From a virus (lineage: Duplodnaviria; Caudoviricetes): 64,000 nucleotides of DNA. The notes under the pieces are model-generated. The model saw only the letters and a program-made list of their open reading frames with translations, did no database searches and was not told where the DNA came from. Location: IMG/VR virus record IMGVR_UViG_3300034170_000057, one strand, 5' to 3'. Shown piece by piece: positions 1 through 64,000 of this stretch. Both the position numbers and the translations under genes were made by a program. Positions within the stretch are counted from its first letter, which is position 1. Each line of letters begins with the position of its first letter.

Positions 1-2
1 GG

Positions 3-314
3 GAATGTCTTATCTTGGTTGATTCGAAAGCCTTGAACGTGCGCATCACAAGTGGTAAAGCCAGTAGCTTCCTCGACATTGTGTTGGACTCAAAAGAAAT
101 CGCAATTCCACGGGCCGACAAAGAAAACGAAGCCGACCCGGAATCTTTCGATTTGGTTGTTTCTTGTTATTCCAATACGTGGACTGGTGTTGAGAAGAAA
201 ATCTCCAAGATCAACAATCGCGGAGAAGTCGAATTCAATGCTGTCGTGGTCAATCCCGATGGCACTGTTACGGACGAAGAAATTTCCATACTCCAAACGG
301 CGGGTGATGTATGA
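3..314 (+). CDS. 5'-truncated hypothetical protein, probably virion/tail-associated
   Basis: Frame is open from the window edge; stop overlaps next ATG (ATGA); lies upstream of the tail module. Confidence 0.55.
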   Translation, partial: ECLILVDSKALNVRITSGKASSFLDIVLDSKEIAIPRADKENEADPESFDLVVSCYSNTWTGVEKKISKINNRGEVEFNAVVVNPDGTVTDEEISILQTAGDV

Positions 315-1666
315 AGCCACTCCAAGTTTACCGTCCACCGGCCCGCACAATCGTGACGGAAACGCGCCAGTTTCTGGTGGACAATACGCGGCGCACAGGC
401 ATTAACGCTTTCAGTGTCGCGACTAAAGTAACAGAAGCAACACTCGATCAAAAAGACATTACGATCGGTCCCGGAAATCCGTACACAATTAAGGATGTGC
501 ATCACATTCTTTCTATTCAGTGTCCGCATCCGATCCAGATTGAAATGCTCGCCTTCGGTACGATTCCAGAACCAGAAGTGCGCACGGAACAGGTTTATTT
601 CGACGCTGAAATTGTGATCGGTGTAGCGAACGCCTCGCGCTTTGTGACGGTTCGCGTTATTGATCAGGACATTTTCACTTCGGCACCAATCACTATTTCC
701 GTGCAGAATATGCGGACTGGTGAAACCGAAGAGGTGCAGCTGCAACGCGTCGAGTCCGGTATTTATGAGTCCTTTTTGCAGACGCAAAACAACGATGCGA
801 CCGGCACCGATTTTGACGGCACAATGTTCTGCCGAAAAGATGACACGTTGCGATTCATTTACGAAGAGCCTTACGACGTCACCGGGAAATCCCGTGTAGT
901 GACAAAAGATCAGGTTGTTACGCTGGATTTCGAACCGACTACGATTGACGTTCCGGCCACTGTTGTTTTCGGTGGTTTCCTGAATTTCAAGGTGCGTAAT
1001 GCACGATCGCAATCGGCGCAGATTACCAACGTTCGCAGTGGTTCCACCTTGACCGTTTTACACAGTGCGTTCGTACCCATTGAATTGACGTTCAACGACG
1101 GCCCAGCGGCTCTGGCAGTGAACGATAATGACGTAATTCAGATTGTCACCCAAGGCCGGGATATCTACGGTCAAGTGCAAAACGTTATTTCTGAAGTCAC
1201 TGTGCGCCCTGCTGACACTGCTGTAATTGACGCTCCGACACAGGTTGATATCACTAAACCTTTCTCGGTATTGATCACGGATAACAGCGCAGGCAATTCG
1301 AAAAGCGTTGTGTTCCGCAATCAATTGACGGGCTCTGTTTTCAGTTACCCGTTGAATCAAATGTTTTATCCGTATTCCGGCAAATATGGGATTGATCTGG
1401 AATCGTTCCACCACATCGGCCTGCCGGGCCAACCTGTTTCAATCGAATATACGGTTGGAGTTTCGACCGTGACAAAAACGCTGGAATTGGTAATGCCTGC
1501 AACGGCATCCTGTCCCGCGCCAGCCGTAACCGATCCGGATGCTGGTGTTCAAAGCACTCCGGTAAAAATGACGGTAAATGGTCAATTCTTTCTGAATGGA
1601 TCTTTTGCCGGAACCATTCGGCTTTCGTCCGATATGGTCGTTCGCTGTACTTTGATAAAAGCGTAA
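311..1666 (+). CDS. putative virion structural protein (beta-rich, Ig-like repeats possible)
   Basis: 451 aa, V/T/I-rich beta-strand pattern, immediately upstream of tail sheath. Confidence 0.55.
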   Translation: MKPLQVYRPPARTIVTETRQFLVDNTRRTGINAFSVATKVTEATLDQKDITIGPGNPYTIKDVHHILSIQCPHPIQIEMLAFGTIPEPEVRTEQVYFDAEIVIGVANASRFVTVRVIDQDIFTSAPITISVQNMRTGETEEVQLQRVESGIYESFLQTQNNDATGTDFDGTMFCRKDDTLRFIYEEPYDVTGKSRVVTKDQVVTLDFEPTTIDVPATVVFGGFLNFKVRNARSQSAQITNVRSGSTLTVLHSAFVPIELTFNDGPAALAVNDNDVIQIVTQGRDIYGQVQNVISEVTVRPADTAVIDAPTQVDITKPFSVLITDNSAGNSKSVVFRNQLTGSVFSYPLNQMFYPYSGKYGIDLESFHHIGLPGQPVSIEYTVGVSTVTKTLELVMPATASCPAPAVTDPDAGVQSTPVKMTVNGQFFLNGSFAGTIRLSSDMVVRCTLIKA

Positions 1667-1714
1667 TTTATTAGTAATCCCGAAAACAGTTTGGGAGATT
1701 ACTGGAGAAAGTCC

Positions 1715-3307
1715 ATGACCCTACAAAACGGCAGTAATACGTCGGCGGGTGTGTACGGCGGTGAAGTGGATAACTCACAATCCACATCGTCCACCTACCC
1801 GACCACGGGGGCTATGGTAAGTGAATCCAATCGCGGACGTGTTGGCATTCCAACGCTTGTTACCAGCGTGGGGGATTTCCGGGCCAAATTTGGCTTGCGT
1901 GATGCATCGCTTACCTTCGGCCATTTTGCCGCTGAACGCTTCCTGAAAAAAGCACAGCGGCTCTGGTTTTTGCGCGTTGATACCGAAGCAGAATTCGGTT
2001 CGGCAACGGTTGTTACGAAAGACGGATTCGCCATGCCAAAAGCGGCGACCCAAGGTTATCTTGATCCGGATACCGAACACAACCAACTGCCAGACGAAAT
2101 CGGTTTGATTTACGCCGCTGATCCGGGCAAGTGGAACAACCAACTTCGCGTCTTGATGTATCCGGACGTGAACGATATTGAAAACGAGCAATTTGTTTTG
2201 CAAGTTTTCGAAACCAACATGAGTAACCCGGTTGAAACTTACCGTGGCACTCTGCGCGAAAAGGTTGACGGCCAACGCCGCCAATTGAGCATCGCGTACC
2301 AGTTGGAAAACCTCGAATCCCGCGTTCGTTTCAAACCGAACGTTGAGCATCCTGAGTACGTGAGTTCGGGCGGTTCCAAACGTCTGATTAACGCGATTGT
2401 CGAAGTCGATTTGTCCTACGGTTCCAATGGCCGTGTGGCGAACGCTGGCGATATCATCACAGGCTGGGGCGAATTCGAAAACGAGGATGATTTCGAAATC
2501 CGTTTGCTGATCAACGCGGGCTATGCCGACGCGGGGATTCATCAGGAAATGATTCAGCTGGCGGAAACTCGCCGTGACTGTTTCGCGATTCTCGATATTC
2601 CGTCCGATCAACAAACGGTAACGCGTGCGGTTAATTACCGACGCAACACGTTGAACACCAACACCAGTTTCGCCGCACTTTATTGCGCGGATATTCTGGA
2701 AGTTACCGACGATAACCAAGAAGTCTACGTGCCTTGTTCCGGTGCTATCGCTGCTGTGTTCGCACAGTCTGACGAAGCGCGTGACGTATTTTGGGCACCG
2801 GCTGGTGTTATCCGTGGCGTGATCACCGAAATCAGCGGCGTGCGTCACCGTTACTCGCTGCCAGAACGGAACATCCTCGACCAAAACCAAATCAACATGA
2901 TCCACAAGCAAGCCGGTTACGGTTATTGCGTGTGGGGCGCACAGACTTTGCAATCGCAGAAATCGGCGTTGCAAGATGTACCTGTTCGCCGTCTGATTAA
3001 CTTGATCGAAACCACTGCGAAATATGACGTTCTTGTCGGCCTGTTTGATCCGAACGATGAATTCCTGTGGGCACAATTGAAAGGCGTTGTGGAACGTATC
3101 CTCGACCCGATCAAACGTGCGCGTGGTCTGTATTTCTCGGCTGTGTATTGCGACAAGAATACCAACCCGAAATCGCAGATTGCGAATGGTGACGTTGCAC
3201 TGGTCTACGTGATTCAGCCGACTCGTTATGCGAAGCGGATCAAATTCACAACGACTGTTGCGGCCACCGGCCAACTGTCCACCGCCGTGGAACAAATCGC
3301 GGCGTAA
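1715..3307 (+). CDS. contractile tail sheath protein
   Basis: N-terminal SAGVYGGEVD, PG.W.N motif, C-terminal FWAPAG..RG, WGAQTL, VRRL, W..LK..VE..L motifs typical of sheath proteins; GGAGA RBS before ATG 1715. Confidence 0.92.
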   Translation: MTLQNGSNTSAGVYGGEVDNSQSTSSTYPTTGAMVSESNRGRVGIPTLVTSVGDFRAKFGLRDASLTFGHFAAERFLKKAQRLWFLRVDTEAEFGSATVVTKDGFAMPKAATQGYLDPDTEHNQLPDEIGLIYAADPGKWNNQLRVLMYPDVNDIENEQFVLQVFETNMSNPVETYRGTLREKVDGQRRQLSIAYQLENLESRVRFKPNVEHPEYVSSGGSKRLINAIVEVDLSYGSNGRVANAGDIITGWGEFENEDDFEIRLLINAGYADAGIHQEMIQLAETRRDCFAILDIPSDQQTVTRAVNYRRNTLNTNTSFAALYCADILEVTDDNQEVYVPCSGAIAAVFAQSDEARDVFWAPAGVIRGVITEISGVRHRYSLPERNILDQNQINMIHKQAGYGYCVWGAQTLQSQKSALQDVPVRRLINLIETTAKYDVLVGLFDPNDEFLWAQLKGVVERILDPIKRARGLYFSAVYCDKNTNPKSQIANGDVALVYVIQPTRYAKRIKFTTTVAATGQLSTAVEQIAA

Positions 3308-3331
3308 ACCCAACAAAGGAACAGGTGATTT

Positions 3332-3841
3332 ATGCCTAAAGTAACGTTGGACGAAGCGTATAGCCTGCTCGACCCGATGCTGAATGACAACTTTGAACTT
3401 TTGTTCACTGACATTCCGGGCGGTGGCGACGGTCGTCAATTGCGGATTCAATGCTTGGGCGCTTCGCTCCCCGGCGCAAGTCTGCAAACTGTTGAGGTCG
3501 AATTGTTCGGCCACAAACTGATTTTTGCTGCACGTAAAACCTTCAGCCATAGCATGACCGTGGCGCTGCACGAAGTTTATGATGCGCGCACTTATCAGGC
3601 TCTGAAAGATTGGGCGGCTGTTGGCCGTGCAACGCAAACGCAAACTGGTGGTTTCCACGATGCGTACATGCGTACCGCGCAGCTGACCGTGTTCGACCAA
3701 ACTGGCGCGGATGCTGCGTCGTGGAATATTCACCGGATGTTCCCGACCGAAATTTCCGAGTACGCTTTCGAAGGTGCTGGTGGTCAAGCACTCCGTCAGG
3801 ATGCGACCTTCGCCTATGGCTACGTAGAGCGCGTTATCTGA
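3332..3841 (+). CDS. tail tube protein (T4 gp19-like)
   Basis: 169 aa directly after sheath; LPG..., W+++P..IS, F.Y.Y tube-like pattern. Confidence 0.8.
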   Translation: MPKVTLDEAYSLLDPMLNDNFELLFTDIPGGGDGRQLRIQCLGASLPGASLQTVEVELFGHKLIFAARKTFSHSMTVALHEVYDARTYQALKDWAAVGRATQTQTGGFHDAYMRTAQLTVFDQTGADAASWNIHRMFPTEISEYAFEGAGGQALRQDATFAYGYVERVI

Positions 3842-3849
3842 TTTGCGGA

Positions 3850-3883
3850 AAGCCCGGTGCATATTTTTGCATTGGGCTTTTTT
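3850..3883 (+). terminator. intrinsic terminator
   Basis: AAGCCCGGTGCA/TGCATTGGGCTT stem followed by T-run after tube gene. Confidence 0.75.
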
Positions 3884-3903
3884 CGCTTGTGTGGAGTCTA
3901 TAA

Positions 3904-4407
3904 ATGCCAATCCTTTCGCTCGAAGAATTTGCAGAAAAACGTTCGGGTGATCGAAGCCCGATGCTTGATTTTTATTGGTACTGTATCGAATTGCCTTTCG
4001 ACCTTGATCCGTCATACGTCGAGGAAGTTACGCTACCAGTTCCGTCGATCAACATGAAGCCGGTTTTCATGGCTGGTCGTTTTGCACAGTACCCCGGCTT
4101 TCGTGAATTAAGTGCATTCGATCTTACTTTTTACGAAGACGTTTCGATGCGCAGTTTCAAATATGTGGAGGCATGGCGCAATCGTGTGATGCATCCTACG
4201 GAAGGTTATTATTACCTACCGGGAAACTACAAACGCAATATGAAATTTGCTTTGACTGACGGGCGCACAACTGACACGCCTGTCATGACGATAACGCTAG
4301 AGGATGTTTGGCCCACCACCACAAGCCCCATCGGCTTAGTGAACAATGGCGGCCAAGCGATTAAGGTTCAGCAAAACTTTGCAATTGATAGGGTGACATA
4401 CGAATGA
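3904..4407 (+). CDS. second tail tube-like protein (tube initiator/gp54-like)
   Basis: 167 aa; 'LTFYED', 'LEDVWPT', 'F.IDR' tube-fold pattern; position in tail module. Confidence 0.65.
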   Translation: MPILSLEEFAEKRSGDRSPMLDFYWYCIELPFDLDPSYVEEVTLPVPSINMKPVFMAGRFAQYPGFRELSAFDLTFYEDVSMRSFKYVEAWRNRVMHPTEGYYYLPGNYKRNMKFALTDGRTTDTPVMTITLEDVWPTTTSPIGLVNNGGQAIKVQQNFAIDRVTYE

Positions 4408-5186
4408 AATTCGATAGTTCTAATCTGCCGTCCCGTGGGATTCCTTATGCTGTCAAAAGTATCGAGGCAAATCCTTTTCGCCCGCGCCATCTGCCGTATC
4501 TTTCTGAAGCCATCTTGACGAAAAACGATGCGCCTCTGATCGAAGCTGTAGGGCAGGTTTTGGACTTCGATGTAAATCAGCTTACCGACGGGGATTTTTA
4601 TTATATCCTGACGTGGCTGCGTTTCGTTTCGCGTGACCTCCCGATCTTTTGTGAGTGGGAATGCACAGGCCTTGTGTTCACCCGTGAGGATGACCCAACC
4701 GGCAAGCTGTACACCATGGAAGATATCGACAATATGGCCGCGAATTATGATGCGGCTAAAGGCACCGAAGCCGAAGAACACATGGAAGATCCGAGCAAGA
4801 TTCAATGGCTCGAAGAAGACTGCGAACAGTACAACAATCAGACGGCAGCGTTTGAAGATTTTACGATTCGCTACATGGATGAATCCGACCTCGATCCTGA
4901 GCTGGATTATCCGCGTGTGCGCGATTTGGTTTCGTACAAAGAACTCGGCGCCGACGTGCGCAATCAGAAAGTGATCGGCCCCGTGCGTTACCTGAAGGAA
5001 GGTAAAACCCTGCACGAACGCCTAAACTCTCTCGACAATATCGAAATGGAATTGTTCGATAAAGCTACACGCGCCCACTTCCAATTTGACCACGGCGTGA
5101 TGCAGCGCATTCACAAGAAGTGCCCGAAGTGTGGGCGCGAACATGCGTTCGACGTGAACGTCGATGCTCATTCGTTCTTCGTTTAA
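4404..5186 (+). CDS. baseplate hub assembly/tail chaperone, T4 gp26-like (copy 1)
   Basis: LPSRG.PY start, DVNQLTDGDFYYILTWLR, C-terminal CPKC. Confidence 0.65.
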   Translation: MKFDSSNLPSRGIPYAVKSIEANPFRPRHLPYLSEAILTKNDAPLIEAVGQVLDFDVNQLTDGDFYYILTWLRFVSRDLPIFCEWECTGLVFTREDDPTGKLYTMEDIDNMAANYDAAKGTEAEEHMEDPSKIQWLEEDCEQYNNQTAAFEDFTIRYMDESDLDPELDYPRVRDLVSYKELGADVRNQKVIGPVRYLKEGKTLHERLNSLDNIEMELFDKATRAHFQFDHGVMQRIHKKCPKCGREHAFDVNVDAHSFFV

Positions 5187-6155
5187 ATGAAAGACGAATT
5201 AGATGCTCTTTTCGTAGAGGTGGGGGATCTGCTAACTGGCAATCCTGCAATTGACGACTTCTACGATTTCGACCGCATTTATCTGCGTCAATTCGTACTA
5301 AAAGAATTGCCGCTGCTGCATACCGGTATGACGGCTAAGACACGTCCGCACCAGCACATTATCCGTGCGGTGCAAATGTGCTGCAACGTCGATATCAATC
5401 AATTAACAGACGGCGATTTCATGTACATCATGGCGCGTCTGCGAAAAAATTCCTTTCCTGAGTTTCCCGTGCGTGCGCAATACACCTGCAACAATATGGT
5501 TTATGTGAACGCCAAAAACAATATCGGTTTCGGTGTGCAGGCTAAGGACGCCAAGCGTCTTGGCTTTACGCTGCAACCGTGTGGGCACACACAGTCGGAA
5601 ATCGTTCCACAAACTGAAATCCTGCTGAACACTTTGGAAGACGACAACAACCGTTTAATCCATCCGAAAATTTCGTTGCCTCGTGTGGGCACACTGACCG
5701 ATTACTACGAACACATTGACGATCACCCGCGTGATAAATACGTGGGCGATATTGCGCGCTGGGTCAAGCAAGGCAAGACGTTTAAAGCCAAGCTCAATTA
5801 TTTGATGGCGCAGCCGGACATGGTTCTGTTTCATGAAATCGAGAAAGTAAAAACGAAATGGTTTCACGGCGTCACGGAAAAAGTGCGGCTGCGTTGCGGT
5901 CAGTGTAACCACGTTATGTTCCATGAATCGAGTCCATCCATGCTGAGCTTCTTTGCGGATAACTCCGACAAAGACGTTTATGTAATGTGCTATAACCTCA
6001 TGTCACAATTCGGGGTTATGCCTGATATGAATATGCCGGTGCGTATGTTCCTCTATCACCATTCCACTTTGGCAGCCGACCGGCGTGAAGCGGAACAGAA
6101 AGCAAAAGCACAACAAAATGGTGGTAAACCTGTGATGGGCACCAGAAGAAGGTAA
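5187..6155 (+). CDS. baseplate hub assembly/tail chaperone, T4 gp26-like (copy 2)
   Basis: DINQLTDGDFMYIMARLR, CGQC; paralogue of the upstream gene. Confidence 0.6.
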   Translation: MKDELDALFVEVGDLLTGNPAIDDFYDFDRIYLRQFVLKELPLLHTGMTAKTRPHQHIIRAVQMCCNVDINQLTDGDFMYIMARLRKNSFPEFPVRAQYTCNNMVYVNAKNNIGFGVQAKDAKRLGFTLQPCGHTQSEIVPQTEILLNTLEDDNNRLIHPKISLPRVGTLTDYYEHIDDHPRDKYVGDIARWVKQGKTFKAKLNYLMAQPDMVLFHEIEKVKTKWFHGVTEKVRLRCGQCNHVMFHESSPSMLSFFADNSDKDVYVMCYNLMSQFGVMPDMNMPVRMFLYHHSTLAADRREAEQKAKAQQNGGKPVMGTRRR

Positions 6156-6160
6156 ATCGC

Positions 6161-9100
6161 ATGGCTGCTCTAGACAAGCTAAACGAAATTGTTGATAAAC
6201 ACGCGACGGAAAAAACCGAACGCGAAGCGGCGCCAAAGCGTAAGAACGAAACCAAACCACGCCTAATGCAGCACGCACACGTGGCGCAGGATGACGACGT
6301 GCGGCTGTCGGGACAGAAGCGCCATTCGTATGCGCGTACCGGTCGTGCTGATCAGAAAAATCAGGGCCAGAAAAACACTGCGGTTCGCACACAAACGCAG
6401 GCAGGTAAAGGCGACCGTTCCAATGCTGACGCTATCGACGGGCAGACGCAGGTTATCCGCACGCAGGTAATGGCGTCGAATAAACAATCGAATTTGCTGC
6501 AACAGCAATCCGGTTTGATGCAAGATCAATTGGGCGCCATGCGTGACGTATCCGACGTAATCACGCGCCTTGCTGATTTCATGCAAAAGCAAGCGACCAA
6601 GCCAGAACCAAAAGTGCAGGGCGGCCACACTTACGAAGGACAATTTAGTCGCGTAAATGAACAAGAAGTCGCGGCCCAAGAACGTCGCCGCACGATCATG
6701 GATGACATGAAAGAAAGACGCCGCGAAAAACAGCGTGATCGTGCATCACGGCAGGAACGGGATCGCTTAGGACGTTTCAAACGCAGCGCGCCGAAAGGCC
6801 CCAAACTGCAACGTGTTGGCGGTGCTTTGCGTGGCGGTGCTGGCGCTCTAGGTGAAATGGGCGGCCTCGGCGGTCGTGCTGCGGGCATGGGTGCTGCTGC
6901 ATTAGGCCCCCTTCTCGCGTTGGCTACTGCGTACTATGGCGGCAAAGCCATGGATGCAATGTATGACAATGCAACGTTTGAAAAAAGTGAAGCCGGTTCC
7001 CTGCGCAAAGGTTATCAAAGCGCTGGCGATTGGATGCAGGACAAAATGCGTCCTGAGCAAGGGAATTCTTACGTCGATCAAAACACGCGTAATCAAGGCC
7101 GCGACGTAGAAGGCAAAATGATTGGCGAAAAGTCTCGCCATCAAGAATTTGGTGCGATTAGCGCAAACTTCGAATCCGGTGGCCGTGGCGTTGCGACCGT
7201 TTCCACAGGCAAGGGTGATAACGGCGGTGTTTCTTACGGGAAACATCAGCTTAGTTCCAAAGAAGGAACGATGACCGCTTACCTGCGTTCGGAAGACGGC
7301 CAGAAGTATTACAACGATTTCCGAGGACTGGCACCGGGCTCGAAAGAATTCGACTCGAAGTACAAAGAAGTCGCTGGTCGTGACGGTGATGAGTTCGATA
7401 AATCGCAACAGAAATTCGTAACCAAATCACACTACGATCCGCTGGCTGAATGGTTCACCAAACAATACGGCATTGATCTGGATAAGCGCTCGCGTGCTTT
7501 GAAAGAAGCGCTTTATTCTGTGTCGGTTCAGTACGGTGTTTCCACTGGTAAATCTGTTTTAGGTGATGCGTTCGGCAACCGCGATTTGGAAGGTATGGAC
7601 GATGCAACACTGATCGACTATATCCAAGAAACACGGGCCAACACTGTATCGACTCGTTTCCGTTCCAGTGACAAAGCAACACAGGAATCCGTTTACAAAC
7701 GTGCGGGTACTGAAAAAGCTGCGCTGTTGGGAATGCTCAACGAAGAAAAAGCGGGTCCGGGTTCTGCTGCAAAAGATGGTTCCGGAATCGGTGCTGCTTA
7801 TTCGCAGAAAATGATCGGTGCATACGGCGGCCAACCTGCGGGCGGTGGCGGTAGTAACACGGGCACAGGCGCTGCGTCGAACGGCACAATCGGAATCATG
7901 GCCCCTACTTCGGGCGGTGCTGCAACAACTGGTGCGGGTGACGAAGCGGGCGGCGGTACTGCTGCGGCTACGCTTAGTCCGGGTGACGGTGCGCTTTATG
8001 CACTCGGCCAAAAGAACACAATTCCAAACGATAATTCCGTGAACATGTCCGGTTTGAATGACAAATTCAAGCAAGCATTTTTCACCATGGTTGGCGATTG
8101 GGTTCAGAATAATTCCGGCACACAAGTAAAAGTTGCGTCGGCTTTCCGTACCCGTGCGGAACAGGAACAATTGTGGATTAAATACGGTCGCAATACCAAA
8201 CGCGTTGCACGTCCCGGTACGTCGCGGCACGAATCTGGTTTTGCAATCGACATTGACCGCGATTCTGCGTCGAAAATGGAAAGCACTGGCCTGTTCAAGA
8301 AATACGGTTTTCACCGTCCACTTTCTAATGAGCCTTGGCACGTCGAATTAATTGGTGGCTCGAAGGGTGGCGGCACTCCACCGGAAACTAAAGCGTCTGG
8401 CGCTGCCCCGCAATTAATGCAACAGGCGTCCGCTGAAATGGATGCTTCGGCAAAAGCTGTCGCAACAAATAGTGCTGAAGAAAACACGAAAGGTGCGGGC
8501 GCTGCACCGAGCGGTGGTGGTGCAACAACTGGTGCGGGTGACGAAGCGGGCGGCGGTACGGTTGCGAAATCTGGCGTGGCAGGCGGTAAGGATAAAATCG
8601 AGGAAGAGGAAGAAGAGGAAGAGGTAGACGAAAAACCAGAAGGCCCCGAAGGTGAAAATCACGAAATAAAAACGGAAGCAATGCCAGCAACCGTAAACGT
8701 GATGGGCGACACGCCGGTAACTACGCAGGGCGGTGTTCAAAATCCAGACGGAACCTATACAAAATCTGGAGCTAATGGGAATCCCTACGGCACTCCCGGT
8801 TCTCCCGGTACAAAAGCTGGTGGAACGTGGTCACAGCGCAATGGGCAAATGGGCCAAACCATGGGCGGCGGCGGATATTCTGGCTCTCCCGGTACACCCG
8901 GCTACGGTCAACGCGCACGCCCGTATTCCCAAACACAAACCGGTCGCGCAGTAACTGGCGCAGTTACAAAAATCGGTAACGTTATGGGCCTCGGTTCTTT
9001 CGGCACAATGGCTCCCGGCGTAGACGGTGGTTTGCGTGGAATTGATTCGAAAGTAAACGGCGTTTTCAACAAGGTTCCGGGGTTGCGTGAGCTTTCGCGT

Positions 9101-9670
9101 ATTCCGGGTCTTCCACAAATCCCGCGCCTGTCTTCTGGTCTGCCGAGTTTCGGAAATATCGTAACTGGCGCAGCAGATAAAATCGGAAGTTTCTTTGGTG
9201 GTGGCGATCCTGCACCAACCAACGTGCCTTATTCCGAGCGTCCGAAAATCATGAACGGCCAGAAGGTTACATACGATGGCCCTGCCGTAACTTCCACGGA
9301 TCAAATCGGTAAAACTTCGCTGAATGCTCCGGTGGCCGCAATGTCGCCCGCATCTGCAACGTATTACAACAACGATGCGCCGGTAGTTACTAAGTCCGCT
9401 GGCTCTATGCCGATTTCTCCAATGTCTGCACCTTCCCAAGCAACCGCAATGCCTGCACCCGAAGCTGTCGAAAGAAATAGTTTTGACGGCGTACAAAAGG
9501 TTTCTATTGCTTCGTCGGATGTTCCACAAGCCGATGGTGGCGGTGGCGCAGCAGCAGGCGGTGGTGGCGGTAGCGCAGGCGGTGCTAAAAACGATATGCC
9601 ACAAATCGACGACGCACCCGCAATCATGGATGACTTCGGCCTTCTGTTCGTAAATATGGGAATGGTTTAA
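6161..9670 (+). CDS. tape-measure-like virion protein with VgrG3-C-like muramidase and M15 (VanY-like) peptidase domains
   Basis: 1169 aa; FESGGRGVATVSTGKGDNGGVSYGKHQL (muramidase) near 7169-7250; SAFRT..EQ..LW, SRHESGFAID, EPWH (M15 Zn motifs) near 8137-8343; long G/A/S/T-rich linkers. Confidence 0.8.
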   Translation: MAALDKLNEIVDKHATEKTEREAAPKRKNETKPRLMQHAHVAQDDDVRLSGQKRHSYARTGRADQKNQGQKNTAVRTQTQAGKGDRSNADAIDGQTQVIRTQVMASNKQSNLLQQQSGLMQDQLGAMRDVSDVITRLADFMQKQATKPEPKVQGGHTYEGQFSRVNEQEVAAQERRRTIMDDMKERRREKQRDRASRQERDRLGRFKRSAPKGPKLQRVGGALRGGAGALGEMGGLGGRAAGMGAAALGPLLALATAYYGGKAMDAMYDNATFEKSEAGSLRKGYQSAGDWMQDKMRPEQGNSYVDQNTRNQGRDVEGKMIGEKSRHQEFGAISANFESGGRGVATVSTGKGDNGGVSYGKHQLSSKEGTMTAYLRSEDGQKYYNDFRGLAPGSKEFDSKYKEVAGRDGDEFDKSQQKFVTKSHYDPLAEWFTKQYGIDLDKRSRALKEALYSVSVQYGVSTGKSVLGDAFGNRDLEGMDDATLIDYIQETRANTVSTRFRSSDKATQESVYKRAGTEKAALLGMLNEEKAGPGSAAKDGSGIGAAYSQKMIGAYGGQPAGGGGSNTGTGAASNGTIGIMAPTSGGAATTGAGDEAGGGTAAATLSPGDGALYALGQKNTIPNDNSVNMSGLNDKFKQAFFTMVGDWVQNNSGTQVKVASAFRTRAEQEQLWIKYGRNTKRVARPGTSRHESGFAIDIDRDSASKMESTGLFKKYGFHRPLSNEPWHVELIGGSKGGGTPPETKASGAAPQLMQQASAEMDASAKAVATNSAEENTKGAGAAPSGGGATTGAGDEAGGGTVAKSGVAGGKDKIEEEEEEEEVDEKPEGPEGENHEIKTEAMPATVNVMGDTPVTTQGGVQNPDGTYTKSGANGNPYGTPGSPGTKAGGTWSQRNGQMGQTMGGGGYSGSPGTPGYGQRARPYSQTQTGRAVTGAVTKIGNVMGLGSFGTMAPGVDGGLRGIDSKVNGVFNKVPGLRELSRIPGLPQIPRLSSGLPSFGNIVTGAADKIGSFFGGGDPAPTNVPYSERPKIMNGQKVTYDGPAVTSTDQIGKTSLNAPVAAMSPASATYYNNDAPVVTKSAGSMPISPMSAPSQATAMPAPEAVERNSFDGVQKVSIASSDVPQADGGGGAAAGGGGGSAGGAKNDMPQIDDAPAIMDDFGLLFVNMGMV
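7921..8559 (+). repeat. 39 bp exact direct repeat (7921-7959 and 8521-8559) flanking the M15 domain
   Basis: TGCAACAACTGGTGCGGGTGACGAAGCGGGCGGCGGTAC occurs twice, 600 bp apart and in frame. Confidence 0.95.
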
Positions 9671-10387
9671 ATGGCAGTTATCGCGAATCCGTACAATCCA
9701 AAAATTCCCAGCTCGACGCGATCCAAACCGGATATTTCCAGTATCTACACGATCCAGCTGGAGGTGCGTCGAGAAGGGGCCAGCTACCTAACCTTGGATA
9801 CGCCAATTCCGGAAAACTTCGGTTTTTCTTTGGCGTCTTCCTATGACCGACCGTTCGCTAAACCCCTGTCTGAAATGGCAGGGGATAAAATTGGCATGGG
9901 CGGCGAAGCAAAAATGGCCGAGGACGTTGCACGTGCGTCCACCGGCATAACCTCGATCATGAAATATCTTTCGGGTGCGGTATGGTCGTCGGGTTCTGCT
10001 ATGACCATTTCGATTCCGTTCGTGATTGTTGCGCACGATAATGCCTACATGGAAGTGACCCACATAATCAAGAAACTTACACAGCTTGCGGCACCGTCCG
10101 AAAGCACAGTCGGTACATTGATTGCGCCGGGTCCACACGTTGGTAATACCGCTTCGTTGCTCGCTGGTGACTTCACAAGCACCATGCAATTAGGCGGCGA
10201 TGAAATCACGTTGCGTATCGGACGTTTTATGAAATTCACACCGTGTATTATCAACTCGGTGCATACGACATTCGATTCGCAGTTTGATCAGTCAGGCAAC
10301 CCGATTGCCGCAACAATTAACGTCGAGTTCGAAGCCTTCTGGACTACCACGAAAGAAGACCTCGATAAATTCTTCACCATAATCTAA
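9671..10387 (+). CDS. putative baseplate/tail-tube cap protein (gp48-like)
   Basis: 238 aa after tape measure; C-terminal 'CIINSV...FD..GNP..A.INV.F' pattern. Confidence 0.5.
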   Translation: MAVIANPYNPKIPSSTRSKPDISSIYTIQLEVRREGASYLTLDTPIPENFGFSLASSYDRPFAKPLSEMAGDKIGMGGEAKMAEDVARASTGITSIMKYLSGAVWSSGSAMTISIPFVIVAHDNAYMEVTHIIKKLTQLAAPSESTVGTLIAPGPHVGNTASLLAGDFTSTMQLGGDEITLRIGRFMKFTPCIINSVHTTFDSQFDQSGNPIAATINVEFEAFWTTTKEDLDKFFTII

Positions 10388-10396
10388 GGACCATTT

Positions 10397-10726
10397 ATGC
10401 CGGTTTATGATCAGCGTGAATTTGTGAGCGTGGATGAATTTGGAATCGACCCGCTGCTCGATCCTTCCTACGAGGCCATCGAGGGCACCACTTCGTTCCG
10501 ATATTATACTGTAAATGCTACAGAGCAATTCAACCCTGCCCTGATCGCATATAACGTGTATCGGCAAGCGAAGTGGTGGAAGGCAATCATGATCTACAAC
10601 GGGTATGTGGACATTTGGGAAATCGTAGAAAATGCGAAGATCAAAATCCCCGATGTAAACGAAATGAGTACACGCCTACAACGGGCGAAAACTGGTGCTA
10701 CTTCAAGCATCACCGTAACCCTGTAA
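10397..10726 (+). CDS. baseplate wedge protein, gp53/LysM-like
   Basis: 109 aa; 'LIAYNVY...WWKAIM.YN......I...KIKIP' pattern. Confidence 0.6.
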   Translation: MPVYDQREFVSVDEFGIDPLLDPSYEAIEGTTSFRYYTVNATEQFNPALIAYNVYRQAKWWKAIMIYNGYVDIWEIVENAKIKIPDVNEMSTRLQRAKTGATSSITVTL

Positions 10727-10744
10727 ATAAAAGAGAAATTGGAT

Positions 10745-12019
10745 ATGGCTCAAGCATCCCTAAACATTGAAGGCATGGCGTTTTGCACGCTGGATATTGC
10801 GGGAAGCCCTATGCCCCCTTCCATGAACCTGATTGAAAATATCTGGATTATGGAAGGGTTCGGCATGGGTCTACCGACTATGAAACTTAGTCTGTATGAC
10901 GAAAAAGAAACCTTGAGCCGTGACCTCAATCTCAAGGAAGGCACAACGATTTCAATTCGTTTGGGAAAAACTGCTGACACTGCGCCGGAAATGAAATTCC
11001 GCGTATTCGGTTGGGGCCGCCCACGAAATAGCAGCGGTAAAGTTATCCACGTTGCTTGCATTCTCGATTCACCGAAATTCGGTGCTGGTGCCATGACGGA
11101 ATCTTTCGACGGGCACAGCGCAAACGTAATGCAACAATTGGCAGAGAAAAGCGGCCTGCGTTTTGAAGGGCCGCCCGGTGCCACCAAGGACACGCAAGTC
11201 TGGCTCAATATTGGGCAGACACGTTTGTCATTCTCTGAAGACTTGGCAATGCGCGGATATATCAGCGACGAAAGTTGCATGGCCCGCGTTGTGCGCATGG
11301 ATGGCACACTGGTTTACAAAGACCTGATTGCAACGTTGAAAGAAGAACCAAAATTCACACTGATTCACAACAAAGACGGTGCTGGCGCCAGCGGTAAAGC
11401 GATTGACGTTCGTTCGGCAAAAGACCGAAGTTATTCCGGTTTGTTTTCGCACTACATTAACTACGGTCACAAATTGTTCGGCCATGATTTTGGTTCGGAT
11501 GAAAACGGCACGTTCTCGATTGAAACCCTCGAAATTAAAGCGCCTAGCGCAGCGGGTGTGCCGGTGAACATGGAAGTGGCAGCGGAGTTAAAAGAACGCG
11601 GCTCCCGTGTGACCTACAGTGGCCTAGATCCCGGCACTGGCCCTGACGAAGGGTTCAATATCCATGAGCATTACGAACGCGCCTATTATCAGAATGTGCG
11701 TTTGCTTTCCATGTTCAGCGAAAGCGTAATTGCCTTGTCGGATACTGCAACAGGAATTCAATCATTCCAGTCGATTGATTACCAACAGGGTTCGGGTTCC
11801 AAAGGCCCTTCCACACCAGCACCAAACGATATTGCCGGTCGCTACATCGTCGGCGGTAAAACGATCATGGTGAAGGGCGGGAAGAAATACGCAGAACTGT
11901 TTTATCTGTATCGACCGTTCATAACCGAGGCCGGTAATCCTGCGGGTACGTCGGCGCCTAAAAAGACCGTGAGTGCCAGTGCATCCGGCGTCAACACAAG
12001 CAGTCGAAATTTCAACTAA
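10745..12019 (+). CDS. baseplate hub protein (gp27/VgrG-like)
   Basis: About 424 aa at end of tail module; 'GRYIV' late motif; size and synteny. Confidence 0.55.
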   Translation: MAQASLNIEGMAFCTLDIAGSPMPPSMNLIENIWIMEGFGMGLPTMKLSLYDEKETLSRDLNLKEGTTISIRLGKTADTAPEMKFRVFGWGRPRNSSGKVIHVACILDSPKFGAGAMTESFDGHSANVMQQLAEKSGLRFEGPPGATKDTQVWLNIGQTRLSFSEDLAMRGYISDESCMARVVRMDGTLVYKDLIATLKEEPKFTLIHNKDGAGASGKAIDVRSAKDRSYSGLFSHYINYGHKLFGHDFGSDENGTFSIETLEIKAPSAAGVPVNMEVAAELKERGSRVTYSGLDPGTGPDEGFNIHEHYERAYYQNVRLLSMFSESVIALSDTATGIQSFQSIDYQQGSGSKGPSTPAPNDIAGRYIVGGKTIMVKGGKKYAELFYLYRPFITEAGNPAGTSAPKKTVSASASGVNTSSRNFN

Positions 12020-12209
12020 TGAACGAAGTCTACATAGATAACCACGACCAGCCCAGCCATGTCGAAGAAACTGTAAATAAACTGGGAATACAGGTCATAA
12101 AGTTTGAACACGCCGATAGCGTAAGCTGCATTCATTTGCATGGCTCTATTGGAATCGAACCATTGTACGCACTGGATATACTGCACGTGCGCAAAGCTGG
12201 AGAAAAGTA

Positions 12210-13070
12210 ATGAGTATTAAAGCGGATCGCTGGATCAAACGTATGTGTCAGCCGACACGTGAAGCGCTGTTGGTAAACGGCGAATTCTACGCGTGGTTTG
12301 GTTCGCACCGTGCGGACGCCCTGCTTGCGCTGCGTAATTGTGGCTCACGTCTTCTGTCCACCAAATTCATCGAACACGTTCCGATGATTTCGCCTTTTTC
12401 GGACAAGCAAATTTCGCAGGTCGAAATCCCCGGCGAAGTTGAGCGCCGTTCCGCAATGCATTACAAAGGCGAGTTCTACTGCTGGCAAGAAGAACTAAAA
12501 GAAAAAGCAGCAGCTGACGGCTATTTGTTCCCGCTCATGGGACCAGATTGGAGCATGTTCGATCTGGAAGTTGGGCCGCGTATGCGTTCCATCATTCCAT
12601 ACGGCCTGAGTTCCTATGGCTACGACATTCGTTGCGGTAACGAATTCAAGATTTTCACCAACCTAAATACGACGGTTGTTGATCCGAAGAATTTCACTGA
12701 GGACAACTTCGTTACCCGCCACGCAGACGACGGCGATGCAATCATTATTCCGCCGAATTCTTTTGCACTGGCAAACACGCCTGAGCAATTCAACATCGAC
12801 CGCGACACGCTGGTAATCTGCCTCGGCAAATCGACGTATGCGCGCTGCGGTATCATCGTAAACGTCACGCCGTTAGAGCCCGAGTGGACCGGCAGCTTGA
12901 CGCTGGAATTCTCCAACACAACGCCGTTGCCTGCGAAGATTTATGCGGGCGAAGGTTGCGCACAAATTCTGTTCATCGGCTCTGACGAAGAATGCGAAGT
13001 TTCCTATGCGGATCGCAAAGGGAAATACATGCATCAAGCGGCGGTGCCCGTCTCCCCGAAAATGCTTTGA
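12210..13070 (+). CDS. dcd: dCTP deaminase with two insertions
   Basis: [83 protein letters not shown]. Confidence 0.95.
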
Positions 13071-13080
13071 GGATTAGCCT

Positions 13081-13479
13081 GTGGACGATTTCGATTTCGG
13101 CGGCTTGATTGAAGGTGCTGGGGAATTACTCGGCTCCTTAGTTGAAATGGTTACGTTTAATTCGATGCTTCCGGACGGCGACACGGTTTCTACCGCGACC
13201 GCTATGAGCGCCACGCCCCTTACTCCGGAACAAAAGCGCACACTGCAAAAGACACCGTTTTTGCCGGGTTTCGAAGAGGGAACGAAATACCGCGTGAAGG
13301 CCAACGAGTGGTGGGCAGACGTAACGGTTGACGATGTTCTAGTGGTGAATATTTCCACTTCGACGCACGTTATTTTCAATCGGCCTGAAGGTGAAATCCT
13401 TTCGGTTCCTAACGGCATGATCGACGACTTCGAGCGAATCGAAAATGGCCTACAAAAAGATTCGAGTGGCCCCTCATAA
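13081..13479 (+). CDS. hypothetical acidic protein
   Basis: 132 aa ORF, GAGGA RBS, GTG start. Confidence 0.6.
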   Translation: MDDFDFGGLIEGAGELLGSLVEMVTFNSMLPDGDTVSTATAMSATPLTPEQKRTLQKTPFLPGFEEGTKYRVKANEWWADVTVDDVLVVNISTSTHVIFNRPEGEILSVPNGMIDDFERIENGLQKDSSGPS

Positions 13480-13516
13480 AACATCGGTAGCTCTACGAAA
13501 TGGTACGTCCCTTATT

Positions 13517-13801
13517 ATGCCTCACTGGGGCCGGAATACGTGCCAGCGCCTGATGTTGGAAAACGAACTGTTCTCCCATATGAAATTCGGTCCAATCGAA
13601 TGCACAGATGAAAATATTTTGGATCTTGCAGAGCGTTTACGTCAGGAATTCGAGACGTTACGAATGACGCAGGTCTGCCGAAACTTCATTGTCAGTAGGA
13701 AACGCCGTAACGGCATTCATGTCACGCATGTATGGCTGACAGACGGTGAATCTACTTTCACAATTCCGTGGCCTGTTCCGAGGAAAGAAAATGGCGCCTA
13801 A
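13517..13801 (+). CDS. hypothetical protein
   Basis: ORF tiling between neighbours; start uncertain. Confidence 0.45.
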   Translation: MPHWGRNTCQRLMLENELFSHMKFGPIECTDENILDLAERLRQEFETLRMTQVCRNFIVSRKRRNGIHVTHVWLTDGESTFTIPWPVPRKENGA

Positions 13802-13964
13802 CGACAATCGTGAAACAAAAGCCACGAAATACAAAATCCGCATTCGTGTTTTGAACAGCGGTGAGTTTCTGGCGTACAACTGGTTCGGGCATTACGCCTC
13901 GTATGGTATTACCATGCAGGACGCACACACCCGGCACTGCAAGCTGATCTGCTCACTGAATTAA
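13791..13964 (+). CDS. hypothetical protein
   Basis: AGGA RBS, ATG 13791. Confidence 0.5.
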   Translation: MAPNDNRETKATKYKIRIRVLNSGEFLAYNWFGHYASYGITMQDAHTRHCKLICSLN

Positions 13965-13967
13965 ACG

Positions 13968-14001
13968 AACGGGATTTGCCTTGCGGTAGATCCCGTTTTT
14001 T
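13968..14001 (+). terminator. intrinsic terminator
   Basis: ACGGGATTTGCC-TTGC-GGTAGATCCCGT-TTTTT. Confidence 0.85.
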
Positions 14002-14031
14002 GTGGTCAAAAATTATAAAAGGATTTGCCTG

Positions 14032-14289
14032 ATGCGTTCGCTCTATATTTGGGTTGCATGCTTGGCTTGTACCTTGGTGGCTATCGGTTTCTGCCATGCC
14101 GGAATTCTGCTGATGACGTTGTGGCGTCAGGCAGATAATCGCTACGTGGAACTTTTCGGCACTTACACTGTCGCGTCGATCATTCCATTATTCTTTTTGG
14201 CATTCATGATTTCGTGTTGCCTTGTAACTCTCAAATGGGCGGTCTGCCGACTGTTCAAACGTGAACCCAATTTACCGGACTTCTTTTAA
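14032..14289 (+). CDS. small membrane protein (2 TM)
   Basis: Two hydrophobic segments; AAGGA RBS. Confidence 0.6.
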   Translation: MRSLYIWVACLACTLVAIGFCHAGILLMTLWRQADNRYVELFGTYTVASIIPLFFLAFMISCCLVTLKWAVCRLFKREPNLPDFF

Positions 14290-14543
14290 TGCGTCTCTTT
14301 GCTCTACGTTGCTTGCTGGTGCTTATTCCGCTGACTATGGTGATCATGGCAGCGTTGGTTATTGCGTTAACCCACAAGGCTTTTTCCGGGTTCCTATGGA
14401 TGGAAGAACACGAACTGTATAAGCATTCTTTTCTGTTTTCAATTGCTGCATTTGTCGTCGTTTGGTTTTGTGTGTGGACGCTGCGTGATGGCTATTTGCT
14501 AACACGTCAATTGATAAAGGATATTTCCGCCATTAAAGGGTAA
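14289..14543 (+). CDS. small membrane protein (2 TM)
   Basis: Two hydrophobic segments; TAATG coupling to upstream gene. Confidence 0.6.
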   Translation: MRLFALRCLLVLIPLTMVIMAALVIALTHKAFSGFLWMEEHELYKHSFLFSIAAFVVVWFCVWTLRDGYLLTRQLIKDISAIKG

Positions 14544-14606
14544 TTTAATGGTAGGTATTCCGTGCAGCTATTTGCACATGTTTTCCACTAACACAGGTAT
14601 TCTTTA

Positions 14607-15530
14607 ATGAATGTCCAAGGCTATGATGGGGTGATGGGCGAAATCGTCGATGCCCTACAGGACCACGGCGACCCCGACAAGATCCGCCGCATTCAGGTAA
14701 CTGAAGCGGAAATGAATGAAATCGTAAAATCCGGTGCGTTTCGTAAAACCGCTGGCACCTATTACGGTTCCTCGGACGTTTATGTTTTCTCGGATATCGA
14801 AGCAGACTCATCGGGCAACATTTACTCGATGCGGCTTAGCGGTGTTCTGATTTGCCTCGGCCCATGGGAACCCAGCGGCGCATTGGCCGCTGTAGTTTAT
14901 GGCCCACTTACCGAAACACTGAAAGCCGAAACTGTTTTCGTGCGTGAAGTGAACGGCCAGAAATATATGCTGGCTGGCACAGGTAATCCGGCCAACGATT
15001 TCGTGATCGGAAAGAACGCAAATATCGAACTCGGTATTGCTGTGCGCAAATATAACAACGCTGATTATTTCGGTGATGGTGCAGGCACCTTCGATGTTGA
15101 ACTGGATGCAGGCGAGCGCTGGACTTTCGCACTGACCGCTGGTTCTGTTCTGGAAGGCGTTCCAAACTTCACGGAAATGTACGACGTTTCTCTGTACATC
15201 GACGTGGACCCGACCGGCGTCGTTGCCCCTATCAAATGGGATTTGCAGTGGACGCCAAACAGCACCGGTAAGGGCAATAATTTCACTTGGTACAACCAAG
15301 GCATTCGCGTTGTGGATGATTCTGCGACCAACGAATTGCACAACGTCACACAAATGATTCAGCAGTACACTTTCCCGTACATCGACCACGCAATTCCGCT
15401 GGGCGTTGAGCGCACGGAAGACGGTGTGCCACTGGGTATTTTCAGTTTGAAATTGGAAGCGCGCCCACGCCTGCAAACCGGCGATGCGGTTTCGGTTGAA
15501 GTGTTGGCAAACATCACAAAAAAGTTGTAA
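14607..15530 (+). CDS. hypothetical (possibly virion) protein; short product of a frameshifted gene
   Basis: 307 aa, ends ACA AAA AAG TTG TAA. Confidence 0.75.
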   Translation: MNVQGYDGVMGEIVDALQDHGDPDKIRRIQVTEAEMNEIVKSGAFRKTAGTYYGSSDVYVFSDIEADSSGNIYSMRLSGVLICLGPWEPSGALAAVVYGPLTETLKAETVFVREVNGQKYMLAGTGNPANDFVIGKNANIELGIAVRKYNNADYFGDGAGTFDVELDAGERWTFALTAGSVLEGVPNFTEMYDVSLYIDVDPTGVVAPIKWDLQWTPNSTGKGNNFTWYNQGIRVVDDSATNELHNVTQMIQQYTFPYIDHAIPLGVERTEDGVPLGIFSLKLEARPRLQTGDAVSVEVLANITKKL

Positions 15531-15570
15531 AACCTGTTCCGCGACGTTCGCTGGTTGTCGGTGGTACAGG
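15518..15570 (+). other. putative -1 programmed ribosomal frameshift signal
   Basis: A_AAA_AAG at 15518-15524, 8 nt spacer, stem-loop 15533-15570. Confidence 0.75.
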
Positions 15571-16327
15571 TACTGACCAAGATGGAAACGGTTTATTCGT
15601 TCAGTCTAATGGTTTCGTACCTGCATCTGTTGCTGCATCCATTGTTGATATTGCGGCTGGTGATGGTCGCTACATTGCAGTGGGTTCTAAAGTCTACGAA
15701 TCTTTCGATAAGATCGAATGGACTGCGATGGATGTTGATTTAGTGTTTTCTCACATCGTTTACGCAGGTAAGTTTTACGCCTGCGTGGATGGTGTAGGGA
15801 TTTATGCACTCGATAAAGACTGGACGCTTGTCCACGAATTTACTGGTAATTTTGTGTGTGCCAGAAACATCGGCGGGCCTGCGTTCGGGACGGATCAGGG
15901 AATGATCTTGATTGGGCCAGAATGGCACTCGGTAACGGTTGGCGTTGGGCGTGTATGGTTGACGGATACTTCGGCAGATTTCCGTGTTGTTTTGAACAAC
16001 GGTGATCAGCTTGAAACTTTCCGTGGGCCGGTCAATGCGCTGATATCCGAAGGCGTAACCGAACTCGATGGCCTCACGGTTAGCGGGTGCTGGTACGACC
16101 AACAAAATAAATGCGTAGTAGTTAGCGCCGCGTTTGATGACTGTCCGATTTATGCAGTCTATAAAAACGGATGGACATTCAACATTGTCGAAGGTGACGT
16201 AGCAATCGACGTGGCCGACGGTGCAATGCTGACTAGCAACGCGGTGTACACCACCAAAGACTGGGCGACGTTCGAACTGCTGCATACGTTCGAAAACTTC
16301 GCTGCAAAAACTTTGCTGTTTGCGTGA
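15524..16327 (+). CDS. -1 frame extension (beta-propeller-like repeats) of the 14607 gene
   Basis: Frame open 15500-16327; no ATG/GTG/TTG before 15680, yet 15524-15679 looks coding. Confidence 0.65.
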   Translation, partial: VVKPVPRRSLVVGGTGTDQDGNGLFVQSNGFVPASVAASIVDIAAGDGRYIAVGSKVYESFDKIEWTAMDVDLVFSHIVYAGKFYACVDGVGIYALDKDWTLVHEFTGNFVCARNIGGPAFGTDQGMILIGPEWHSVTVGVGRVWLTDTSADFRVVLNNGDQLETFRGPVNALISEGVTELDGLTVSGCWYDQQNKCVVVSAAFDDCPIYAVYKNGWTFNIVEGDVAIDVADGAMLTSNAVYTTKDWATFELLHTFENFAAKTLLFA

Positions 16328-16331
16328 CAAG

Positions 16332-16366
16332 AAACCCCTGTTTCCAAAAGGAAACAGGGGTTTTTT
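16332..16366 (+). terminator. intrinsic terminator
   Basis: AAACCCCTGTTTCC-AAAA-GGAAACAGGGGTTT plus T-run. Confidence 0.9.
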
Positions 16367-16374
16367 CATTTGGG

Positions 16375-16389
16375 CAGATACTGTAAATA
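16375..16389 (+). promoter_or_regulatory. CTGTAAATA motif (candidate phage-specific promoter); also at 10721, 12071, 19001, 23685, 28230, 52480
   Basis: Seven copies, mostly intergenic, after terminators and upstream of starts. Confidence 0.6.
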
Positions 16390-16428
16390 TAGGTCATGTA
16401 TCTGACTGCCTAGTGCGAGGCAATAAAA

Positions 16429-17082
16429 ATGTGTGAAGATCATTATCACGATCCGGATCTTGAAACGGATAACGATGATTCCGATTTGGATATGTTGGAA
16501 TATTACGACTGGCGTGAAGAGCCGCCAAGCAAGCCGAAGTATTACCCGGCTGCTGCGCCTACGCCTCTCGCTGATCGTCTGGCCTACTACAAATACGAAC
16601 TGAAATTCCGAAAGTTTTGCAACAACATGCGCAAACTTTTCACGCGTCTGGAATTCAACGCAGATAAACAACCGAAAAAGAAACTGCTATGCGTTCGACT
16701 GGGCACTGAGTATTTTGCCCTCGATCCGAAATCAGTGGACCAGAAAACACCGTTCACCGAAGTCGGAATGTATGGCGTCATGCGGCGCTTCCCGTCAGCC
16801 CCACCGAACATCACGATGACTGCACATGTGGTGACAGCAAACGAAAAAGAAATGTGGCGGAAATACGAATACCTCCGTAAGCATTTTCACGGAATGATTA
16901 GCACCGTAATTTGTGGCGAGCGTTGGTATGCCGTTAGCCTCGATTATAGTTTCCATTCCGGATCGGTAATTGAAGTCGGATTCCAGTTGCCTGCTGACGT
17001 GAAGCAACTGCTGCACCAGCACCTGCGTGATGCAGAAGCCGAACACAAAAAACGTTTCGCAAAATTCGCATCACTAACTTAA
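16429..17082 (+). CDS. hypothetical protein
   Basis: 217 aa, GAGG RBS. Confidence 0.7.
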   Translation: MCEDHYHDPDLETDNDDSDLDMLEYYDWREEPPSKPKYYPAAAPTPLADRLAYYKYELKFRKFCNNMRKLFTRLEFNADKQPKKKLLCVRLGTEYFALDPKSVDQKTPFTEVGMYGVMRRFPSAPPNITMTAHVVTANEKEMWRKYEYLRKHFHGMISTVICGERWYAVSLDYSFHSGSVIEVGFQLPADVKQLLHQHLRDAEAEHKKRFAKFASLT

Positions 17083-17091
17083 AGGAATTCC

Positions 17092-17445
17092 ATGACAAGC
17101 CTTTCCCAAATGCAAGACCAGCTGGAGTCCATACGCACGCACCTCGGCACAGTACGAATCACCATCGGTAGTCACACGGTAAACGCCGATATCTTGGGCA
17201 CAAAAGTAAATGAAGCGGACGGTGACGCGCCTGAGTTTTTGGGAGCCTCGGTTCAGCTTCACACACCGTCACATGAATTGATTCGCATGCAGGAAACAAT
17301 CATCGACGCGCTGAAAGATGGCGACGACGCATTGGCCTATCTGCTGGCACCACAACGCACCTTGTGGAAAATCGCAGAAACACTGGATCTTACGCAGACC
17401 GCGCAAGGTGATTACATCTGGACACTTGGGGTTAAATATTTCTGA
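17092..17445 (+). CDS. hypothetical protein
   Basis: 117 aa, AAGGA RBS. Confidence 0.7.
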   Translation: MTSLSQMQDQLESIRTHLGTVRITIGSHTVNADILGTKVNEADGDAPEFLGASVQLHTPSHELIRMQETIIDALKDGDDALAYLLAPQRTLWKIAETLDLTQTAQGDYIWTLGVKYF

Positions 17446-17897
17446 TGAGTAGTTTTACAACCCCGCTCGTTGCGGAATTTGAAGACGACGGAATTCATTA
17501 CGTTATCTGGCAGATGTTCACCTACCTAATCGGCATGCTCGGTTCTGGTATTTCTGTGAATGTTCCAGTCGGTTATCGTACTGATCTTGCATCCGTACCG
17601 TGGTGGATTCGCTGGCTGTTGCCACCTAACGGCAAGTACGGGAAGGCGGCAGTTATCCACGATTATATTTGCAGTTACAGAACTGTAAATGTGAATGGTA
17701 TAAACGTTTATGTCACACGCAAGCAAGGCGACATGATCTTTCTCGAAGCCATGGGCGTGCTGGGTGTTCCGGCGTGGCAAAAGTGGTCGATGTTCTGTGC
17801 CGTCCGCGCCTACGCAATCACAACGGGTATCGACAAGGCTGATGCACAAAAAGCTGCGAACGATCCGAAGTATTTCACCGACGTTTTAGCTGCGTGA
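17445..17897 (+). CDS. DUF1353-like protein
   Basis: VPVGYRTDLASVP...GKYGKAAVIHDY...D.IF.EAM.VLGV..W....M..AVR. Confidence 0.85.
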   Translation: MSSFTTPLVAEFEDDGIHYVIWQMFTYLIGMLGSGISVNVPVGYRTDLASVPWWIRWLLPPNGKYGKAAVIHDYICSYRTVNVNGINVYVTRKQGDMIFLEAMGVLGVPAWQKWSMFCAVRAYAITTGIDKADAQKAANDPKYFTDVLAA

Positions 17898-17904
17898 GAA
17901 AACC

Positions 17905-18381
17905 ATGAGCGACGACAAAGAATTTGATAGTGCTGACAAGAAAGAAATGTTGGAACAAGTCAAACGCCTGATGAAAGCCGCTGACGGAAAGCCAAACAGC
18001 CATGACCGTGAACTGATTGTAGAACTTGCAGCCAACACGGACGAACGCTGGCAGGAACTCGGCAAAATGATTGCTGACCAGATGATGGAAATGGCATATT
18101 CGCCGCGTCTGTCTGGCGCACGTTGGATGCTGTTCGCTGCTGCTCTCGACAAAAACGATACCGAAGCACTTGCGAATTGCGACAATTATTATCACGAAGG
18201 CTGCTACCATTTCCAAAAGCGTTTCGGTGAAGAACGCTTGTGGGAAAACGTGAATAAAGCCTACGACACTCCGGAATTCCGTAAGCAACTACTCGATAAG
18301 GGAATCAAACCAACGCTGACCACTTTGGTTCTGCAAGCGTTCCCTAAACTCGGATCAAAAACTGGTGAAGAAAATGCGTAA
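17905..18381 (+). CDS. hypothetical protein
   Basis: 158 aa ORF in gene run. Confidence 0.7.
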   Translation: MSDDKEFDSADKKEMLEQVKRLMKAADGKPNSHDRELIVELAANTDERWQELGKMIADQMMEMAYSPRLSGARWMLFAAALDKNDTEALANCDNYYHEGCYHFQKRFGEERLWENVNKAYDTPEFRKQLLDKGIKPTLTTLVLQAFPKLGSKTGEENA

Positions 18382-18724
18382 GATTTCCCGCGCCGAAAGT
18401 GATCGTCTGTACAACGCAGTCGGCGCCGTGATGCAACTGCCGGTGCCCGTGCAAATCAATAACGAGCGCCCAATCTGTCACATCTTTTGTGGCACACACG
18501 ATTACAAAAACAAACGCTTCGAAATCGTGATGGGTATCAACGATCCGGAACCCTCTGCAACCCTACGCCACATCATGCAAGAAGGTCAGTTGACCTGCGT
18601 GTGGGAAGGCGTGCAATTTAAACAGGGTGCCGAATTCTTTCCGGACGAAAACGAAACCGGTTTGGAAGCATTTGAAGTTCCGGAATACGATACCTACCTG
18701 AGTTTCTTTGTCGAGATTGAGTAA
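18365..18724 (+). CDS. hypothetical protein
   Basis: About 119 aa; start may be 18374. Confidence 0.65.
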   Translation: MKKMRKISRAESDRLYNAVGAVMQLPVPVQINNERPICHIFCGTHDYKNKRFEIVMGINDPEPSATLRHIMQEGQLTCVWEGVQFKQGAEFFPDENETGLEAFEVPEYDTYLSFFVEIE

Positions 18725-19281
18725 TGGCCGCATACCTCTGTGCTGATATGCACCTGACCCACGCCAGTATTCACATTCACCGCAAGTTCGACAGCGTTGA
18801 ACAACACGATGAATTTGTGTGCGATAACTGGTGTGATACGGTGCGTTCCAACAAGCGCGATACCGCTTATGTACTGGGCGACGTGGCATTCTCCGAAGCA
18901 GGCTGGTTGAAATTTGATTCGCTGCCCGGTCACAAGGTGGTGATCCTCGGCAACCACTGCACTGAGAAAGTAAGCGCGCATTTTATTGCAGGGCTGAAAA
19001 CTGTAAATAGTGTACATAGCATGTATCGTTACAAAAACGGTACGGTCATGTCGCATGCGCCGCTGCATCCGGAACACCTGCGCGGCAAGCGTAACCTACA
19101 CGGCCACCTGCATTCCCACCTTGTGCGCGACCGTCGCTATTACAATTGCTCACTTGAACAAATCGACATGCGTCCGATTCACATGGACGAAGTATTCGAT
19201 GAATTCGAACGTCGGCAATCGGTAAACTACGTGCTGCATACGCTGGGATGGAAGGCCGCCTACCGGGCACTGACACAATGA
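18724..19281 (+). CDS. calcineurin-like metallophosphoesterase
   Basis: ADMH, YVLGDV, ILGNH, SHAP, NLHGHLH motifs. Confidence 0.9.
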   Translation: MAAYLCADMHLTHASIHIHRKFDSVEQHDEFVCDNWCDTVRSNKRDTAYVLGDVAFSEAGWLKFDSLPGHKVVILGNHCTEKVSAHFIAGLKTVNSVHSMYRYKNGTVMSHAPLHPEHLRGKRNLHGHLHSHLVRDRRYYNCSLEQIDMRPIHMDEVFDEFERRQSVNYVLHTLGWKAAYRALTQ

Positions 19282-19634
19282 GCAAAAAGCCTGAAAGAGA
19301 TTTCCACCTTGCATTGCTGTGCATGCGAGACGACGTTGAAAAAGGCTGCACGCTTTCCGACGTGAAACTCTGCACCGAACGCGGTTTCCAGCAGTGTGAT
19401 TATCTCCATCACAGTACGCGCACTGACTGCGAAGAAAATCTGCTGTTAGTTGTGGAGTTCTTTTCCCACCAACGCGCCTACGATTTTGATCGTGATTTCT
19501 ATGTGGTGCTAGACAGCAAATCGTGCCGTGTGCCTGTTCGCGTAGTGCGTTCCCACTGCGAAGCAAACGGCGTTGGTTACACCTATATCGTGAAGCTACA
19601 AGGCAACACGAAAAAATGGCAGGAATCGAAATGA
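19278..19634 (+). CDS. hypothetical protein
   Basis: ATGA overlap with upstream stop. Confidence 0.6.
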   Translation: MSKKPERDFHLALLCMRDDVEKGCTLSDVKLCTERGFQQCDYLHHSTRTDCEENLLLVVEFFSHQRAYDFDRDFYVVLDSKSCRVPVRVVRSHCEANGVGYTYIVKLQGNTKKWQESK

Positions 19635-20509
19635 ACGAACCCGAATTTACCAGCGCTGAAGCTGAAGCCGTGGCGGACTCCGTAGCGCTGTACAAAAGCC
19701 GTGTGAAGAATATGAAAAAGAAATACGGCGTTGGCGAAGAGGCTGCACTGGCTGCTGGCGGAAATGCATTGAATTATCCAACGGATAAAATCGTGCGTAT
19801 CGAACCAATTGACGCCGATTATATTCCCGGCCAAGAAGTCCACTGCCCGTCTTGCGGACGCGGGCACTCTCCGGTGTTCCGGCCAATCGACGATTTGTTT
19901 CTGCGTGGCGATAGCGCACACCAGACTTCGGAATCCTCGGATATTGGCGCTGGCCTTAGCTGGATGGATTCGTCCCGTGGTCGCATCGGCAACACCATGG
20001 AATTTATTCCGGGCGAAGAACCAGACGTGAATTCCGCCTATGCTGCGGCCTATACCCGCCAGTCGCATGCACAAGCGCTGACATACAATGAAAAAGCACG
20101 TTTGTTTTTCACCGAAAGTTACAGTGCCGCGCAAATGGCAGGCCTGAAACAATTGGCCGATTCGCTGGTGATCGCGGCTCGCCCGGAACCAATCGAAGTC
20201 AAAGCGTCGTTTACACTCACTGCGTCGGAAATCGAAATCGAAATCGACGCAGACGGCAATCCGACCACACTGGAAAGCGCGATGGCCCTCGACGCTGTTG
20301 ATGCTTTGTGTGCGGCGGAAGACGAAGCGTGGAAAAAAGAACTCGAAGAAATGGAATTCGATTTCTCGAAAGAATCCATCGTCGAAATGCTCAACGAAGA
20401 ATTGATTGCTGAAGGACGTGATCCGTTCTACAGCGTTCAACTGCTTTCTGCACAAGCCGCTGCTGCGGTGCGCAAGAAGCAAAAAGCCCGTAAGAAAAAA
20501 CGCAAATAA
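19631..20509 (+). CDS. hypothetical acidic protein with CPSC motif and basic tail
   Basis: AGGA RBS, ATG 19631. Confidence 0.7.
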   Translation: MNEPEFTSAEAEAVADSVALYKSRVKNMKKKYGVGEEAALAAGGNALNYPTDKIVRIEPIDADYIPGQEVHCPSCGRGHSPVFRPIDDLFLRGDSAHQTSESSDIGAGLSWMDSSRGRIGNTMEFIPGEEPDVNSAYAAAYTRQSHAQALTYNEKARLFFTESYSAAQMAGLKQLADSLVIAARPEPIEVKASFTLTASEIEIEIDADGNPTTLESAMALDAVDALCAAEDEAWKKELEEMEFDFSKESIVEMLNEELIAEGRDPFYSVQLLSAQAAAAVRKKQKARKKKRK

Positions 20510-20522
20510 CTGGAGTTTCCCC

Positions 20523-20840
20523 ATGTCCCTAGTTCCATATGTTGGTGCCCTGACCGCGATTCACAATAGCCCTGTAGCTATGACCGTAAACGAAGTGATC
20601 ACCAACGAAATCAGCGGCGATATCGAATACGTTCAATGCGTTTACTTTTCGGGTAACAAACTGAATCATCACACCGGTAAGCCTGACTCGTTTATCGGCT
20701 TCGGTGAAGAACTCGCATTTTCCAGCGGCGCTTTCCAATACGCTTTCGGTGCGCCGGACAGCGAAGATGATGGGCCAGACGACGAAGAGGAAGAACTCGA
20801 AGAGGAAGAGGAAGACTCCGACGAACTGGTCAAAGCGTAA
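20523..20840 (+). CDS. small protein, possibly DUF2158/YodC-like, with acidic tail
   Basis: 'SPVAMTV...VQCVYFSG' resembles the 'GP.MTV...C.WF.G' family; E/D-rich C-terminus. Confidence 0.5.
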   Translation: MSLVPYVGALTAIHNSPVAMTVNEVITNEISGDIEYVQCVYFSGNKLNHHTGKPDSFIGFGEELAFSSGAFQYAFGAPDSEDDGPDDEEEELEEEEEDSDELVKA

Positions 20841-20848
20841 ATGAAATC

Positions 20849-20873
20849 GGGCCATGGAAGGCCCTTTTCTTTT
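20849..20873 (+). terminator. intrinsic terminator
   Basis: GGGCC-ATGGAA-GGCCC-TTTTCTTT. Confidence 0.65.
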
Positions 20874-20885
20874 AGGGAGAAATTT

Positions 20886-21212
20886 ATGAGTTTGTTTCAA
20901 TGCGAAGTTTGCGGCTGCTGTGAAAATACCGCGCTGTCTGCACAAGGTTGTAAACCAAGTTTCATGCAGAACCTGTTCGACTGGTCCTATGCGCCTGAGC
21001 GTAAAGGCATGTACCTTTGCAGCGTCTGCGCCCCGTTGAAATATCGTGATGGGGAACCCACTAAATTCGGCGTGTGGCATGGCGAGTTCCCCCGCAACTT
21101 TCTGCCAATGGGTGAATTCAAAACAAACGCCCGTGGAAATCTCGAACACATCGAGGACGGAAGCGAAGACTTTATGATGTACGAAATCGAGAAGCCTGCT
21201 CATGTCAAATGA
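20886..21212 (+). CDS. Cys-rich hypothetical phage protein
   Basis: CEVCGCCENT...CSVC; GGGAG RBS. Confidence 0.7.
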   Translation: MSLFQCEVCGCCENTALSAQGCKPSFMQNLFDWSYAPERKGMYLCSVCAPLKYRDGEPTKFGVWHGEFPRNFLPMGEFKTNARGNLEHIEDGSEDFMMYEIEKPAHVK

Positions 21213-21705
21213 AGTGGTGGACGTTAATGGAATTCCGGTTCGCCCGGAAGGTGTGATTTTCAATGACGCTCGTGGCGGTGCAATCATCGGCCACCACATC
21301 GTAGAAGCAGACGGCACCACGCGCAAAGAACGCAACATGAAATTGCAGCACGAAATTCCTCTTTTGACTTTGGTAGAAATCAAAAGCGGTTCTATGGAAG
21401 GCCTGCGTCTGTTTGTGCAGAGCTACACCCGTGACTGTGACGGCACGCCGCTGTACAACCTAAGTTTCCGTTGGAAGCTGGTCGGCATTGAACATAGTAT
21501 TCACAATCCCAATTTCGTGAAGAATTCAGGCGGTATTTCTACCGGCCATAATCCTAATAATCTGGAAGTTGTGAAATCGCACCGTGACCTCATGGCCTAC
21601 CTGATTGCAGATGGCTACTTCAATGCGGAAGGTGTTCCTATCGGCCATTGGTTTACACCAGAACAGGCAGGAATCTACCTACTCGACCAACTAAACCACT
21701 GGTGA
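21202..21705 (+). CDS. hypothetical protein
   Basis: 167 aa in gene run. Confidence 0.65.
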   Translation: MSNEVVDVNGIPVRPEGVIFNDARGGAIIGHHIVEADGTTRKERNMKLQHEIPLLTLVEIKSGSMEGLRLFVQSYTRDCDGTPLYNLSFRWKLVGIEHSIHNPNFVKNSGGISTGHNPNNLEVVKSHRDLMAYLIADGYFNAEGVPIGHWFTPEQAGIYLLDQLNHW

Positions 21706-21709
21706 CAAA

Positions 21710-22024
21710 ATGACTCGCGAAAAACTGATGAATATTTATTCTCACGTGCAGGGCGAAATTCTGGCGAAAGAGTGCATCCTCTTAGGCCTTATGTATACGG
21801 GCGCCGACGTACCTACATTGGACCGCCTCGGTGTTCTACCGGCCAACGATACCAAAGCCGAACTCAAGGCCATGCAGTATTTCACAACGGTGCATATGGT
21901 TGAAACCGTTGACGCGGCCATCCGCAAGAAAGATGAATTGGAAAAACGCATTCAGCAATACCGCGATGCATCCCGCCACACCACATTGGTTTGTGCCATC
22001 GAAGGCATGTATCCGGACGCGTGA
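21710..22024 (+). CDS. hypothetical protein
   Basis: 104 aa in gene run. Confidence 0.6.
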   Translation: MTREKLMNIYSHVQGEILAKECILLGLMYTGADVPTLDRLGVLPANDTKAELKAMQYFTTVHMVETVDAAIRKKDELEKRIQQYRDASRHTTLVCAIEGMYPDA

Positions 22025-22608
22025 AAAAGTGGACAGGCGTCGGCAGTCAGAAAACACCTGAAAGCGTTTGCGCGGTGCAGACCCTGTTTGCCGCAACAAA
22101 GCCTAATTCCATTATGCGTTCCGGGGCCGCTAAGGGCTCCGACGAAGCGTTTGAACTGGGTGCTAAACACACGGAAATTTACCTGCCTGATCGTGGGTTC
22201 CGTGGGCACCGCACCGGCATTTGGCAGTACACTGAAGAACAGACACAATGGGGAGAATATCTCGCACAGAAAGTTTACCCGATTGTGATTCAAAATAAGC
22301 AACACATGAAAATGTTTCGCCGCAATGCTTTTCAAGTGGTTGGCCTCACGACATGCGTTGAGGATTCCGACCCCTCTGAATTTCTGGTGTGCTGGACGCC
22401 TGACGGTTGTGTCAGCCCATCCGGTTACTTGCGCGGACGTACAGGCGGCACCGGGATTGCGATTCTGATTGCTTGGGAATTTGATATCCCAATTTACAAT
22501 CTGAGAAACAAACCCGACATGAAAAAAGTGCTGGCCCGCATCGACCGCCACGGAACCGATATCAATCCAATTAAACAACGCCTCATGCGCGAAGGACTTT
22601 ACGGATGA
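22021..22608 (+). CDS. SLOG-family (DprA/Smf-like) protein
   Basis: WTGVGSQKTP, RSGAAKGSD.AFE.GA, LVCWTPDG, GGTG.AI.IA...IPIYNL. Confidence 0.75.
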   Translation: MKKWTGVGSQKTPESVCAVQTLFAATKPNSIMRSGAAKGSDEAFELGAKHTEIYLPDRGFRGHRTGIWQYTEEQTQWGEYLAQKVYPIVIQNKQHMKMFRRNAFQVVGLTTCVEDSDPSEFLVCWTPDGCVSPSGYLRGRTGGTGIAILIAWEFDIPIYNLRNKPDMKKVLARIDRHGTDINPIKQRLMREGLYG

Positions 22609-22910
22609 CCACTCAAACTAAGCTGGAACAACTCCGCTACAATTTGGCCCGTGCTGCGTTGCTCAAGGCGTGCGGCCAGTTGGATCGTCTGCGCCACCGG
22701 CTGGAATGTTTCCACAATCAGGATAAAGCAATTCGGTTTGTTCCGTCTGAAACTCCGCAGACCGAAACGCTGAGTGACGTTCTGGCTGAAATGGAAAAGC
22801 TGCTGGAACCTACAGCAACCATCTGCGCCGAACTTGATGCGTTGCCTGAAAAAGGTACGTTCTCTGATATCGTGCGCACTGCCAATTTGCTTGGGATTAA
22901 AGTGCAATGA
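22605..22910 (+). CDS. hypothetical protein
   Basis: ATGA coupling. Confidence 0.6.
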   Translation: MTTQTKLEQLRYNLARAALLKACGQLDRLRHRLECFHNQDKAIRFVPSETPQTETLSDVLAEMEKLLEPTATICAELDALPEKGTFSDIVRTANLLGIKVQ

Positions 22911-23353
22911 TCCAGTGGCTAAAATCTTGGATCGCCCCGCCGATTATGCAGTGTGGCATTGTGGAATGCCCTGTGTGCAGACGCGACCTGAAAAAGCACA
23001 TGAATATTTTCCATCGCCGCCGCTTTAAAATGGCGCTGAAATACAACGGTGTGTACACCATGACTTGCGGTCGCTGCAATGGCCAATCTGAATGGTGTGG
23101 AACTGTGGGCGACGAAGAGCCTAAACCCTTCGTGTATCTGCGCATCACGTGGCCTCGTGGCCGGGTATCACAGGCAGACTTGATCGAGTTAGCGCAGGAC
23201 GCACAAGCCAGATACAACATAAAGTTAATCCGCATGGGCGGCCCCGGTATGCGCCCGGATCGAATCAATTTTTCGCAGTACAGTCGTAAAGAACTTTTAA
23301 CCTATATCAAACGCATAGAATCACGAACTAAAAATATCAAAATCATTAAGTGA
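22907..23353 (+). CDS. Zn-ribbon protein
   Basis: CPVC...CGRC..QSEW. Confidence 0.6.
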   Translation: MIQWLKSWIAPPIMQCGIVECPVCRRDLKKHMNIFHRRRFKMALKYNGVYTMTCGRCNGQSEWCGTVGDEEPKPFVYLRITWPRGRVSQADLIELAQDAQARYNIKLIRMGGPGMRPDRINFSQYSRKELLTYIKRIESRTKNIKIIK

Positions 23354-23360
23354 GGCGGTA

Positions 23361-23690
23361 ATGGACTTCGACGTTAGCACACCCGACCAAATTGTCCGCA
23401 TTGTGGACAAGATCAATGACCACCTCGTTTACGAGGGTTTGCCCGAACGTCTCGAACATCTGGTTCCGCTGCTGTCTTTCAATTATGCGGCTGGTGAATT
23501 CGGTGTGGAATTCTGCGGGTTCAATCTGTGGGATAGCGTCAACGACAACATGTTTCTCGGTGAAGACGGTTTGGAAAATTTCCTGCTGGCACGCATCGCT
23601 GAAATTCGCAAAGTGTTCAACCACGCAACAAGCGGTATCCAACCATCGGCCATCGACACTCTGATGGATGACAACGGCGATAAACTGTAA
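23361..23690 (+). CDS. hypothetical acidic protein
   Basis: GAGG RBS; 109 aa. Confidence 0.65.
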   Translation: MDFDVSTPDQIVRIVDKINDHLVYEGLPERLEHLVPLLSFNYAAGEFGVEFCGFNLWDSVNDNMFLGEDGLENFLLARIAEIRKVFNHATSGIQPSAIDTLMDDNGDKL

Positions 23691-23772
23691 ATAACACATG
23701 TAACACAAACCCACCGGGCGGCGCATATGCTACCCACCACTTACGCGTGAAAAGCGCGAAGGATATTATCTA

Positions 23773-24756
23773 ATGAAATTGCATCATAGCGTAATTGACG
23801 ACTCGGATATGTTTGACAGCGTTTCCCGTTCCATTATGTTCGGTTACGGCCTGCCTACACCCAAACACCAGACTATCGGAAAAGGACTGGCGGATCATAT
23901 CAACGTGATCGTGATCGGCGCCACGTGTGACTCGGCAGAACAGCGCGTGCGCAATTGCTTCAAAGGAGAAGTGCCTGCGAACGTCGGCGTATTCGGTGCA
24001 GATTCCGATATGGAACACACAACGGAATTGCTGAAGAAAATCAACTTCACCGGGCACATTATTTTCACTCCGGAAATTTCGTACCTGCGTGATTATTCCT
24101 ATGTGCTTTTTGCACAGCTTGTGACACTGATCGGCAAGCATGTTGATCGGCACCGTAGCGGTTGTGAAATGCACCTGTTGTTTCCTAGCCGGGAGATTCT
24201 GGAAAACCTGCTGGGCGCAATGTTCGAAGACTGGAAAACAAGCCAATCGCATCGCTGGTTTCCCTACGAGGAAAGCAACAAGTTTTCCCGTAAAGAATTC
24301 GAGTCTGCATTGAAGCTCGAAAAGCGCAATCGCGGCCTCGGCTTCGAAGGTGAATTCGATGTGGATTTGAGCGAAGGTGAAAGCAAGATCGCTACGCCAT
24401 GGATTCTCGACGCCGGGAAAACCTTCCTGTCGTACCTGAACCCGCGTGAAGAGTTCGACCGCTCGCATCTGCATCCGATTCGTTTGGGTGAAGACTTCCT
24501 GAAATTTGATTCCAGCACGCTCTTTGATATTCTTTGCGACCTGCGCACGCTTGCAGGCGTAGACCTCGAAGACGAAAAATCGAAACCGCGTGAAATCTGC
24601 CTGCATGATTCCGTAGCGTGGAAACTGTTCTCCGGCTCTATCCAGCCGCGCCTGCCGTTCTACAATGGCGGCCACGACTCTGAAATGGGCACAGCCTGCG
24701 ACGGCAAGAAACAGCCGAAGAAACGCGTCGTGTTTATGGAAGAAATTTCCAAATAA
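23773..24756 (+). CDS. hypothetical protein
   Basis: 327 aa, AAGGA RBS. Confidence 0.75.
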   Translation: MKLHHSVIDDSDMFDSVSRSIMFGYGLPTPKHQTIGKGLADHINVIVIGATCDSAEQRVRNCFKGEVPANVGVFGADSDMEHTTELLKKINFTGHIIFTPEISYLRDYSYVLFAQLVTLIGKHVDRHRSGCEMHLLFPSREILENLLGAMFEDWKTSQSHRWFPYEESNKFSRKEFESALKLEKRNRGLGFEGEFDVDLSEGESKIATPWILDAGKTFLSYLNPREEFDRSHLHPIRLGEDFLKFDSSTLFDILCDLRTLAGVDLEDEKSKPREICLHDSVAWKLFSGSIQPRLPFYNGGHDSEMGTACDGKKQPKKRVVFMEEISK

Positions 24757-24762
24757 TCTGGC

Positions 24763-24786
24763 GGGCCAAGGACGGCCCTTTTGTTT
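24763..24786 (+). terminator. intrinsic terminator
   Basis: GGGCC-AAGGAC-GGCCC-TTTTGTTT. Confidence 0.6.
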
Positions 24787-24794
24787 GGTGACTT

Positions 24795-25229
24795 ATGATC
24801 GAAGTAATTATCGACAACGCAAATTCTGATTGTACCCATCGCGAGTTCTGCGCATTTTTCATGGAACACACTTTTGACTGGGTGCATGCCCCCAAGCATC
24901 TGCGTAATGATGAAATGTCCGACTTGCTTTTGATGGCTGCACATCGGATAAAAGAACCAACCCGAATTTCCGCAATCCTCCGGCACACGTGCAGTCGCCG
25001 GGAGTATTTGAACAACTGGCACTACCTACGCGATCACTGCTACACGAAACTGCTGAATACCGAAGGGCAGTATCGAGCGTCACGTGTTTTAGTGGGCCTT
25101 TTTGGAGAAGTGAACAATGTCGTCGCCGGATCGAAACGGAAACTTGTACCCTACTATGCAGGCCCTCGGTTCTATGCAAGGATACCGAGTGGTTTCCGAT
25201 CCAACGATGCTGAAAATAAAGTTTCGTAA
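24795..25229 (+). CDS. hypothetical protein
   Basis: 144 aa; overlaps next ORF by about 110 bp. Confidence 0.45.
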   Translation: MIEVIIDNANSDCTHREFCAFFMEHTFDWVHAPKHLRNDEMSDLLLMAAHRIKEPTRISAILRHTCSRREYLNNWHYLRDHCYTKLLNTEGQYRASRVLVGLFGEVNNVVAGSKRKLVPYYAGPRFYARIPSGFRSNDAENKVS

Positions 25230-25425
25230 AGAAGAGCGTAAATGGTCGCACCGCAAACGCTGGAAACCCGAACGTCGCTTCAATTTTATTCCGTACCAAG
25301 TGCCCTCTGATGAAATCCTTATCTTGGGCAATAACCTCGTGGCGCATCCGGCGCAGGTTCAACGCATCAAGGATGCAATCGACAAACAAAGCCACACCAA
25401 TTATTCCATAGGGATGCAATTATGA
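25117..25425 (+). CDS. hypothetical protein
   Basis: GGAG RBS; 102 aa. Confidence 0.6.
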   Translation: MSSPDRNGNLYPTMQALGSMQGYRVVSDPTMLKIKFRKEERKWSHRKRWKPERRFNFIPYQVPSDEILILGNNLVAHPAQVQRIKDAIDKQSHTNYSIGMQL

Positions 25426-25721
25426 TCGTTGGTAAATTTATCCTGCAATCTGTTGACCGCCAAGTAGTGAAAATCCCACTGCCCGCAAAAATTCTTTCTG
25501 TGATCGAACAGCATGGTGAAATCGTGATGTACGCACTCATGTGTAAAGACGCGCCCACCGTACCAAAGACCATCGACATTTACGGCACCGGGCACGACGT
25601 GCGCGACAAACGTACTGATTTCTGCGACGGCCTTTCTGAGCCGGGTATTTTCATCGGTACTGTTAGCACCGAAAACGGTAGCCTGATTTGGCACGTATTC
25701 GACGGTAGCGACTGCAAATAA
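25422..25721 (+). CDS. small conserved-type phage protein
   Basis: 'IP..AKILSV..Q...IVMYAL...IYGTGH...FIGTV...LIWHVF' pattern familiar from phage hypotheticals. Confidence 0.65.
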   Translation: MIVGKFILQSVDRQVVKIPLPAKILSVIEQHGEIVMYALMCKDAPTVPKTIDIYGTGHDVRDKRTDFCDGLSEPGIFIGTVSTENGSLIWHVFDGSDCK

Positions 25722-25737
25722 AAGAAGGTTAAAGACA

Positions 25738-26178
25738 GTGATCCGCAAGCTGAAATGCAAGGTGTATACGTTTTCACAATCGTGCGTAGGATTTTTCAAA
25801 GAGCCGGGCGTGCCTTCTGATCGTGGCAATTATTTCAGCGTCATTTTGCAAGATGACAAAGACGACATGGAAGGTATGCTCATTGGCGATAAAATCCGGA
25901 AAATCGACGAAGGAAAACTGCGCTATAACGTGGTGAACATGTGGGCGGAAAACTACAAGGAAGCCGCTAAAGACCTCGGCCCGTTGGACGTGATCACAAT
26001 CCAATGCCCAACGACCGGCGCACGTGTCATTCTGATTGTCGATGAACGCATTCCTGACTCGTACAAAATGAAAAATCTTTTTCGTTCGTACAACACGCCA
26101 TGGAGCCCCGAGTTTATCGCGCTTGTGGAATCCGCATCCGATTTGAAGTTTTACCGAAAAGAAGACGGGAGTATTTGA
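25738..26178 (+). CDS. hypothetical protein
   Basis: 146 aa. Confidence 0.6.
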   Translation: MIRKLKCKVYTFSQSCVGFFKEPGVPSDRGNYFSVILQDDKDDMEGMLIGDKIRKIDEGKLRYNVVNMWAENYKEAAKDLGPLDVITIQCPTTGARVILIVDERIPDSYKMKNLFRSYNTPWSPEFIALVESASDLKFYRKEDGSI

Positions 26179-26687
26179 TGTTCAGTCGAGTTCTGTACAA
26201 AGACGGGAGTTATATTCCGCAAGCGCGTCCGATGCTGTGGCCGCGTTGGCACAATATTTCCGACCCGATTTTCGAGGAAGAATACGAAAAACTGGATTGC
26301 TACAATAGCGATCTTGATCCGGAAGACGTGGCCGTAGATTGCGCAAAACGTTTCGCCGGAAACAACCGTGAATATCATGGCGTTGTTCGCTACATGCCCA
26401 TGCTGGCGCGTTGGATGAAAGTTTTCCAAGGCCCCACGGGAATGCAGGGCGCGATGGGTGCGCGTGGTGACAGGGGTGAACCGGGACGTGACGGAAAGGC
26501 GCGCAGTGTTCACGATTTGCAATGTCCACACTGCAATCAGTTTCTTAGCGACGAACCTTCACAAGGCCTGTTGCTGGAAGCAATCGGTGACGGAAAATTT
26601 AAGTTCGATTGCGCGAAATGCGAAAGCTCTTCGGAATGGTTTAACTTGAGCGGCACGCTCATGTCTGTGCTATCAATCAAGCGTTAA
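26178..26687 (+). CDS. protein with short collagen-like repeat and C-terminal Zn ribbon
   Basis: GPT GMQ GAM GAR GDR GEP GRD GK; CPHC...CAKC..SSEW. Confidence 0.7.
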   Translation: MFSRVLYKDGSYIPQARPMLWPRWHNISDPIFEEEYEKLDCYNSDLDPEDVAVDCAKRFAGNNREYHGVVRYMPMLARWMKVFQGPTGMQGAMGARGDRGEPGRDGKARSVHDLQCPHCNQFLSDEPSQGLLLEAIGDGKFKFDCAKCESSSEWFNLSGTLMSVLSIKR

Positions 26688-26735
26688 AAAATCGTCGTAA
26701 TTTAGTTATAGAACCCAACCAAAAGGAAAGTCTTT

Positions 26736-27344
26736 ATGACTGATGCACGACGTGAGATTACTGGCGATATCGCTGGTAAATATGAATCCGGTGGCCGTGG
26801 CGTTGCAACCGTTTCCACTGGCAAAGGCGACAACGGTGGTGTGAGCTACGGCAAACACCAACTGGCTTCAAACAATGGTTCCATGGCGAAATATCTCGCT
26901 TCGCAATTCGGTGCGCCGTACCGCGCTGCGTTTGGCGACCTACAACCGGGCACCAAAGAATTCACCGCCGTTTACAACAAAATCGCAGCGGAAAAACCGC
27001 TCGAATTCGGCACCAATCAATTCCTGTACATCGCAGCAACGCACTACGAACCACAAGTCGTGAAACTGAAAGCCAATTACATCGACGTGTTTCCGCGTCA
27101 TGTGGCGGTGCGCGAATGTGTGCTGAGCGTTTCCATTCAGTACGGACCTAATACCAGCTTTATCATCAAAGCTCTCGGCCCGAACTTCAAAGGCACCGAC
27201 AAAGAGTTCATCGAAAAGGTTCAGAACTATCGCGGTGCATCTGTCGCTGTCTATTTCAAATCCAGCAGCGTGAAAACTCAAGCCAGCGTTGCACAGCGTT
27301 CGAAAGACGAACTGAAAGATTTGCTGGCACTACTCAACACGTAA
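26736..27344 (+). CDS. stand-alone muramidase (VgrG3-C-like), candidate endolysin
   Basis: GKYESGGRGVATVSTGKGDNGGVSYGKHQL; close paralogue of the domain in 6161-9670. Confidence 0.8.
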   Translation: MTDARREITGDIAGKYESGGRGVATVSTGKGDNGGVSYGKHQLASNNGSMAKYLASQFGAPYRAAFGDLQPGTKEFTAVYNKIAAEKPLEFGTNQFLYIAATHYEPQVVKLKANYIDVFPRHVAVRECVLSVSIQYGPNTSFIIKALGPNFKGTDKEFIEKVQNYRGASVAVYFKSSSVKTQASVAQRSKDELKDLLALLNT

Positions 27345-27353
27345 GGAAAAACC

Positions 27354-27779
27354 ATGCAGGACACGACCGAACAAACTCCAGTCGAATCGGCATTCGAATT
27401 CCATTACAAACTCGGCAATCGTTCGTTTCGATTCAACTGCGACGACATTGTGGCGCTTCGCGCTTCGCTGAAATACACCGAGGTTGTTTTGCGTAATTCT
27501 CCGATCATTCCGATTTGGAATGAGTCGCTGAAAACACTGATGAGCGACGAACGATTCAAACATGATTTCGTTTACGTGCATCGGGCTACGTTGGTTCGTA
27601 TGGCTGACATTTTCAGCGTTGATCGTGAGCCTGCATCATCCTCCAATTACTCTATCGTGCTGGACGCCACGGATGGGCAGCCCGCCAGCCCGCGTTACAG
27701 CTTCGTGATATCGCGTCGTTACTACGGCCCTATGCGGCGCACTGTGGCGGCCCGCAATGCCTTGACAGCCCCGGCCTAG
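27354..27779 (+). CDS. stand-alone LytTR-type DNA-binding domain protein
   Basis: DIVALRAS.KYT, ESLKTL, FVYVHRATLV...I, ISRRY match the LytTR pattern (F.RVHRS.IVN..I; VSR.Y). Confidence 0.7.
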   Translation: MQDTTEQTPVESAFEFHYKLGNRSFRFNCDDIVALRASLKYTEVVLRNSPIIPIWNESLKTLMSDERFKHDFVYVHRATLVRMADIFSVDREPASSSNYSIVLDATDGQPASPRYSFVISRRYYGPMRRTVAARNALTAPA

Positions 27780-27853
27780 AGGCCCATACTTCCCACCGTG
27801 GCACCACTGTGTCCGGATATTTTACACTCACAAAATATGGGAAGTTTCTAATG
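27762..27853 (+). promoter_or_regulatory. sigma70 promoter + hairpin + CACTCAC leader (copy 1)
   Basis: TTGACA-17-CATACT; hairpin 27796-27816; CACTCAC 27825; GGGAAGTT; ATG 27851. Confidence 0.85.
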
Positions 27854-28222
27854 GATGCCGATAGCACCGTTGCACAACGCGATAACGTTCTGCTTTGCTA
27901 CGAATTGATTCCTGAAGAGGTTTCGTTCTATTTCATTCCCTCTATTTCTGACGTGCCATTGCCGTTGCTGCATGCGCTTATCAGACTTGAGGGCGTGTAT
28001 GTAAATCACCTTACGAAAAGCCCCGATAGCGAACGCGCTGATAAAGATGCGGCTTACTTGTCGGCGGCACTTTGCGCGCAACGTGAGCATCTAGACGACA
28101 ACGACCAGCACCAACAAAACCGTTTCTTCGGTGCGCTGGTGAAATACAAGGTCGATACGCCGTCGTTTAGCTTCGAATCGGGTGGAACCGTCCACCTGAT
28201 CCGCACCGGTTTTTTGATGTAG
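27851..28222 (+). CDS. hypothetical early protein
   Basis: First gene after leader copy 1. Confidence 0.65.
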   Translation: MDADSTVAQRDNVLLCYELIPEEVSFYFIPSISDVPLPLLHALIRLEGVYVNHLTKSPDSERADKDAAYLSAALCAQREHLDDNDQHQQNRFFGALVKYKVDTPSFSFESGGTVHLIRTGFLM

Positions 28223-28327
28223 ACAAAAACTGTAAATAATACAGAGCAATAAACACTAGGCGTTGGCTATCGCTGACCAGCATGGCGCCCGGTGCATTCC
28301 TATAGGTTGGCACAAGGAAATAAAACG

Positions 28328-28768
28328 ATGGCTAAGTACGATCCTGCTGACACTGCGAAAGTTGAAACCCAAGTTCTCGCAATGGTGGAAGCTGCAAAGA
28401 TTGCCGGTAAGACAACGATCTTTTTCGATACCCGTGCGATGTTTAGCGCGATGAAATTTTCCAAGCTGACGCGTAACCAGTTCGGGGAACAACTCTGCGA
28501 TCAACTGACGGGTTCCACTTTCCACAAGAAGTATGGCGATTGGGTTGCGTGTGAGTACGAATGCGAAGTTTGGGTTATGACTCGTTTGGCTGCCCCCGGT
28601 GCTTTGCTTTCGATTAACGACGAAGGTCGTAACCTGTTCTACAACACGAACACGCGCAACAAGGTCAAAGCAAAGAAACAAATGGTTAGCGTGGAAATCC
28701 CTGCTGATGCTGATCCGGTGAAAGCCGCCGCGCTTATGCAGGAACTGTTCGCCAACCACCAGCAGTAA
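28328..28768 (+). CDS. hypothetical protein
   Basis: AAGGA RBS; highly biased codon usage. Confidence 0.75.
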   Translation: MAKYDPADTAKVETQVLAMVEAAKIAGKTTIFFDTRAMFSAMKFSKLTRNQFGEQLCDQLTGSTFHKKYGDWVACEYECEVWVMTRLAAPGALLSINDEGRNLFYNTNTRNKVKAKKQMVSVEIPADADPVKAAALMQELFANHQQ

Positions 28769-28782
28769 CTGCTGGAAGGCAC

Positions 28783-28814
28783 GCCCCGCCTAGATATTAG
28801 TGTGGGGCTTTTTT
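28783..28814 (+). terminator. intrinsic terminator
   Basis: GCCCCGC...GTGGGGC-TTTTTT. Confidence 0.7.
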
Positions 28815-29357
28815 ATGCCTAACCAAAATGGATTTCCACGCATGAAACTGACAGGCCGTAAAATTCAAATCTGGCGCCAACGCCTGAATATCAAACAGAC
28901 TGACCTTGCCGATTATGTCGGCATTCCTCAAACGGATTTGCAGCGGATCGAAAATAAACAGCACGTGGAGCATACCGACGAAATTCTCACGCTGCTATGC
29001 GCTGCAATGACCTACTTCGACAGAACGTCGATGGCGGATATCGTGGTGGATGCCGTGAAACGAAATGTCAGCACGCACGGATTTGTCGCGGGTTTGCAAA
29101 CGCTGACAGATACCGACACGACGACAGAATTCTACGTGACGAAAATCCGGCAGGCGAAATCACACATGCGCATTGCGGACACTCTGCGTTTCCGTAAAAA
29201 TGCGCTGGCTGGAGAAAAGCGGTACACCCTGCTTTTCGATAAAGGGCGCGACATGGAATTGTGGGGCAACGCGTTTACGATTGCTGCCCACTACGAAAAA
29301 TACTACGGCGACCGGAAAGTAGTACGCATTATTTCGACCGAGGTAGCCCCTGCATGA
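28815..29357 (+). CDS. XRE-family HTH protein
   Basis: IQIWRQRLNIKQTDLADYVGIPQTDLQRIEN; start may be 28842. Confidence 0.75.
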   Translation: MPNQNGFPRMKLTGRKIQIWRQRLNIKQTDLADYVGIPQTDLQRIENKQHVEHTDEILTLLCAAMTYFDRTSMADIVVDAVKRNVSTHGFVAGLQTLTDTDTTTEFYVTKIRQAKSHMRIADTLRFRKNALAGEKRYTLLFDKGRDMELWGNAFTIAAHYEKYYGDRKVVRIISTEVAPA

Positions 29358-29361
29358 GCGA

Positions 29362-29862
29362 ATGCGCGTGAACCTGTTCATCACTCATAGTTCCCAAACT
29401 TTATGTGCGCGTGCCCACTGCGACGTGCATCTAAATAAAATGATGGTCGAGTGCGCGCAGTTACTTTCTACTGCGCACCATGCCACAACCGGGGAGCAGG
29501 TCGGATACAAACCAACGCACAAAAATCACCCGTGTGCAATTTGGGTCCGGGAGTCCGCAGCGAATTATCGGTGGGCGTTCATTTTCTTCTGCGCGCTGCA
29601 TACCGAATATGAATACAGGACGGGCAAGGTTCAGAAATCGGCGCGGTACAAAAAAGTCCTGCGCTGTGTTCCGCCACTTCCTGAAATCGGACTGACTCCA
29701 TTTGCGCAAGCGGTGGACGATGAACACCGGCACCCAAACACCCACATTGCATATAGGCGCCACATTCGCGCAAAGCTAATAGAGTGGCCTACCCGTGACA
29801 GACCAGTGCGCACCACGTACACCCGGCGCCCCGCACCATGCTTTCTAACCGATTCCCCTTAG
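29362..29862 (+). CDS. pyrimidine-dimer DNA glycosylase / T4 endonuclease V-like
   Basis: M.VN.F, HCD.H..KM..E.AQLLSTAH, YK.TH.NHPC.IW.RES..NY.W. Confidence 0.8.
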   Translation: MRVNLFITHSSQTLCARAHCDVHLNKMMVECAQLLSTAHHATTGEQVGYKPTHKNHPCAIWVRESAANYRWAFIFFCALHTEYEYRTGKVQKSARYKKVLRCVPPLPEIGLTPFAQAVDDEHRHPNTHIAYRRHIRAKLIEWPTRDRPVRTTYTRRPAPCFLTDSP

Positions 29863-30019
29863 CCCGCCCCGTGCGGGCTTTGTCGTTTCTGGTTCCCGCG
29901 TTCATTGGGTCAAACAGAAAGCGTTTGACGTTCTACAGGCCCTTTGATACCTTTGGGGCCTCAACGGACTTCTGCTGTCCGCTATTCTTGCACTCACACT
30001 ATATGGGAAGTTAGACATG
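29862..30019 (+). promoter_or_regulatory. terminator + sigma70 promoter + hairpin + CACTCAC leader (copy 2)
   Basis: CCCGC/GCGGG-CTTTGTCGTTTCTGG; TTGACG(29925)-17-TACCTT with TG; CGGAC-TTCTGCT-GTCCG; CACTCAC 29991. Confidence 0.85.
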
Positions 30020-30187
30020 ACCATCCGCATTGGCAATTTCAAAACCTCGAAACACACCTACGAAGCTGGCGTCGAGAAAGACGGCGTGCGCTCCACGATC
30101 ACCATTGATGCGAACACGCGCACCATTGCCGGAAAGCTGGCCCGTGAAAACGGCTACACCGTCCGCGATATGAATATGGTGGGCTGA
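30017..30187 (+). CDS. small early protein (56 aa; not in ORF track)
   Basis: GGGAAGTT RBS; MTIRIGNFK...MNMVG. Confidence 0.75.
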   Translation: MTIRIGNFKTSKHTYEAGVEKDGVRSTITIDANTRTIAGKLARENGYTVRDMNMVG

Positions 30188-30190
30188 TCC

Positions 30191-30472
30191 ATGGCTAAGC
30201 CTAATGCGATTCCGCAATTCTACTGGGGCGACGACGCAGTAATTGTACCGGGCACCCGTGTACGAATTGTGAGCCGCCACGGATCAACCGGAAACGGCAC
30301 GGTGACGGAAATCCTCTATTGGGATAACTGCCCGCCGACAATCTGTCTGGAAATGGACGCCGACGCGGTTTATTCAGAACGCGTGCAATCCGGATGGGGG
30401 CCAGACGAACAACGCATTGCCGACATTGGTGTTTTCGGCGGCGAGATAAAAGAAGTGCTAGCCAAGCATTAA
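30191..30472 (+). CDS. hypothetical protein
   Basis: 93 aa. Confidence 0.65.
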   Translation: MAKPNAIPQFYWGDDAVIVPGTRVRIVSRHGSTGNGTVTEILYWDNCPPTICLEMDADAVYSERVQSGWGPDEQRIADIGVFGGEIKEVLAKH

Positions 30473-30475
30473 CCA

Positions 30476-30541
30476 ACTACCCCGCCCTGTGCGGGGTTTG
30501 TCGGTAGTAAACCAAATCGCCCTTTATCAAGGACTGCAAAA
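30476..30541 (+). repeat. terminator-RBS cassette (copy 1 of 3)
   Basis: TACCCCGCCCTGTGCGGGGTTTGTCGGTAGT...CCTTTATCAAGGA. Confidence 0.9.
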
Positions 30542-31024
30542 ATGACCGCAACCAAACGCGTTACCACCGCCGCCATTATGAAAGCCATCGGCTGCGACCA
30601 CCTGAATCTGCATAAAGGTGCTGGCTACTTTTATTTCACCTACGACAATCAGCCGCTGGGCATTTACGAAACCGAAAACGTTATGGTCTGCGCACTCAAC
30701 CATTTGCCACTGGAGCGCTGGATTGCAGAGGGCCGTGACTTCGTAAAGAAAATGGAACCTGCGCCGCGCCATCCGGGTTTCGACCTGATTGACAAATTGC
30801 GGACGTGTCGTGAAGTGCTGAGCCGCAGGCCGAGCGGCGAATATATCCACAAGCACGAAATGCAAGAATTGTGGGACCGTGAACAGGAAATTTTGTGCGG
30901 CATGGAAGCGGAACGGCGTGCCGAGTTTTATTTGGAATGGATTAAAACCAACCGGTTCGACCGCAACGAAATGCCTGCTGCTTTTTACGCGGCTGAAAAA
31001 GCAAACGGTTTGGGGAAATACTGA
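30542..31024 (+). CDS. hypothetical protein
   Basis: 160 aa behind cassette. Confidence 0.75.
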   Translation: MTATKRVTTAAIMKAIGCDHLNLHKGAGYFYFTYDNQPLGIYETENVMVCALNHLPLERWIAEGRDFVKKMEPAPRHPGFDLIDKLRTCREVLSRRPSGEYIHKHEMQELWDREQEILCGMEAERRAEFYLEWIKTNRFDRNEMPAAFYAAEKANGLGKY

Positions 31025-31025
31025 A

Positions 31026-31286
31026 ATGTGCAACGTACCAGAAGATGAATTTTGTGCAGCCTGTGCCGATGTTGCGCCGACTGATCCGTATTACGGCCAG
31101 TGCTTGGCGTGCGGGAACTTAGATCCCCGTGGCGCACCTGCAAAGGCTGCTGCCTACGTGCTGGAACTGGAAGGCCTGCTGCAAGATGCTATTGCGCAGT
31201 GCTACACCAAAAACAAACCTATGCAAGATCCTTTGCATATTCGTATTACGCAGGCGCTGACCCGCGACCGTGGACAAGGTAATTAA
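31026..31286 (+). CDS. small Cys-motif protein
   Basis: CAAC...CLAC. Confidence 0.55.
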   Translation: MCNVPEDEFCAACADVAPTDPYYGQCLACGNLDPRGAPAKAAAYVLELEGLLQDAIAQCYTKNKPMQDPLHIRITQALTRDRGQGN

Positions 31287-31288
31287 TC

Positions 31289-31741
31289 ATGACGCCGAAT
31301 GACGTTGCGAAAGTGAATCGCCGCCTGAAACCCAGCAACATGAAAATTCGCCGTTACGGTAGCGGCCACGCACTGTTCGATATTACCGGCACGCATCCGG
31401 AATTCATGGATTTCCTTTCCGTGCCAGATATGACGCTTTCGACGGTCGAGGAACTGGCTGCACTCTGCCGGTTGAAAGATACCCGCGCCCCTGCGCAGGA
31501 AACCCCGCCTGTCAAAAAGAAAGGCGTAGCGCGGGAGAAAGTGCCTCGTGATGTGCGCGGCGTTGAAATCGGAATCGGTGATTTGGTTTCCTATGCGATT
31601 GACTCGCGCCTGTACTGCAATCATGTGGTACGGATTACGCCTGCATTTGTTTGGATGGGTTGCGATCCGGACAAGCGCAATCTAACAGGTAACGCCCGAC
31701 GCGAACCCAACCGCGTTGTGGTAATCGAGAAAGCCAAATGA
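31289..31741 (+). CDS. hypothetical protein
   Basis: 150 aa; C-terminal 'D.RG.EI.IGDLV' SH3-like segment. Confidence 0.65.
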   Translation: MTPNDVAKVNRRLKPSNMKIRRYGSGHALFDITGTHPEFMDFLSVPDMTLSTVEELAALCRLKDTRAPAQETPPVKKKGVAREKVPRDVRGVEIGIGDLVSYAIDSRLYCNHVVRITPAFVWMGCDPDKRNLTGNARREPNRVVVIEKAK

Positions 31742-31941
31742 TTAAATTTATTCGCTGGCTTCTTGGTTTGTGCGTTCATGATTTCCGCGTGGTGGGAATC
31801 GAGGATGTGAAATGGCGTTCTGATCAACACAACCGACTTATCGACACTGATATGGCGCACGCTGGTGTAATCCACCACCGCAACTATACGATCCACTGCA
31901 CGAAATGCCCGTGCGTGAAAGTGAAACGAATTAAAATCTGA
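31738..31941 (+). CDS. small Cys/His protein
   Basis: LC.HDF...CTKC. Confidence 0.55.
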   Translation: MIKFIRWLLGLCVHDFRVVGIEDVKWRSDQHNRLIDTDMAHAGVIHHRNYTIHCTKCPCVKVKRIKI

Positions 31942-31951
31942 GGGCCAGACC

Positions 31952-32329
31952 ATGCAACAATCCAACCTGCTTTCCAACGTGCCAAAAATCAAAGCGCTGT
32001 TTGATCAAAATCCAACGCTGCCACAACCCCCACTGGAAGCGACGTTCCACCTGAAATTCCACGATCACCCGGAACACGTGGAAATCGAAGTGTGCCAATT
32101 TATTTTCACACGCTCGACCATACACGTTCCAAAGGCCAGCAACGATTTCGAAATCATCACGAGCGGACAACCGCCTGTGACCGGTGAAGACTCTGTAGAG
32201 GCCCTACAGCACGCGCTGCAAAAGATAGGCTACATACGCACGCCAGAACAGGCATTGACCCGTATGTTCACCATGGCGAAGACCACAAAGACCAAATACC
32301 CGCGCAAGGGCAAAGTTCGCCGCAAATAA
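31952..32329 (+). CDS. hypothetical protein
   Basis: GAGG RBS. Confidence 0.6.
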   Translation: MQQSNLLSNVPKIKALFDQNPTLPQPPLEATFHLKFHDHPEHVEIEVCQFIFTRSTIHVPKASNDFEIITSGQPPVTGEDSVEALQHALQKIGYIRTPEQALTRMFTMAKTTKTKYPRKGKVRRK

Positions 32330-32340
32330 AAGATACAACT

Positions 32341-32395
32341 TACCCCGCCCTGTGCGGGGTTTGTCGGTAGTGGCCTTTATCAAGGAATTCAAAAC
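32341..32395 (+). repeat. terminator-RBS cassette (copy 2 of 3)
   Basis: 31 bp identical to 30478-30508. Confidence 0.9.
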
Positions 32396-32890
32396 ATGCT
32401 TTATTTAACCGTGCTGTCTTCAGAAGTACCAACGCAGGCCGATATCTGGCCGCTCGTTGGGCAGTATCCAGACCTGTCCGAAAAGTTCCAAGCATTCATG
32501 AATCCGGAAACTAGCCGGATTAAAGTGGACGTGCGTAGTTCTGCCGAGTTCGCAGATTTGAAACTGCGCCCGTATATGTTCGCGGTGCGGTTGACCGAGG
32601 GCGGTGTTGAATTCGATTATGATCACCTGCCCATTATCGTGCTGTACAACAAGACTCCGGAACAGCACGATCTGGAACACACAAAGCAGCGCCTGCAATT
32701 CCAACTGCCTGACATTTGGAAAGCGCTCGAATTTATTATGGATGCTGAATATTCCGATATGGAACAGCATGTCACTTCTACAGGTAACGGCCTGCTGATC
32801 ATGCGCGACATTAACCGCGCAGAACTGCGTGACGCATTTGCACGCGGCAACCGTTCTAATTTCACCGTCGTCGAAGGATCTAAATCATGA
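32396..32890 (+). CDS. hypothetical protein
   Basis: 164 aa behind cassette. Confidence 0.75.
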   Translation: MLYLTVLSSEVPTQADIWPLVGQYPDLSEKFQAFMNPETSRIKVDVRSSAEFADLKLRPYMFAVRLTEGGVEFDYDHLPIIVLYNKTPEQHDLEHTKQRLQFQLPDIWKALEFIMDAEYSDMEQHVTSTGNGLLIMRDINRAELRDAFARGNRSNFTVVEGSKS

Positions 32891-33444
32891 GCATCGAAAA
32901 CAAGAAGCTGATTAATTTGCTGGCACAGGCAATTCAGGATATCAACGCGCACGGTTCCGATGTGCTGGAAATTATCGACCGCCTGAATTGCGACATGCGC
33001 GACGTTGCGGATACCAGCGAGCCGATTCTTCCACGTCGCAAATACGACGAAGTGTGGAAAGCTCCCGAACTGGTGCCGATGGAATGTTTCTATGACCGGA
33101 ACGAATTCGAACGCGCAGTGCCAAGGGGCTACCGGCTGCGCGTGGCATTCCTCACAAATAAATCGTGGTGCGAAACCTACAGCATCGCAACGCAGGAACC
33201 GCACTACGTCGAAGCACCTGCGGGCAGCGGCGCAGAATACGTGGATGTGTTTTTTGAGCGCACCAATCGTAACTGCGACATTGCGAAGGCTTCCGCTTTC
33301 CACCGAGCGCTTAAAGATGCGTATATGCTGAAAACTATGAACAGCTTCGGTATCGGTTCTAGTGCGCCGTGCGAACACCTGCGCTTTACCGTTACGCACG
33401 ACAAATTCCGCGAAGATCAAATGATGGATCAGGATTCCGTATGA
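32887..33444 (+). CDS. hypothetical protein
   Basis: 185 aa, ATGA coupling. Confidence 0.7.
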   Translation: MSIENKKLINLLAQAIQDINAHGSDVLEIIDRLNCDMRDVADTSEPILPRRKYDEVWKAPELVPMECFYDRNEFERAVPRGYRLRVAFLTNKSWCETYSIATQEPHYVEAPAGSGAEYVDVFFERTNRNCDIAKASAFHRALKDAYMLKTMNSFGIGSSAPCEHLRFTVTHDKFREDQMMDQDSV

Positions 33445-33665
33445 TGACCGACATTGAACCGATTTGGTGGCTGCGCATTTTCATGATTGCGCTTTTGTTA
33501 GGCATGGGGATTTTCGGCTGGTGCGAGATTTCCAAAGCGCGGACGATTAAGCGCTATTACGACAGCCGCCGTAAAGCATTCGACGCACAATTAGCAGCGG
33601 CCATTCTGACGGTCGCTGCGCACTCTAACGAAAAACCCAAGGAAGAGAAAAATTCTGATGAATGA
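33441..33665 (+). CDS. small membrane protein
   Basis: One TM segment. Confidence 0.55.
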   Translation: MMTDIEPIWWLRIFMIALLLGMGIFGWCEISKARTIKRYYDSRRKAFDAQLAAAILTVAAHSNEKPKEEKNSDE

Positions 33666-34044
33666 TGCACTGCCCTCAAAAATATTCGGCGCTCGCCTTT
33701 CGTGGACATTTGAAGGCGTGACCAAAACGCAAACCAATTGGTACTCCACCAATGAACAGGAGGCGCAAGCGTGCCTCTTAAAGGCGCAGGCAATTGCACC
33801 ACCGGCTAACTGCGCCATTGTGTGGGAAACGGTTTCTGACGACGTGCGTATTCTGTCACCGGGCATTTACATCACTGACAAAAAGCACCTAGTGGAAATC
33901 TACGAAGTGGGGCCTTTTGTTGTGCGTGGCTGTTTTCTGAAACCCAACCGCAAACACATGCAACACGAACAGTGCCAGTTCTACGCCAACGGCGCACCAA
34001 CAACCCACAAGAACTGGGGCAGTATCGCGGATCTTGTGGCGTAA
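33658..34044 (+). CDS. hypothetical protein
   Basis: 128 aa. Confidence 0.6.
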   Translation: MNDALPSKIFGARLSWTFEGVTKTQTNWYSTNEQEAQACLLKAQAIAPPANCAIVWETVSDDVRILSPGIYITDKKHLVEIYEVGPFVVRGCFLKPNRKHMQHEQCQFYANGAPTTHKNWGSIADLVA

Positions 34045-34071
34045 CGAAATTTAAACCCCGAGGAATAAATA

Positions 34072-34503
34072 ATGACGCAGAAATTAACCCACTTCGTAAT
34101 TCCAGCAGGCCGCACGCTTCACGAGGTCGTTTGCAAAATCCCGCAACCGGATGGTGAAGAAACCGGCCACACATCGTGGGGCGACCGAGAATTCAACCAC
34201 CTATTTACAACTGTTGAGGGTGACGGTTCTGTAATCGTGGAATTGCTAGATCGGTTTTACATCGTTTCGCCTTCTACAGGTCGCCGTGGTTTCGGTGACA
34301 AGATTATGGACGCGAACGATGATCTGTTTACCGGGCTGCTGGAAACTGATCCGCTGTTCGATCAGGTCTGCAAAGCTGACAAATGGCTTTACACCGTTTC
34401 GGCAGACTTCACACCGGAACCAAAACCGGGCGGCGACTTGCACATTCGCCAGCTTTGCAAAATCAGCGTGCGTCGATATACGCCGTTGGTGGAAATGGAA
34501 TAA
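34072..34503 (+). CDS. hypothetical protein
   Basis: GAGGA RBS. Confidence 0.7.
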   Translation: MTQKLTHFVIPAGRTLHEVVCKIPQPDGEETGHTSWGDREFNHLFTTVEGDGSVIVELLDRFYIVSPSTGRRGFGDKIMDANDDLFTGLLETDPLFDQVCKADKWLYTVSADFTPEPKPGGDLHIRQLCKISVRRYTPLVEME

Positions 34504-34513
34504 GCGAAACCAG

Positions 34514-34539
34514 AAGCCGAGGCCAGTCCTCGGCTTTTC
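34514..34539 (+). terminator. intrinsic terminator
   Basis: AAGCCGAGG-CCAGT-CCTCGGCTT-TT. Confidence 0.7.
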
Positions 34540-34561
34540 ACTTTCTATAGGAGGTAAAACC

Positions 34562-34741
34562 ATGAGCCTGAACATTCTAGAGGTCGTGCAGTACACGTGT
34601 ATCGCGATTCTGGCTGTGGGCGTTCCTGTGGAGCTTTGGCGCCGCTACAAAGGCCCGAGCCCATATGAACAGGCGGTGCAGGAACTGGAACAGAAGCTGA
34701 AAGCAAAACCGGAACCGGAAGGCGAAAGCAAAAGTAGTTGA
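34562..34741 (+). CDS. small membrane-anchored protein
   Basis: AGGAGG RBS; N-terminal TM. Confidence 0.7.
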   Translation: MSLNILEVVQYTCIAILAVGVPVELWRRYKGPSPYEQAVQELEQKLKAKPEPEGESKSS

Positions 34742-34827
34742 CACCGGAACACGGTTTTGCGATTCTTTGGTGGCGGGCAAACTGTGCCTGCTATTTAGAC
34801 ACTCACGCAATTAGGGAAGTTAAGATG
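34738..34827 (+). promoter_or_regulatory. sigma70 promoter + hairpin + CACTCAC leader (copy 3)
   Basis: TTGACA-17-GATTCT; GCGGGCA-AACTG-TGCCTGC; CACTCAC 34800; GGGAAGTT; ATG 34825. Confidence 0.85.
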
Positions 34828-35172
34828 AGCCGGATGCAATTCACACCTATCGAAAGCTGGGCCGTTCCAAAGTTCGCTGGCACGCTTTCGTTCTTCGAAA
34901 CCATCGCCGTGTCGGAATTGGAAAACAAGGAAATCCGTCTCGACGCAGAAACACAACGCGCCCTTATCGGTTTCCCGGTTTTCGGCAAGCAAGCGTTTCG
35001 TGTGAATAGCGACGGCGGGATCACCGTTCGCAAATCGGTTGCGTTCGGGCAGGATTCAGAAGAATGCACGTACACGCCCCGCGAATTGGATTATGCGCGC
35101 CTGAATAATCTTAAACTGGTTCCACTTACAACTGGCCCCGGTATTTTTGCCGGTCTGCCAAAGGAGGACTAA
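34825..35172 (+). CDS. hypothetical early protein
   Basis: First gene after leader copy 3. Confidence 0.7.
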   Translation: MSRMQFTPIESWAVPKFAGTLSFFETIAVSELENKEIRLDAETQRALIGFPVFGKQAFRVNSDGGITVRKSVAFGQDSEECTYTPRELDYARLNNLKLVPLTTGPGIFAGLPKED

Positions 35173-35453
35173 TGTACGATCTAGCGGTGTTGGCTGCCTA
35201 TAGCGTTTTGGTCGTGGTAGCTTTCTACGTCGTGCTGGGAATTATCTTCGCGGCGTTTATGACCTACTACGTCACACAAACGCATGTGGTGGATGCTAAA
35301 AGCGCCATCATCTATACGCGCATTAAGGAAATGCCGTGGCGCTGGAAAATCATCGTCAGCGTGGGCGTGTGGCTTTATCTGATATTCCTGTGGCTGCCTT
35401 TAATCCTCGATTGGAAAGTGCCGCCGATTCCACCACTTGATGGGAGCAAATGA
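35172..35453 (+). CDS. membrane protein (2 TM)
   Basis: GGAGG RBS; two hydrophobic segments. Confidence 0.65.
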   Translation: MYDLAVLAAYSVLVVVAFYVVLGIIFAAFMTYYVTQTHVVDAKSAIIYTRIKEMPWRWKIIVSVGVWLYLIFLWLPLILDWKVPPIPPLDGSK

Positions 35454-35454
35454 C

Positions 35455-35856
35455 ATGCCTGCATTCCCGCAAAAATTGATCCTGTCGAGTTACCAACGCG
35501 ACGTGATTATGCACCGCCTAGAGCATTTGTCGGGCCTGCATACTTTCGACGTGGCGGAACTGTTTGAAGACCTCGACCGAAAACAGCAGCTGGATTCTGT
35601 GCGCGTGGTTGACGCCATCGAACATCTGCACACGTTTTTCAATTCGCATAAAGGCCCGTTGGTTTCTGTGCAACTTGAAAACGAGGAACAGGCCGAAGTT
35701 CTGGCCGAGTGCTTTGAAGGCTCGACTTACTTCGCCACGCATATAAAGGGAGACGGTGTTTATCGCCATGCCGCAAAATCGGCTGCTGAACTTCTGGCAA
35801 CGGTTTTAGATCGTGACGTGATGGCCCACATTGATCCTATCCCGCTGCACGGATAA
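35455..35856 (+). CDS. hypothetical protein
   Basis: GGGAG RBS. Confidence 0.65.
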   Translation: MPAFPQKLILSSYQRDVIMHRLEHLSGLHTFDVAELFEDLDRKQQLDSVRVVDAIEHLHTFFNSHKGPLVSVQLENEEQAEVLAECFEGSTYFATHIKGDGVYRHAAKSAAELLATVLDRDVMAHIDPIPLHG

Positions 35857-35862
35857 ACCCTT

Positions 35863-35886
35863 ATGCGCATCTAGAATGGTGCGCAT
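35863..35886 (+). repeat. GCATC/GGTGC-type intergenic hairpin; relatives at 41537, 43671, 47484, 52439
   Basis: ATGCGCATC-TAGAAT-GGTGCGCAT. Confidence 0.7.
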
Positions 35887-35932
35887 GCAGGTTGTACCGA
35901 AACCCCGAAACCTCACGTAAGGAGATTTACCG

Positions 35933-36205
35933 ATGGCACGCAAAACAGAAGCGGCCAATCTTGAAATCGCATCCCCCGAAAATCTGAACCCTGCACTTTC
36001 CCATTTCATCGTCGTGGATTACGGGGATTGGGGTTTCGGTTCCACGGTTCGGGAAGCGCTGGAAAAGATTCCGGGCGGAAACCGTTCCCGGCTGCAAAAG
36101 CATATGCAGGTATGGCACGTAACCCCGGAAACACGGCTCGGCGCGGATGGTCGGTTTTTTGGTCACGGGCAAAACTACCCGGTCCTAAACGAAAGCCACC
36201 GCTGA
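35933..36205 (+). CDS. hypothetical protein
   Basis: AAGGAG RBS. Confidence 0.7.
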   Translation: MARKTEAANLEIASPENLNPALSHFIVVDYGDWGFGSTVREALEKIPGGNRSRLQKHMQVWHVTPETRLGADGRFFGHGQNYPVLNESHR

Positions 36206-36211
36206 AACATG

Positions 36212-36306
36212 TTGACACCCCAGCGCCTGTAATGGCATTCTGAAATCCAATCGGCAACAACGCCGACGCAGTATCACACTCACACTTTATAGGAAGTTAA
36301 AACATG
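36212..36306 (+). promoter_or_regulatory. sigma70 promoter + hairpin + CACTCAC leader (copy 4)
   Basis: TTGACA-18-CATTCT with TG; TCGGC-AACAAC-GCCGA; CACTCAC 36277; AGGAAGTT. Confidence 0.85.
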
Positions 36307-37836
36307 ACCACTACTACCCACACTCAAGCTGCTCTGTTGGTTGCTGCCGTTACCGCCCTGAACAAACAAATTTCCGTTTCCAAAAAAGGCGGCGTGGAAG
36401 TTCCAAGTATCGGCGCCGAAGTTGTACCGGGTATCAAACTGCGCGACCTGAAAAACTGGCTGAAGGACTTCACCGCCAAACAAGCCGACGCTTCGAAACC
36501 TGCCCCTGTTGCAAAAGCGGCCCCTGCTGTAAAAACCCCGGCTGCTGCAAAAACTGCCCCGGTCGCTGTAGAACTGAAATCGAGCGAAATTCGTGAAGCG
36601 GGCGTGGTTCTGCTGGGCCGTGCAAAAGAAACCGTGAAGCGCATCACCAAAGTGGGCGAAGAGCGTTTCGTGATTACCGAAAACGGTCTGCGTATCTCGG
36701 TTGCGCATCTGGAACGCAACAACCGTGGCAATATCCGCGTGATCGAATCCGAGGTCGCCGCGTATCTGGCCGAAAAAGCACCTGCTGCAAAAACACCTGC
36801 TGCTGCTGCTGCAAAACCTGCTGCAAAAACTGCCGAGCAAATCGCCAAGGCAGGCACCCGTAAGGCTTCCACTGTTGAACAGGAAGAGTTGCCAGAAGAA
36901 GCACCAGCCGCTACCGGTGGCCGCGTGTACCCGATTCGCGCTCTGACCCTCAAACCGGGCGCCCTGCTGGTAAGCGCTGAATACGACCGCAACACAAGCA
37001 CCCTGTATGCCACTCTCAAAGACGGCGCAGTATGGGCATATGAAGGCGTGAAACTGAGTGAAGTTCGTGCGCTCGAAAACGCCTCGATCCCGAGCAAACA
37101 TTTCTCGGCTCACGTTGCGAACAGCAAGAAAGGCCACATGGTCAAAAACCACAAGCCTGTGCCTGCCGCTGCTGAAAAAGCCCCGGTGAAAACCGCCGCT
37201 GCAAAACCTGCTGCAAAAACTACTGCCGCTAAACCAGCGTCGGCACCTGCTCCACAAGTGGCTGAAATCAGCACCACTGCACTGCGCGCAAATGGCTTCT
37301 TGGATGGTCGCAAGCACGAAACCGTTGCCAGCATTAACCGCGTCAAAGAAACCGGCCAGCGTATCGTGGTGACTGCAAGCGGTAAGCGTATTCCGCTGGA
37401 TTCGATCATTCTGGTAAAAGGCAAGTTCCGCGTTTCCGACCTTGCTTTGATCAGCGGCGCAGTTAATCCGGCCAAAGGCAAAACCGCTGCATCTGCCCCG
37501 GCACCGGCTCCAAAGGGTACTGAAAACACCCGCAAAGAGTTGAACGGCAAGGCTGCAAAACTGAACTTTGCTGCTGCCGAAAAAGCCCCGGTGAAAACCC
37601 CGGCCAAAGTGGTTTCGGAAAAGCCAAGCCGCACACAAGTTAAAGAGGCGTGCGTGCGTGTGATCAAGGGCAACAAGGAAAAACTGGTTAGCGTGATTCG
37701 TATCGTTAACCGTGACGATGTACTGGTGGCCGTGACTGAAAACAAAGGCGTGCTGCCGTATAACCTGATTATGTCGTTTGACGGTCAACCGACCTACACC
37801 GGCAAAATCACCGCCGAAGAATTCCGCGCTCTGTAA
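36304..37836 (+). CDS. multidomain protein: KTSC domain, three repeated beta domains, histone H1/AlgP-like AKPAAK linkers
   Basis: SAEYDRNTSTLYATLKDGAVWAYEGV (KTSC-like, about 36958-37134); A/K/P-rich linkers; strongly biased codons. Confidence 0.75.
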   Translation: MTTTTHTQAALLVAAVTALNKQISVSKKGGVEVPSIGAEVVPGIKLRDLKNWLKDFTAKQADASKPAPVAKAAPAVKTPAAAKTAPVAVELKSSEIREAGVVLLGRAKETVKRITKVGEERFVITENGLRISVAHLERNNRGNIRVIESEVAAYLAEKAPAAKTPAAAAAKPAAKTAEQIAKAGTRKASTVEQEELPEEAPAATGGRVYPIRALTLKPGALLVSAEYDRNTSTLYATLKDGAVWAYEGVKLSEVRALENASIPSKHFSAHVANSKKGHMVKNHKPVPAAAEKAPVKTAAAKPAAKTTAAKPASAPAPQVAEISTTALRANGFLDGRKHETVASINRVKETGQRIVVTASGKRIPLDSIILVKGKFRVSDLALISGAVNPAKGKTAASAPAPAPKGTENTRKELNGKAAKLNFAAAEKAPVKTPAKVVSEKPSRTQVKEACVRVIKGNKEKLVSVIRIVNRDDVLVAVTENKGVLPYNLIMSFDGQPTYTGKITAEEFRAL

Positions 37837-37933
37837 CTAGGGCGCTTCCTAGAAACACCCCCGGCGCGTAAATGCAAAGGGGGTTATTTTTCGCCTTCGT
37901 TTTTCCATCACAAATGCTAAGGAGGGTATTAGC

Positions 37934-38563
37934 ATGGAATATCTACTGTTCACGGTTGGATTGCTTGGTATCGCGCTATGCCTTGCGGCGCTGTGCCGGT
38001 TAACATTTGGCACGCGGGATGCGGGTAAGCTGGAAATCACCACCACCGAAATTAAACCAGACCAGATTAACGCCTCGGACTATAAAGAGCCGGGTAGTTT
38101 CTGGAGTGGTGCAAAACCTGTTGCTCCAATGCGCGATATTCCGTTCACACGTGAAGAGCGCGAACAGGCACGGGCCAAGGCCAACGCCGAGGCCAACGAA
38201 TCGCAAAACGTGCCCAATCCGGAAACTGTAAATTTGGAGAAGCCTAAACCGAAATTCGATTACCCGAACTTCGAAGGCTTTCCTTTTGACGGGGATACAT
38301 ACGACGAATTCAATTTGTCTATGATGACGCACGGCTTTGTCATTCGCTTTATTATGGCTAGCCACGAAGTGCAGGTAATCTATACGCCGCCTAAATCGCG
38401 GAACCCTATGGAGGCCCTGCGTCGTTTTTATTCTCCACCGAAAGCTATTTTCCCGCTGAACCTGCTACACGATGAAGGCCGTATGCGCACCGCGTTGTGG
38501 GCCATGCGTAAATTGAAATCCGATGAACGCCCACCAGAACTGGATGCGTTCGCGTACTTGTGA
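37934..38563 (+). CDS. membrane-anchored hypothetical protein
   Basis: AAGGAGG RBS; N-terminal TM. Confidence 0.7.
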   Translation: MEYLLFTVGLLGIALCLAALCRLTFGTRDAGKLEITTTEIKPDQINASDYKEPGSFWSGAKPVAPMRDIPFTREEREQARAKANAEANESQNVPNPETVNLEKPKPKFDYPNFEGFPFDGDTYDEFNLSMMTHGFVIRFIMASHEVQVIYTPPKSRNPMEALRRFYSPPKAIFPLNLLHDEGRMRTALWAMRKLKSDERPPELDAFAYL

Positions 38564-39069
38564 GGCCCCGCATGATTTCCGAAAACGCAAAAGGCATTTG
38601 GCTGACAACCCAACCGGGCAAGCCTTACCCTGTGCGCGTGAATATCAGTCGTCGCGAAGTTGAATATGACCAGCGACGTACTGATCACGACTGCAATGAA
38701 GAGTTCGACCTTCACATAACTTTGAAGGACGATAAAAATAATCGGTCGTTTGCCACCGTGGTTATTTCCGGTGGTGGCCTTATGGCCGCGTTGGGGAATC
38801 GCGCAGAAATCCGGGCCAGTCTAATTTTCGAAGACAGCGCCGAATTACTCGGCCTGTTGAAAGAAACCAAAGAGGTCTGGATTAAGGCGCAACCCAAACT
38901 CAATTACAACGACGAACCCAAACTGAAAAAGGCGTGGACGCACGAAGGCTGGATGTACTCCGGTGGCTATAATGATCACCGTCGCAGTGAGAAACGCGCA
39001 GATGGCGAATACTACCGGTGCGAACTTGTGCGCTACGTCAAAGCCGAATCCGAGGATGAACAGGAATGA
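38560..39069 (+). CDS. hypothetical protein
   Basis: About 169 aa; start may be 38572. Confidence 0.65.
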   Translation: MRPRMISENAKGIWLTTQPGKPYPVRVNISRREVEYDQRRTDHDCNEEFDLHITLKDDKNNRSFATVVISGGGLMAALGNRAEIRASLIFEDSAELLGLLKETKEVWIKAQPKLNYNDEPKLKKAWTHEGWMYSGGYNDHRRSEKRADGEYYRCELVRYVKAESEDEQE

Positions 39070-39587
39070 AAACCACTGCATGGAACGAAGCGCACGAATT
39101 AAATTTCCAGTCGCTGCAAGACCTGTTCAAGACTACCCGCGAGACGCTTGAATTTATGAAAGCGGCCAAAGAGCGTGAAATCTCGCCGGAAGAATTGTCG
39201 CGCCGTATCGGCGTTGAGAAAATCCGCCAAGACAAAATCATGGCGCGGCTGTGTGACTACGTTAAACGCAACGGCGGGCGCTACACGGTCGGCAAGTTGG
39301 AAAACGGTTCCATGGGCCACACCACTTATAATTGGACGCTGATTTTGCATCTGGTCGGCGGGCACAAATTGGAATTCCAGTTTGCGCGCTGTTATGAGCC
39401 GGAAGTTTTCGACGTGCCACTTTCGCACCAGTGGTATTTCCGCCCAAAAGGCCGTCGCGCATATTTCATTATGCAAGACCAAGGCTATAACGATTGTGAA
39501 TCGGTTCCTGAATTGACCCGCTACGTTAAGCAGGCCCTGAAATGGGCGTCTGACGAAATGGGCACCAAAATCGAAATTAAGAAATAA
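39066..39587 (+). CDS. hypothetical protein
   Basis: 173 aa. Confidence 0.7.
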   Translation: MKTTAWNEAHELNFQSLQDLFKTTRETLEFMKAAKEREISPEELSRRIGVEKIRQDKIMARLCDYVKRNGGRYTVGKLENGSMGHTTYNWTLILHLVGGHKLEFQFARCYEPEVFDVPLSHQWYFRPKGRRAYFIMQDQGYNDCESVPELTRYVKQALKWASDEMGTKIEIKK

Positions 39588-39596
39588 GGACATACC

Positions 39597-39977
39597 ATGC
39601 TTACGCTGATGTTAAAATTGTGTTTGGCAGGGCAGCCGTGCAAAGAAGTCCGGATCGCGGATTTCTACTCGGCGCAGGCTTCTTACATGTGCAGCCTCAA
39701 CCGTGGCGGAATGGCCGAGCAATCCAAAAAGGAAGGGCGCACCGGCACATTCGAATGCAAACCGGGTTTAGGGCCTAGCACGCTCAAATCCTCGGCTGTG
39801 TTGAATTTCAAAGTCTGCACCGCCGACAAGACATGCGAGACTTTCCCCCTTGCGGATTTCTACGGCAAGGAAATGGCGGTCCCGATGTGTACCAAGAACG
39901 TGGAATATATGCAGCCCGGTTTTATACAGGCTGCAAAAGAAACAGGGGCCACTGTAGAACTCAACTGCCAATCGTAA
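39597..39977 (+). CDS. Cys-rich protein with two tandem repeats
   Basis: C-x5-C...ADFY...MC...C occurs twice. Confidence 0.7.
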   Translation: MLTLMLKLCLAGQPCKEVRIADFYSAQASYMCSLNRGGMAEQSKKEGRTGTFECKPGLGPSTLKSSAVLNFKVCTADKTCETFPLADFYGKEMAVPMCTKNVEYMQPGFIQAAKETGATVELNCQS

Positions 39978-39987
39978 GGGGGCGCAG

Positions 39988-40293
39988 ATGAATCCCGAGT
40001 TATGCGTGATGCTTGCGGTTGCCGTTGGCGCCGCTGTGATGCTGATTTCGATTCTGTGTCTTGTGTGCCTACTTACATCGGTGCGTAGAAAGTTATGGCA
40101 CACCGAGCTAAACAATCGTGCGTGGCAAAATGAAAACCAGATACTGCGCCGCCAGATAGAAGAGGATCGGAACGCGGATCGCGCCCGCCGTGGTGATCAC
40201 GGGAAGGTTTACGAGGGCAGCTATAGAGAGTTGCGCAAGTGCAGGAAGACCGGGCGCTGGTCCACCGTCCGGGAAGTGGAAGTGAATCCGTAA
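39988..40293 (+). CDS. membrane-anchored small protein
   Basis: N-terminal TM followed by coiled segment. Confidence 0.55.
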   Translation: MNPELCVMLAVAVGAAVMLISILCLVCLLTSVRRKLWHTELNNRAWQNENQILRRQIEEDRNADRARRGDHGKVYEGSYRELRKCRKTGRWSTVREVEVNP

Positions 40294-40304
40294 CCAACAC
40301 CAAA

Positions 40305-40510
40305 GGCTCCCCAGTTCACGCTGGCGGGGCCTTTGTCGTTTCTGGCGTGCGTTGGCCGCTCTCTATACGCGGGCGCGGGCCTGTACGCTTTCTAGGGCCT
40401 GCAATAGAAAGCGCTTGACGGATAGAGGGGGCTTTGATACCTTTGGCCTCAATCGGGCTTCTGCTGCCCGCAGAAAAGCCCCTCACGGAATAAAGGAAGT
40501 TTGAATCATG
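40305..40510 (+). promoter_or_regulatory. terminator + sigma70 promoter + hairpin + (C)CTCAC leader (copy 5)
   Basis: ...CTTTGTCGTTTCTGG; TTGACG(40415)-17-TACCTT; CGGGC-TTCTGCT-GCCCG; CCTCAC; AGGAAGTT. Confidence 0.85.
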
Positions 40511-40648
40511 GCCTACGCAACGACCGCCAAACGCAAAACGGAAACCAAGACCGCCACGTGGAAATGGGATTCGCAGATTCGCATGGAACAGGAAGCCCGT
40601 GAAAAGCAAGTTAGTGACGCCGCTCGCCGCTTTCGCAAATCCATCTAA
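40508..40648 (+). CDS. small early protein (46 aa; not in ORF track)
   Basis: MAYATTAKRK...RKSI; AGGAAGT RBS. Confidence 0.7.
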   Translation: MAYATTAKRKTETKTATWKWDSQIRMEQEAREKQVSDAARRFRKSI

Positions 40649-40673
40649 CCCCAACCCATTAAGGAACACCAAA

Positions 40674-40904
40674 ATGAAACGCGTCTACGAAATCCGCCTC
40701 ACCGCAACATTCACCAACACCGAAACCGGCACTACCATGAGCAAGGGCATTAACTACCCGCTGGTAGAAGAAACCGCCGACGCTGCAATTGCCAAGGCAC
40801 AAACGGCGGAACGTATCGGCATGATTGTCGCCACGTACATTCCCCAGCAGCACCAGCGCAAAGTCACCTGCACCGTCTCCAACATCACCGCCAACGCTAA
40901 ATAA
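40674..40904 (+). CDS. small early protein
   Basis: AAGGA RBS. Confidence 0.7.
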   Translation: MKRVYEIRLTATFTNTETGTTMSKGINYPLVEETADAAIAKAQTAERIGMIVATYIPQQHQRKVTCTVSNITANAK

Positions 40905-40916
40905 GGAGTATCGAAA

Positions 40917-41060
40917 ATGGAATACGCAACCACCGCAATGGGCCACGTAAAAGAAATCGCCGTCCTGATCGCGTTCGGCTCCGCACTCGGCGCATTCGCC
41001 TACTTCGAACTACGCAAGAAACGCAACGCGCCTAAACCGCGTGGCGCTACCAAAATCTAA
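40917..41060 (+). CDS. small membrane peptide (47 aa; not in ORF track)
   Basis: AAGGAG RBS; single TM plus basic tail. Confidence 0.65.
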   Translation: MEYATTAMGHVKEIAVLIAFGSALGAFAYFELRKKRNAPKPRGATKI

Positions 41061-41111
41061 AACGCTGTACCCGCCACACAAACCACTCTCCTGACTGTAA
41101 AGGATTCTAAA

Positions 41112-41522
41112 ATGAAAACCGTAGCTGCTTTCCCTGCTTTCGACGTTATCGACCTTGAACAAGATGTAATCTGCATCGCCCGCGAACAGATGGACAATTT
41201 TACCGGCCTGAAATTCTGCGTTGCGAAAGAAACTCTGCGTCATGGCACCCTGTACCCGGAAGTTCGCCCGTACTGTGCTGCGTACTACGCGCAGGACTAC
41301 AACGAATGCCCGGTAGCTGCCGAAACGCGTTGCGACGACCTGAAGCATGAAAAATACTGGGTCGGCAATTGCGGCGCCATGATCACCAGCGAAAAGCGTA
41401 ACAAGGGCGTCCGGATCTTTTTGAAACCGGGCCAGAAAATCGAAATGAACGGCGTGCTTCTTGAGTTCTACCAGAAAGCGCCGCGTTCGGAACACTACGG
41501 CTTGAAACCCGTAGTCGCGTAA
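41112..41522 (+). CDS. hypothetical protein
   Basis: AAGGA RBS; 136 aa. Confidence 0.75.
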   Translation: MKTVAAFPAFDVIDLEQDVICIAREQMDNFTGLKFCVAKETLRHGTLYPEVRPYCAAYYAQDYNECPVAAETRCDDLKHEKYWVGNCGAMITSEKRNKGVRIFLKPGQKIEMNGVLLEFYQKAPRSEHYGLKPVVA

Positions 41523-41603
41523 ACAGTTAGTTGATTCTGCGCATCCGTGTGGTGCGCAGGCGTGACGAAACTGAAACAGCACTAATTAGCTACGAGGTAG
41601 ATC

Positions 41604-41843
41604 ATGTTCGACAATTTGAGATTTTCAATCGGCACGGTCGGTGACACAACTTACACCGGTATCGTGATCGAAGACGACGGCTTCATTGTGGAATACGATT
41701 TTGTGTTTCAGGATGAACCTGAAGCCCGTGATTTTTTCGGGGAAGTTTACTGGGCGCGTGTTACCGCCTACGCAAAACCAACGTTTGCAGTTCCGAACCC
41801 GGAATATGCAGAGGTCACACACTCCATAGGGGCGCGGTCATGA
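41604..41843 (+). CDS. hypothetical acidic protein
   Basis: GAGG RBS. Confidence 0.6.
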   Translation: MFDNLRFSIGTVGDTTYTGIVIEDDGFIVEYDFVFQDEPEARDFFGEVYWARVTAYAKPTFAVPNPEYAEVTHSIGARS

Positions 41844-42343
41844 CAGCTAATCGTAAGAAAACCGAAACCCTGCATATGCGCCTGAATTTCCGCCATAAGC
41901 TGTATCTGGTCGCACTCGCAAACGTGCAAGAAACCACGGCGTCTAGTTACGTGGAAACGCTGCTGGATAATTTGGCAGCTAAGCAGACCGTGGACGGTTG
42001 CCTCGGCACGCTGACGATTAAAGACGCCGTGGATATTGCGATAATCAAAGGCTCGCCAGCCATGACCGCACTGCGCACGTTTTATATCGCGCCTCAAATT
42101 CTAAGCCCGTCTGATATGGCAATGCAGCGTGCCCTAGAATGCAACATGGATTATTTCGGCGGCACTGACGAAATTCTAACAGCGGATGAAATTGGAACGG
42201 GCCAGCGCCCACCGTCTGTAAACGCCGCGTTGCTTGCGGACCATCTTGAGGTTTTGCAGGAATACGCAAACTTCGCAAAATCGAACCCGCATATGGTTAT
42301 GTCCTACGTCGATTATCGCCGTTGCACTGGCCGCTCTGAATAA
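41840..42343 (+). CDS. putative ribbon-helix-helix DNA-binding protein
   Basis: KKTETLHMRL...K..L..LA..Q..T.SSYV..LL. Confidence 0.55.
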   Translation: MTANRKKTETLHMRLNFRHKLYLVALANVQETTASSYVETLLDNLAAKQTVDGCLGTLTIKDAVDIAIIKGSPAMTALRTFYIAPQILSPSDMAMQRALECNMDYFGGTDEILTADEIGTGQRPPSVNAALLADHLEVLQEYANFAKSNPHMVMSYVDYRRCTGRSE

Positions 42344-42353
42344 GGATCACGTG

Positions 42354-42740
42354 ATGCAAACTTTTATGAGTTGGTTTCCGCACTGGTATATCGGCGCCTG
42401 CTTTATGTTGGGTTTCGTGATTCTGCCGATCATGGTTTTTCTGGCGTCTCGCCCGTTGCTCATTGGTTTGAGTTACGGCCTTTGGGAAACCGTGTGCTGG
42501 TACAAGTGCGGCCTGCCGATGTGGAAAGTTTTCCGGCGCCTTTTTATTGCGGTGCTGTGGGATACTTTCACATGGCGCCTTATCAACAGCTACACGGAAA
42601 ACGTGAGCCACAACGAAGGGAGCTGGAGCGGCATTTTCCGCTGGAGTTTCCGAAAAACATTTACCCGCGCTGCTGGCAAGAAATTTATTGCACAGCAAGC
42701 GGCGGCAAAACGTAAAGCAGCTATGGACGCAGACGTATGA
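42354..42740 (+). CDS. membrane protein
   Basis: Hydrophobic N-terminal half. Confidence 0.6.
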   Translation: MQTFMSWFPHWYIGACFMLGFVILPIMVFLASRPLLIGLSYGLWETVCWYKCGLPMWKVFRRLFIAVLWDTFTWRLINSYTENVSHNEGSWSGIFRWSFRKTFTRAAGKKFIAQQAAAKRKAAMDADV

Positions 42741-42976
42741 AACCTCGTGAACCTTTGTGGTCCCTGAAAGATTTGGCAGGCCACGCAAAAGTTACGGAAA
42801 GCGCACTAACACAGCGCTCTAAGAAACATCCCATTCCGCCCGCGTTTAATCAGGAAGACGGGCGTATTGATTCACGGTTCGGCTCTGTGGCAATCGCAGG
42901 CCGTTATCGCCGGTCGGCAATTCTGGAGTGGTTCAACACGCAGGATGCGGCAACCCCGTTTAAACGGAAGGCATAA
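42737..42976 (+). CDS. AlpA/excisionase-like HTH protein
   Basis: LWSLKDLA....VTESAL....KK..IPPAF...RYRRSAILEWF. Confidence 0.55.
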   Translation: MKPREPLWSLKDLAGHAKVTESALTQRSKKHPIPPAFNQEDGRIDSRFGSVAIAGRYRRSAILEWFNTQDAATPFKRKA

Positions 42977-42979
42977 GCC

Positions 42980-43174
42980 ATGTACAAGACTGATTACAAA
43001 ACCGATCCTGATTTTGTTGCGGATCAGGATATTCACGGTGCTATTCAGTGGGCGAGATATTCGCAGCGGCATTTTATACAGGCCATGCGTCATGGTTTTC
43101 TCATGGCGGCGTATGAATACAAAGTAGATCGCGACACGTTTATGCAGCGTGCGCGAAACTGTAAATCTAAATAA
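42980..43174 (+). CDS. hypothetical protein
   Basis: 64 aa. Confidence 0.5.
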   Translation: MYKTDYKTDPDFVADQDIHGAIQWARYSQRHFIQAMRHGFLMAAYEYKVDRDTFMQRARNCKSK

Positions 43175-43186
43175 GGGAATTAAATC

Positions 43187-43663
43187 ATGACCACTCTCAA
43201 CACGATCAAGAAAGGCCCGTTCAAAGGCATGGTGCTGATTGTAAACGACCACATTAAATCGAAGGCTGTCCTGTGGCCGCACGAAGCCGCCATGGAAATT
43301 GAAAAGGGCGCCCGCGTAGTCGAGGAAAAAGAATGGGATGCTTTCAAAACGCAATCCATGATCGACCGGGATACAAAGGCCGTCGCGCCTATTGAAGCGG
43401 AGCCCGTCGCGCCTATTGTTGAGGGGCCAGATTTTTCGATTCTGGATTTGCCCGGTACGCGCCGCGTTGTGAAAGTGCAAGTCTCTGAAAAATTCTACGC
43501 GGAGACACGGGAATTCGAAAGCGGCTGGGGTAACAAGCGCGATGACCTGCTGGAATTCGACACGGCGGAAGAACGGGATGCGTGGTGCAAAGCCTACAAC
43601 CTGAAACACAACAGTGAAGCCGCCACGCCAGCGTGGTACATAAAAGCCTTCGTGTTGAATTAA
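43187..43663 (+). CDS. hypothetical protein
   Basis: AAGGG RBS. Confidence 0.7.
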   Translation: MTTLNTIKKGPFKGMVLIVNDHIKSKAVLWPHEAAMEIEKGARVVEEKEWDAFKTQSMIDRDTKAVAPIEAEPVAPIVEGPDFSILDLPGTRRVVKVQVSEKFYAETREFESGWGNKRDDLLEFDTAEERDAWCKAYNLKHNSEAATPAWYIKAFVLN

Positions 43664-43734
43664 TCACTGCTGCACATTCTGAGGTCTAGAGTGTGCAACG
43701 GGATAAACTCCAATCACAAACGAGGAAGTGAAAG

Positions 43735-44418
43735 ATGACCGAGATTATTTATCTGATTTTAGAAGTGCTGGGGGTTGCATCCCTGCTTTATGTTTTCGTC
43801 AGATATGTGGTGCCATCGCTGCTGTGGTTATCGGCTGCCGTTTTCGGTTTCCGATGCCACCTGACGATTGCGAAACTGCACGGAATTGATACGGCGCCTA
43901 TTTGGGCAAGCGCGCCCCGGCATATTTTTCGTGCGTGGATGGAACATATGGATTACCACGTAACGCTGCGTGATCCTGATTTGTCGTATCACTACCGCAC
44001 CGGCACCCACAACAGCGTCACGAAGAATGAACCGTGGCTAGATCAATTGGCAACCGCACTTCGCCTCGGTCGCACGCTTATGCGCCTCGACGTTTTCAAG
44101 GATGGCGCGGACCTGCAAGTAAACGAAACGCTGAATTGTTCGATTGCGACGTTGCCTCCCGGCCTTTTGGGTAGGGATGGTTTTTACCGCGTGCTGTTTC
44201 TGTATCCGGAATCGCCGGTTATGGAATCGGTGATCGGCCTCGACCTCGTGCGTATGTTCAAAACAATTAAATACTACATGCCCGGACTGGACTATGTGGT
44301 GGTGGTAAACCCACGCCAGTTGATCGACGGTAAACACAACCTGATCGAATATCTGTCTGCCACTAACGGCATATGGATCGGCTGTGACCATCTGGCTTTT
44401 GAAATACCCAAGGACTGA
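43735..44418 (+). CDS. membrane-anchored hypothetical protein
   Basis: GAGG RBS; N-terminal TM. Confidence 0.7.
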   Translation: MTEIIYLILEVLGVASLLYVFVRYVVPSLLWLSAAVFGFRCHLTIAKLHGIDTAPIWASAPRHIFRAWMEHMDYHVTLRDPDLSYHYRTGTHNSVTKNEPWLDQLATALRLGRTLMRLDVFKDGADLQVNETLNCSIATLPPGLLGRDGFYRVLFLYPESPVMESVIGLDLVRMFKTIKYYMPGLDYVVVVNPRQLIDGKHNLIEYLSATNGIWIGCDHLAFEIPKD

Positions 44419-44568
44419 CTGCCGTTGAGGCGAAGGCGCTCGCTGTTGCTGGTGCGTCCCACGACATAGGCAACGTTCTAACGGGCCTCGGTGAACGTGA
44501 GGGGCTGTTTCTGCAATGGGCACAGGGTCGCAGAGGCTTGAAGTTGAAACGTTGCTGTAGCGAGTGCA

Positions 44569-44691
44569 AGCGGCCCCTGTAGGGGCTGTTTTCGTTTGTT
44601 GACCGTTCGTCAGTCGATAGGTACAATGAAAACCAGTCGGGCAAGTTGCGCCCACGATTCACCCACTCACGCAATAAGGGAAGTTAGAATG
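44569..44691 (+). promoter_or_regulatory. terminator + sigma70 promoter + hairpin + CACTCAC leader (copy 6)
   Basis: GCGGCCCC/GGGGCTGT-TTT; TTGACC(44599)-17-TACAAT; GGGC-AAGTTGC-GCCC; CACTCAC 44664; GGGAAGTT. Confidence 0.85.
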
Positions 44692-45153
44692 AACAGCCTA
44701 AATGCTTTGCCATCCCTGCAATTCAATATCGCCACCTGCGCAGAATCCACCGAACTGCGCGTGCAGTTGCAGGACGGTTTAGTTACCGAAACCGAATTCC
44801 TCAAAAAGCTGATCGACCTTGCAACGCGTCACCGCGTGTTGCCGGTTGCAGTGCTGGCACAATTTGCAGACGGTGCTTTTCCTTACGGCGTTGCTGTAGG
44901 GAGTTACGAAAGTGACGGCAGTGAAAATTGCAAATACTGCGACGACTTCGCCAGCCTACGGGATGCGATTGTGGCGTGGGGGCATTATTCGCCGGGTGCG
45001 GCATGGGCGCGGTTAGAACATCGCGTAGACAATTTTGTGTACGGCCTTGACCCTTACAAAATTCGTAAGGCCAAAAAGGTTGTAGACGACAACGGCGAAG
45101 CGCGCACGCTGTACATGATGTGCGATGCCAACGGCAACTTTCTGGAGAATTGA
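44689..45153 (+). CDS. hypothetical early protein
   Basis: First gene after leader copy 6. Confidence 0.7.
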   Translation: MNSLNALPSLQFNIATCAESTELRVQLQDGLVTETEFLKKLIDLATRHRVLPVAVLAQFADGAFPYGVAVGSYESDGSENCKYCDDFASLRDAIVAWGHYSPGAAWARLEHRVDNFVYGLDPYKIRKAKKVVDDNGEARTLYMMCDANGNFLEN

Positions 45154-45155
45154 GA

Positions 45156-45353
45156 ATGTCCGACAAGGCAATGGAAGACGCAATCGCGGAAGCAGAGCGC
45201 AACGGTAGCAGCCGCGTGAAAATTCCCCAAGACGGGAAACCGCGCTGCCGGAACTGCGGATACGTTACCAGCGAGCGGGGGCCATTCAATGAGCCTCTGC
45301 ACTCTGCCTGCTGGGCGGAAGAGGACGAAGCCATAGACGCCCTTTCAACGTAA
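45156..45353 (+). CDS. small protein with CRNC motif
   Basis: GGAG RBS. Confidence 0.55.
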   Translation: MSDKAMEDAIAEAERNGSSRVKIPQDGKPRCRNCGYVTSERGPFNEPLHSACWAEEDEAIDALST

Positions 45354-45371
45354 CCGGCACCACGCCAAGAC

Positions 45372-45435
45372 AAGCCCGCCCTGTGCGGGTTTTGTCCGTA
45401 GTAAAACAAATCGACCTTTATCAAGGAATTGCATC
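45372..45435 (+). repeat. terminator-RBS cassette (copy 3 of 3)
   Basis: CCCGCCCTGTGCGGGTTTTGTCCGTAGTAAAACAAATCGACCTTTATCAAGGAATT. Confidence 0.9.
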
Positions 45436-46674
45436 ATGTCCAAGAACAAAGAAGTTACCGCCGCACAACAGAACGCTATCCGTCTGATCATCACAGAGCA
45501 AATGGGACTGAAACGCGGGCACCCGATTTGTTCCACCGCTTCGATTGAACACTCCCTGAAAATCGACGATTTGGATCTGGACGAAATCGTCATGAACATG
45601 GAAGAGGAATTCGAAATCGCAATTCCAAACCATGTAGTTAAAAAATGGAACATCGTCTCGGATATGGAACAGTTCATCGCGAACAAAGCGCCGAAGGATT
45701 ACGGGAGTTCGTTCCGGGTTGCACAGCCGAAGAAAATGGCTGTGAAGAAATCCACGGCTGTTGCGCAGCCTGCGAAGTTCCTGAATGGCCGTTCGCACAA
45801 CCTCATGCAGGTTATGGACGAACTTGAGAAAAAGTTGAAGCCTACGAAAGCCACGCAGGGTTTCACAATGCGCAGCGAAGGCACCAGCACCATCGCCTGT
45901 TACGCGGCTGACCCTTCGGTGCCGTTTGCGCGTGCTGTGGTATCGGTAAGCGAAGGCTTTAACGGGTTCCGTTTGTACGTCGGCAAAATGCTGGTGATCG
46001 AACACAACATCGGTTCCGAATCGCACATTCTGGAATTGTGTGAGTTGGCGCGCCATGCGGGCGCATCCATGCCGGTAAGTCTCGACGACTGGATGATTAA
46101 CGTAATCGTGCGTTACGTATCGTGTGTGAAGAAAACGCTGCGATATATGCAGCACCTGAGCAATCACAAAGACGCCATGCAGCAGTTGTATAATTTGCAA
46201 AACACGTTCGAATTAAAAATCTCGACACGGGTTTTCGATTTCTACGCTGGCGACCACCTTCTGGAAAATTGTTCGGCGGATGTGCTGCGCGTGTTTACCG
46301 AAATGCTGGAATCGGTTCACACCAAAGACGGCGTTGGCTACACATACGGTTCTTCGTTCCGTGAGGGTGACGACGAAGACGACGATGGCGAAGACGAATT
46401 CCCATCCGAAACTATTATCGTCGAGGACGAAGACGAAATCGTGGATTTGCTGGCTGCCGTTTCTACGCCCGGTCTGGTCGCCATTTTCAACCACATCGCG
46501 AATCTAGGCATGGGCGATTTTGACAATTCCGAAGTTTACGAATTGTCGGGTATTAAACGCCGGATCGAAATCATCCACGAACTCTGCGACAACCTGCACA
46601 TGGCGGCGCTGGTGGAATGCGCACAGGCCGTCGATTTGAAACCGGGTGACGCGGCAATTTTTGCCGGGAGATAA
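45436..46674 (+). CDS. protein with N-terminal acyl-carrier-protein-like domain lacking the Ppant serine
   Basis: LKIDDLDLDEIVMNMEEEFEIAIP aligns without gaps to AcpP [24 protein letters not shown]; Ser->Asp at 45568-45570. Confidence 0.85.
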   Translation: MSKNKEVTAAQQNAIRLIITEQMGLKRGHPICSTASIEHSLKIDDLDLDEIVMNMEEEFEIAIPNHVVKKWNIVSDMEQFIANKAPKDYGSSFRVAQPKKMAVKKSTAVAQPAKFLNGRSHNLMQVMDELEKKLKPTKATQGFTMRSEGTSTIACYAADPSVPFARAVVSVSEGFNGFRLYVGKMLVIEHNIGSESHILELCELARHAGASMPVSLDDWMINVIVRYVSCVKKTLRYMQHLSNHKDAMQQLYNLQNTFELKISTRVFDFYAGDHLLENCSADVLRVFTEMLESVHTKDGVGYTYGSSFREGDDEDDDGEDEFPSETIIVEDEDEIVDLLAAVSTPGLVAIFNHIANLGMGDFDNSEVYELSGIKRRIEIIHELCDNLHMAALVECAQAVDLKPGDAAIFAGR

Positions 46675-46677
46675 AAA

Positions 46678-46875
46678 ATGGTTAAGGTAGTTTCTGCACC
46701 GCCCCTGCTTTTTCGTTGCACCAGTTGCGGTGCGACGTGTGAGGGTGAAGAAAAAGATTTCAAAGAGCAGCACACAATGCCGCCGACGTGGAAAGTCAAA
46801 TGCGGTTATTGCAACCTGACAAATACCGTCAGCCCTTCGGCGCTGATTTCAAGACTGGTCGGCACACGCTTTTAA
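46678..46875 (+). CDS. small Zn-ribbon protein
   Basis: CTSC...CGYC. Confidence 0.65.
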   Translation: MVKVVSAPPLLFRCTSCGATCEGEEKDFKEQHTMPPTWKVKCGYCNLTNTVSPSALISRLVGTRF

Positions 46876-46890
46876 TCGAGGAAGTAAAAG

Positions 46891-47466
46891 ATGGATAAGT
46901 TGAAACTTGCAAAATGGATTCGTGACGCAATGGCCGCCCGCGAAAATTCATTCGATACGGTGGCGTCTGCACAGGCGCAGGAAAACGCCTACCGTGAACG
47001 GGAATTGATGGTCGCGGCTGGCGATAAACATGCCTACATGTACGGCATTGTCGATCACGCCAAGTTCTACCGCATGACCCAACGTGAAGCGGTCGAAAGC
47101 GTGGTTCCTGCGGAGTTCGTGGAACCTGTTTATCTGCTGCTGGTGACAGCGTGGAACGATATCCAAGGCTGGTGTGACGATGTGGAAGGGATCGTGCGCC
47201 CTGCGCGTTCCTACGCGGTCACAGGCACAGAAGCCGATAGTGACTCTCACGTAATGGGCGGCGACTACAACTTCGAAACCACGTTCGATCCGGGTACGCC
47301 TGACGAAAAGAAATGTCAGACGCAGGTATGGGCACCGAACATGCTCCACGCCGCTTTCCAAGTCGGCCAACTGTTCGCGGAAAAGTTCGCGACTGATTTC
47401 ACCGTGGTTCCTATCCAGCCAGTGATTCTGAAACTGGAAAAGGTGGGCGAAGCTGAAGCCACGTAA
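46891..47466 (+). CDS. hypothetical protein
   Basis: GAGGA RBS. Confidence 0.7.
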   Translation: MDKLKLAKWIRDAMAARENSFDTVASAQAQENAYRERELMVAAGDKHAYMYGIVDHAKFYRMTQREAVESVVPAEFVEPVYLLLVTAWNDIQGWCDDVEGIVRPARSYAVTGTEADSDSHVMGGDYNFETTFDPGTPDEKKCQTQVWAPNMLHAAFQVGQLFAEKFATDFTVVPIQPVILKLEKVGEAEAT

Positions 47467-47550
47467 TTAACCTGACCCACTTTAATGCACATTCGTTGAG
47501 TGTGCATTGCAGATAAATCAGCATTCTCCTAACCGTAAAGGATACCCGAA

Positions 47551-48378
47551 ATGAGACAGACCGAAGTCCGTGCTAAATTCCCCGACCACAAATTGGTTTT
47601 CTCCGTCGCCAAAGCCCGTGCGTTTGAAAATCGAACGCTGTCGATTTACGTGAAGGGCACCAACGAATTCGTGGCGACCATCGAACAGCGGTCTGAAAAA
47701 GCTGTGGCGATGATCGTGCGACCGGGCCGGGGTAAAACTGCTTTGGCGAAATTCGTAGCGTTCGCGGAAGTGGGCAGCTACAAAAACGTGCATGAAGTTG
47801 AAAAGGCGATGAACGCCGAGCGTAAATTCGACGGCCTCGGAAATGTCGAGTGGGAAGACGCCCGCAAACAGTTCGTCAAAATGCAGGATCAGGATTTCGA
47901 CACGCTTATCAAAATGCTGGCTGTTTATTTCGGCGTGCTGGAAAATCGCAACAACGGCTATTCTAGTGAGCATTTCCAGTACCTGACTGCACAAGGTAAG
48001 ACGCTGTACCGTAATGCCGTGCAGATTGCTTCTGGCGCTACCTACGACACCGGCACAAAGGTTCCTGCGTTCCCCGGTAACGGCGGGCCGTTGCGTGAAC
48101 TGGCAATGTCTCCCGATGATCTGGCTAAGGCTTCCAAGCTGCTGCAAACGTCGCCAGTGGCACAGGTTGCACAAACCATTGCCGAGGGTAAGCAGAAACG
48201 TGAAGACCTCGACAAACGCACCGTGTGGGGCGCTGAAGACGACGCGATTTTCGAAATGGTCCAAGCCGATCACAAAATCCTATCTGATCGTCTGGCTGTT
48301 CTGTATTCCGCACGCGGCAGTAAAATCTCGATTCCGGAATTTGATCGTATCCGGAAAGCAAAAAAGGAAGCGCAATAA
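47551..48378 (+). CDS. hypothetical protein
   Basis: 275 aa, AAGGA RBS. Confidence 0.75.
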   Translation: MRQTEVRAKFPDHKLVFSVAKARAFENRTLSIYVKGTNEFVATIEQRSEKAVAMIVRPGRGKTALAKFVAFAEVGSYKNVHEVEKAMNAERKFDGLGNVEWEDARKQFVKMQDQDFDTLIKMLAVYFGVLENRNNGYSSEHFQYLTAQGKTLYRNAVQIASGATYDTGTKVPAFPGNGGPLRELAMSPDDLAKASKLLQTSPVAQVAQTIAEGKQKREDLDKRTVWGAEDDAIFEMVQADHKILSDRLAVLYSARGSKISIPEFDRIRKAKKEAQ

Positions 48379-48875
48379 TGCCTAAATCATCATCGTTCAT
48401 TATCAAGACGCGGCAGACCAACGGAATTACGGAACAGTTCGCCCGGTTAGTCGGGTATGAGCCGTACCCGGATGGCCGGTTTCTACAGGTTGGCGACAAC
48501 GGCGTTAAATGCCTGTACCGGCCCCTGATTGACGAAAACGGTTACGAAGGTGTGTGCCCCGTCGAATTCAATCCGTATGAAAACGGCAGCGATGCAATGC
48601 AGGTCGCCGCGTATTTGCGTGCATTTATTTGCGTGAGTGCTGACGGAAAACAAGTCAGCGTGGCAACCAACGATTTCGAAGCGGTTGCAGATTTGCCACA
48701 AAACAAGTCGTACATGCAACAGCATGCGAAAATCATGCGCGATACGATCATGGCCGTGGCTGCAATGTACGTGAAGAAACATTTCGACATTGACCCGCCA
48801 GTAAATACAACGACGCGTTCGGAAACCCACGAACCCACCGCCGCCCCTCACGTAAAGACCTACATCAAGGAATAA
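48378..48875 (+). CDS. hypothetical protein
   Basis: 165 aa. Confidence 0.7.
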   Translation: MPKSSSFIIKTRQTNGITEQFARLVGYEPYPDGRFLQVGDNGVKCLYRPLIDENGYEGVCPVEFNPYENGSDAMQVAAYLRAFICVSADGKQVSVATNDFEAVADLPQNKSYMQQHAKIMRDTIMAVAAMYVKKHFDIDPPVNTTTRSETHEPTAAPHVKTYIKE

Positions 48876-48880
48876 TCAAA

Positions 48881-49207
48881 ATGATGTTGTCGTGCAATAA
48901 AGTCAGCCGCGATCTTTCTGCGTGGACCCCTGAACAATTTTCGTTGGTGCAGAAATTCGCCCCGGCCAATCACCCGCTGATGTTTCCTGTGGACGAAAAG
49001 CCGATTTATTTGACGCTGGATAAATGCGTCGATCAGTTGAGCGATATTCACATCCGCATTATTCGTGATTTCGATTTTCGCGATCAGCTATCGGAACGTG
49101 TGCAACTGCACCAAGCTGGTTTGCTTGTAATGATCCTAATGGACCTGCTGATGCGTAGTGGCATTGCAGGAACCGAAACCCTGACATGGGACTACGGCGA
49201 TGAGTAA
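48881..49207 (+). CDS. hypothetical protein
   Basis: 108 aa. Confidence 0.6.
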   Translation: MMLSCNKVSRDLSAWTPEQFSLVQKFAPANHPLMFPVDEKPIYLTLDKCVDQLSDIHIRIIRDFDFRDQLSERVQLHQAGLLVMILMDLLMRSGIAGTETLTWDYGDE

Positions 49208-50231
49208 AATTTACGTGGATCTTTCCATAGGCCAGACCACGCCAATCGGTAAGGCACTGGGGCACATCTGGTACAGCAACCGGGCTCTGCGTGATCTAGG
49301 GCCGGGTATCAGTGGCTATCCGCACAACGGCGGCGAGCATTCCATGAGCATTACAGGCACGCCTGACGACTGCTTAGCGTTCATGGATTTGATCGGGGAG
49401 AAATATCCGATTGCACGCGACGACATGAATTTGTTTTCGTCGCACGTGAAAGCAAATCCTGAAAAGAAAAGTTTCGAAGCGCGGCAATTCTTCAACGATT
49501 TGCTGCGTCTGGAAATGGCGATCAGTTGCCACACGATTGATCTTTCGTCGGGTGAACGGAATATGTTCGGGGCCAACGTCCTGCACATGTACGAAATCCG
49601 TAAAGACCTTATGGCGAAGGCGCCGAACCTGTGTGGTTATCCGCACCCTGAATACGGCTCGATGTTTATCCAAGGTACGGGCCTTGAACTGGATAAATTC
49701 CTCAACGAATTTTCCACCGTGTACGACGACGCACAAACCTGCGAAGCCTGTGATGATATGCAGCGTGCATTGCGTGAAGGCCAGCCGGTGATTCGCGCCT
49801 ACCGTTACCTGCACCCGGAGAAATATCAGCCGGTATTTCCAGACTCCTATATGTTCGGGAAATTCACGCAGGTTTATATGGTCGAGGAACAATTCTCTTT
49901 CGGCCACATGATTTCGGCGCGTGATTCGTTTATCGGTAAGGCCCTGTGGGAAGTGGTGGACGTTACCTACACGCCTAAAAACTTCACGGTGTATTTCGTG
50001 AATGATTTCGCCATGGCGTTTACCTACAAAGAAATCGGTTTCGAATACGGCGAAGAAACAGACTTCGCATCTGATTACTCGCCAGCGTCCCGGACAGCAC
50101 CGGAAGGCGAAGCGATGGTTAGATTGCAGCAGTGCATTCGTTCCTACGCCGACCGCTACGACGAAAAGTTGGCGTGGTTTGCCGAGCAGATTGCAAACGA
50201 TCCACGCTACGGAAAACAGGGGCAGAGCTAA
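49200..50231 (+). CDS. hypothetical protein with internal GYPH repeat
   Basis: GYPH...SM.I.GT occurs twice. Confidence 0.75.
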   Translation: MSKIYVDLSIGQTTPIGKALGHIWYSNRALRDLGPGISGYPHNGGEHSMSITGTPDDCLAFMDLIGEKYPIARDDMNLFSSHVKANPEKKSFEARQFFNDLLRLEMAISCHTIDLSSGERNMFGANVLHMYEIRKDLMAKAPNLCGYPHPEYGSMFIQGTGLELDKFLNEFSTVYDDAQTCEACDDMQRALREGQPVIRAYRYLHPEKYQPVFPDSYMFGKFTQVYMVEEQFSFGHMISARDSFIGKALWEVVDVTYTPKNFTVYFVNDFAMAFTYKEIGFEYGEETDFASDYSPASRTAPEGEAMVRLQQCIRSYADRYDEKLAWFAEQIANDPRYGKQGQS

Positions 50232-50677
50232 TGGGTATCGTCGTCGGTTTTCACAAGCGCCCGGAAAGTGTAAATGGAATGAGCGAGCGCATTTTGCCCT
50301 CGATGGTAATTCCCGGCTTTCGCCTGTTCGTTGCCTACGGGCTGGCACCCTACAACGAACGCAGCTACGTGGCTGAAATCCTGATCCGTAGTTCGCCACG
50401 GGTGCAGTGTACGTCCGTAGGGCCTGTGGAAATGATCACCTATCGTTCTGTGCGTGATGGAAAGGTCAGTGGTTTTGAAGGTGAAATGTCATTGCGTGAT
50501 TGCGGCATTATCCAGAATACCTACAACATGCACTGCGCGTTTCTCACACGCGAAGCTGCCGACGCCTATCTACGGCGGATCGAAGCAGAACAGTTCACGC
50601 ACTTCGAAAAGCGTAAGTGGGACAAACTCAACGAGCGCCGCTCGATCACAATCAAGGGAACAAAGGGGAAGAAATAA
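50231..50677 (+). CDS. hypothetical protein (paralogue of 51519-51941)
   Basis: SLRDCGIIQNTYNMHCAFLTREAADAY. Confidence 0.7.
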   Translation: MGIVVGFHKRPESVNGMSERILPSMVIPGFRLFVAYGLAPYNERSYVAEILIRSSPRVQCTSVGPVEMITYRSVRDGKVSGFEGEMSLRDCGIIQNTYNMHCAFLTREAADAYLRRIEAEQFTHFEKRKWDKLNERRSITIKGTKGKK

Positions 50678-51360
50678 TGCGCCATCAAATCGGTGAAAAG
50701 GTTTGGGTATTTTGGGCCGACATTGAAGACGGTTTCATGTATCCGTTTTATTCTCTCTTCAACAAGTTTGCCGAAGTGGCACCGGCTGATTTCCCGGCTG
50801 TGCAATTTCGTGAACTGACCGTTACCGAACACCATCGGGTAAAAGGCGAATACGACTGTAAAGACGCGGAGCCGACCCACGACGGTTATGTCCTGTCGGA
50901 TGCGAAAGGCGGTGTGTGGCACAACCAATACCCGTATGCAGAATTAGGCGGGCAAATGTCTGACGGTGCCCACCACGTTTTCAGTATCAGCAACGAAGGC
51001 GAGGAAGGGCGCGTGTTACTGGAATGGATGCGCGTCAACGCAGGCAGTTTGCGAGGCACTGCACCGTCACCGGCTTCTATGGCACTACTGACCCACGAAC
51101 TGCGGGACATTCGCCGCGCCCTGCACACACTGGAAACTGGCAAAGGCTATTTCGGTCAAACGTCCGAACCCGATTTGCCGCGTGCTGAAAAACTGCGGGC
51201 GTGGTTCGAATATATCCTCGGTGAATTCGGCAAACAAACCGGCCTGTCGATTAACGAAGAGCCGTGCATGGTCGCGGACAAAGACAACGACGACCAGAAA
51301 AAACATCTGGCGGGCTGGTACGATTTCACGATTGTCGAGGCACCCAAAAATGAAGCGTGA
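50677..51360 (+). CDS. hypothetical protein
   Basis: 227 aa. Confidence 0.7.
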   Translation: MRHQIGEKVWVFWADIEDGFMYPFYSLFNKFAEVAPADFPAVQFRELTVTEHHRVKGEYDCKDAEPTHDGYVLSDAKGGVWHNQYPYAELGGQMSDGAHHVFSISNEGEEGRVLLEWMRVNAGSLRGTAPSPASMALLTHELRDIRRALHTLETGKGYFGQTSEPDLPRAEKLRAWFEYILGEFGKQTGLSINEEPCMVADKDNDDQKKHLAGWYDFTIVEAPKNEA

Positions 51361-51550
51361 AATGCAAATCGCAGCAGACACGTGTTACGAGGTCTGCAAT
51401 TACAACCAAGCTCGCTTTCTGGAGCTGATGTTAGCGCAGGGCTACGCAGCGGATCACCCGGATCTGGAATGGCTGTTAAAAAACTGGGAATTCGACGACG
51501 CTGGCCCCATGAAAAAGGATGCTGCAAATGGCAAAGAACAGGCGAGTTAA
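51350..51550 (+). CDS. hypothetical protein
   Basis: GAGG RBS. Confidence 0.5.
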   Translation: MKREMQIAADTCYEVCNYNQARFLELMLAQGYAADHPDLEWLLKNWEFDDAGPMKKDAANGKEQAS

Positions 51551-51941
51551 ATACGCGGAACTGAAAGCCGGTATGACGGTGTACAAGGTGTATGCCTTTC
51601 CACACCGTGGGGAATCATCGTGGATCGTCACCTATCACGTGCTGGGCCGTCCGAAGGCTGGCCTTTCAGGTAAGGCCAAGAAACACCACTTCGTGCCGTA
51701 CACTGAATTCAATTTCTTTGACGGAAAACGCCTTGAATACAAATTCAGTATTGGCGATGCAAACGTGATTCCGAACCACTACAATTTCCACCGGCTATTC
51801 CATACCAAGAAAGCAGCCGAGGCCTACGCGAAACGCGTGCGCGCCGGGTGCCTCACAGCAGCAGAACGTAAAAGTATAGGCCGCCATGATCGCCTGTGGG
51901 CCTCTACGAAATCGGCGGTGTATCTCAAAAAAGCAGCGTAA
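51519..51941 (+). CDS. hypothetical protein (paralogue of 50231-50677)
   Basis: SIGDANVIPNHYNFHRLFHTKKAAEAY. Confidence 0.7.
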   Translation: MLQMAKNRRVKYAELKAGMTVYKVYAFPHRGESSWIVTYHVLGRPKAGLSGKAKKHHFVPYTEFNFFDGKRLEYKFSIGDANVIPNHYNFHRLFHTKKAAEAYAKRVRAGCLTAAERKSIGRHDRLWASTKSAVYLKKAA

Positions 51942-52164
51942 GTAAACTGACGGCAGTCGAGGAAGTGAAAGTGGATATTATCCAATGCAATATTTCGAGT
52001 TTCAAAGGGGAAGCGGTTCAAGGGGAACGCGACGTGATTAGCAGCAGTCGGGCGCTGGCGCGGAACGATCAGGTTTACACTGATTTCGAACTCATGGTTC
52101 GGCAGGTACAGAAACGCTTCAAAAAGCACGCGAAGAAATTTCGCAAACAACGGGCAACAATCGC

Positions 52165-52428
52165 ATGATCTATGTGACGGCATTTTGCGTGACGTTCATC
52201 GCAATTTTCCTGAAGGGTTTCCAGTTCAAAAATATCCAGCACAATAAGTGGTGGGGCATGTTCACCACCTCCTATGTGCAGGGCACGTTTGAATTCGTTG
52301 CAGCAGGCACCTACGCCACGATCTTTCTGCAAGGTACGTGGTGGTACTGCTTTATCAATGGATCGGCGGCTGCGATTTCAATCGTTTGCTCGACGTGGTT
52401 ACACAACAGATGGTTCGCATCCACCTGA
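52165..52428 (+). CDS. small membrane protein
   Basis: Three hydrophobic segments. Confidence 0.6.
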   Translation: MIYVTAFCVTFIAIFLKGFQFKNIQHNKWWGMFTTSYVQGTFEFVAAGTYATIFLQGTWWYCFINGSAAAISIVCSTWLHNRWFAST

Positions 52429-52504
52429 CGAACTAGTGAAGGGCATCTAGACTGGTGCCCTTTGCAGTGCAATCAGATACTGTAAATAATACGAGGGGCT
52501 AATT

Positions 52505-52930
52505 ATGCCAGCCGTCATTGATTCGTTTAGCATCACCTACGACTATCACCGTCTGCTGATCCGCAAGGGTTTCGAAAACGGCGGGGAAACGTTGGAAAAC
52601 TTCCTGCATTATTTTCGGCAGGACTACAACGCGCAAGATGTGGTGTTCGCTGATCCGGGTTTGGGTTGGCAGTCGAACCAGTATGACGGCAAAGTGTGTG
52701 TCGGCATTTTCTGGATTTACACGCTGACCGCTGGCGGGCACAAACCGTTGCGTGTTGGAATTATCAGCACCAACGTTCACCACATGGAACACGCGGCGCT
52801 GAAATGGTTGAATGCACACCGCCAGCGCAACCCGGACAACTCCGGTCGGTGGCCTACGGTTAAATTGTCCGAGTCACGTACCGACGCAGAAGTTTGCCCG
52901 GTGCAAATTCCTGAAGAGGGAATGTTTTAA
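52505..52930 (+). CDS. hypothetical protein
   Basis: GAGG RBS downstream of CTGTAAATA motif. Confidence 0.7.
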   Translation: MPAVIDSFSITYDYHRLLIRKGFENGGETLENFLHYFRQDYNAQDVVFADPGLGWQSNQYDGKVCVGIFWIYTLTAGGHKPLRVGIISTNVHHMEHAALKWLNAHRQRNPDNSGRWPTVKLSESRTDAEVCPVQIPEEGMF

Positions 52931-52979
52931 GCTGTAAAAGTTTGCAACACGGAAATCTAAAAATGAGGAAGGCGAGATA

Positions 52980-53330
52980 ATGTACTACGGCGGAAGTAAA
53001 CCACGGAAAGAATATCCACGTTTGAGCGAAGCAGAATTCTTGCTGCACGCCAAATGGATGCGTACCAGTCTGGAAGTGAAAGCGACGAAGGGCGCTTATC
53101 TGGTGATGGTCGAAGGCTTGACCCAAAAGGAAGCCGCTGCCATTTCGGGTTCCAGTCAATCGAACGTGAACGAAGCCGTACAGCGCACGTCGCGCCGCCA
53201 TTACGAATTGATGGAAGTTTACGGCGCACGTTTGGGGAGTACAGCGCACGAACTTCTGGAAAACGTACTAGGTACTGTCGCGAACGGGGAATGGCAAAAT
53301 GGCAAAGAGCAAATCACAAAAGCAGGCTGA
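52980..53330 (+). CDS. TrfB/KorA-like HTH transcription regulator
   Basis: YLVMVEGLTQKEAAAISGSSQSNVNEAVQR. Confidence 0.6.
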   Translation: MYYGGSKPRKEYPRLSEAEFLLHAKWMRTSLEVKATKGAYLVMVEGLTQKEAAAISGSSQSNVNEAVQRTSRRHYELMEVYGARLGSTAHELLENVLGTVANGEWQNGKEQITKAG

Positions 53331-53538
53331 AGCAATTGAACGCAAGTTATCGTTTTGGGATTTGAATTTTGCGCGGTACTCTGACCGGCAGTTTCCAAAC
53401 CGTATATACAACGATCACCAGAAGCGTTTCGGGAAAGAATATGCCGACCGCGAAGCCACACACGCCCACCGTCTGTTTGCCACTTACTGCAATGAAGTAG
53501 GTCGGGATTTCCATGGCAACCCCGTTCAAGGAAAGTAA
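53299..53538 (+). CDS. hypothetical protein
   Basis: 79 aa. Confidence 0.5.
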   Translation: MAKSKSQKQAEAIERKLSFWDLNFARYSDRQFPNRIYNDHQKRFGKEYADREATHAHRLFATYCNEVGRDFHGNPVQGK

Positions 53539-54448
53539 AATGCAGCGTCCTAAACCACGCGTAGAGTACAGCGAAAAATTCCAAATGTTCGCTGATAACT
53601 TGATTACCCGTTGCGCGGAAACGAGCAGCGAGAAAGTGCGTATGACCCGCCGCCATGTAAATGCGCTGGCGGCCTACTATGGATTCGCCCCGCTGACTAA
53701 TCCGAACCAACGTGCGTTGCGTGAACTCATGGGCGAGCGTGGGTATAAAATTCAAATCGGTGCAGCCGCTGTTTTTCTGTCCCGGTTGCCGGTCACGAAT
53801 GTGGAACCCGCAATGTGGCCCGCACTGATCGACAACATTTGTCAAAAGCTGGGTGCGCTCTATCACACGTCGGACGAAAACACGTCGGGTAAAAAGCTAC
53901 TGCGTATGACCCCTGCGAAATTCCGGAACATTGCGACTATCTGGCCCGCTGATAATCTGGCTTTCAATCAGGCGTGTATCGAGGAAATGTTTGAACTCGG
54001 CTACACGATGATTTTCCGCGTGAACTACATCGACGTTTGTGCAATCGGTGACGAATCCAAACCGGGTAAGCGGAAAGCCAACGTAAAGCAGGCGCAACCG
54101 CTGATTGCCTTGATGAATGGGCGCGCTCTGTTGGAGGCTGCATTGCACCCGCGCCGTCTGGCTTGGCGTGCGGGGTTTTCTCATGCACTGATGATCAATG
54201 CCAAAGGCAAAGGCAGTTGGGCCTCTACAGCGCTCTCAAGGGCCTTGCTGAACCTGCGGGAGCCCGTACACGATAGCAACGGCGCCGCAATGACAACTCT
54301 CGCTTTGAACCACGGCGACGTTTTGCTGGTGAACGAAGCTGCCTATCCACTGATCAAATCTTGCACCGTCCGTTGCCTCGATTCTGGCTCCGTTTATGAG
54401 CCGGATATTTTGGCGAGGGCATTGAACGGGGATTCTGTAAATGACTGA
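53513..54448 (+). CDS. hypothetical protein
   Basis: About 300 aa; start may be 53540. Confidence 0.7.
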   Translation: MATPFKESKMQRPKPRVEYSEKFQMFADNLITRCAETSSEKVRMTRRHVNALAAYYGFAPLTNPNQRALRELMGERGYKIQIGAAAVFLSRLPVTNVEPAMWPALIDNICQKLGALYHTSDENTSGKKLLRMTPAKFRNIATIWPADNLAFNQACIEEMFELGYTMIFRVNYIDVCAIGDESKPGKRKANVKQAQPLIALMNGRALLEAALHPRRLAWRAGFSHALMINAKGKGSWASTALSRALLNLREPVHDSNGAAMTTLALNHGDVLLVNEAAYPLIKSCTVRCLDSGSVYEPDILARALNGDSVND

Positions 54449-55001
54449 AGAGGTAGAACGTTCGAACAGCGCTTTCGTGACAAGGTTGTGTGCGATGAAA
54501 TTGCACAACCTGCGTCAGGTTTACGGCAACATGACATTTCGTGAAGTGGTCGAACTGGCAGAACAGTCAGACGATTATTTGTCGGCCATGAACGTATTTG
54601 ATCCTGCGTGGAAAAAGTTCACGCATGACCGCCGCGTGTTTTGGGAATATGCGTGGCTGCTTACCAGCGAAAGCGGTGGCACTTTTAGCCCGTCTGATTC
54701 ACACGTGAAATATCACAATTTCATCGTGGCGCATCCGTGGCAGCAACCGAACCTCGATTGGTGCGGTTACAAGGAATGGCTGCATAACCGGAAAGAAGAC
54801 GTGTGCGAAGAGTGGGGCCACTGGTTGCCCGTGTATTTGCGACCGGACGAAGTGGCGAGCTATGCACTGAAAATTTACCACCACCATAAAGGCCTGAATG
54901 GGCACGGTTGGCTGGCGGGAATTGAAATCGAAGAACTGGCTGTGGAGGACGATCCGCAGGTTCTATCAACGCTCCGTAATATTCAAGGGGAACGGAAATA
55001 A
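54441..55001 (+). CDS. hypothetical protein
   Basis: 186 aa. Confidence 0.7.
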   Translation: MTEEVERSNSAFVTRLCAMKLHNLRQVYGNMTFREVVELAEQSDDYLSAMNVFDPAWKKFTHDRRVFWEYAWLLTSESGGTFSPSDSHVKYHNFIVAHPWQQPNLDWCGYKEWLHNRKEDVCEEWGHWLPVYLRPDEVASYALKIYHHHKGLNGHGWLAGIEIEELAVEDDPQVLSTLRNIQGERK

Positions 55002-55672
55002 TGACGGCTTGTATCAGAAAGCGGGAAGGTGGGGTTTATTGGTTCGAAGGTTGTGCTGGCGACACGATTTCCAAGAATATCGACGAAGTGATCGAAAAGC
55101 TGAAAGAGCTGGAGGCCGAGGGCCAGCAGGTTAAGGGCATTCTGACTTTCAACGGTCTGGAACTGAATCTGCTGCACAACACTGACCCTGCGCTGGCGCT
55201 CGTTGTGTGGAATTCTGCGTGCGATAAACGTCACGAGGAATACATCGCTTCGGACAGTTACAAAGTGCAGCAGGAAGCGGCTGCAAAACGCCTGATCGTT
55301 TCACAGAAAAATATGGATGAATTGGTTGCACAAATTCGCCCGTTGCTTTCTGATTGGGCTGCTGTGAATGGTGGTTCTGGTATCCAGCCAAATGGAGATA
55401 CCGCGCTTCGGTTGATGGCGCTACTCAAAGAGTACATCGAAGAAGCCGACAACATTCATATCAATCACTACGGCCCGGAAATTGTCGTGCTGTTGGAAGC
55501 TGCCGGGTACAAGGAAAACGAATACACGGGCGGCAATAAACCCGTGAAGCAATACGAAACCCGTGCGTGGTTTTGTGGGCAAATGCTCAACATGATGAAA
55601 AGCCCTATGGGTTGTGCCCATCCGGGGCTAGCCTCGATGGTCGATAAATATAAACTGCATCTGAATCCGTGA
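55001..55672 (+). CDS. hypothetical protein
   Basis: 223 aa. Confidence 0.7.
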   Translation: MTACIRKREGGVYWFEGCAGDTISKNIDEVIEKLKELEAEGQQVKGILTFNGLELNLLHNTDPALALVVWNSACDKRHEEYIASDSYKVQQEAAAKRLIVSQKNMDELVAQIRPLLSDWAAVNGGSGIQPNGDTALRLMALLKEYIEEADNIHINHYGPEIVVLLEAAGYKENEYTGGNKPVKQYETRAWFCGQMLNMMKSPMGCAHPGLASMVDKYKLHLNP

Positions 55673-55707
55673 GCTGACGGCTACACTGAGGAAGGCGAGG
55701 AAGACAA

Positions 55708-55920
55708 ATGGAAAATCGTTCTTACGAAATCGTCGATGATCGGTACGAACCGAAAAAAGGCGTGAACATTGCTGAAGCCATCCAACACGCGGTCGAGGAT
55801 GTGCAGGCAAACGCCACGGCGAAATTTGGGCTCGACGCCGAGCGCTGTGTACCCTTTACCCATAATGATCGCCCACGCGACGTGTGGGATGCGTTAATGG
55901 AAAAGATGAGGAACAATTGA
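55708..55920 (+). CDS. hypothetical protein
   Basis: GAGGA RBS. Confidence 0.6.
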   Translation: MENRSYEIVDDRYEPKKGVNIAEAIQHAVEDVQANATAKFGLDAERCVPFTHNDRPRDVWDALMEKMRNN

Positions 55921-56291
55921 TGGCCCTGAAGTTTGAGAATTGCAAACGCCGTTTTGACGTGACGGTAAAAATCCAGACGTATGACAAACACGATTGGCAG
56001 ACCGAGTACGAAGGCTCGATGTGCGTGTGGTCATATAGCCCATCCCTGCGTCAACTGACCGATCCGATTTTGGATGAAACCAAGCTGAACAAATCGGGCG
56101 CCCGCATTTCGATCCTGTACATTCGCGAACACGAATTCAGCGAATACACCCCGGCGCAAATGGGCAAGATGATGGCGCAGGAAGGCTACACGTTTTCGGA
56201 TAATCCGTATGTCGATACTGACCATTCGCAAGCGGATACTTGGATCGAATCCTTTACCAAGGAAATTGCGTTCCTCAAAAAGCGCGGCTAA
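55920..56291 (+). CDS. hypothetical protein
   Basis: GAGGA RBS. Confidence 0.65.
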   Translation: MALKFENCKRRFDVTVKIQTYDKHDWQTEYEGSMCVWSYSPSLRQLTDPILDETKLNKSGARISILYIREHEFSEYTPAQMGKMMAQEGYTFSDNPYVDTDHSQADTWIESFTKEIAFLKKRG

Positions 56292-56367
56292 ATAAGGCCC
56301 GCTGTAAAAGTAGTAATCGGGAAGTCTAACGGTAGAACAACCCTTAACGTGGAAAGTGAGAAAACAA

Positions 56368-58371
56368 ATGAGTGATTTTACCCAGTTCGGTAAAGCCGTA
56401 CACAACGCGTTCAACACCATGCTCGCCAAAGATAACGGCAAGAAAAACAACGTGTTTGTCGTGGCTGCAACCGGTGATGAATTGTGGGCGCATTACCTTG
56501 CGTCATTCCCTGAAGGCACCAACCCGATTTTCCGCACGCGCACTGAATACGATTGTTCGTGCTGCAAAAACTTTATCCGGAATATCGGCGGTGTAGTTTT
56601 CATGCAGGGCGGCGTTCGCCAGTCTGTGTGGGATATCGTTATCGAAGACGAACTGTTCCAGACCATCGCGGATTCCATGGCGAAGTTCGTAAAGAAATTG
56701 CCAATCGCACACCATTTCATCGTCAGCGAACCAGCCTACGGCGCTGAGACAACCAACACCAACGGCGAGAAGTGGCACCACTTCCACGCCAAGGTGCCTG
56801 CAATTTTCCTGTGGAAGCACAACGAAAGTAACTACGTCGGCGTGCGCCAAAACAACGTCGATGGTCTGAAGCGTTCCATCAAAGAAATTTCCGATGAATC
56901 CATCGAACAAGTTAGCGACTTGATTGATCAGGATTCGCTGTACAAGGGAGCGGAGTTCAAGTGGGCTATTGACCTGCTGCGCAAACTGAAACGTCAGTAC
57001 GCCGCACTGAAAACCAAAGCGAAGCGTGAATCGTTTTTGTGGGAAAACGCAACGGACCACACAAACATTCGTGGCAACGTGCTGGGTACGCTGCTGATTG
57101 ACCTGACAAAGGGCAAAGACCTCGAAGAAGCCGTGAAGGCATTCGAATTTAAAACCGCTGGCCCGAACTACAAGCGTTCGAAAGCACTGGTCAGCCAACG
57201 CATGATCGACGAAGCACAAAAGACAGTTGAAAAACTGGGCCTCGACGATTCGCTGTCACGTCGTTACGCAGTGCGTGAAGACATTTCGGTAAACGATGTT
57301 TTGTTTGTCGATGGTTCCGTGAAAAAGCAACTGCTGGGCGGCGCGTTCGACAGCATCAAGCCGACCAAGAAAGCGGCGGTGCCAGAACTGAAAGAAGTCG
57401 AAGAAATCAATTACAAAGATTTCCTCAAAAAGGTTCTGCCAAAAGCCGATACGCTCGAAGTGTTCTTGACCAATGAACACATGTCGAATTTCGTCAGCCT
57501 GATTGCGCCGGTACACGCCGATGCAAAACCGCTGCTGAAATGGGACAACGCATTTTCGTGGTCATACGACGGTGAAGTTACCGATTCGATCCGTGAGCGC
57601 GTGAAGAAAGCCGGTGGTAAAGTTGACGGTGATATTCGCGTGTCGCTTTCGTGGCACAACGCGGACGACCTCGACCTGCACATGACCAATGGCCGGGAAG
57701 AGATTTACTATCACAGCCGTAGCCACTTCGGCGCCACGCTCGACGTGGACATGAACGGCATGGACAAACGCGACGATGTGGCCCCGGTGGAAAACATCGT
57801 GTGGTCCAACAAAGCCAATGCGAAACCGGGCCGTTACGAAATTGTTGTGCATAATTACAGCAAGCGTTCCACGGCAAACGTCGGCTTCGAAGTTGAAGTC
57901 GAAGTGCTGGGCAAAATGTACAGCTACGCACACCCTACCGACCTTCGCGGTCAAGGTCGTATCACGGTTGGTTTTATCGTCGTTGCAAAAGACGGTGCAA
58001 TTACCGTGGAAGGCCTGAAGTTCGGCGGTTCGTCGAGTGAGAAATGGGGCGTGAAATCCGAAGAGTGGATTCCGGTCGATCTGATCACGAAGTCTCCGAA
58101 CTTCTGGAATGATCAAACCGTAGGCCATGAGCATATTTTCCTGATGCTCAAAGGCTGCGCAAACGAAGAGGGCACACGCGGTTTCTACAACGAATACCTG
58201 CGTGACGAACTGCACCCGCACCGTAAAGTTTTCGAAGTCGTTTCTTCGCAAATGAAAGTGCCGTACAGCGCTGATCAATTGAGCGGCCTTGGCTTCTCGA
58301 CTTCCAAGCGTGCCGAAATTCTGGTGCGTGTGAAAGGTGCAATCAATCGCGTTCTGAACGTTAAGTTCTAA
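56368..58371 (+). CDS. large phage protein with CSCC motif and YfaP/DUF2135-like domain
   Basis: YDCSCCKNFIRNIG; GDIRVSLSWHNADDLDLHM...LDVDMN...PVENIVW...GRYEIVVHNYS. Confidence 0.75.
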   Translation: MSDFTQFGKAVHNAFNTMLAKDNGKKNNVFVVAATGDELWAHYLASFPEGTNPIFRTRTEYDCSCCKNFIRNIGGVVFMQGGVRQSVWDIVIEDELFQTIADSMAKFVKKLPIAHHFIVSEPAYGAETTNTNGEKWHHFHAKVPAIFLWKHNESNYVGVRQNNVDGLKRSIKEISDESIEQVSDLIDQDSLYKGAEFKWAIDLLRKLKRQYAALKTKAKRESFLWENATDHTNIRGNVLGTLLIDLTKGKDLEEAVKAFEFKTAGPNYKRSKALVSQRMIDEAQKTVEKLGLDDSLSRRYAVREDISVNDVLFVDGSVKKQLLGGAFDSIKPTKKAAVPELKEVEEINYKDFLKKVLPKADTLEVFLTNEHMSNFVSLIAPVHADAKPLLKWDNAFSWSYDGEVTDSIRERVKKAGGKVDGDIRVSLSWHNADDLDLHMTNGREEIYYHSRSHFGATLDVDMNGMDKRDDVAPVENIVWSNKANAKPGRYEIVVHNYSKRSTANVGFEVEVEVLGKMYSYAHPTDLRGQGRITVGFIVVAKDGAITVEGLKFGGSSSEKWGVKSEEWIPVDLITKSPNFWNDQTVGHEHIFLMLKGCANEEGTRGFYNEYLRDELHPHRKVFEVVSSQMKVPYSADQLSGLGFSTSKRAEILVRVKGAINRVLNVKF

Positions 58372-58413
58372 TCGCAATCCAAACGCAAATTCCTGCAAAA
58401 AAGAGAGAAAGTT

Positions 58414-58839
58414 ATGACTGAAGTTACTGCAAACATTTTCGAACAAGCCGCTCGCTACAAACTGCGTTTCCCTACTGATATCGGTAGCCTGACGGTTGAA
58501 CAGGTATGGGAACTGCCGCTGGAAGCCAAGGCCGGTAAACTGAGCCTCGACTTGATCGCCATCGACCTGCACGAGCAGCTGGAAAAGGTCAAAACCAAGA
58601 GCTTCGTTTCGGGCTCGAAAAAAGATCCGATCACTCAACTGCAATTCGATATCGTGAAGCACATCATCGACACCCGTATCGCTGAAAACAAAGCGAAAAC
58701 CGAATCGAAAAAACGCGAAAGCGAAATCGCGAAAATCACCGACACTCTCGCCAAGAAGAAAGACGAAGCGCTGGATGGTCTGTCGGTTGAAGCGCTGGAA
58801 GCACGCCTGCTGGAACTGAAAGGCGGCGCTGCGCAGTAA
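58414..58839 (+). CDS. small coiled-coil partner of the upstream gene
   Basis: NIFEQAARYKLRFPT..G.LTVEQVWELPL; charged helical tail. Confidence 0.75.
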   Translation: MTEVTANIFEQAARYKLRFPTDIGSLTVEQVWELPLEAKAGKLSLDLIAIDLHEQLEKVKTKSFVSGSKKDPITQLQFDIVKHIIDTRIAENKAKTESKKRESEIAKITDTLAKKKDEALDGLSVEALEARLLELKGGAAQ

Positions 58840-58901
58840 GCCCCAAACAGTTTGCACGTTCTGTTCAAAAACGTGCCACCTAATTCTGTAAGGATTCCGA
58901 C

Positions 58902-59204
58902 ATGGCACGCATAGCAAATCACGTTATGGCTGCGTCGAAAGAAATCGAAAAACTTTCTTTCGAATTGAAGAAAGGTAATCGGCTTTTAACCACCAGTGAA
59001 ATTAAAGCGCTGGACGTGCTGACTCACGAAGTTTACGCGTTGCGTGACAACCTCATAAAGGCGCTGCGTGGGCAAGGTATGCCTGTAAAAGATATCGCTG
59101 CAATTTTCGATGTATCTCCGGCCCGTATAAGCCAGCTGACTTCAGTCAAGCGAACCAAACCACGGGTGCCGGATATTATTCCAAGAGGTGACAATGAAAC
59201 TTGA
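58902..59204 (+). CDS. HTH (sigma region-4-like) protein
   Basis: LRGQGMPVKDIAAIFDVSPARISQL. Confidence 0.7.
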   Translation: MARIANHVMAASKEIEKLSFELKKGNRLLTTSEIKALDVLTHEVYALRDNLIKALRGQGMPVKDIAAIFDVSPARISQLTSVKRTKPRVPDIIPRGDNET

Positions 59205-59664
59205 TTGGGATGCGATCATGAAACGTATGCCGATTTACGCATACGAATATGAGGCGGTCGGCCTCAACGTGATGACGCCTAGCATTGATTACTGGCGCCC
59301 ACACGAACACCCGCCGCACCACATGCCACCGCGTGGCTGGACGGGTATCGACTACGACCTGAGCTACGATAACCTGTGCAAGGCACTCGACGGCTGGTTG
59401 AAAGAGGATTTCAATCCAAACGAAAAAGTGGTGTTGCTGGATATCGACACCGGCCATTTTTCTAACACGTTTCTTTACCGCGACAATTTGGATTCTACGC
59501 TGAAAGAAATCGCGGCGTTGAAGGCAGGCAACATCGAGGAAGTTGGGCAGCTAACGAAGAACTGGAAGTTTATCGTCTACCGGTGTGAATCTGATCCAGA
59601 TTTCGAGTTTACGCACATGATGAAAATCGTGACGAAAACCAAAGCAGAGCGAAAAGGCAAATGA
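59194..59664 (+). CDS. hypothetical protein
   Basis: GAGG RBS. Confidence 0.7.
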   Translation: MKLDWDAIMKRMPIYAYEYEAVGLNVMTPSIDYWRPHEHPPHHMPPRGWTGIDYDLSYDNLCKALDGWLKEDFNPNEKVVLLDIDTGHFSNTFLYRDNLDSTLKEIAALKAGNIEEVGQLTKNWKFIVYRCESDPDFEFTHMMKIVTKTKAERKGK

Positions 59665-60152
59665 CCGAACGCGGTGACACTATCAAATTGAGCCGGGCCA
59701 AAAAGATACTGGCTCCATACAAAAACGTGCCGGAAATCTGCAAGGTTTTCGAAGCGACTTTCAAAGACAATTTCATCATCGTGTTTTTCATTGAAGGTTT
59801 GACCCTCACGTTGACCGATTCAAAGGGCCTGCGCCTTAGTTACTCGCTCGCAGACGCCTACGACGTGCTATGTGATATAGGCATTCGTTCGTTCGTCGTT
59901 GTGCGGCAACCTGAGCCGCTGGAACCACGACCGGGCGCACGTCAGGAAGACGAACCGATTGATCCACCGCATCCGCCCGACCGCCCGACGTTTGAAGACC
60001 TAGATAAACTGGAAGCGTCCGTGATTCGTTTGGCTGCTACAGCGGGCCTAACCATTATGGAAATGGCGCAGGCGATGCGCAGCACCACTAGCCACGTTGG
60101 CAACATGCTGGAATTGAAATACCCACCACGCAATCCACCGAAGGGCCGGTAA
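59661..60152 (+). CDS. hypothetical protein, possible C-terminal HTH
   Basis: GLTIMEMAQAMRSTTSHVGNML. Confidence 0.6.
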   Translation: MTERGDTIKLSRAKKILAPYKNVPEICKVFEATFKDNFIIVFFIEGLTLTLTDSKGLRLSYSLADAYDVLCDIGIRSFVVVRQPEPLEPRPGARQEDEPIDPPHPPDRPTFEDLDKLEASVIRLAATAGLTIMEMAQAMRSTTSHVGNMLELKYPPRNPPKGR

Positions 60153-60538
60153 TGGCAATCAAAAATAAAGTGACGGTCATACAGCGGCTGAAGTGGCGAC
60201 CAATCGGATACCCTATGCATTTTTGCAGCCGCCACAAATGTTCGTTTCGGTTGGGTACTCTGATGGAACGCAAAATCATTGTGTCTACCCTCGGCCATTA
60301 CCTGCCAGAAGACGGCAAGCCTATGCAGCCTTTGGGCGGCCACGGCCCGGACGAAGTTCCGGATAGCTTTTTCGAAACGTTCGTTTTTACCGTGTCCCAT
60401 TTTCTGGATGATGGAACGCCGATCATTGGTGAACAGCTGGACGCAAGTCGTTGCAGCACAGCAAAAGTCGCGTACAAACTTCACGACGAAATGTGCGTGA
60501 AATTCCAACTCGAATTGAACATGGGAATGCACCGATGA
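60152..60538 (+). CDS. hypothetical protein
   Basis: 128 aa. Confidence 0.65.
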   Translation: MAIKNKVTVIQRLKWRPIGYPMHFCSRHKCSFRLGTLMERKIIVSTLGHYLPEDGKPMQPLGGHGPDEVPDSFFETFVFTVSHFLDDGTPIIGEQLDASRCSTAKVAYKLHDEMCVKFQLELNMGMHR

Positions 60539-60804
60539 TTCATCCATCGAAAGGCGACCACGCAAATCATCCGGGCCACGGCAACGGTAATTGCCCACTG
60601 CGCACGCAAGTGAACGCACACATTTACGGCACCAGCAGCAACGGTTACGGGTGTTCGTGGACTGGCGGGCACTGCGTCAAATCGGATGCATGCGAAACCC
60701 GTGTGCAGCAGCACGAAGCCGAGGCACCTGACCGCGAACGCCAGCGCGTGTTGGATAACCTGTATTCCAAAAAAGCATTCCGTCGTAAGGGGAAGGTACA
60801 GTGA
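60535..60804 (+). CDS. small Cys/His-rich protein
   Basis: ATGA coupling. Confidence 0.55.
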   Translation: MIHPSKGDHANHPGHGNGNCPLRTQVNAHIYGTSSNGYGCSWTGGHCVKSDACETRVQQHEAEAPDRERQRVLDNLYSKKAFRRKGKVQ

Positions 60805-60910
60805 ACTCTACAGTCGTCGCCGTAATCACCACGTGGCCCGGTGCATTCACAGTTGTGGGTGTGTCATTCGCCATCGCATTTGCAATTGTTTTCGCCATGA
60901 GGGAAATGTA

Positions 60911-61108
60911 ATGCTTACTCAAGTTTTCCTGAAATACCGTGACAGTAAAAACCACGATGTTCGCACCACTGTGATTGCGGAATCGTTGCCACTGGTCCCC
61001 GTCGATGTTTCTGCAATGCTGATTTTGGCGGCGAACCGGATTGAAGAACGTATCGCGGAAGGTACGCTTTCCAACGATGACATTTTCGAAGTAATTGTGC
61101 GTACCTGA
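60911..61108 (+). CDS. hypothetical protein
   Basis: GAGGG RBS. Confidence 0.55.
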   Translation: MLTQVFLKYRDSKNHDVRTTVIAESLPLVPVDVSAMLILAANRIEERIAEGTLSNDDIFEVIVRT

Positions 61109-61126
61109 GAACAAGTGAGGTAGTCG

Positions 61127-61327
61127 ATGGAAGTGGAGGATGATATTCCATTTGCACCAGCCGAGCCGTTGACAGCGGAACAGCTAGAAATAATTGCTGC
61201 GATTAAATGCCAGACCTGTAGCGACCACGGATTCATCGGCGGTTTAGTTCCGTGGGGCGATGGTCAGGTAGATAGCGTTTGTGAACCGTGCCCTGACTGC
61301 AATATGGAAGACTTGAAAAATGCGTGA
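61127..61327 (+). CDS. small acidic Zn-finger protein (DnaJ-type CxxC)
   Basis: CQTCSDHG...CEPCPDC. Confidence 0.6.
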   Translation: MEVEDDIPFAPAEPLTAEQLEIIAAIKCQTCSDHGFIGGLVPWGDGQVDSVCEPCPDCNMEDLKNA

Positions 61328-61589
61328 ATATTCTAACATACGTCGTGAAGACGAAGGCCATCGTTTCTTCCCTGAAGTGGGTTGCAACCTTAACGATTTT
61401 ATCCGCGAAGTTCTGCACTTGATGCAGCACCGAAACTTCCCGATCCAGCCGTTTAAAGCGGTGTGCGTTTTCTGTGAAACTTCGACGTTCGAAATTGAAC
61501 TTGATCACCACGACGATGACGAATCCGCCATCCGAAAATACCGTGCGGAATTCGATGAAATTTGCCGCGCCTATGGAGACGACGTATGA
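61320..61589 (+). CDS. hypothetical protein
   Basis: 89 aa. Confidence 0.55.
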   Translation: MREYSNIRREDEGHRFFPEVGCNLNDFIREVLHLMQHRNFPIQPFKAVCVFCETSTFEIELDHHDDDESAIRKYRAEFDEICRAYGDDV

Positions 61590-62170
61590 GCCTGTCCAAA
61601 AAGCAACAGCAACTCGCATTCGAACTGGTGTGCGCCCATGACCACAAGCTGGCTACGGCGCTGCGCGAGGCCTTCACGGATTCCGACCGGTTGACCTATC
61701 TGGAAAAGCGCACGGCCCTTTCGTCTAGCGGCCTGTCGATCAATCCAAACATGTACCAGAAACCCCCGGCAAAAACATTCAGTTTTATGTGGCGCTTTGA
61801 ATGCACTGATCCGAAGCCGTCACTGCGTGCAGCAATCGACGACGCAGCGAAAAATTACCCGCTGCCAGATGTGGACGCGTGGGACGAAGACCACACAGAA
61901 GGCGAATCTGTATGCGGACGTTTGAACGATGCTGCATACGAAAAAATGGTACGTGAAATTCACGACATGGTTTCTTGCACCATCGGTAGCAAACAGTTCC
62001 AATCGACATTCGCAGACATGGGTGCCGACAATCTGGATATGGTCGATCTGACCCTGAGTATCGAACAGCATTTCGAACTCGAAATTCCTGATGCAGATGT
62101 GGACCTGTGGAAAACTACGCAGGACGTTATCAACTACGTGCAACGCCGTATATCCGAGGTGAAGAAATGA
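61586..62170 (+). CDS. protein with C-terminal acyl-carrier-protein-like domain lacking the Ppant serine
   Basis: DMGADNLDMVDLTLSIEQHFELEIPD...W.T.QDVINYV; Ser->Asn at 62030-62032. Confidence 0.85.
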   Translation: MSLSKKQQQLAFELVCAHDHKLATALREAFTDSDRLTYLEKRTALSSSGLSINPNMYQKPPAKTFSFMWRFECTDPKPSLRAAIDDAAKNYPLPDVDAWDEDHTEGESVCGRLNDAAYEKMVREIHDMVSCTIGSKQFQSTFADMGADNLDMVDLTLSIEQHFELEIPDADVDLWKTTQDVINYVQRRISEVKK

Positions 62171-62448
62171 CCGACACTACAACGCCAGAAGAAAAAACAA
62201 TTCAGTCTTTGTTCACAGCGGATGGACAACTGCGTCATAACACGGTGAAGGTTAACGGCTCGCCAATGCAGACGCCGCCCCTGCCCCTGTTCGACGCAGA
62301 CGGATTTGCATCTACTGCCATGCGTTCCGCAATTCGTAGCCGCATGATGTACAAGACGCCGCTGGCCCACACCGATTTGGCCCGGCTGTTTTATTCAATT
62401 GTGGCGCAGGAAACTTACGACGTTCCGGCAGGGAAAATGTACGGATGA
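62167..62448 (+). CDS. hypothetical protein
   Basis: GAGG RBS. Confidence 0.55.
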   Translation: MTDTTTPEEKTIQSLFTADGQLRHNTVKVNGSPMQTPPLPLFDADGFASTAMRSAIRSRMMYKTPLAHTDLARLFYSIVAQETYDVPAGKMYG

Positions 62449-62669
62449 ATTATTTCCGTTCGCTGTGGGCACGGCAAGGTGACTCACTGACATTGAGTTT
62501 TGTGATGTGCATCATGCCCCTTGTCGATTGGTTTCGTGGTCAGTGGAAGCTAGTATTTTTCGATAGCCCCGTGCTGTCGCTTGTTGGCTTCCTGATCGTT
62601 ACAACCCTTATCAGCTTTGCGACCTGCGCCAGTGTGCGTTGGTCCAACAGAAGGCGAAACAGAACATGA
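62445..62669 (+). CDS. small membrane protein
   Basis: Two hydrophobic segments. Confidence 0.5.
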   Translation: MNYFRSLWARQGDSLTLSFVMCIMPLVDWFRGQWKLVFFDSPVLSLVGFLIVTTLISFATCASVRWSNRRRNRT

Positions 62670-63205
62670 GCAAGAAAACTACCCTCGAAGACATTCTCGG
62701 CACGCCGGAAGATTACCAAGCAGCACAGGCCGCCAAGAAGAAAGAATTCGACGACTTGTGTGCAAGGTATCGTGGGAAACTTCTGCAAGAATCCCGTGCA
62801 AAATTCGAAAGCCAGCTTCTGGATAAAACCAAGCTGAACCCAAAAGGCTCTGACGATCCTGCGGTCGCCATGCAGTGGAACGGCTGGCAAGCGTGCATGG
62901 ATTTCAGTCCGCGCCTGAAATTCTTCAAGATGGAAATCGTGCTGCCTGCGGACGAAACCAGTCGCATGTGGGCACTGGATGAATTCAACTCGATGTTGCG
63001 CGCTTACATCGGCGCAATGTGCCGCACGTGGGCCGCTGGCTCTTCGCCCTATGACAGCCTGTTGAATGACGTGGAAAAATACATGGCACAGGCCCGCGTG
63101 ATTTTGCCTGAAAGTGAGTACAACAGTTTCCGCGTCGGTATCGTGAATCACGGTGGCCGGTCGGAACATTTGATGCAGCATTTGACGCGTAAGGAAACCG
63201 ACTGA
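62666..63205 (+). CDS. hypothetical protein
   Basis: 179 aa. Confidence 0.7.
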   Translation: MSKKTTLEDILGTPEDYQAAQAAKKKEFDDLCARYRGKLLQESRAKFESQLLDKTKLNPKGSDDPAVAMQWNGWQACMDFSPRLKFFKMEIVLPADETSRMWALDEFNSMLRAYIGAMCRTWAAGSSPYDSLLNDVEKYMAQARVILPESEYNSFRVGIVNHGGRSEHLMQHLTRKETD

Positions 63206-63969
63206 TGGCCGATAAAAAACTTTCCCCGATGGACGAACAGCTAGCAAAAGGCGCGTTCGAAATTGTGGATTTCATCAAAGGCGAACACGGTAAAAGCTGC
63301 TGGCTTAACCACACGCTGCTGGAAGGCACGCCCCGCGATGTTCTGGCCCGTGTGGTCGATGATCCGCTGTGGGATTCGACGCGTATGAAAATTACGCTGT
63401 TCCTGAATAGCGAACGCATTATTCACGAAGACTTCGAAAAGCTCATTTCGTACTTCGCGGATCGCATGTGCAAACAGAAACTACGGGCGGCCAACTTCGA
63501 AGACTTCGAAAAGGCTGTGCAGATTGCGGCCAAAGGTCTGCTATCGCGTAGTGCTGATTCGGTGCAGGAAAAGTTTTACGAACTCCAAACACAACTGCAA
63601 AATCTCACTGATCAAGCTAGTGCAATTGTGGAACGTGAGTGGGAGCGGCCTTTCCAGTATCAAATCACGGAAAAGATGGAACACGCGGCGCGCAATGCGA
63701 TGAATCGCTATTTCCCAACCGAACCTGAATTCGATTTCAAAGGCGACGAAGTGGAAGGCACCGCACCCGATTTTTACGGTGAAGCTGTCAAGGCCATTTT
63801 CCACGCCATGATTGCGGCCCGTGGTGAACCTGAATACAAAGTGAAATTGCCACTTACACATAGTGAGGGCACGGAATATACCTGCTTCGAAATTGCGACC
63901 CGGCGTAAAATGATGGACGAAGTTCGGGAAAGCCTGAGTGCGCAAGGTATCGCATTCGAACTTGCTTAA
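63205..63969 (+). CDS. hypothetical protein
   Basis: 254 aa, AAGGA RBS. Confidence 0.7.
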   Translation: MADKKLSPMDEQLAKGAFEIVDFIKGEHGKSCWLNHTLLEGTPRDVLARVVDDPLWDSTRMKITLFLNSERIIHEDFEKLISYFADRMCKQKLRAANFEDFEKAVQIAAKGLLSRSADSVQEKFYELQTQLQNLTDQASAIVEREWERPFQYQITEKMEHAARNAMNRYFPTEPEFDFKGDEVEGTAPDFYGEAVKAIFHAMIAARGEPEYKVKLPLTHSEGTEYTCFEIATRRKMMDEVRESLSAQGIAFELA

Positions 63970-64000
63970 TAGCCATGGGTGAAGTATGAACCTGCAAGAA

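Follow-up and report, generated by a model that had tools for sequence, protein, structure and literature searches.

A Probable Programmed -1 Frameshift Predicted to Append a Beta-Propeller to a Decoration-Like Protein of Lu11-Like Jumbo Myophages

Genomic Setting and Reading Frames

The 64-kb stretch of viral DNA analyzed here (the window) derives from a jumbo myophage and carries almost all of its genes on the plus strand; in addition to genes for tail sheath and dCTP deaminase (Table 1), it encodes a baseplate-hub-like protein and a VgrG3-like/VanY protein of 1169 amino acids, whereas tRNA genes are absent from the 64 kb. The phage is a Lu11-like giant (jumbo) myophage; its nearest sequenced relatives are the Pseudomonas phages HRDY3 and Lu11, with approximately 67% nucleotide identity across the window, and its host is probably Pseudomonas-like. 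The gene of interest follows the dCTP deaminase gene and specifies a beta-rich protein of 307 amino acids, and thus lies outside the usual tail-chaperone position, as the first-pass annotation of this DNA had stated.

The 307-codon open reading frame ends with the codons ACA AAA AAG TTG TAA, which agree with the phase that had been proposed for a slippery A_AAA_AAG heptamer at this place. The overlapping -1 frame stays open between 15500 and 16327, and its first ATG, GTG or TTG codon is the GTG at 15680, the 53rd codon after the slip; both the extent of this frame and its lack of an earlier standard start had been described correctly. Its product begins VVKPVPRRSLVVGG..., the conceptual peptide spanning the frameshift junction reads ...NITKKVVKPVPR..., and the predicted long form comprises 573 amino acids, composed of 306 residues from the 0 frame and 267 from the -1 frame. 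A very strong intrinsic terminator, found by folding and missed by a simple terminator scan, directly follows the stop codon of the -1 frame only; folding revealed no comparable structure after the 0-frame stop.

As a caveat, copies of A_AAA_AAG are no more frequent in the window than expected by chance (15 observed vs. 21.9 expected); since the heptamer alone is not unusual, the window sequence by itself cannot settle whether a frameshift occurs. Another heptamer in the right phase, at 48360, was weighed as a further frameshift site and rejected, since the next gene there has its own ATG and a GGAAG ribosome-binding site.

Table 1. Positions of the features discussed in the text, within the 64-kb window.
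Feature	Position	Strand	Basis or remark
Tail sheath gene	1691-3307		Gene content of the window
dCTP deaminase gene	12210-13070		Upstream of the frameshift gene, with small ORFs between
0-frame ORF, short form of 307 aa	14607..15530	+	Open reading frame
Slippery heptamer A_AAA_AAG	15518..15524	+	X_XXY_YYZ phase, codons ACA AAA AAG
Coding part of the -1 frame (267 codons and a stop)	15524..16327	+	Predicted beta-propeller, long form
Start-less segment of the -1 frame, 52 codons	15524..15679	+	Contains no ATG, GTG or TTG; accessible to shifted ribosomes only
0-frame stop codon TAA	15528..15530	+	One codon past the heptamer; closes the short form
Candidate 3' stimulatory hairpin	15532..15571	+	RNAfold; 7 nt past the heptamer
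Intrinsic terminator, hairpin and U-run	16329..16366	+	Folding: -30.3 kcal/mol, z -6.54

Conservation of the Site in Related Phages

Related loci were gathered by a full HMMER search that used the protein of the -1 frame as query, by look-ups of the encoding contigs, and by an alignment-based scan of viral contigs; a query of the viral contigs with the single protein P0001 returned no related loci, whereas the alignment query succeeded. The resulting 15 loci represent 12 distinct genomes besides the window, including the isolates Lu11 and HRDY3, so that 13 distinct genomes could be compared. The heptamer is invariant and in slippery phase in 13 of 13 genomes, the 0-frame stop codon lies zero or one codon past it in every case, and the -1 frame that follows it remains open for 261-278 codons, while the amino acid identity of the conceptual fused proteins to that of the window ranges from 81% down to 39%. 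The conservation of the heptamer in related genomes, which had been suggested as a check, was thereby confirmed, together with that of its phase and of the frame change; what goes beyond chance is that 13 distinct genomes share the complete layout.

These comparisons bear on the possibility that an error of assembly or sequencing has introduced an indel into the A run, or that the frame change marks a dead split gene with a decaying 3' half. Homopolymers are error-prone, and one relative, the locus L006, carries the gene in a single frame; yet the same frame change is found in 13 distinct genomes, whose sources are isolates as well as a number of metagenomes and sequencing platforms, and the 3' half folds confidently and evolves under purifying selection (pN/pS 0.41-0.46). 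Independent contigs from other samples also agree with the window: X2, covering the whole stretch, and X4, covering 15171-16404, have no listed indel at the A run, with the proviso that X2 has a single gap whose position is not listed. Assembly error or a private mutation is effectively excluded by the 13-genome layout in combination with these contigs, and an indel or a dead gene is, overall, an extremely improbable explanation. A fused in-frame gene in relatives had been named in advance as evidence against a frameshift; none occurs in the 13 genomes, and one distant, syntenic relative, the L006 locus, has such a fusion.

A different origin of the long form would be transcriptional: RNA polymerase could add one A within the A6 run, and some mRNAs would then encode the fusion in frame, with a nearly identical protein outcome at what is indeed a homopolymer site. 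Known bacterial sites of transcriptional slippage are runs longer than six, about 9 nucleotides, whereas the run at this locus consists of exactly six A before a G, and none of the 13 genomes has a longer one; moreover, the ribosomal X_XXY_YYZ phase is always kept, a constraint that polymerase slippage would not need, and the hairpin at a distance of 7 nt sits as a ribosomal stimulator would. An RNA-labelled peat run (X1) yielded a contig from 15495 to 16326 in which the run is still A6, although minority variants do not show in contigs and the library may contain DNA. Taken together, these observations make polymerase slippage a very unlikely source of the long form, and the slippage would instead be ribosomal. 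A single message with an unedited majority is compatible with the terminator position and with the X1 contig; contigs prove neither.

The X1 contigs end at 15479 and resume at 15495; this hole in the contigs is not proof of anything.

A Natural In-Frame Fusion

The L006 locus, located on a 115-kb metagenomic contig, encodes a 582-amino-acid protein (P0008) that contains both halves in one reading frame. Residues 1-305 of P0008 share 40% identity with the short form of the window (E 1e-70), and residues 307-582 share 37% with the -1 product; the 573-residue transframe protein of the window matches P0008 residue for residue over the junction, with no gap. The junction in L006 reads ...ACC TAC AAA GAA CCG..., with neither heptamer nor frame change, and the locus is syntenic with the frameshifting loci, in that a gene of the T4_Y16D family precedes it and a DUF1353 gene follows. 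Since L006 encodes both halves in one frame, the two-domain protein is a real product in this gene family.

Coding Constraint in the Start-Less Segment and at the Junction

The arrangement could also represent two separate genes, with the propeller protein produced by independent initiation (at GTG 15680 in the window) and with the heptamer, in itself no rarity in the window, as an incidental feature. This is how gene callers and GenBank treat the nearest relatives: in HRDY3 and Lu11 the halves are recorded as distinct hypothetical genes that lie 264 and 117 nt apart, respectively, and are filed in Lu11 as gp42 and gp41 and in HRDY3 likewise as two unrelated hypothetical proteins. In contrast to what this annotation implies, the -1 frame has no conserved start codon; the position of the first candidate ranges between codons 11 and 88, with HRDY3 lacking any -1 frame start before codon 88, and in no relative is the first candidate preceded by a Shine-Dalgarno (SD) sequence.

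The codons that precede the candidate starts are, in addition, conserved as protein and coincide with predicted propeller strands. The pN/pS ratio is 0.41 in the start-less codons 17-52, much the same as in the rest of the gene (0.45-0.46), and the residues P4, P6, G13, G23, G46, A52 and G54 counted from the slip are invariant; these codon comparisons show purifying selection on the start-less segment.

Synonymous sites were evaluated in a codon alignment of 12 full-length conceptual fusions, scored as the frequency of identical codons where the residues are identical. The heptamer codons were identical in 67 of 67 such pair comparisons, followed by the spacer codons (80%) and the stem-loop codons (79%), whereas the share was 47% in the 14 codons before the heptamer and 51% in all other columns. 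The top-ranked windows of 11 or 13 codons, out of 560, all start at codons 301-308, on the junction. The synonymous difference (pS) likewise averaged 0.27 at the junction vs. 0.66-0.75 elsewhere, with values of 0.06-0.15 at the junction in the four closest pairings of the window with a relative; over the entire gene, synonymous change is lowest at the heptamer and the hairpin. This pattern argues for extra selection on the RNA over the junction, beyond its coding function.

The suppressed synonymous change at the junction, the invariance of heptamer, phase and adjacent stop codon in 13 genomes, and the existence of a fused orthologue (P0008) all stand against two independently initiated genes, which are highly improbable. 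Initiation at 15680, which the first-pass annotation had regarded as potentially fatal to its proposal, is accordingly all but excluded, given the missing conserved start or SD sequence and the protein-level conservation of the codons upstream.

The 3' Hairpin and Other Signal Elements

A long stem-loop after the heptamer was recovered by RNAfold, as first proposed, in a slightly revised form that has one extra A-U pair, a spacer of 7 nt and two G.U pairs; the stem comprises 14 base pairs with a U/U mismatch and one bulged G. The corresponding 51-nt piece folds at -17.9 kcal/mol with z = -3.06, and none of 200 shuffled sequences folded as well; a longer, 83-nt piece around the hairpin has a z-score of only -0.67. 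Conservation of the hairpin in related genomes had likewise been suggested as a check: of 10 distinct sequences that were folded, 8 are predicted to form a hairpin equivalent to it (z -1.7 to -4.1), the exceptions being L011 and L020, the most divergent of the relatives, where no such hairpin was predicted (z +0.5 and +1.2). The paired columns of the stem hold in 11 of 13 aligned sequences, and L009 and L010 retain the hairpin with several different bases.

Covariation in the stem is weak, with one of 10 pairs changed on both sides, and a similar hairpin is predicted at the corresponding position of L006, the in-frame relative that does not frameshift (z -2.55). The arms of the hairpin consist of proline (CCN) and glycine (GGN) codons that specify a conserved PxP...GGxG peptide; for this reason, and because L006 folds similarly, part of the stem pairing may originate from the coding sequence, and the 3' stimulator is the least secure part of the signal. 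An upstream internal SD-like stimulator was not found in the window; the motif GAGG occurs in 2 of 13 sequences, at the 17-nt limit.

Predicted Structures and Homologs of the Two Halves

Each half was folded on its own. For the -1 product, AlphaFold predicts a beta-propeller with high confidence (pLDDT 88, pTM 0.88), in agreement with the earlier impression of a plausible protein with propeller-like repeats; structural matches in PDB and the AlphaFold DB have TM scores of 0.72-0.77 and span residues 1-267 or 9-264. Modelled strands fall within the start-less segment, at residues 10-14, 24-27, 31-34, 40-46 and 49-54; since these codons are predicted to form propeller strands, a product initiated at 15680 would lack roughly one propeller blade. 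In sequence, the downstream half shows faint similarity to propeller repeats of the DUF6242 and HVO_0234 type, and it is predicted to be an independently folded C-terminal domain, modelled as a generic beta-propeller.

The short form is modelled (pLDDT 77) as a small N-terminal helical/beta module followed by an Ig-like beta-sandwich at residues ~100-305, and its N-terminus, MNVQxY, is conserved in the relatives. Neither half matched a family in Pfam or PHROGs, and Foldseek returned nothing clear for the upstream half against the PDB; by VIA-align its sandwich is generically Ig-like only, with Z ~6, under the level that this tool considers meaningful. Residues 106-304 are homologous to residues 88-282 of gp9 of Sphingomonas phage PAU (29% identity, E 6e-16; TM 0.54 and rmsd 4.1 in structural comparison), a protein noted in GenBank as the capsid decoration protein 'banana'. 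The same residues are more weakly similar (28%) to gp383 of phage PA5oct, which is annotated as a virion protein by ESI-MS/MS. Based on the annotation of these distant homologues, at 28-29% identity, the short form appears to be a virion-type, decoration-like protein.

PAU gp9, with a total of 768 amino acids, runs on in frame for ~490 residues past the homologous ...ANVT, which indicates that the upstream module naturally carries C-terminal additions. The window gene resembles PAU gp9 in combining this upstream module with a long C-terminal extension; it differs in that the extension is probably reached by a frameshift, and the gp9 extension has no similarity to the propeller. PA5oct gp383, unlike the window gene, has no extension. 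Hua et al. (2017; PMC5646251) described an arch-like extra density that PAU carries on its peri-pentonal hexamers; no paper that links PAU gp9 to this density was found in the literature.

Proposed Mechanism

The locus is very probably a single late gene that yields two proteins through programmed -1 ribosomal frameshifting at A AAA AAG, a reading that draws on comparative sequence analysis. The earlier interpretation along these lines gains support from the 13-genome layout, from the conserved start-less segment, and from the in-frame fusion in L006. Most ribosomes would read the 0 frame to its stop codon and release the 307-amino-acid protein; a fraction would pause over the hairpin with two tRNA-Lys on AAA AAG. 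Aided by the 3' hairpin, the P-site and A-site tRNA-Lys would slip simultaneously from AAA AAG to AAA AAA, back by one base, and the shifted ribosomes would continue in the -1 frame to its stop codon, producing the 573-amino-acid protein (...NITKK/VVKPVPR...) with its C-terminal beta-propeller. The long form would be the minority form, as a reasonable guess.

Comparison with Known Frameshift Systems

The heptamer A_AAA_AAG ranks among the three best in E. coli, where it supports approximately 0.3% frameshifting on its own and much higher levels when stimulators are present (PMC4066793). The window gene shares this identical heptamer, decoding by tRNA-Lys and the expectation of a two-tRNA slip with E. 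coli dnaX and with insertion sequences of the IS3 family (IS911, IS3, IS150; PMC4066793, PMC4344849); as in dnaX and IS3, a 3' hairpin, here a candidate one, lies inside the usual spacing of 5-9 nt. Unlike dnaX and IS911, the window gene has no upstream internal SD sequence, an element that is not obligatory, and unlike the dnaX and IS3 systems, its 0-frame stop codon follows zero to one codon after the site. The outcome differs as well, since the dnaX shift truncates its protein, whereas the shift in the window gene would extend the product by 267 residues.

With regard to phage proteins, the conserved -1 frameshift in the lambda G/GT tail chaperone offers a parallel, as a phage late gene that gives rise to a short and an extended product; in contrast to lambda G/GT, the gene in the window is not located between tube and tape-measure genes, and it encodes a 307-amino-acid beta-rich protein plus propeller instead of a small chaperone. 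Virion proteins that are extended C-terminally by frameshifting include 10A/10B of T3 and T7 as well as proteins of Lactobacillus phage A2 and of the Listeria phages A118, A500 and PSA (PMC5009743), and Ig-like domains are reached by frameshift or in frame among relatives, in that review's account of Fraser et al. (2006). The window gene resembles the T3/T7 10A/10B type in pairing a short form with a longer form that has an extra C-terminal folded domain, here a predicted one; as in the Ig-like cases, its relatives carry the domain either by frameshift or in frame. It differs from the T3/T7 10A/10B type in its carrier, which is an accessory, decoration-like jumbo-myophage protein and not a major capsid or tail protein, and in its cargo, a predicted beta-propeller of ~265 residues vs. 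an Ig-like domain of ~100 residues.

No paper on HRDY3 or on PAU gp9 was found, nor one on a frameshift in Lu11, with much literature lying beyond the search. The new elements are the decoration-like jumbo-phage carrier and the propeller cargo of ~265 residues, which had remained unannotated; the mechanism itself was already known, and the knowledge of how frameshifting works is unchanged.

Implications for Jumbo Phage Virions

The annotation of a conserved Lu11-like gene pair is corrected: the downstream starts, which differ between phages, cut off part of the fold. Recoding is also placed on a decoration-like jumbo-phage protein, and the beta-propeller joins the domains that are appended to phage virion proteins by recoding, in known cases mostly Ig-like. 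Both forms may enter the virion, where the propeller would act as a surface binding module shown at sub-stoichiometric level. On a more tentative and rather doubtful note, the frameshift could hold the propeller-bearing copies of a capsid-surface protein at a constant, low proportion to the plain copies, placing few binding propellers at defined positions on the head, for example at sites such as the peri-pentonal arches of PAU, for reversible adhesion to surface glycans of the host or environmental polymers. If such fixed-ratio display were true, the relatives with an in-frame fusion would show the propeller on every copy, and the two types would form a natural pair for testing the importance of display stoichiometry on the capsid. 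The occurrence of frameshifted and in-frame versions within one family provides a clean system in which to study the purpose of the short-to-long ratio.

N-terminal module and alternative start

The Pseudomonas phage PaBG carries, as gp61 (2501-2782 of its locus, L005), a stand-alone 93-aa ORF that corresponds to only the first ~86 residues of the short, 0-frame form of the protein; the two share 28% identity and match structurally with a TM score of 0.76 (by target). Since gp61 is an ORF of its own, the N-terminal module of the short form can exist alone. At the loci L008, L017 and L018 of related genomes, which belong to one subclade, the 0-frame ORF is open for 10 codons farther upstream, and an alternative candidate ATG (MSSLITQETL...) in this extension precedes the conserved start.

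Sequence context and other features of the window

The contigs of X1, an RNA-labelled peat sequencing run, stop at 15479 and resume at 15495, just upstream of the slippery heptamer A_AAA_AAG; window positions 15480-15494 are spanned by DNA contigs from other samples, and the break may be a filtering artefact. Directly 3' of the -1 frame stop lies an intrinsic terminator that a simple consensus scan did not pick up (see table). Elsewhere, the 1169-aa protein listed there probably acts at the tail in degrading the cell wall.

Features annotated in the window
Feature	Position	Characteristics
Intrinsic terminator, very strong	16329-16366	17-bp stem, -30.3 kcal/mol, z -6.5, U-run
1169-aa protein	6161-9670	T6SS VgrG3-like C-terminal domain (PF21277, E 5e-55); VanY-type D-Ala-D-Ala carboxypeptidase domain

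Another A_AAA_AAG in slippery phase occurs within 48360-48380, four codons upstream of the stop that closes ORF 47551-48378. ORF 48378-48875 follows in the -1 frame; it has its own ATG, which overlaps that stop (TAATG), and a ribosome-binding site, GGAAG, to which the heptamer contributes part of the sequence. This arrangement more likely reflects ordinary translational coupling.

Hairpin in an in-frame relative

In the syntenic distant relative L006, where both halves of the gene are fused in frame and no frameshift is needed, a hairpin still folds at the equivalent stretch of Pro and Gly codons (3905-3975; z -2.55). It is either left over from an ancestor that used the frameshift or a side effect of the CCN/GGN codons, and its origin is relevant to whether the frameshifted or the in-frame state is ancestral.

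Follow-up and report, generated by a model that had tools for sequence, protein, structure and literature searches.

Each early operon in the analysed DNA opens with a unit of about 90 bp, and our data give good support to the view that each of these units is a copy of an early expression cassette specific to the lineage. The window, i.e., the whole stretch of 64,000 nt that was analysed, derives from a Lu11/HRDY3-like jumbo Pseudomonas phage. The order of elements is TTGAC, a spacer of 17-18 nt, usually a TGn extended -10, a GC hairpin, a linker of about 9 nt, the box, 7 nt, RGGAAGTT and ATG. A sequence-only reading had placed six such leaders at 27762, 29925, 34738, 36212, 40415 and 44599, and all were located there. 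TTGAC(A/G/C), the spacers (17, 17, 17, 18, 17 and 17 nt) and the -10 hexamers were verified, as were CACTCAC (CCCTCAC once, at 40480), exactly 7 nt and RGGAAGTT before ATG at 6/6 sites. The six copies comprise the following features:

27762..27790, + strand: module 1 promoter, -35 TTGACA, 17-nt spacer, -10 CATACT
27800..27813, + strand: module 1 leader hairpin, GGCAC/GTGTC, one G.U, 4-nt loop
27825..27853, + strand: module 1 box and RBS, CACTCAC, 7 nt, GGGAAGTT, ATG 27851
ATG 27851, + strand: module 1 first gene, 123-aa ORFan, phrog_4658
29861-29879: module 2 upstream intrinsic terminator, just before the promoter
29925..29953, + strand: module 2 promoter, TTGACG, 17 nt, TGa TACCTT (extended -10)
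29965..29981, + strand: module 2 leader hairpin, CGGAC/GTCCG, loop TTCTGCT
29991..30019, + strand: module 2 box and RBS, CACTCAC, 7 nt, GGGAAGTT, ATG 30017; the gene is a 56-aa ORFan
34738..34766, + strand: module 3 promoter, TTGACA, 17 nt, TGc GATTCT
34773..34791, + strand: module 3 leader hairpin, GCGGGCA/TGCCTGC, one G.U, loop AACTG, extendable to 11 bp
34800..34827, + strand: module 3 box and RBS, CACTCAC, 7 nt, GGGAAGTT, ATG 34825; the gene is a 115-aa ORFan
36138-36154: module 4 upstream terminator-like hairpin
36212..36241, + strand: module 4 promoter, TTGACA, 18 nt, TGg CATTCT
36251..36266, + strand: module 4 leader hairpin, TCGGC/GCCGA, loop AACAAC
36277..36306, + strand: module 4 box and RBS, CACTCAC, 7 nt, AGGAAGTT, ATG 36304
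ATG 36304, + strand: module 4 first gene, 510-aa protein with KTSC domain
near 40305-40335: module 5 upstream terminator
40415..40443, + strand: module 5 promoter, TTGACG, 17 nt, TGa TACCTT
40454..40470, + strand: module 5 leader hairpin, CGGGC/GCCCG, loop TTCTGCT
40480..40510, + strand: module 5 box and RBS, CCCTCAC, 7 nt, AGGAAGTT, ATG 40508
ATG 40508, + strand: module 5 first gene, 46-aa basic protein, conserved in relatives
44568-44591: module 6 upstream terminator, immediately before the promoter
44599..44627, + strand: module 6 promoter, TTGACC, 17 nt, TACAAT
44636..44655, + strand: module 6 leader hairpin, core GGGC/GCCC, loop AAGTTGC, flanking GU/AC pairs
44664..44691, + strand: module 6 box and RBS, CACTCAC, 7 nt, GGGAAGTT, ATG 44689; the gene is a 154-aa ORFan

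The motif CACTCAC-N7-RGGAAGTT matched six times in the window, compared to 0.17 matches expected from 100 shuffles, and 6/6 box-N7-RBS matches in the 64 kb are on the + strand. A covariance model, run over the 64 kb with filters off, returned exactly these six copies and nothing else (48-67 bits; next-best below 10 bits). Wherever a TTGAC-type promoter match in the window is intergenic, the leader is present, and the remaining three matches of this type are inside genes. The cassette is always positioned before the promoter-proximal gene with normal spacing between Shine-Dalgarno sequence (SD) and start (RGGAAGTT to ATG: 3-6 nt at the six window sites). The first genes are unrelated ORFans, in agreement with the sequence-only reading.

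As had also been proposed, the promoters of the cassette look like host sigma70-type early promoters. Of 51 distinct copies, 40 have a TGn extended -10 (4/6 in the window); spacers measure 17 or 18 nt, and the box follows the -10 at 32-37 nt. HRDY3, the closest relative with a sequenced genome, encodes phage sigma factors; neither a gene for a T7-like RNA polymerase (PF00940, for which no control genome gave a match either) nor an RNA polymerase beta subunit was found in it. Since HRDY3 and its lineage appear to lack an RNA polymerase of their own, early transcription must use the host holoenzyme. In the GenBank record of Lu11 (JQ768459) at least one cassette copy, near 276430, is independently annotated as a sigma70-like promoter, "similar to TTGACA-N15-17-TATAAT", with hairpin, box and fixed RBS left unannotated; no paper describing these three parts of the Lu11 cassette was found in the literature searched. 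CCCTCAC/CACTCAC, the AT-rich stretch and GGGA loosely resemble T3/T7 promoters, and could thus be read as a promoter for a phage single-subunit RNA polymerase. We consider this extremely improbable: the spacing is off by 3 nt, and PF00940 is unmatched in HRDY3, with the above restriction regarding the controls. Furthermore, a start at GGGAAG would put the SD at the very 5' end of the transcript, and the TTGAC/TGn promoter and the hairpin upstream would be left unexplained.

The hairpin starts 0-6 nt past the predicted transcription start, which lies about 7 nt past the -10. The one RNA library that contains this region consists of assembled contigs, which carry no information on the ends of transcripts. 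Its presence was correctly recognised in the sequence-only reading, but the length given there (4-8 bp) is too low at the upper end, as stems in the window reach up to 11 bp. The linker between hairpin and box is near-constant (about 9 nt, A-rich), and the 3' arm TGCCYG keeps a constant distance to the box. A hairpin is present at the corresponding place in almost all of 64 distinct copies, with differing stems (CGGAC/GTCCG, CGGGC/GCCCG and TCGGC/GCCGA among them), while the loops vary freely in length and sequence. We could confirm the compensatory stem pair with identical loop (CGGAC/GTCCG at 29965-29981 versus CGGGC/GCCCG at 40454-40470) and the G.U pairs in two other stems (sites 1 and 3). 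Orthologous leaders also show a compensatory flip (GGGTA/TGCCC versus GCCCA/TGGGC), the alternation of G-C and G.U in the stems is strand-specific, and the hairpins are more stable than dinucleotide shuffles (mean z -1.6). These sequence features indicate that the hairpin is selected as sense-strand RNA, and bear out the earlier view that selection acts on RNA structure. In the model-fitted alignment, pairing was modest (69% of cells paired versus 65% in shuffles), partly because the 6-nt-loop family stays misaligned, and covariation was 0.171 versus 0.134 in shuffles (7 of 500 shuffles as high). Since the copies are related by descent, copy counts overstate their independence.

The box has the consensus YRYTCAC and is followed by exactly 7 AT-rich nt and by RGGAAGTT, whose (A/G)GGA core is the SD of the first gene. 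Box variants are few (CAGTCAC, CGCTCAC, CGATCAC, CCCTCAC, CACTTAC), with a spacing of 7 nt in all. Box and RBS are near-invariant while orthologous flanking proteins share 30-75% identity. That the cassette is kept far better than the neighbouring genes suggests that one candidate factor handles all early messages jointly. The window has 107 further called genes, among which AGGA-type SDs are the norm, and not one of them uses GGAAGTT as its RBS.

Conservation could partly reflect just an optimised initiation region. It is possible, though unlikely, that the whole leader is of this kind and works without a dedicated factor, combining a strong host promoter with a hairpin that stabilises the 5' end, a standby region that is A/C-rich and unstructured, and a good SD; purifying selection would then act for very fast and high translation of the first gene, with the box as part of a cis-acting enhancer or spacer. 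This would fit the position before the promoter-proximal gene at normal SD-to-start spacing, the free variation of the loops, and the low G content (13%) of linker, box and spacer. The SD part is consistent with the ordinary AGGA/AAGGA usage of the phage and shows moderate pairing to the Pseudomonas 16S tail (about -6.5 kcal/mol), and PeSL cassettes (promoter, stem-loop, SD) recur without a dedicated factor (PMC2839356). However, an enhancer needs neither base invariance nor a spacing of exactly 7 nt across phages with about 50% identical proteins. Complementarity of the box to Pseudomonas 16S rRNA is not above chance (73% of shuffles pair equally well), its predicted accessibility is unremarkable (about 0.58 unpaired), and box and RGGAAGTT are intact even in copies where a start codon is absent nearby.

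Such start-less copies are L001:25161, L004, L058 and L043 of HRDY3 and L070 of Lu11. In these copies RGGAAGTT is paired with a downstream complement and thereby masked in a hairpin. Since the element is kept but masked, it matters as RNA, independent of an adjacent start codon. The masking would also hinder a factor that requires single-stranded RNA. The start-less copies also bear on the view that a phage repressor binds double-stranded CACTCAC-N7-GGAAGTT as an operator and shuts transcription off as a roadblock about 40-60 bp past the early promoters. Sequence invariance with or without a following start codon and rigid internal spacing would suit such a site, and several predicted DNA-binding proteins are encoded in the early region of HRDY3. 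We nevertheless regard this as very improbable: the complement to RGGAAGU that evolved in the start-less copies shows that selection acts on the transcript, the neighbouring hairpin has strand-specific G.U pairs, and the site is a working SD at normal distance to ATG. In addition, the motif shows neither dyad nor direct-repeat symmetry, and its distance to the promoter ranges from 32 to 37, a variation of 5 bp, so there is no helical phasing.

The motif is conserved in relatives, with 11-12 cassette copies in HRDY3, 10 in Lu11 and further copies on about ten IMG/VR jumbo contigs; none was found in PaBG, Dickeya AD1 and Erwinia Y3. Leaders of the window and of HRDY3 are at orthologous positions, and each copy is conserved with its orthologue, with no homogenisation among the copies of a genome. 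In 2/6 orthologous leaders a gene was gained or lost precisely where the cassette ends on its 3' side, which lends some support to the earlier suggestion of a PeSL-like mobile cassette.

Several operons in the window have intrinsic terminators after only 1-2 genes (at about 30481, 32344, 37860 and 45375), with long promoter-less gene runs behind, and HRDY3 has conserved these internal terminators at the orthologous sites. As the leader is directly downstream of every early promoter, it, or a factor bound to it, may modify host RNA polymerase for read-through of terminators. Such processive antitermination, nut/ops-like in action but outside those families, would separate immediate-early from delayed-early genes. 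In HRDY3 the leaders head a block of about 25 kb with replication and sigma-factor genes; the start-less copies retain the element, and in L001:25161 a hairpin and a T-run directly follow the leader. In module 5, the product of the first gene is a small basic protein of 46-50 aa that is conserved, and its position is analogous to that of lambda N. We still rate antitermination as distinctly unlikely. The overlap of the element with a working SD, at constant spacing, speaks for a role in translation and not in elongation. Partial read-through may suffice, given that every operon starts from a promoter of its own and that the internal terminators have interrupted U-tracts. A NusG-like gene was not found in HRDY3. 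Membership in the nut/put families, considered in the sequence-only reading, has to be rejected: the leader has no boxA-like sequence, its loops are not conserved as boxB would be, it has one hairpin versus two in put, and it has no match in Rfam.

Tentatively, and with confidence somewhat below even, we favour a PeSL-like cassette in which a sigma70 promoter and a 5' protective hairpin are combined with a single-stranded box/SD element that is read by a lineage-specific factor. The hairpin would cap each early mRNA at its 5' end and protect it from RppH/RNase E 5'-end-dependent decay; because loops vary freely, it is probably a structural element and no sequence-specific binding site. Box and RGGAAGUU would be read together as single-stranded RNA with rigid 7-nt spacing by one trans-acting factor. 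This factor is most likely phage-encoded, since the element occurs only in the Lu11/HRDY3 lineage and is missing from PaBG, which also infects Pseudomonas. No candidate RNA-binding protein was identified. A single factor would let the phage control all early operons together, whether to shut them off or to boost them, and the box may serve as a translational operator. Shut-off may work through a cut or block placed between the message and its protective hairpin, similar to what T4 RegB or RegA do.

Like lambda nut (boxA and boxB), rrn antitermination leaders and HK022 put, the cassette places a short conserved RNA element with hairpin and single-stranded box just past early promoters, with terminators further down the operons. 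In contrast to these, its box is unlike boxA, the hairpin loop is not conserved, order and spacing of elements differ, and the element overlaps the SD; put has two larger stem-loops. Stabilisers at the 5' terminus are known from E. coli ompA-type stem-loops and from 5' SD-like sequences (STAB-SD, SP82 early RNA). The hairpin a few nt from the 5' end, a position that is only predicted here, and the SD close to this end resemble them, but these stabilisers have no conserved sequence box. In T4, RegB cleaves GGAG, and the binding sites of RegA are AU-rich and loosely defined. There too, a group of early messages has a feature in or beside the SD in common that lets one phage protein silence all of them, but neither protein uses a long fixed box-N7-SD element. 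The action of the RegB endoribonuclease and the translational repressor RegA on early mRNA initiation regions is reviewed in PMC3014915.

The closest described kind are the promoter-early stem-loop (PeSL) regulatory cassettes of T4-type phages (Arbiol et al. 2010, PMC2839356; Comeau et al. 2014, PMC4122927). Both are repeated composites of sigma70-like early promoter, GC stem-loop, SD and start codon, both mostly precede ORFans in a plastic early region, and both show gene gain and loss at their edges (here in 2/6 orthologous copies). The cassette described here belongs to another phage group, the Lu11-like jumbo phages, and is present in about 10-12 copies per genome versus about 50 for PeSL. 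Its copies are kept with their orthologues instead of being homogenised within the genome. Its stem-loop occupies one fixed place within the transcript and is distinct from the terminators, which are located upstream; a near-invariant TCAC box and, rigidly spaced from it, an invariant RBS are additional.

A search of the window for CACTCAC-N7-RGGAAGTT, allowing up to two mismatches, returned six sites, all of them on the plus strand, while 0.17 are expected from shuffles. Reading all six places showed the architecture described in the sequence-only reading, a unit of about 90 bp composed of a sigma70-type promoter, a hairpin, the box, seven nucleotides, RGGAAGTT and ATG. The copies (modules 1 to 6) lie as follows:

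27762 (start of the -35 element) and 27825 (start of the box), plus strand, module 1
29925 and 29991, plus strand, module 2
34738 and 34800, plus strand, module 3
36212 and 36277, plus strand, module 4
40415 and 40480, plus strand, module 5
44599 and 44664, plus strand, module 6

The same reading had proposed a covariance model scan. A model derived from 56 distinct leader copies and run on the window with filters off matched exactly these six copies (48-67 bits), and the next match scored below 10 bits. CACTCAC alone and GGAAGTT alone otherwise occur at background frequency. The pattern search of both strands detected no antisense copy of the leader motif in the window, which makes it unlikely that an antisense RNA regulator is encoded there. 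All genes of the window lie on the plus strand, and its GC content is about 51%. The first genes behind the six leaders are mutually unrelated ORFans, as had been stated, and a Pfam domain (KTSC) was found in one of the six.

The sole close relative in GenBank is HRDY3, a Pseudomonas phage of 313 kb that aligns to 6% of the query with 77% identity. Protein searches with the window also revealed relatedness to phage Lu11 and, more distantly, to Erwinia and Dickeya jumbo phages. The group containing Lu11/HRDY3-like phages has been named Lupandier (PMC7412058).

A strict promoter regular expression recovered all six leader promoters; their spacers measure 17 or 18 nt, and four of the promoters have a TGn extended -10. 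The three remaining matches in the 64 kb are all intragenic, so each intergenic TTGAC-type promoter of the window bears the leader. Sigma70 (extended -10) promoters are defined by a TTGACA-like -35, a spacer of 16-18 nt and a -10 with A2/T6, with TGn as an option; in the window and its relatives, -35, spacer and -10 conform to this. TTGAC is present in all leader copies, partly by ascertainment; the spacer measures 17 nt in 40 copies and 18 nt in 11, and 40 of the 51 have TGn (about 6% expected by chance). The GenBank record of Lu11 annotates a sigma70-like promoter at one leader copy and nothing 3′ of it. A generic promoter and terminator scan gave no overall enrichment. In HRDY3 we found sigma-factor genes, but neither an RNA polymerase beta subunit or multisubunit phage RNA polymerase nor a T7-like RNA polymerase (PF00940; the sensitivity of this search is uncertain), and therefore early transcription must use the host holoenzyme. 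A T7-like phage promoter was rejected on the PF00940 result, with the same uncertainty. Taken together, the view that the leader is an early promoter for host sigma70, fused to a transcribed and conserved leader that ends in the Shine-Dalgarno (SD) sequence of the first gene, is well supported.

Contigs of up to 13 kb from a peat metatranscriptome library cover all of window positions 27000-46000 with word depths of 45-214, and a second RNA run contributed none. The window itself may have been assembled from this sample, and DNA carry-over is possible. Since the contigs lack starts, ends and strand, they are no evidence of transcription units.

Among copies found by the model that lack the exact pattern, the box reads CAGTCAC, CGCTCAC, CGATCAC, CCCTCAC or CACTTAC. 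Neither the TCAC core nor the 7-nt spacing varies, RGGAAGTT changes almost never, and the seven spacer nucleotides are rich in A and T, the fifth being a nearly invariant T. Ordinary genes of the window mostly carry AGGA, AAGGA or AGGAA as SD, and none of the other 107 called genes uses GGAAGTT. Pairing of the leader SD with a Pseudomonas 16S rRNA 3′ tail gives 6 bp, then a mismatch, then another 2 bp, at about -6.5 kcal/mol; a typical AAGGA site pairs slightly less well. Complementarity of the box to Pseudomonas 16S rRNA was not above chance (73% of shuffles paired equally well), and the unpaired-probability profile of the leader was uninformative.

The leader is conserved in relatives. A pattern search of HRDY3 gave about 10 sites with the same layout of promoter, hairpin, box and RBS, and the covariance model recognised 11-12 copies in HRDY3 and 10 in Lu11. 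An IMG/VR scan returned 114 stretches, which comprise about 55 distinct copies with the full architecture in roughly ten contigs of 280-343 kb, Lu11 among them; the rest are scattered chance matches that lack the promoter. The model found no copies in PaBG, Dickeya AD1 or Erwinia Y3, and the PaBG genome has no comparable set of TTGAC-type promoters. It is thus the Lu11/HRDY3 lineage, rather than the host genus, to which the cassette is specific. The early regions of the window and HRDY3 are collinear and the six leaders are orthologously placed, while protein identities range from 30 to 75%; thus, the leader is kept far better than the adjoining genes. Each copy retains its own hairpin and promoter spacer and resembles its orthologue, unlike a homogenised repeat, which argues that the invariance of box and RBS results from purifying selection on each copy rather than from gene conversion. 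The searched literature contained nothing on the leader and nothing on HRDY3.

A scan of 185,579 prokaryote genomes with the extended consensus yielded two matches, at or below the number expected by chance. One of them, in Pseudomonas sp. GD04091 (L140:970-1000, minus strand), is the sole Pseudomonas match in the collection and is identical to the leader consensus over 27 nt from box through RBS. It lies between genes, with an ArsC / low-molecular-weight phosphatase-like gene about 130 nt downstream, has no TTGAC promoter, hairpin or start codon, and is probably due to chance.

The hairpin occupies the same position in nearly all copies, with a stem of 4-13 bp and loops of 3-9 nt that are unrelated in sequence. 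The stems fall into the families CGGGC/GCCCG, CGGAC/GTCCG, TCGGC/GCCGA, GGCAC/GTGCC and TTGGCC/GGCCGA, and the 3′ arm TGCCYG keeps a constant distance from the box. Compensatory changes between orthologues were seen at window positions 29965-29981 (A-U to G-C in HRDY3 L001:6939) and between the related copies L058 and L032:5534 (two G-C pairs flipped to C-G). On the model-fitted alignment, the formal measures were modest (69% of cells paired versus 65% in shuffles; covariation 0.171 versus 0.134), in part because the 6-nt-loop family remains misaligned. RNAalifold on a MAFFT alignment missed the hairpin through misalignment; its sole proposal was a 4-pair interaction between box and RBS, made of invariant bases and hence beyond a covariation test. 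We therefore placed weight on hairpin calls in single sequences and on shuffles instead of the formal count. Across 64 distinct copies, whose relatedness makes them non-independent, the mean z of the hairpin region relative to dinucleotide shuffles was -1.6. Two stem positions alternate between G-C and G.U in a strand-specific manner, as would fit RNA rather than DNA, and that box-N7-RGGAAGUU is a DNA operator appears highly improbable to us.

The hairpin starts 0-13 nt past the -10 (mode 9), i.e., at about +1 to +6 of the predicted transcript if transcription starts 7 nt past the -10. It is followed by an A-rich linker with no T-run, and is thus not a terminator. Stem-loops at the 5′ end are known to stabilise mRNAs. 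Considering this precedent, the position of the hairpin and its free loops, we suggest that it would shield the 5′ end of the transcript.

In several copies, no start codon is within reach of RGGAAGTT:

HRDY3 L001:25161-25200 (orthologue of module 6) and its relatives L032 and L058:206-250, leader copies lacking a start codon
HRDY3 L004 and its orthologues L043:2612-2650, L048 and L120, leader copies lacking a start codon
Lu11 L070:6570-6790, leader copy lacking a start codon

At these loci the actual gene has an SD of its own and begins 25-190 nt downstream, and box and RGGAAGTT are intact at every one, which shows that the element is selected independently of an adjacent start codon. This speaks against the reading of box-N7-RGGAAGUU as simply an optimised cis leader, which we consider unlikely. 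RGGAAGU is predicted to pair with a complement just downstream, or with upstream sequence in the case of L070; this masking suggests that exposure of the element as RNA matters. In HRDY3 L001:25161 the RGGAAGU hairpin is followed by a T-run. At about 75 nt from the promoter, this copy resembles an intrinsic terminator or attenuator, so that a small RNA or a regulated leader may arise from it.

Promoters 2, 4, 5 and 6 each have a separate intrinsic terminator just 5′ of them. Internal ones were found at about 30481, 32344, 37860 and 45375, one or two genes into several of the operons headed by a leader; they have interrupted U-tracts and long gene runs lacking promoters behind them, and also occur at orthologous positions in HRDY3. 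Processive antitermination by box-N7-RGGAAGUU, which would carry polymerase into such gene runs, is in our estimation quite unlikely; a NusG-like gene or paralogue was not found in HRDY3. A repeated terminator-plus-RBS unit, consisting of the stem CCCGCCC(T/C)GTGCGGG, TTTGTCGGTAGT, CCTTTATCAAGGAAT and ATG, is present within early operons at 30473-30541, 32330-32395 and 45354-45435 and also at 29861-29879, and is kept orthologously in HRDY3 (L001, about 8000 and 10030).

HRDY3 and Lu11 also have leader copies on the opposite strand, at the head of a block of replication, recombination and sigma-factor genes. In HRDY3 these comprise two tandem, more divergent copies at 148287-148542 (L005, minus strand) and one at 129066-129142 (L004, minus strand), and the block of about 25 kb encodes SSB, a RecA-like protein, a topoisomerase, a helicase and a phage sigma factor. 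From this gene content, the early cassette is probably what turns on the next transcription class.

Other motifs recur in the intergenic gaps. CTGTAAAT[A] is found at window positions 16381, 28230, 43159, 52480 and others. The recurrent CTGTAAATA motif resembles the T4 late promoter TATAAATA and by this analogy probably marks a promoter class read with a phage sigma factor; annotations in the Lu11 record include 'putative middle/late promoters'. Inverted repeats (35864-35885, 41538-41558, 43671-43697, 47486-47506 and 52441-52460) of the forms TGCGCA-N9/10-TGCGCA, TGCACA...TGTGCA and GGGCA...TGCCC, with no T-runs and often followed by TGCAG, make up a third class of regulatory elements, which HRDY3 gaps also contain.

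Our tentative preference, held with less than even confidence, is that box-N7-RGGAAGUU serves as operator for a trans-acting RNA-binding factor, specific to the lineage, through which the fate of the early mRNAs is coordinated. A more specific proposal, which we hold to be somewhat less likely, is that a new phage RNA-binding regulator confined to this lineage has its operator here, or that an RNA polymerase modifier is loaded via the nascent leader; either would act on the whole early regulon of Lu11-like jumbo phages in one step, and could sever or release the protective 5′ hairpin, block initiation, or permit read-through of the conserved internal terminators. Jumbo phages that have no RNA polymerase of their own must run the early programme via the host enzyme, and to our knowledge the timing and silencing of this programme are largely unknown beyond T4. 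The element is a compact, sharply defined and conserved RNA mark of every early operon, with about 10-12 copies per genome throughout the clade. Should a dedicated factor read it, the early genes would form a new regulon, controlled post-transcriptionally or at the level of elongation; if there is no such factor, the element still delimits the early regulon in Lu11/HRDY3-lineage phages and would extend a PeSL-like architecture beyond T4-type phages. The promoter-leader unit would also serve as a ready-made strong early expression part in Pseudomonas putida.

A nut- or put-like antitermination signal had been suggested for the leader; the comparison speaks against membership in this class. The boxA consensus is CGCUCUUA / UGCUCUUUA, of which the leader box YRYUCAC shares only the CUC core. 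The boxB of lambda nut has a conserved loop bound by N, whereas the leader loops are not conserved. HK022 put comprises two stem-loops that together span about 70 nt, but the leader has one short hairpin, and Rfam covariance models gave no match in window 27000-46000 at E values up to 5. Lambda N is an arginine-rich antiterminator; in the leader phages, the first gene of module 5 (40508-40648) encodes a basic protein of 46 aa (46-50 aa in at least seven related phages), though nothing ties it to the leader. With its invariant W.WD motif and the sequence DAARRFRK at the C-terminus, this small early protein is a candidate nucleic-acid binder. In CsrA/RsmA sites the A(N)GGA lies in the loop of a hairpin, and a target usually has two or more GGA, whereas each leader has a single GGA outside the loop and matches A(N)GGANGU by sequence only.

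Among described kinds, the PeSL cassette of T4-type phages, to which the sequence-only reading had likened the leader, comes closest; this is well supported. Both are repeated composites of a sigma70-like early promoter, a stem-loop and an SD with start codon. The likeness does not extend to the PeSL stem-loop as terminator or attenuator of upstream transcription with variable position relative to the promoter: the leader hairpin is always 3′ of the -10 with the A-rich linker next to it, and upstream terminators are separate. In PeSL cassettes, genes are gained and lost at the cassette border (PMC2839356; PMC4122927). At two of the six orthologous sites (modules 1 and 2), an additional small gene follows the leader directly in HRDY3, where the first gene of the window is second and has an ordinary SD, a difference that gene gain or loss exactly at the 3′ edge of the leader may have produced. 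The other four sites are collinear.

Follow-up and report, generated by a model that had tools for sequence, protein, structure and literature searches.

Results

Two ACP-like domains in one jumbo phage

The window analysed here, by which we mean the whole stretch of 64,000 nucleotides from IMG/VR record IMGVR_UViG_3300034170_000057, derives from a jumbo phage and carries two genes, each of which joins a domain resembling acyl carrier protein (ACP) to an orphan domain; a six-frame scan of the window returned these two ACP-like domains only. The open reading frames and peptides quoted in the preliminary description are both present, and the codons it gave for the two residues at the place of AcpP Ser36 agree with our reading. 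The features are as follows.

45436..46674, + strand: family-1 gene, 412 aa, consisting of an ACP-like domain, a basic linker and an orphan C-domain (ORF, translation)
45436..45699, + strand: residues 1-88, forming the family-1 ACP-like domain at the N-terminus, with a net charge of about -5 (PDB phmmer, family profile, PHROG 5934)
45568..45570, + strand: Asp45, codon GAT, the family-1 Ser36-equivalent (alignment to ACP, codon read)
45646..45648, + strand: family-1 Trp71, at the place of AcpP Ile62, invariant in the family (family and AcpP alignments)
45700..45795, + strand: conserved family-1 basic linker, residues 89-120, pI 11.3, charge about +7 (invariant QPKK..VK...KF.N.R columns)
45796..46671, + strand: residues 121-412, forming the family-1 orphan C-domain, which contains a low-complexity acidic insert (family searches negative; ACP-less relatives)
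61586..62170, + strand: family-2 gene, 194 aa, consisting of an orphan N-domain and an ACP-like domain (ORF, translation)
61586..61915, + strand: family-2 orphan N-terminal domain, residues 1-110, strongly conserved (dN/dS 0.055 in a close pair)
61916..62167, + strand: residues 111-194, forming the family-2 ACP-like domain at the C-terminus, with a net charge of about -7 (Pfam PP-binding, PDB phmmer, PHROG 5934)
62030..62032, + strand: Asn149, codon AAT, the family-2 Ser36-equivalent (alignment to ACP, codon read)
62108..62110, + strand: family-2 Trp175, at the place of AcpP Ile62 (invariant in the ten closer members; Phe in HRDY3)

Both genes sit among small ORFan genes, and the ATG of the family-2 gene overlaps the stop of the ORF upstream. 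The two ACP-like domains are distant from one another, as they match each other only at an E-value of about 3e-4. At the nucleotide level neither gene matched any of 50,697 phage records, and relatives were found at the protein level only: 12 full-length orthologues of family 1 (50-77% identity) and nine of family 2 (53-70% identity by BLASTP, 55-74% in MAFFT alignments). One peat metatranscriptome run, probably the source sample, contains 98% of the gene's words, a match to contigs only that has no bearing on expression. The family-1 C-domain found no family in Pfam, PHROG, the PDB (profile search) or the Atlas, and Pfam scans of its distant relatives were likewise blank; the family-2 N-domain found none in Pfam or PHROG, and a search of the ESM Atlas for look-alikes of both orphan domains gave nothing usable.

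Both domains are ACP homologues

Sequence comparison confirmed that both domains are true ACP homologues lacking the phosphopantetheine serine. In phmmer searches of PDB sequences, the family-1 domain (P0001:1-95) matched E. coli ACP at an E-value of 5e-7, with few gaps over residues 13-76 and with DDLD falling on DSLD, and the family-2 domain (P0002:110-194) matched solved ACPs at 6.6e-10. A profile of 12 family-1 N-termini aligned with the whole ACP chain (residues 5-80 of 81; E 2.2e-10) and placed the Ser36-equivalent column on the modified Ser of ACP, and PHROG 5934, ‘acyl carrier protein’, was matched at 9.5e-9 by family 1 and at 4.5e-13 by family 2. The likeness to ACP noticed at the outset is far beyond chance by the PDB searches, the family profile and PHROG 5934 alike. 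Pfam PP-binding (PF00550; gathering score 20.8 bits), proposed as a check on both copies, divides them, with the family-2 C-terminal copy above the gathering score (28.8-30.9 bits) and the family-1 N-terminal copy below it (14-15.2 bits). The Trp described as shared in helix III/IV is likewise found in both copies and in their close relatives.

AF2 models of the whole proteins, built with the family alignments, had mean pLDDT values of 46.7 and 47.7, too poor for the orphan domains. The family-2 model, although weak and of low pLDDT, places helices at ACP-like positions, and all 50 of its 50 best Foldseek matches in the PDB were ACPs (best E 5.9e-3, target TM 0.52-0.64). As HRDY3 has a free ACP as well as an ACP-less C-domain protein, the Rosetta-stone idea led us to predict a complex between the family-1 C-domain and its own ACP-like domain; the score of 0.00 gave no answer either way.

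The attachment serine was lost separately in the two families

Among 13 family-1 orthologues the Ser36-equivalent is Gly in eight, Asp in three, Thr in one (P0027) and Ser in one, so that 12 of 13 are without Ser. The exception, L006, has Ser at the position again (KIDSMD, codon TCA), and in P0019 the residues just before and after it (-1 and +1) are Ser. A distant family-1 orthologue of 435 aa, P0037, on a syntenic 280-kb contig, has the canonical GGDSLD together with the same C-domain, and scores 55.8 bits against PP-binding. For family 2 near P0037, no PP-binding call was present 10 kb downstream among the genes called by the collection; our own six-frame scan probably did not extend to the locus. 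The family-1 orthologue of HRDY3 has the C-domain but no ACP domain, as do six further 50%-identity clusters. In family 2 the column holds Ser in seven of 12 members, namely six metagenomic orthologues and HRDY3, Glu in four and Asn in one. The Ser-less members group together in the maximum-likelihood tree (support 83/89); forcing two Ser losses gave a tree that the AU test did not reject (p 0.088), and the tree of the N-domain lacked resolution.

Judged from the alignments, Ser is ancestral in both families and was lost independently in each, because each has Ser-bearing relatives (P0037 in family 1; the six metagenomic orthologues and HRDY3 in family 2), and these relatives bear out the earlier suggestion of two separate substitutions of the same residue. 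The further suggestion, that selection had favoured a non-modifiable surface, is not supported, as the position drifts between Gly, Asp, Thr, Asn and Glu, family 2 is mostly Ser, and the family-2 domain evolves faster once Ser is gone; this variation after the loss, together with the return to Ser in L006, argues against selection for non-modifiability. A majority of Ser among homologues, with random substitutions, had been named as a sign of simple decay, and the present pattern agrees with that sign in part. It is the pattern of a residue that has ceased to matter rather than of one that selection disfavours. The residues found after the loss are ones common at helix N-termini.

Conservation and selection

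Helix II, described earlier as retained, is the best-kept stretch of each domain, acidic residues included, with mean pairwise identities of 0.76 and 0.73, and the acidic helix-II positions (AcpP D35, D38, E41 and E47-E49) are kept by Ser-less relatives about as well as by Ser-bearing ones. For the ACP-like parts, comparison of one close pair in each family gave dN/dS values of 0.30 (family 1) and 0.32 (family 2), above the 0.055-0.17 of the neighbouring domains. Both domains appear to keep an ACP fold without the attachment Ser, and they are under purifying selection; with dN/dS about 0.3 and helix II the best conserved part, neither domain is in plain decay. Within family 2, the mean identity of the ACP-like domains is 0.57 among Ser-less members and 0.85 among Ser-bearing members, whereas the N-domains of the same groups differ little (0.80 and 0.88), which points to relaxed constraint after the loss of Ser.

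Ser-less ACP-like domains in other phages

The same loss recurs elsewhere. The nearest relatives from a set of 1.84 billion proteins comprise 174 ACP-like domains, of which 40 are Ser-less, mostly with Glu or Asp; these 40 are scattered over the tree such that at least 25 changes are needed, and in a wider set Glu and Asp are again the commonest replacements (34 of 56). In the entire record of Pseudomonas phage Lu11, PP-binding matches exactly twice and both copies are Ser-less, one being a C-terminal copy in Lu11_0346 (GVDDLD) and the other an N-terminal copy in a 241-aa protein near 275.4 kb (LADETD), where the Trp is kept. Serratia phage phiMAM1 has FDELD at the site in MAM_092, a protein with 88-100% identity across five phiMAM1-like Serratia phages, the motif having been read in phiMAM1 only. 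Our literature searches found no paper on missing Ser in phage ACPs.

Trp at the place of AcpP Ile62 was considered as a mark of Ser-less copies and rejected, as the Ser-bearing copies of RP13 and PhiXhv-15 also have it. It occurs in 16 of 40 Ser-less and 27 of 134 Ser-bearing domains (Fisher p 0.02), a weak enrichment that is profile-biased and uncorrected for relatedness. This Trp may fill the acyl pocket.

Carrier machinery

Searches of ten neighbouring genes in the window against Pfam and PHROG found no fatty-acid, polyketide, transferase or other ACP-using enzyme family, and the complete HRDY3 genome has no phosphopantetheinyl transferase of family PF01648; these results apply to the window and to relatives, and a third ACP, with Ser, or a transferase may be encoded elsewhere in this phage. 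Because the Ser is absent, it is very unlikely that the window domains carry 4'-phosphopantetheine and acyl intermediates.

Discussion

Comparison with known ACPs

The window domains are homologous to bacterial AcpP (PF00550) over all four helices and share with it the D-x-L-D ... E ... EEEF..IP pattern and an acidic character. They differ from AcpP in having Asp45 and Asn149 for Ser and Trp for Ile62, in being fused to orphan domains, in the N-terminal copy falling under the Pfam cut-off, and in that fatty-acid, polyketide and transferase genes were not found nearby. The Ser-bearing phage ACPs of the same PHROG 5934 are often encoded by jumbo phages and often have N- or C-terminal extensions; unlike the window copies, they keep DS(L/I) in 11 of 11 isolates checked. 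Examples are Ralstonia RP13 ORF197, Cronobacter GAP32_159, Yersinia fHe-Yen9-04 g153 and Burkholderia BCSR5, as well as the cyanophages P-HM1 and MED4-213, and HRDY3 with XDJ15383/XDJ15384. Lu11 and phiMAM1 resemble the window in having Asp or Glu for Ser, and Lu11 also in having one C-terminal and one N-terminal copy, but no homology could be recognised between their fused parts and those of the window, and the proteins are annotated only as ‘hypothetical’ or ‘acyl carrier protein’.

The mitochondrial ACP of Plasmodium has no prosthetic group, yet it is an essential binding subunit of the Isd11-Nfs1 complex (Falekun et al. 2021, PMC8547962). In that protein both the prosthetic group and the pathway were lost and the domain was kept for binding and stabilising its partners (PMC8547962), and of the systems compared it is the best guide to how the domains of the phage may function. 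It is, however, a free-standing eukaryotic organelle protein whose partner is the LYR protein Isd11 with Nfs1, whereas those of the phage are parts of fusion proteins, and our analysis turned up no LYR-type protein.

A proposed docking function and its alternatives

We lean, with slight preference over doubt, towards an explanation in which the two domains are phosphopantetheine-independent docking modules of ACP fold, descended from Ser-bearing phage ACP domains, that tether the orphan domains fused to them. The domains have lost the attachment serine, without which they are very unlikely to be carriers, and persist under purifying selection, on this reading as ACP-fold modules in no need of a prosthetic group. 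That both domains function as binding modules is probable because the same Ser loss recurs in many other phages, and because the acidic helix II (D..D..E.....EEEF..IP) is kept best, electrostatic docking onto the basic surface of a partner protein is the most likely job. We infer that docking would tether the orphan domains to this partner, which may be a client of host ACP or one of the phage's own proteins. At the site once held by Ser, a residue would need only to suit the first turn of helix II, so that the site could drift among Gly, Asp, Glu, Asn and Thr, and occasionally Ser. Counting against docking are the position of both fused domains outside all known families, a dN/dS above that of the partner domains and the fall in identity after Ser loss, the existence of HRDY3 and six clusters that do without the ACP domain, the family-1 score below the Pfam cut-off, and the low confidence of the AF2 models.

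That the domains are instead decoys, mimicking apo- or holo-ACP and taking up the sites on host ACP clients to which helix II docks, we consider unlikely; the proposed targets (AcpS, PlsB, Fab or Lpx enzymes, SpoT, MukB and IscS) are equally doubtful, as is the proposed effect, in which the stringent response, lipid synthesis or some other process that depends on ACP would be shut down or redirected, or the fused domain delivered to such a client. Helix II of family 1 keeps nearly all AcpP recognition residues, the frequent Glu or Asp (34 of 56) could, as we read it, imitate the phosphate of the prosthetic group, and a neighbourhood of small ORFan genes is typical of host-takeover regions. According to the account in PMC4736557 of the work of Keating, Carey and Cronan (1995), unmodifiable ACP inhibits the host enzyme PlsB and growth in E. 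coli, both an obligate apo-ACP (Ser-to-Ala) and over-produced apo-ACP being suppressive; this toxicity comes from artificially over-expressing an ACP that belongs to the host itself, and we use it as the working model for decoys. Yet non-modifiability is not what selection preserves in the phages, since Ser is back in L006 and kept in most family-2 orthologues; Gly, which family 1 has most often, does not mimic a phosphate, the domains share only about 30% identity with bacterial AcpP and family 1 is under the Pfam cut-off, and sister phages live with a Ser-bearing copy or without the domain.

We also regard as improbable that the domains are relaxed remnants of an ancestral phosphopantetheinylated ACP of a phage pathway, whose chemistry was lost in this lineage and which, heading for deletion, linger only as folded acidic parts that give solubility or spacing, with the function residing in the other domain. 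Much of what counts against docking would be expected of a remnant, including the faster divergence after Ser loss (0.57 versus 0.85 identity), the higher dN/dS than in the partner domains and the absence of the domain from HRDY3 and six other C-domain clusters, as well as the free variation at the Ser position and the drop in PP-binding score from 55.8 bits in P0037 to 14-15 bits in the window. However, a dN/dS of 0.3 is still clear purifying selection, albeit from one close pair per family, and helix II is best kept with its invariant surface acidic residues and not with the hydrophobic core alone. Moreover, useless sequence is usually deleted quickly from phage genomes. Lu11 and five phiMAM1-like Serratia phages have kept Ser-less copies, and so has family 1 over a range of 50-77% identity. 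That the domains are still carriers, modified at another residue or bearing a different prosthetic group, is very hard to believe: one orthologue has Thr (P0027), one has Ser and P0019 has Ser on either side of the position, but the DxLD motifs of the window (Asp, Asn) have no adjacent Ser or Thr, known phosphopantetheinyl transferases act on the Ser that starts helix II, and neither PF01648 in the complete HRDY3 genome nor an ACP-using enzyme among the window's neighbours was found.

Implications for phage ACPs

Phage-encoded ACPs are common in large phages and, to our knowledge, no function is known for any of them. A considerable share is very unlikely to act as carriers, including both copies of the window, both of Lu11 and the phiMAM1-like copy, and likewise about a quarter of the nearest metagenomic relatives; this share moves the question from what phage ACPs carry to what they bind. 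It is conceivable, if doubtful, that Ser-less ACP mimics form a widespread and unrecognised class of phage host-takeover proteins that plug into the ACP hub (AcpS, PlsB, SpoT, MukB, IscS, Lpx/Fab). Were this so, an acquired ACP would repeatedly have been made unmodifiable, often with Asp or Glu for phosphoserine, and the mimics would switch off host lipid or stress signalling or deliver fused effector domains. The question is directly testable, since phages in culture include Lu11 (Pseudomonas putida) and phiMAM1 (Serratia). Should the partners prove to be host ACP clients, these domains would represent a new means by which phages control the stringent response, chromosome handling or lipid synthesis; otherwise, the domains would provide a further case, from a bacterial virus, of an ACP fold put to new use with the prosthetic group gone, as has happened in the mitochondria of apicomplexans.

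Homology of the two domains to acyl carrier proteins

Loss of the attachment serine from phage domains resembling acyl carrier protein (ACP) is real and recurrent, and our literature searches found no paper noting serine-less phage ACPs. The window derives from a large myovirus-type phage; among named phages, the Pseudomonas jumbo phages HRDY3 and Lu11 are closest to it (protein-level matches only). The features concerned are as follows.

1691-3307: tail sheath gene
6161-9670 (+): 1169-aa protein, probably a tail or injected lysin, with an endolysin-like segment at residues 640-729 (phrog_13118) and a further segment common to very large phage proteins (phrog_34863)
12210-13070: dCTP-deaminase-like gene
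45436-46674: P0001 (412 aa, family 1), N-terminal ACP-like domain, basic linker and orphan C-domain
56356-58371 (+): 671-aa gene between the two ACP-like genes, full-length match to phrog_1735 (E 1.8e-257), no match in a Pfam scan; syntenic counterparts in the related contigs L003 and L021 are called DUF8224
61586-62170: P0002 (194 aa, family 2), orphan N-domain and C-terminal ACP-like domain

The translations of both ACP-like genes are identical to those of the preliminary description, and their start sites match those of orthologues. The ACP likeness it had reported is borne out, residues 1-95 of P0001 matching E. coli ACP (E 5e-7) and residues 110-194 of P0002 matching solved ACPs (E 6.6e-10), as are the equivalents of Ser36 of E. 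coli AcpP, which are Asp45 (GAT, 45568-45570) and Asn149 (AAT, 62030-62032). A profile of twelve family-1 N-termini gave an end-to-end match to ACP chains (E 2.2e-10), in which the queried column is that of the modified serine. Both proteins match PHROG 5934 ('acyl carrier protein'; E 9.5e-9 for P0001, 4.5e-13 for P0002); against the Pfam PP-binding cut-off of 20.8 bits, P0002 scores above (28.8-30.9 bits) and P0001 below (14-15.2 bits). The two domains match each other only at E ~3e-4, and a six-frame scan of the window found no further ACP-like domain. Structure prediction was poor for both proteins (pLDDT 47-48), so sequence homology is the basis for their fold; slight support comes from the weak P0002 model, whose best PDB matches are ACPs in 50 of 50 cases. 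By homology, then, both domains are members of the ACP superfamily, and, as judged from the residues at the attachment site, they cannot receive phosphopantetheine at the canonical position. As the defining functional feature is missing, their annotation as acyl carrier proteins is unwarranted.

History of the serine position

Family 1 comprises twelve full-length orthologues (50-77% identity) plus one from an IMG/VR contig (L006), with Gly at the serine position in eight, Asp in three and Thr and Ser in one each. The sole serine of this tally is that of L006 (KIDSMD, codon TCA), whose close relative L007 has GGA. A family-1 profile search of 1.84 billion representatives yielded a distant orthologue, P0037 (435 aa, on a syntenic 280-kb contig), which carries a canonical GGDSLD ACP (55.8 bits) ahead of the family-1 C-domain, and seven clusters, the HRDY3 orthologue among them, in which the C-domain stands without an ACP domain. 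Together these indicate that the fusion with a serine-bearing ACP is older, that the window's clade lost the serine and that other lineages are without the entire domain. In family 2, the serine is present in 7 of 12 members, namely six metagenomic copies (ADSVD) and HRDY3 (MDSLD); the window has Asn and the other four Glu. The serine-less members cluster on the maximum-likelihood tree (support 83/89), which would mean a single loss, and the AU test does not reject a tree requiring two losses (p 0.088). In HRDY3, a free serine-bearing ACP is encoded directly downstream of the family-2 gene, and no phosphopantetheinyl transferase was found in the whole genome. The serine was thus lost independently in the two families, each having serine-bearing relatives.

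Directly downstream of P0037 lies a GNAT-type acetyltransferase gene (PF00583; L023:722-1105, equal to L021:11308-11691), which starts on the final base of the ACP-fusion gene; the window's gene has no such neighbour, 46678-47466 having no Pfam match. In P0001, the acidic ACP-like domain is joined to the C-domain by a strongly basic linker (45700-45795; pI 11.3, charge about +7) with the invariant residues QPKK..VK...KF.N.R, and this linker could bind nucleic acid or fold back onto helix II, itself acidic. A metatranscriptome run from peat (2020) contains 98% of the sampled words of gene 45436-46674, and wastewater runs 5-28%. The window itself probably came from the sample of the peat run, which hence gives no independent evidence for habitat or expression.

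Selection on the ACP-like domains

The ACP-like domains are kept by selection, and their recognition helix is most conserved. Helix II, described earlier as retained, proved to be the best-conserved stretch of both.

Selection and conservation in the two families
Measure; family 1; family 2
dN/dS, ACP-like part (one close pair per family); 0.30; 0.32
dN/dS, neighbouring domain; 0.17; 0.055
Mean pairwise identity, helix II; 0.76; 0.73

The family-1 equivalents of AcpP D38, E41 and E47-E49 show little or no variation, and that of D35 (D44) is variable. Here the serine position holds G, D, N, T or S; in the wider set, the replacements are E and D. In terms of helix capping, these residues are well suited to the first helical turn. 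The position would now be under a purely structural requirement. Within family 2, the ACP-like parts share 0.85 identity among serine-bearing and 0.57 among serine-less members, whereas the N-domains differ little (0.88 versus 0.80), which indicates that constraint persists in the ACP-like part but is weaker after serine loss. Such faster evolution once the serine is lost, and the lineages without the domain, lend support to a relaxed remnant, a reading we consider unlikely.

Recurrence in other phages

DS(L/I) is retained in eleven phage isolates that have ACP genes. The whole Lu11 record has exactly two PP-binding matches, both serine-less: the C-terminal domain of Lu11_0346 (GVDDLD) and the N-terminal domain of a 241-aa protein (LADETD). 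MAM_092 of Serratia phage phiMAM1 has FDELD (motif from phiMAM1 only), and the protein is 88-100% identical in five phiMAM1-like Serratia phages. Among the best 150 profile matches, 56 of 196 ACP-like domains are serine-less (40 of 174 without the two families). This share is somewhat too high, given that the query profile was itself serine-less. In place of the serine stand E (21 cases), D (13), G (9), T (3), P (3), Q (2) and other residues once each. Serine-less domains are dispersed across a poorly resolved tree that requires at least 25 changes, and the contexts examined around them appear phage-like.

Several proteins combine serine-bearing and serine-less copies in tandem. In P0034 (300 aa) and P0036 (335 aa), a lipoprotein-like signal peptide precedes three ACP-like domains, of which the last reads DDL or DEV and the other two DSLD; these would be tandem ACPs, secreted or anchored in a membrane, with both modifiable and unmodifiable copies. 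P0040, P0056, P0119 and P0136 have multiple ACP-like domains including serine-less copies. On the phage-like contig of P0181 (ENA ERZ23486238, 111,683 bp), a serine-less 111-aa protein (ADDLD, 6001-6336) is encoded immediately after a 382-aa gene (4856-6004), the two overlapping by 4 bases. The 382-aa gene has CTP_transf_like and CoaE domains and resembles a fusion of phosphopantetheine adenylyltransferase with dephospho-CoA kinase. This pair may tie phage ACP-like proteins to CoA/phosphopantetheine metabolism.

Proposed role

We propose, as somewhat the better bet, that the serine-less domains are docking modules independent of the prosthetic group. The ACP-like modules would dock onto a basic partner surface, and thereby hold the fused orphan domains at the partner. 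That an ACP can be retained solely for binding is proven for the mitochondrial ACP of Plasmodium (PMC8547962), and in their working the phage domains would be most like ACP subunits free of the prosthetic group. The preliminary description had regarded both domains as candidate decoys for host ACP clients, with suggested selection for a non-modifiable surface; a decoy would be a special case of docking. Growth inhibition of E. coli by unmodifiable apo-ACP offers a precedent, in the part of PMC4736557 that cites Keating et al. 1995. Against selection for non-modifiability stand the serine that has returned in L006 and those that most family-2 orthologues retain, and we regard the decoy as unlikely. 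That the proteins are still carriers is very improbable. Lu11 and phiMAM1 are cultured relatives, which makes the role of the serine-less domains directly testable.
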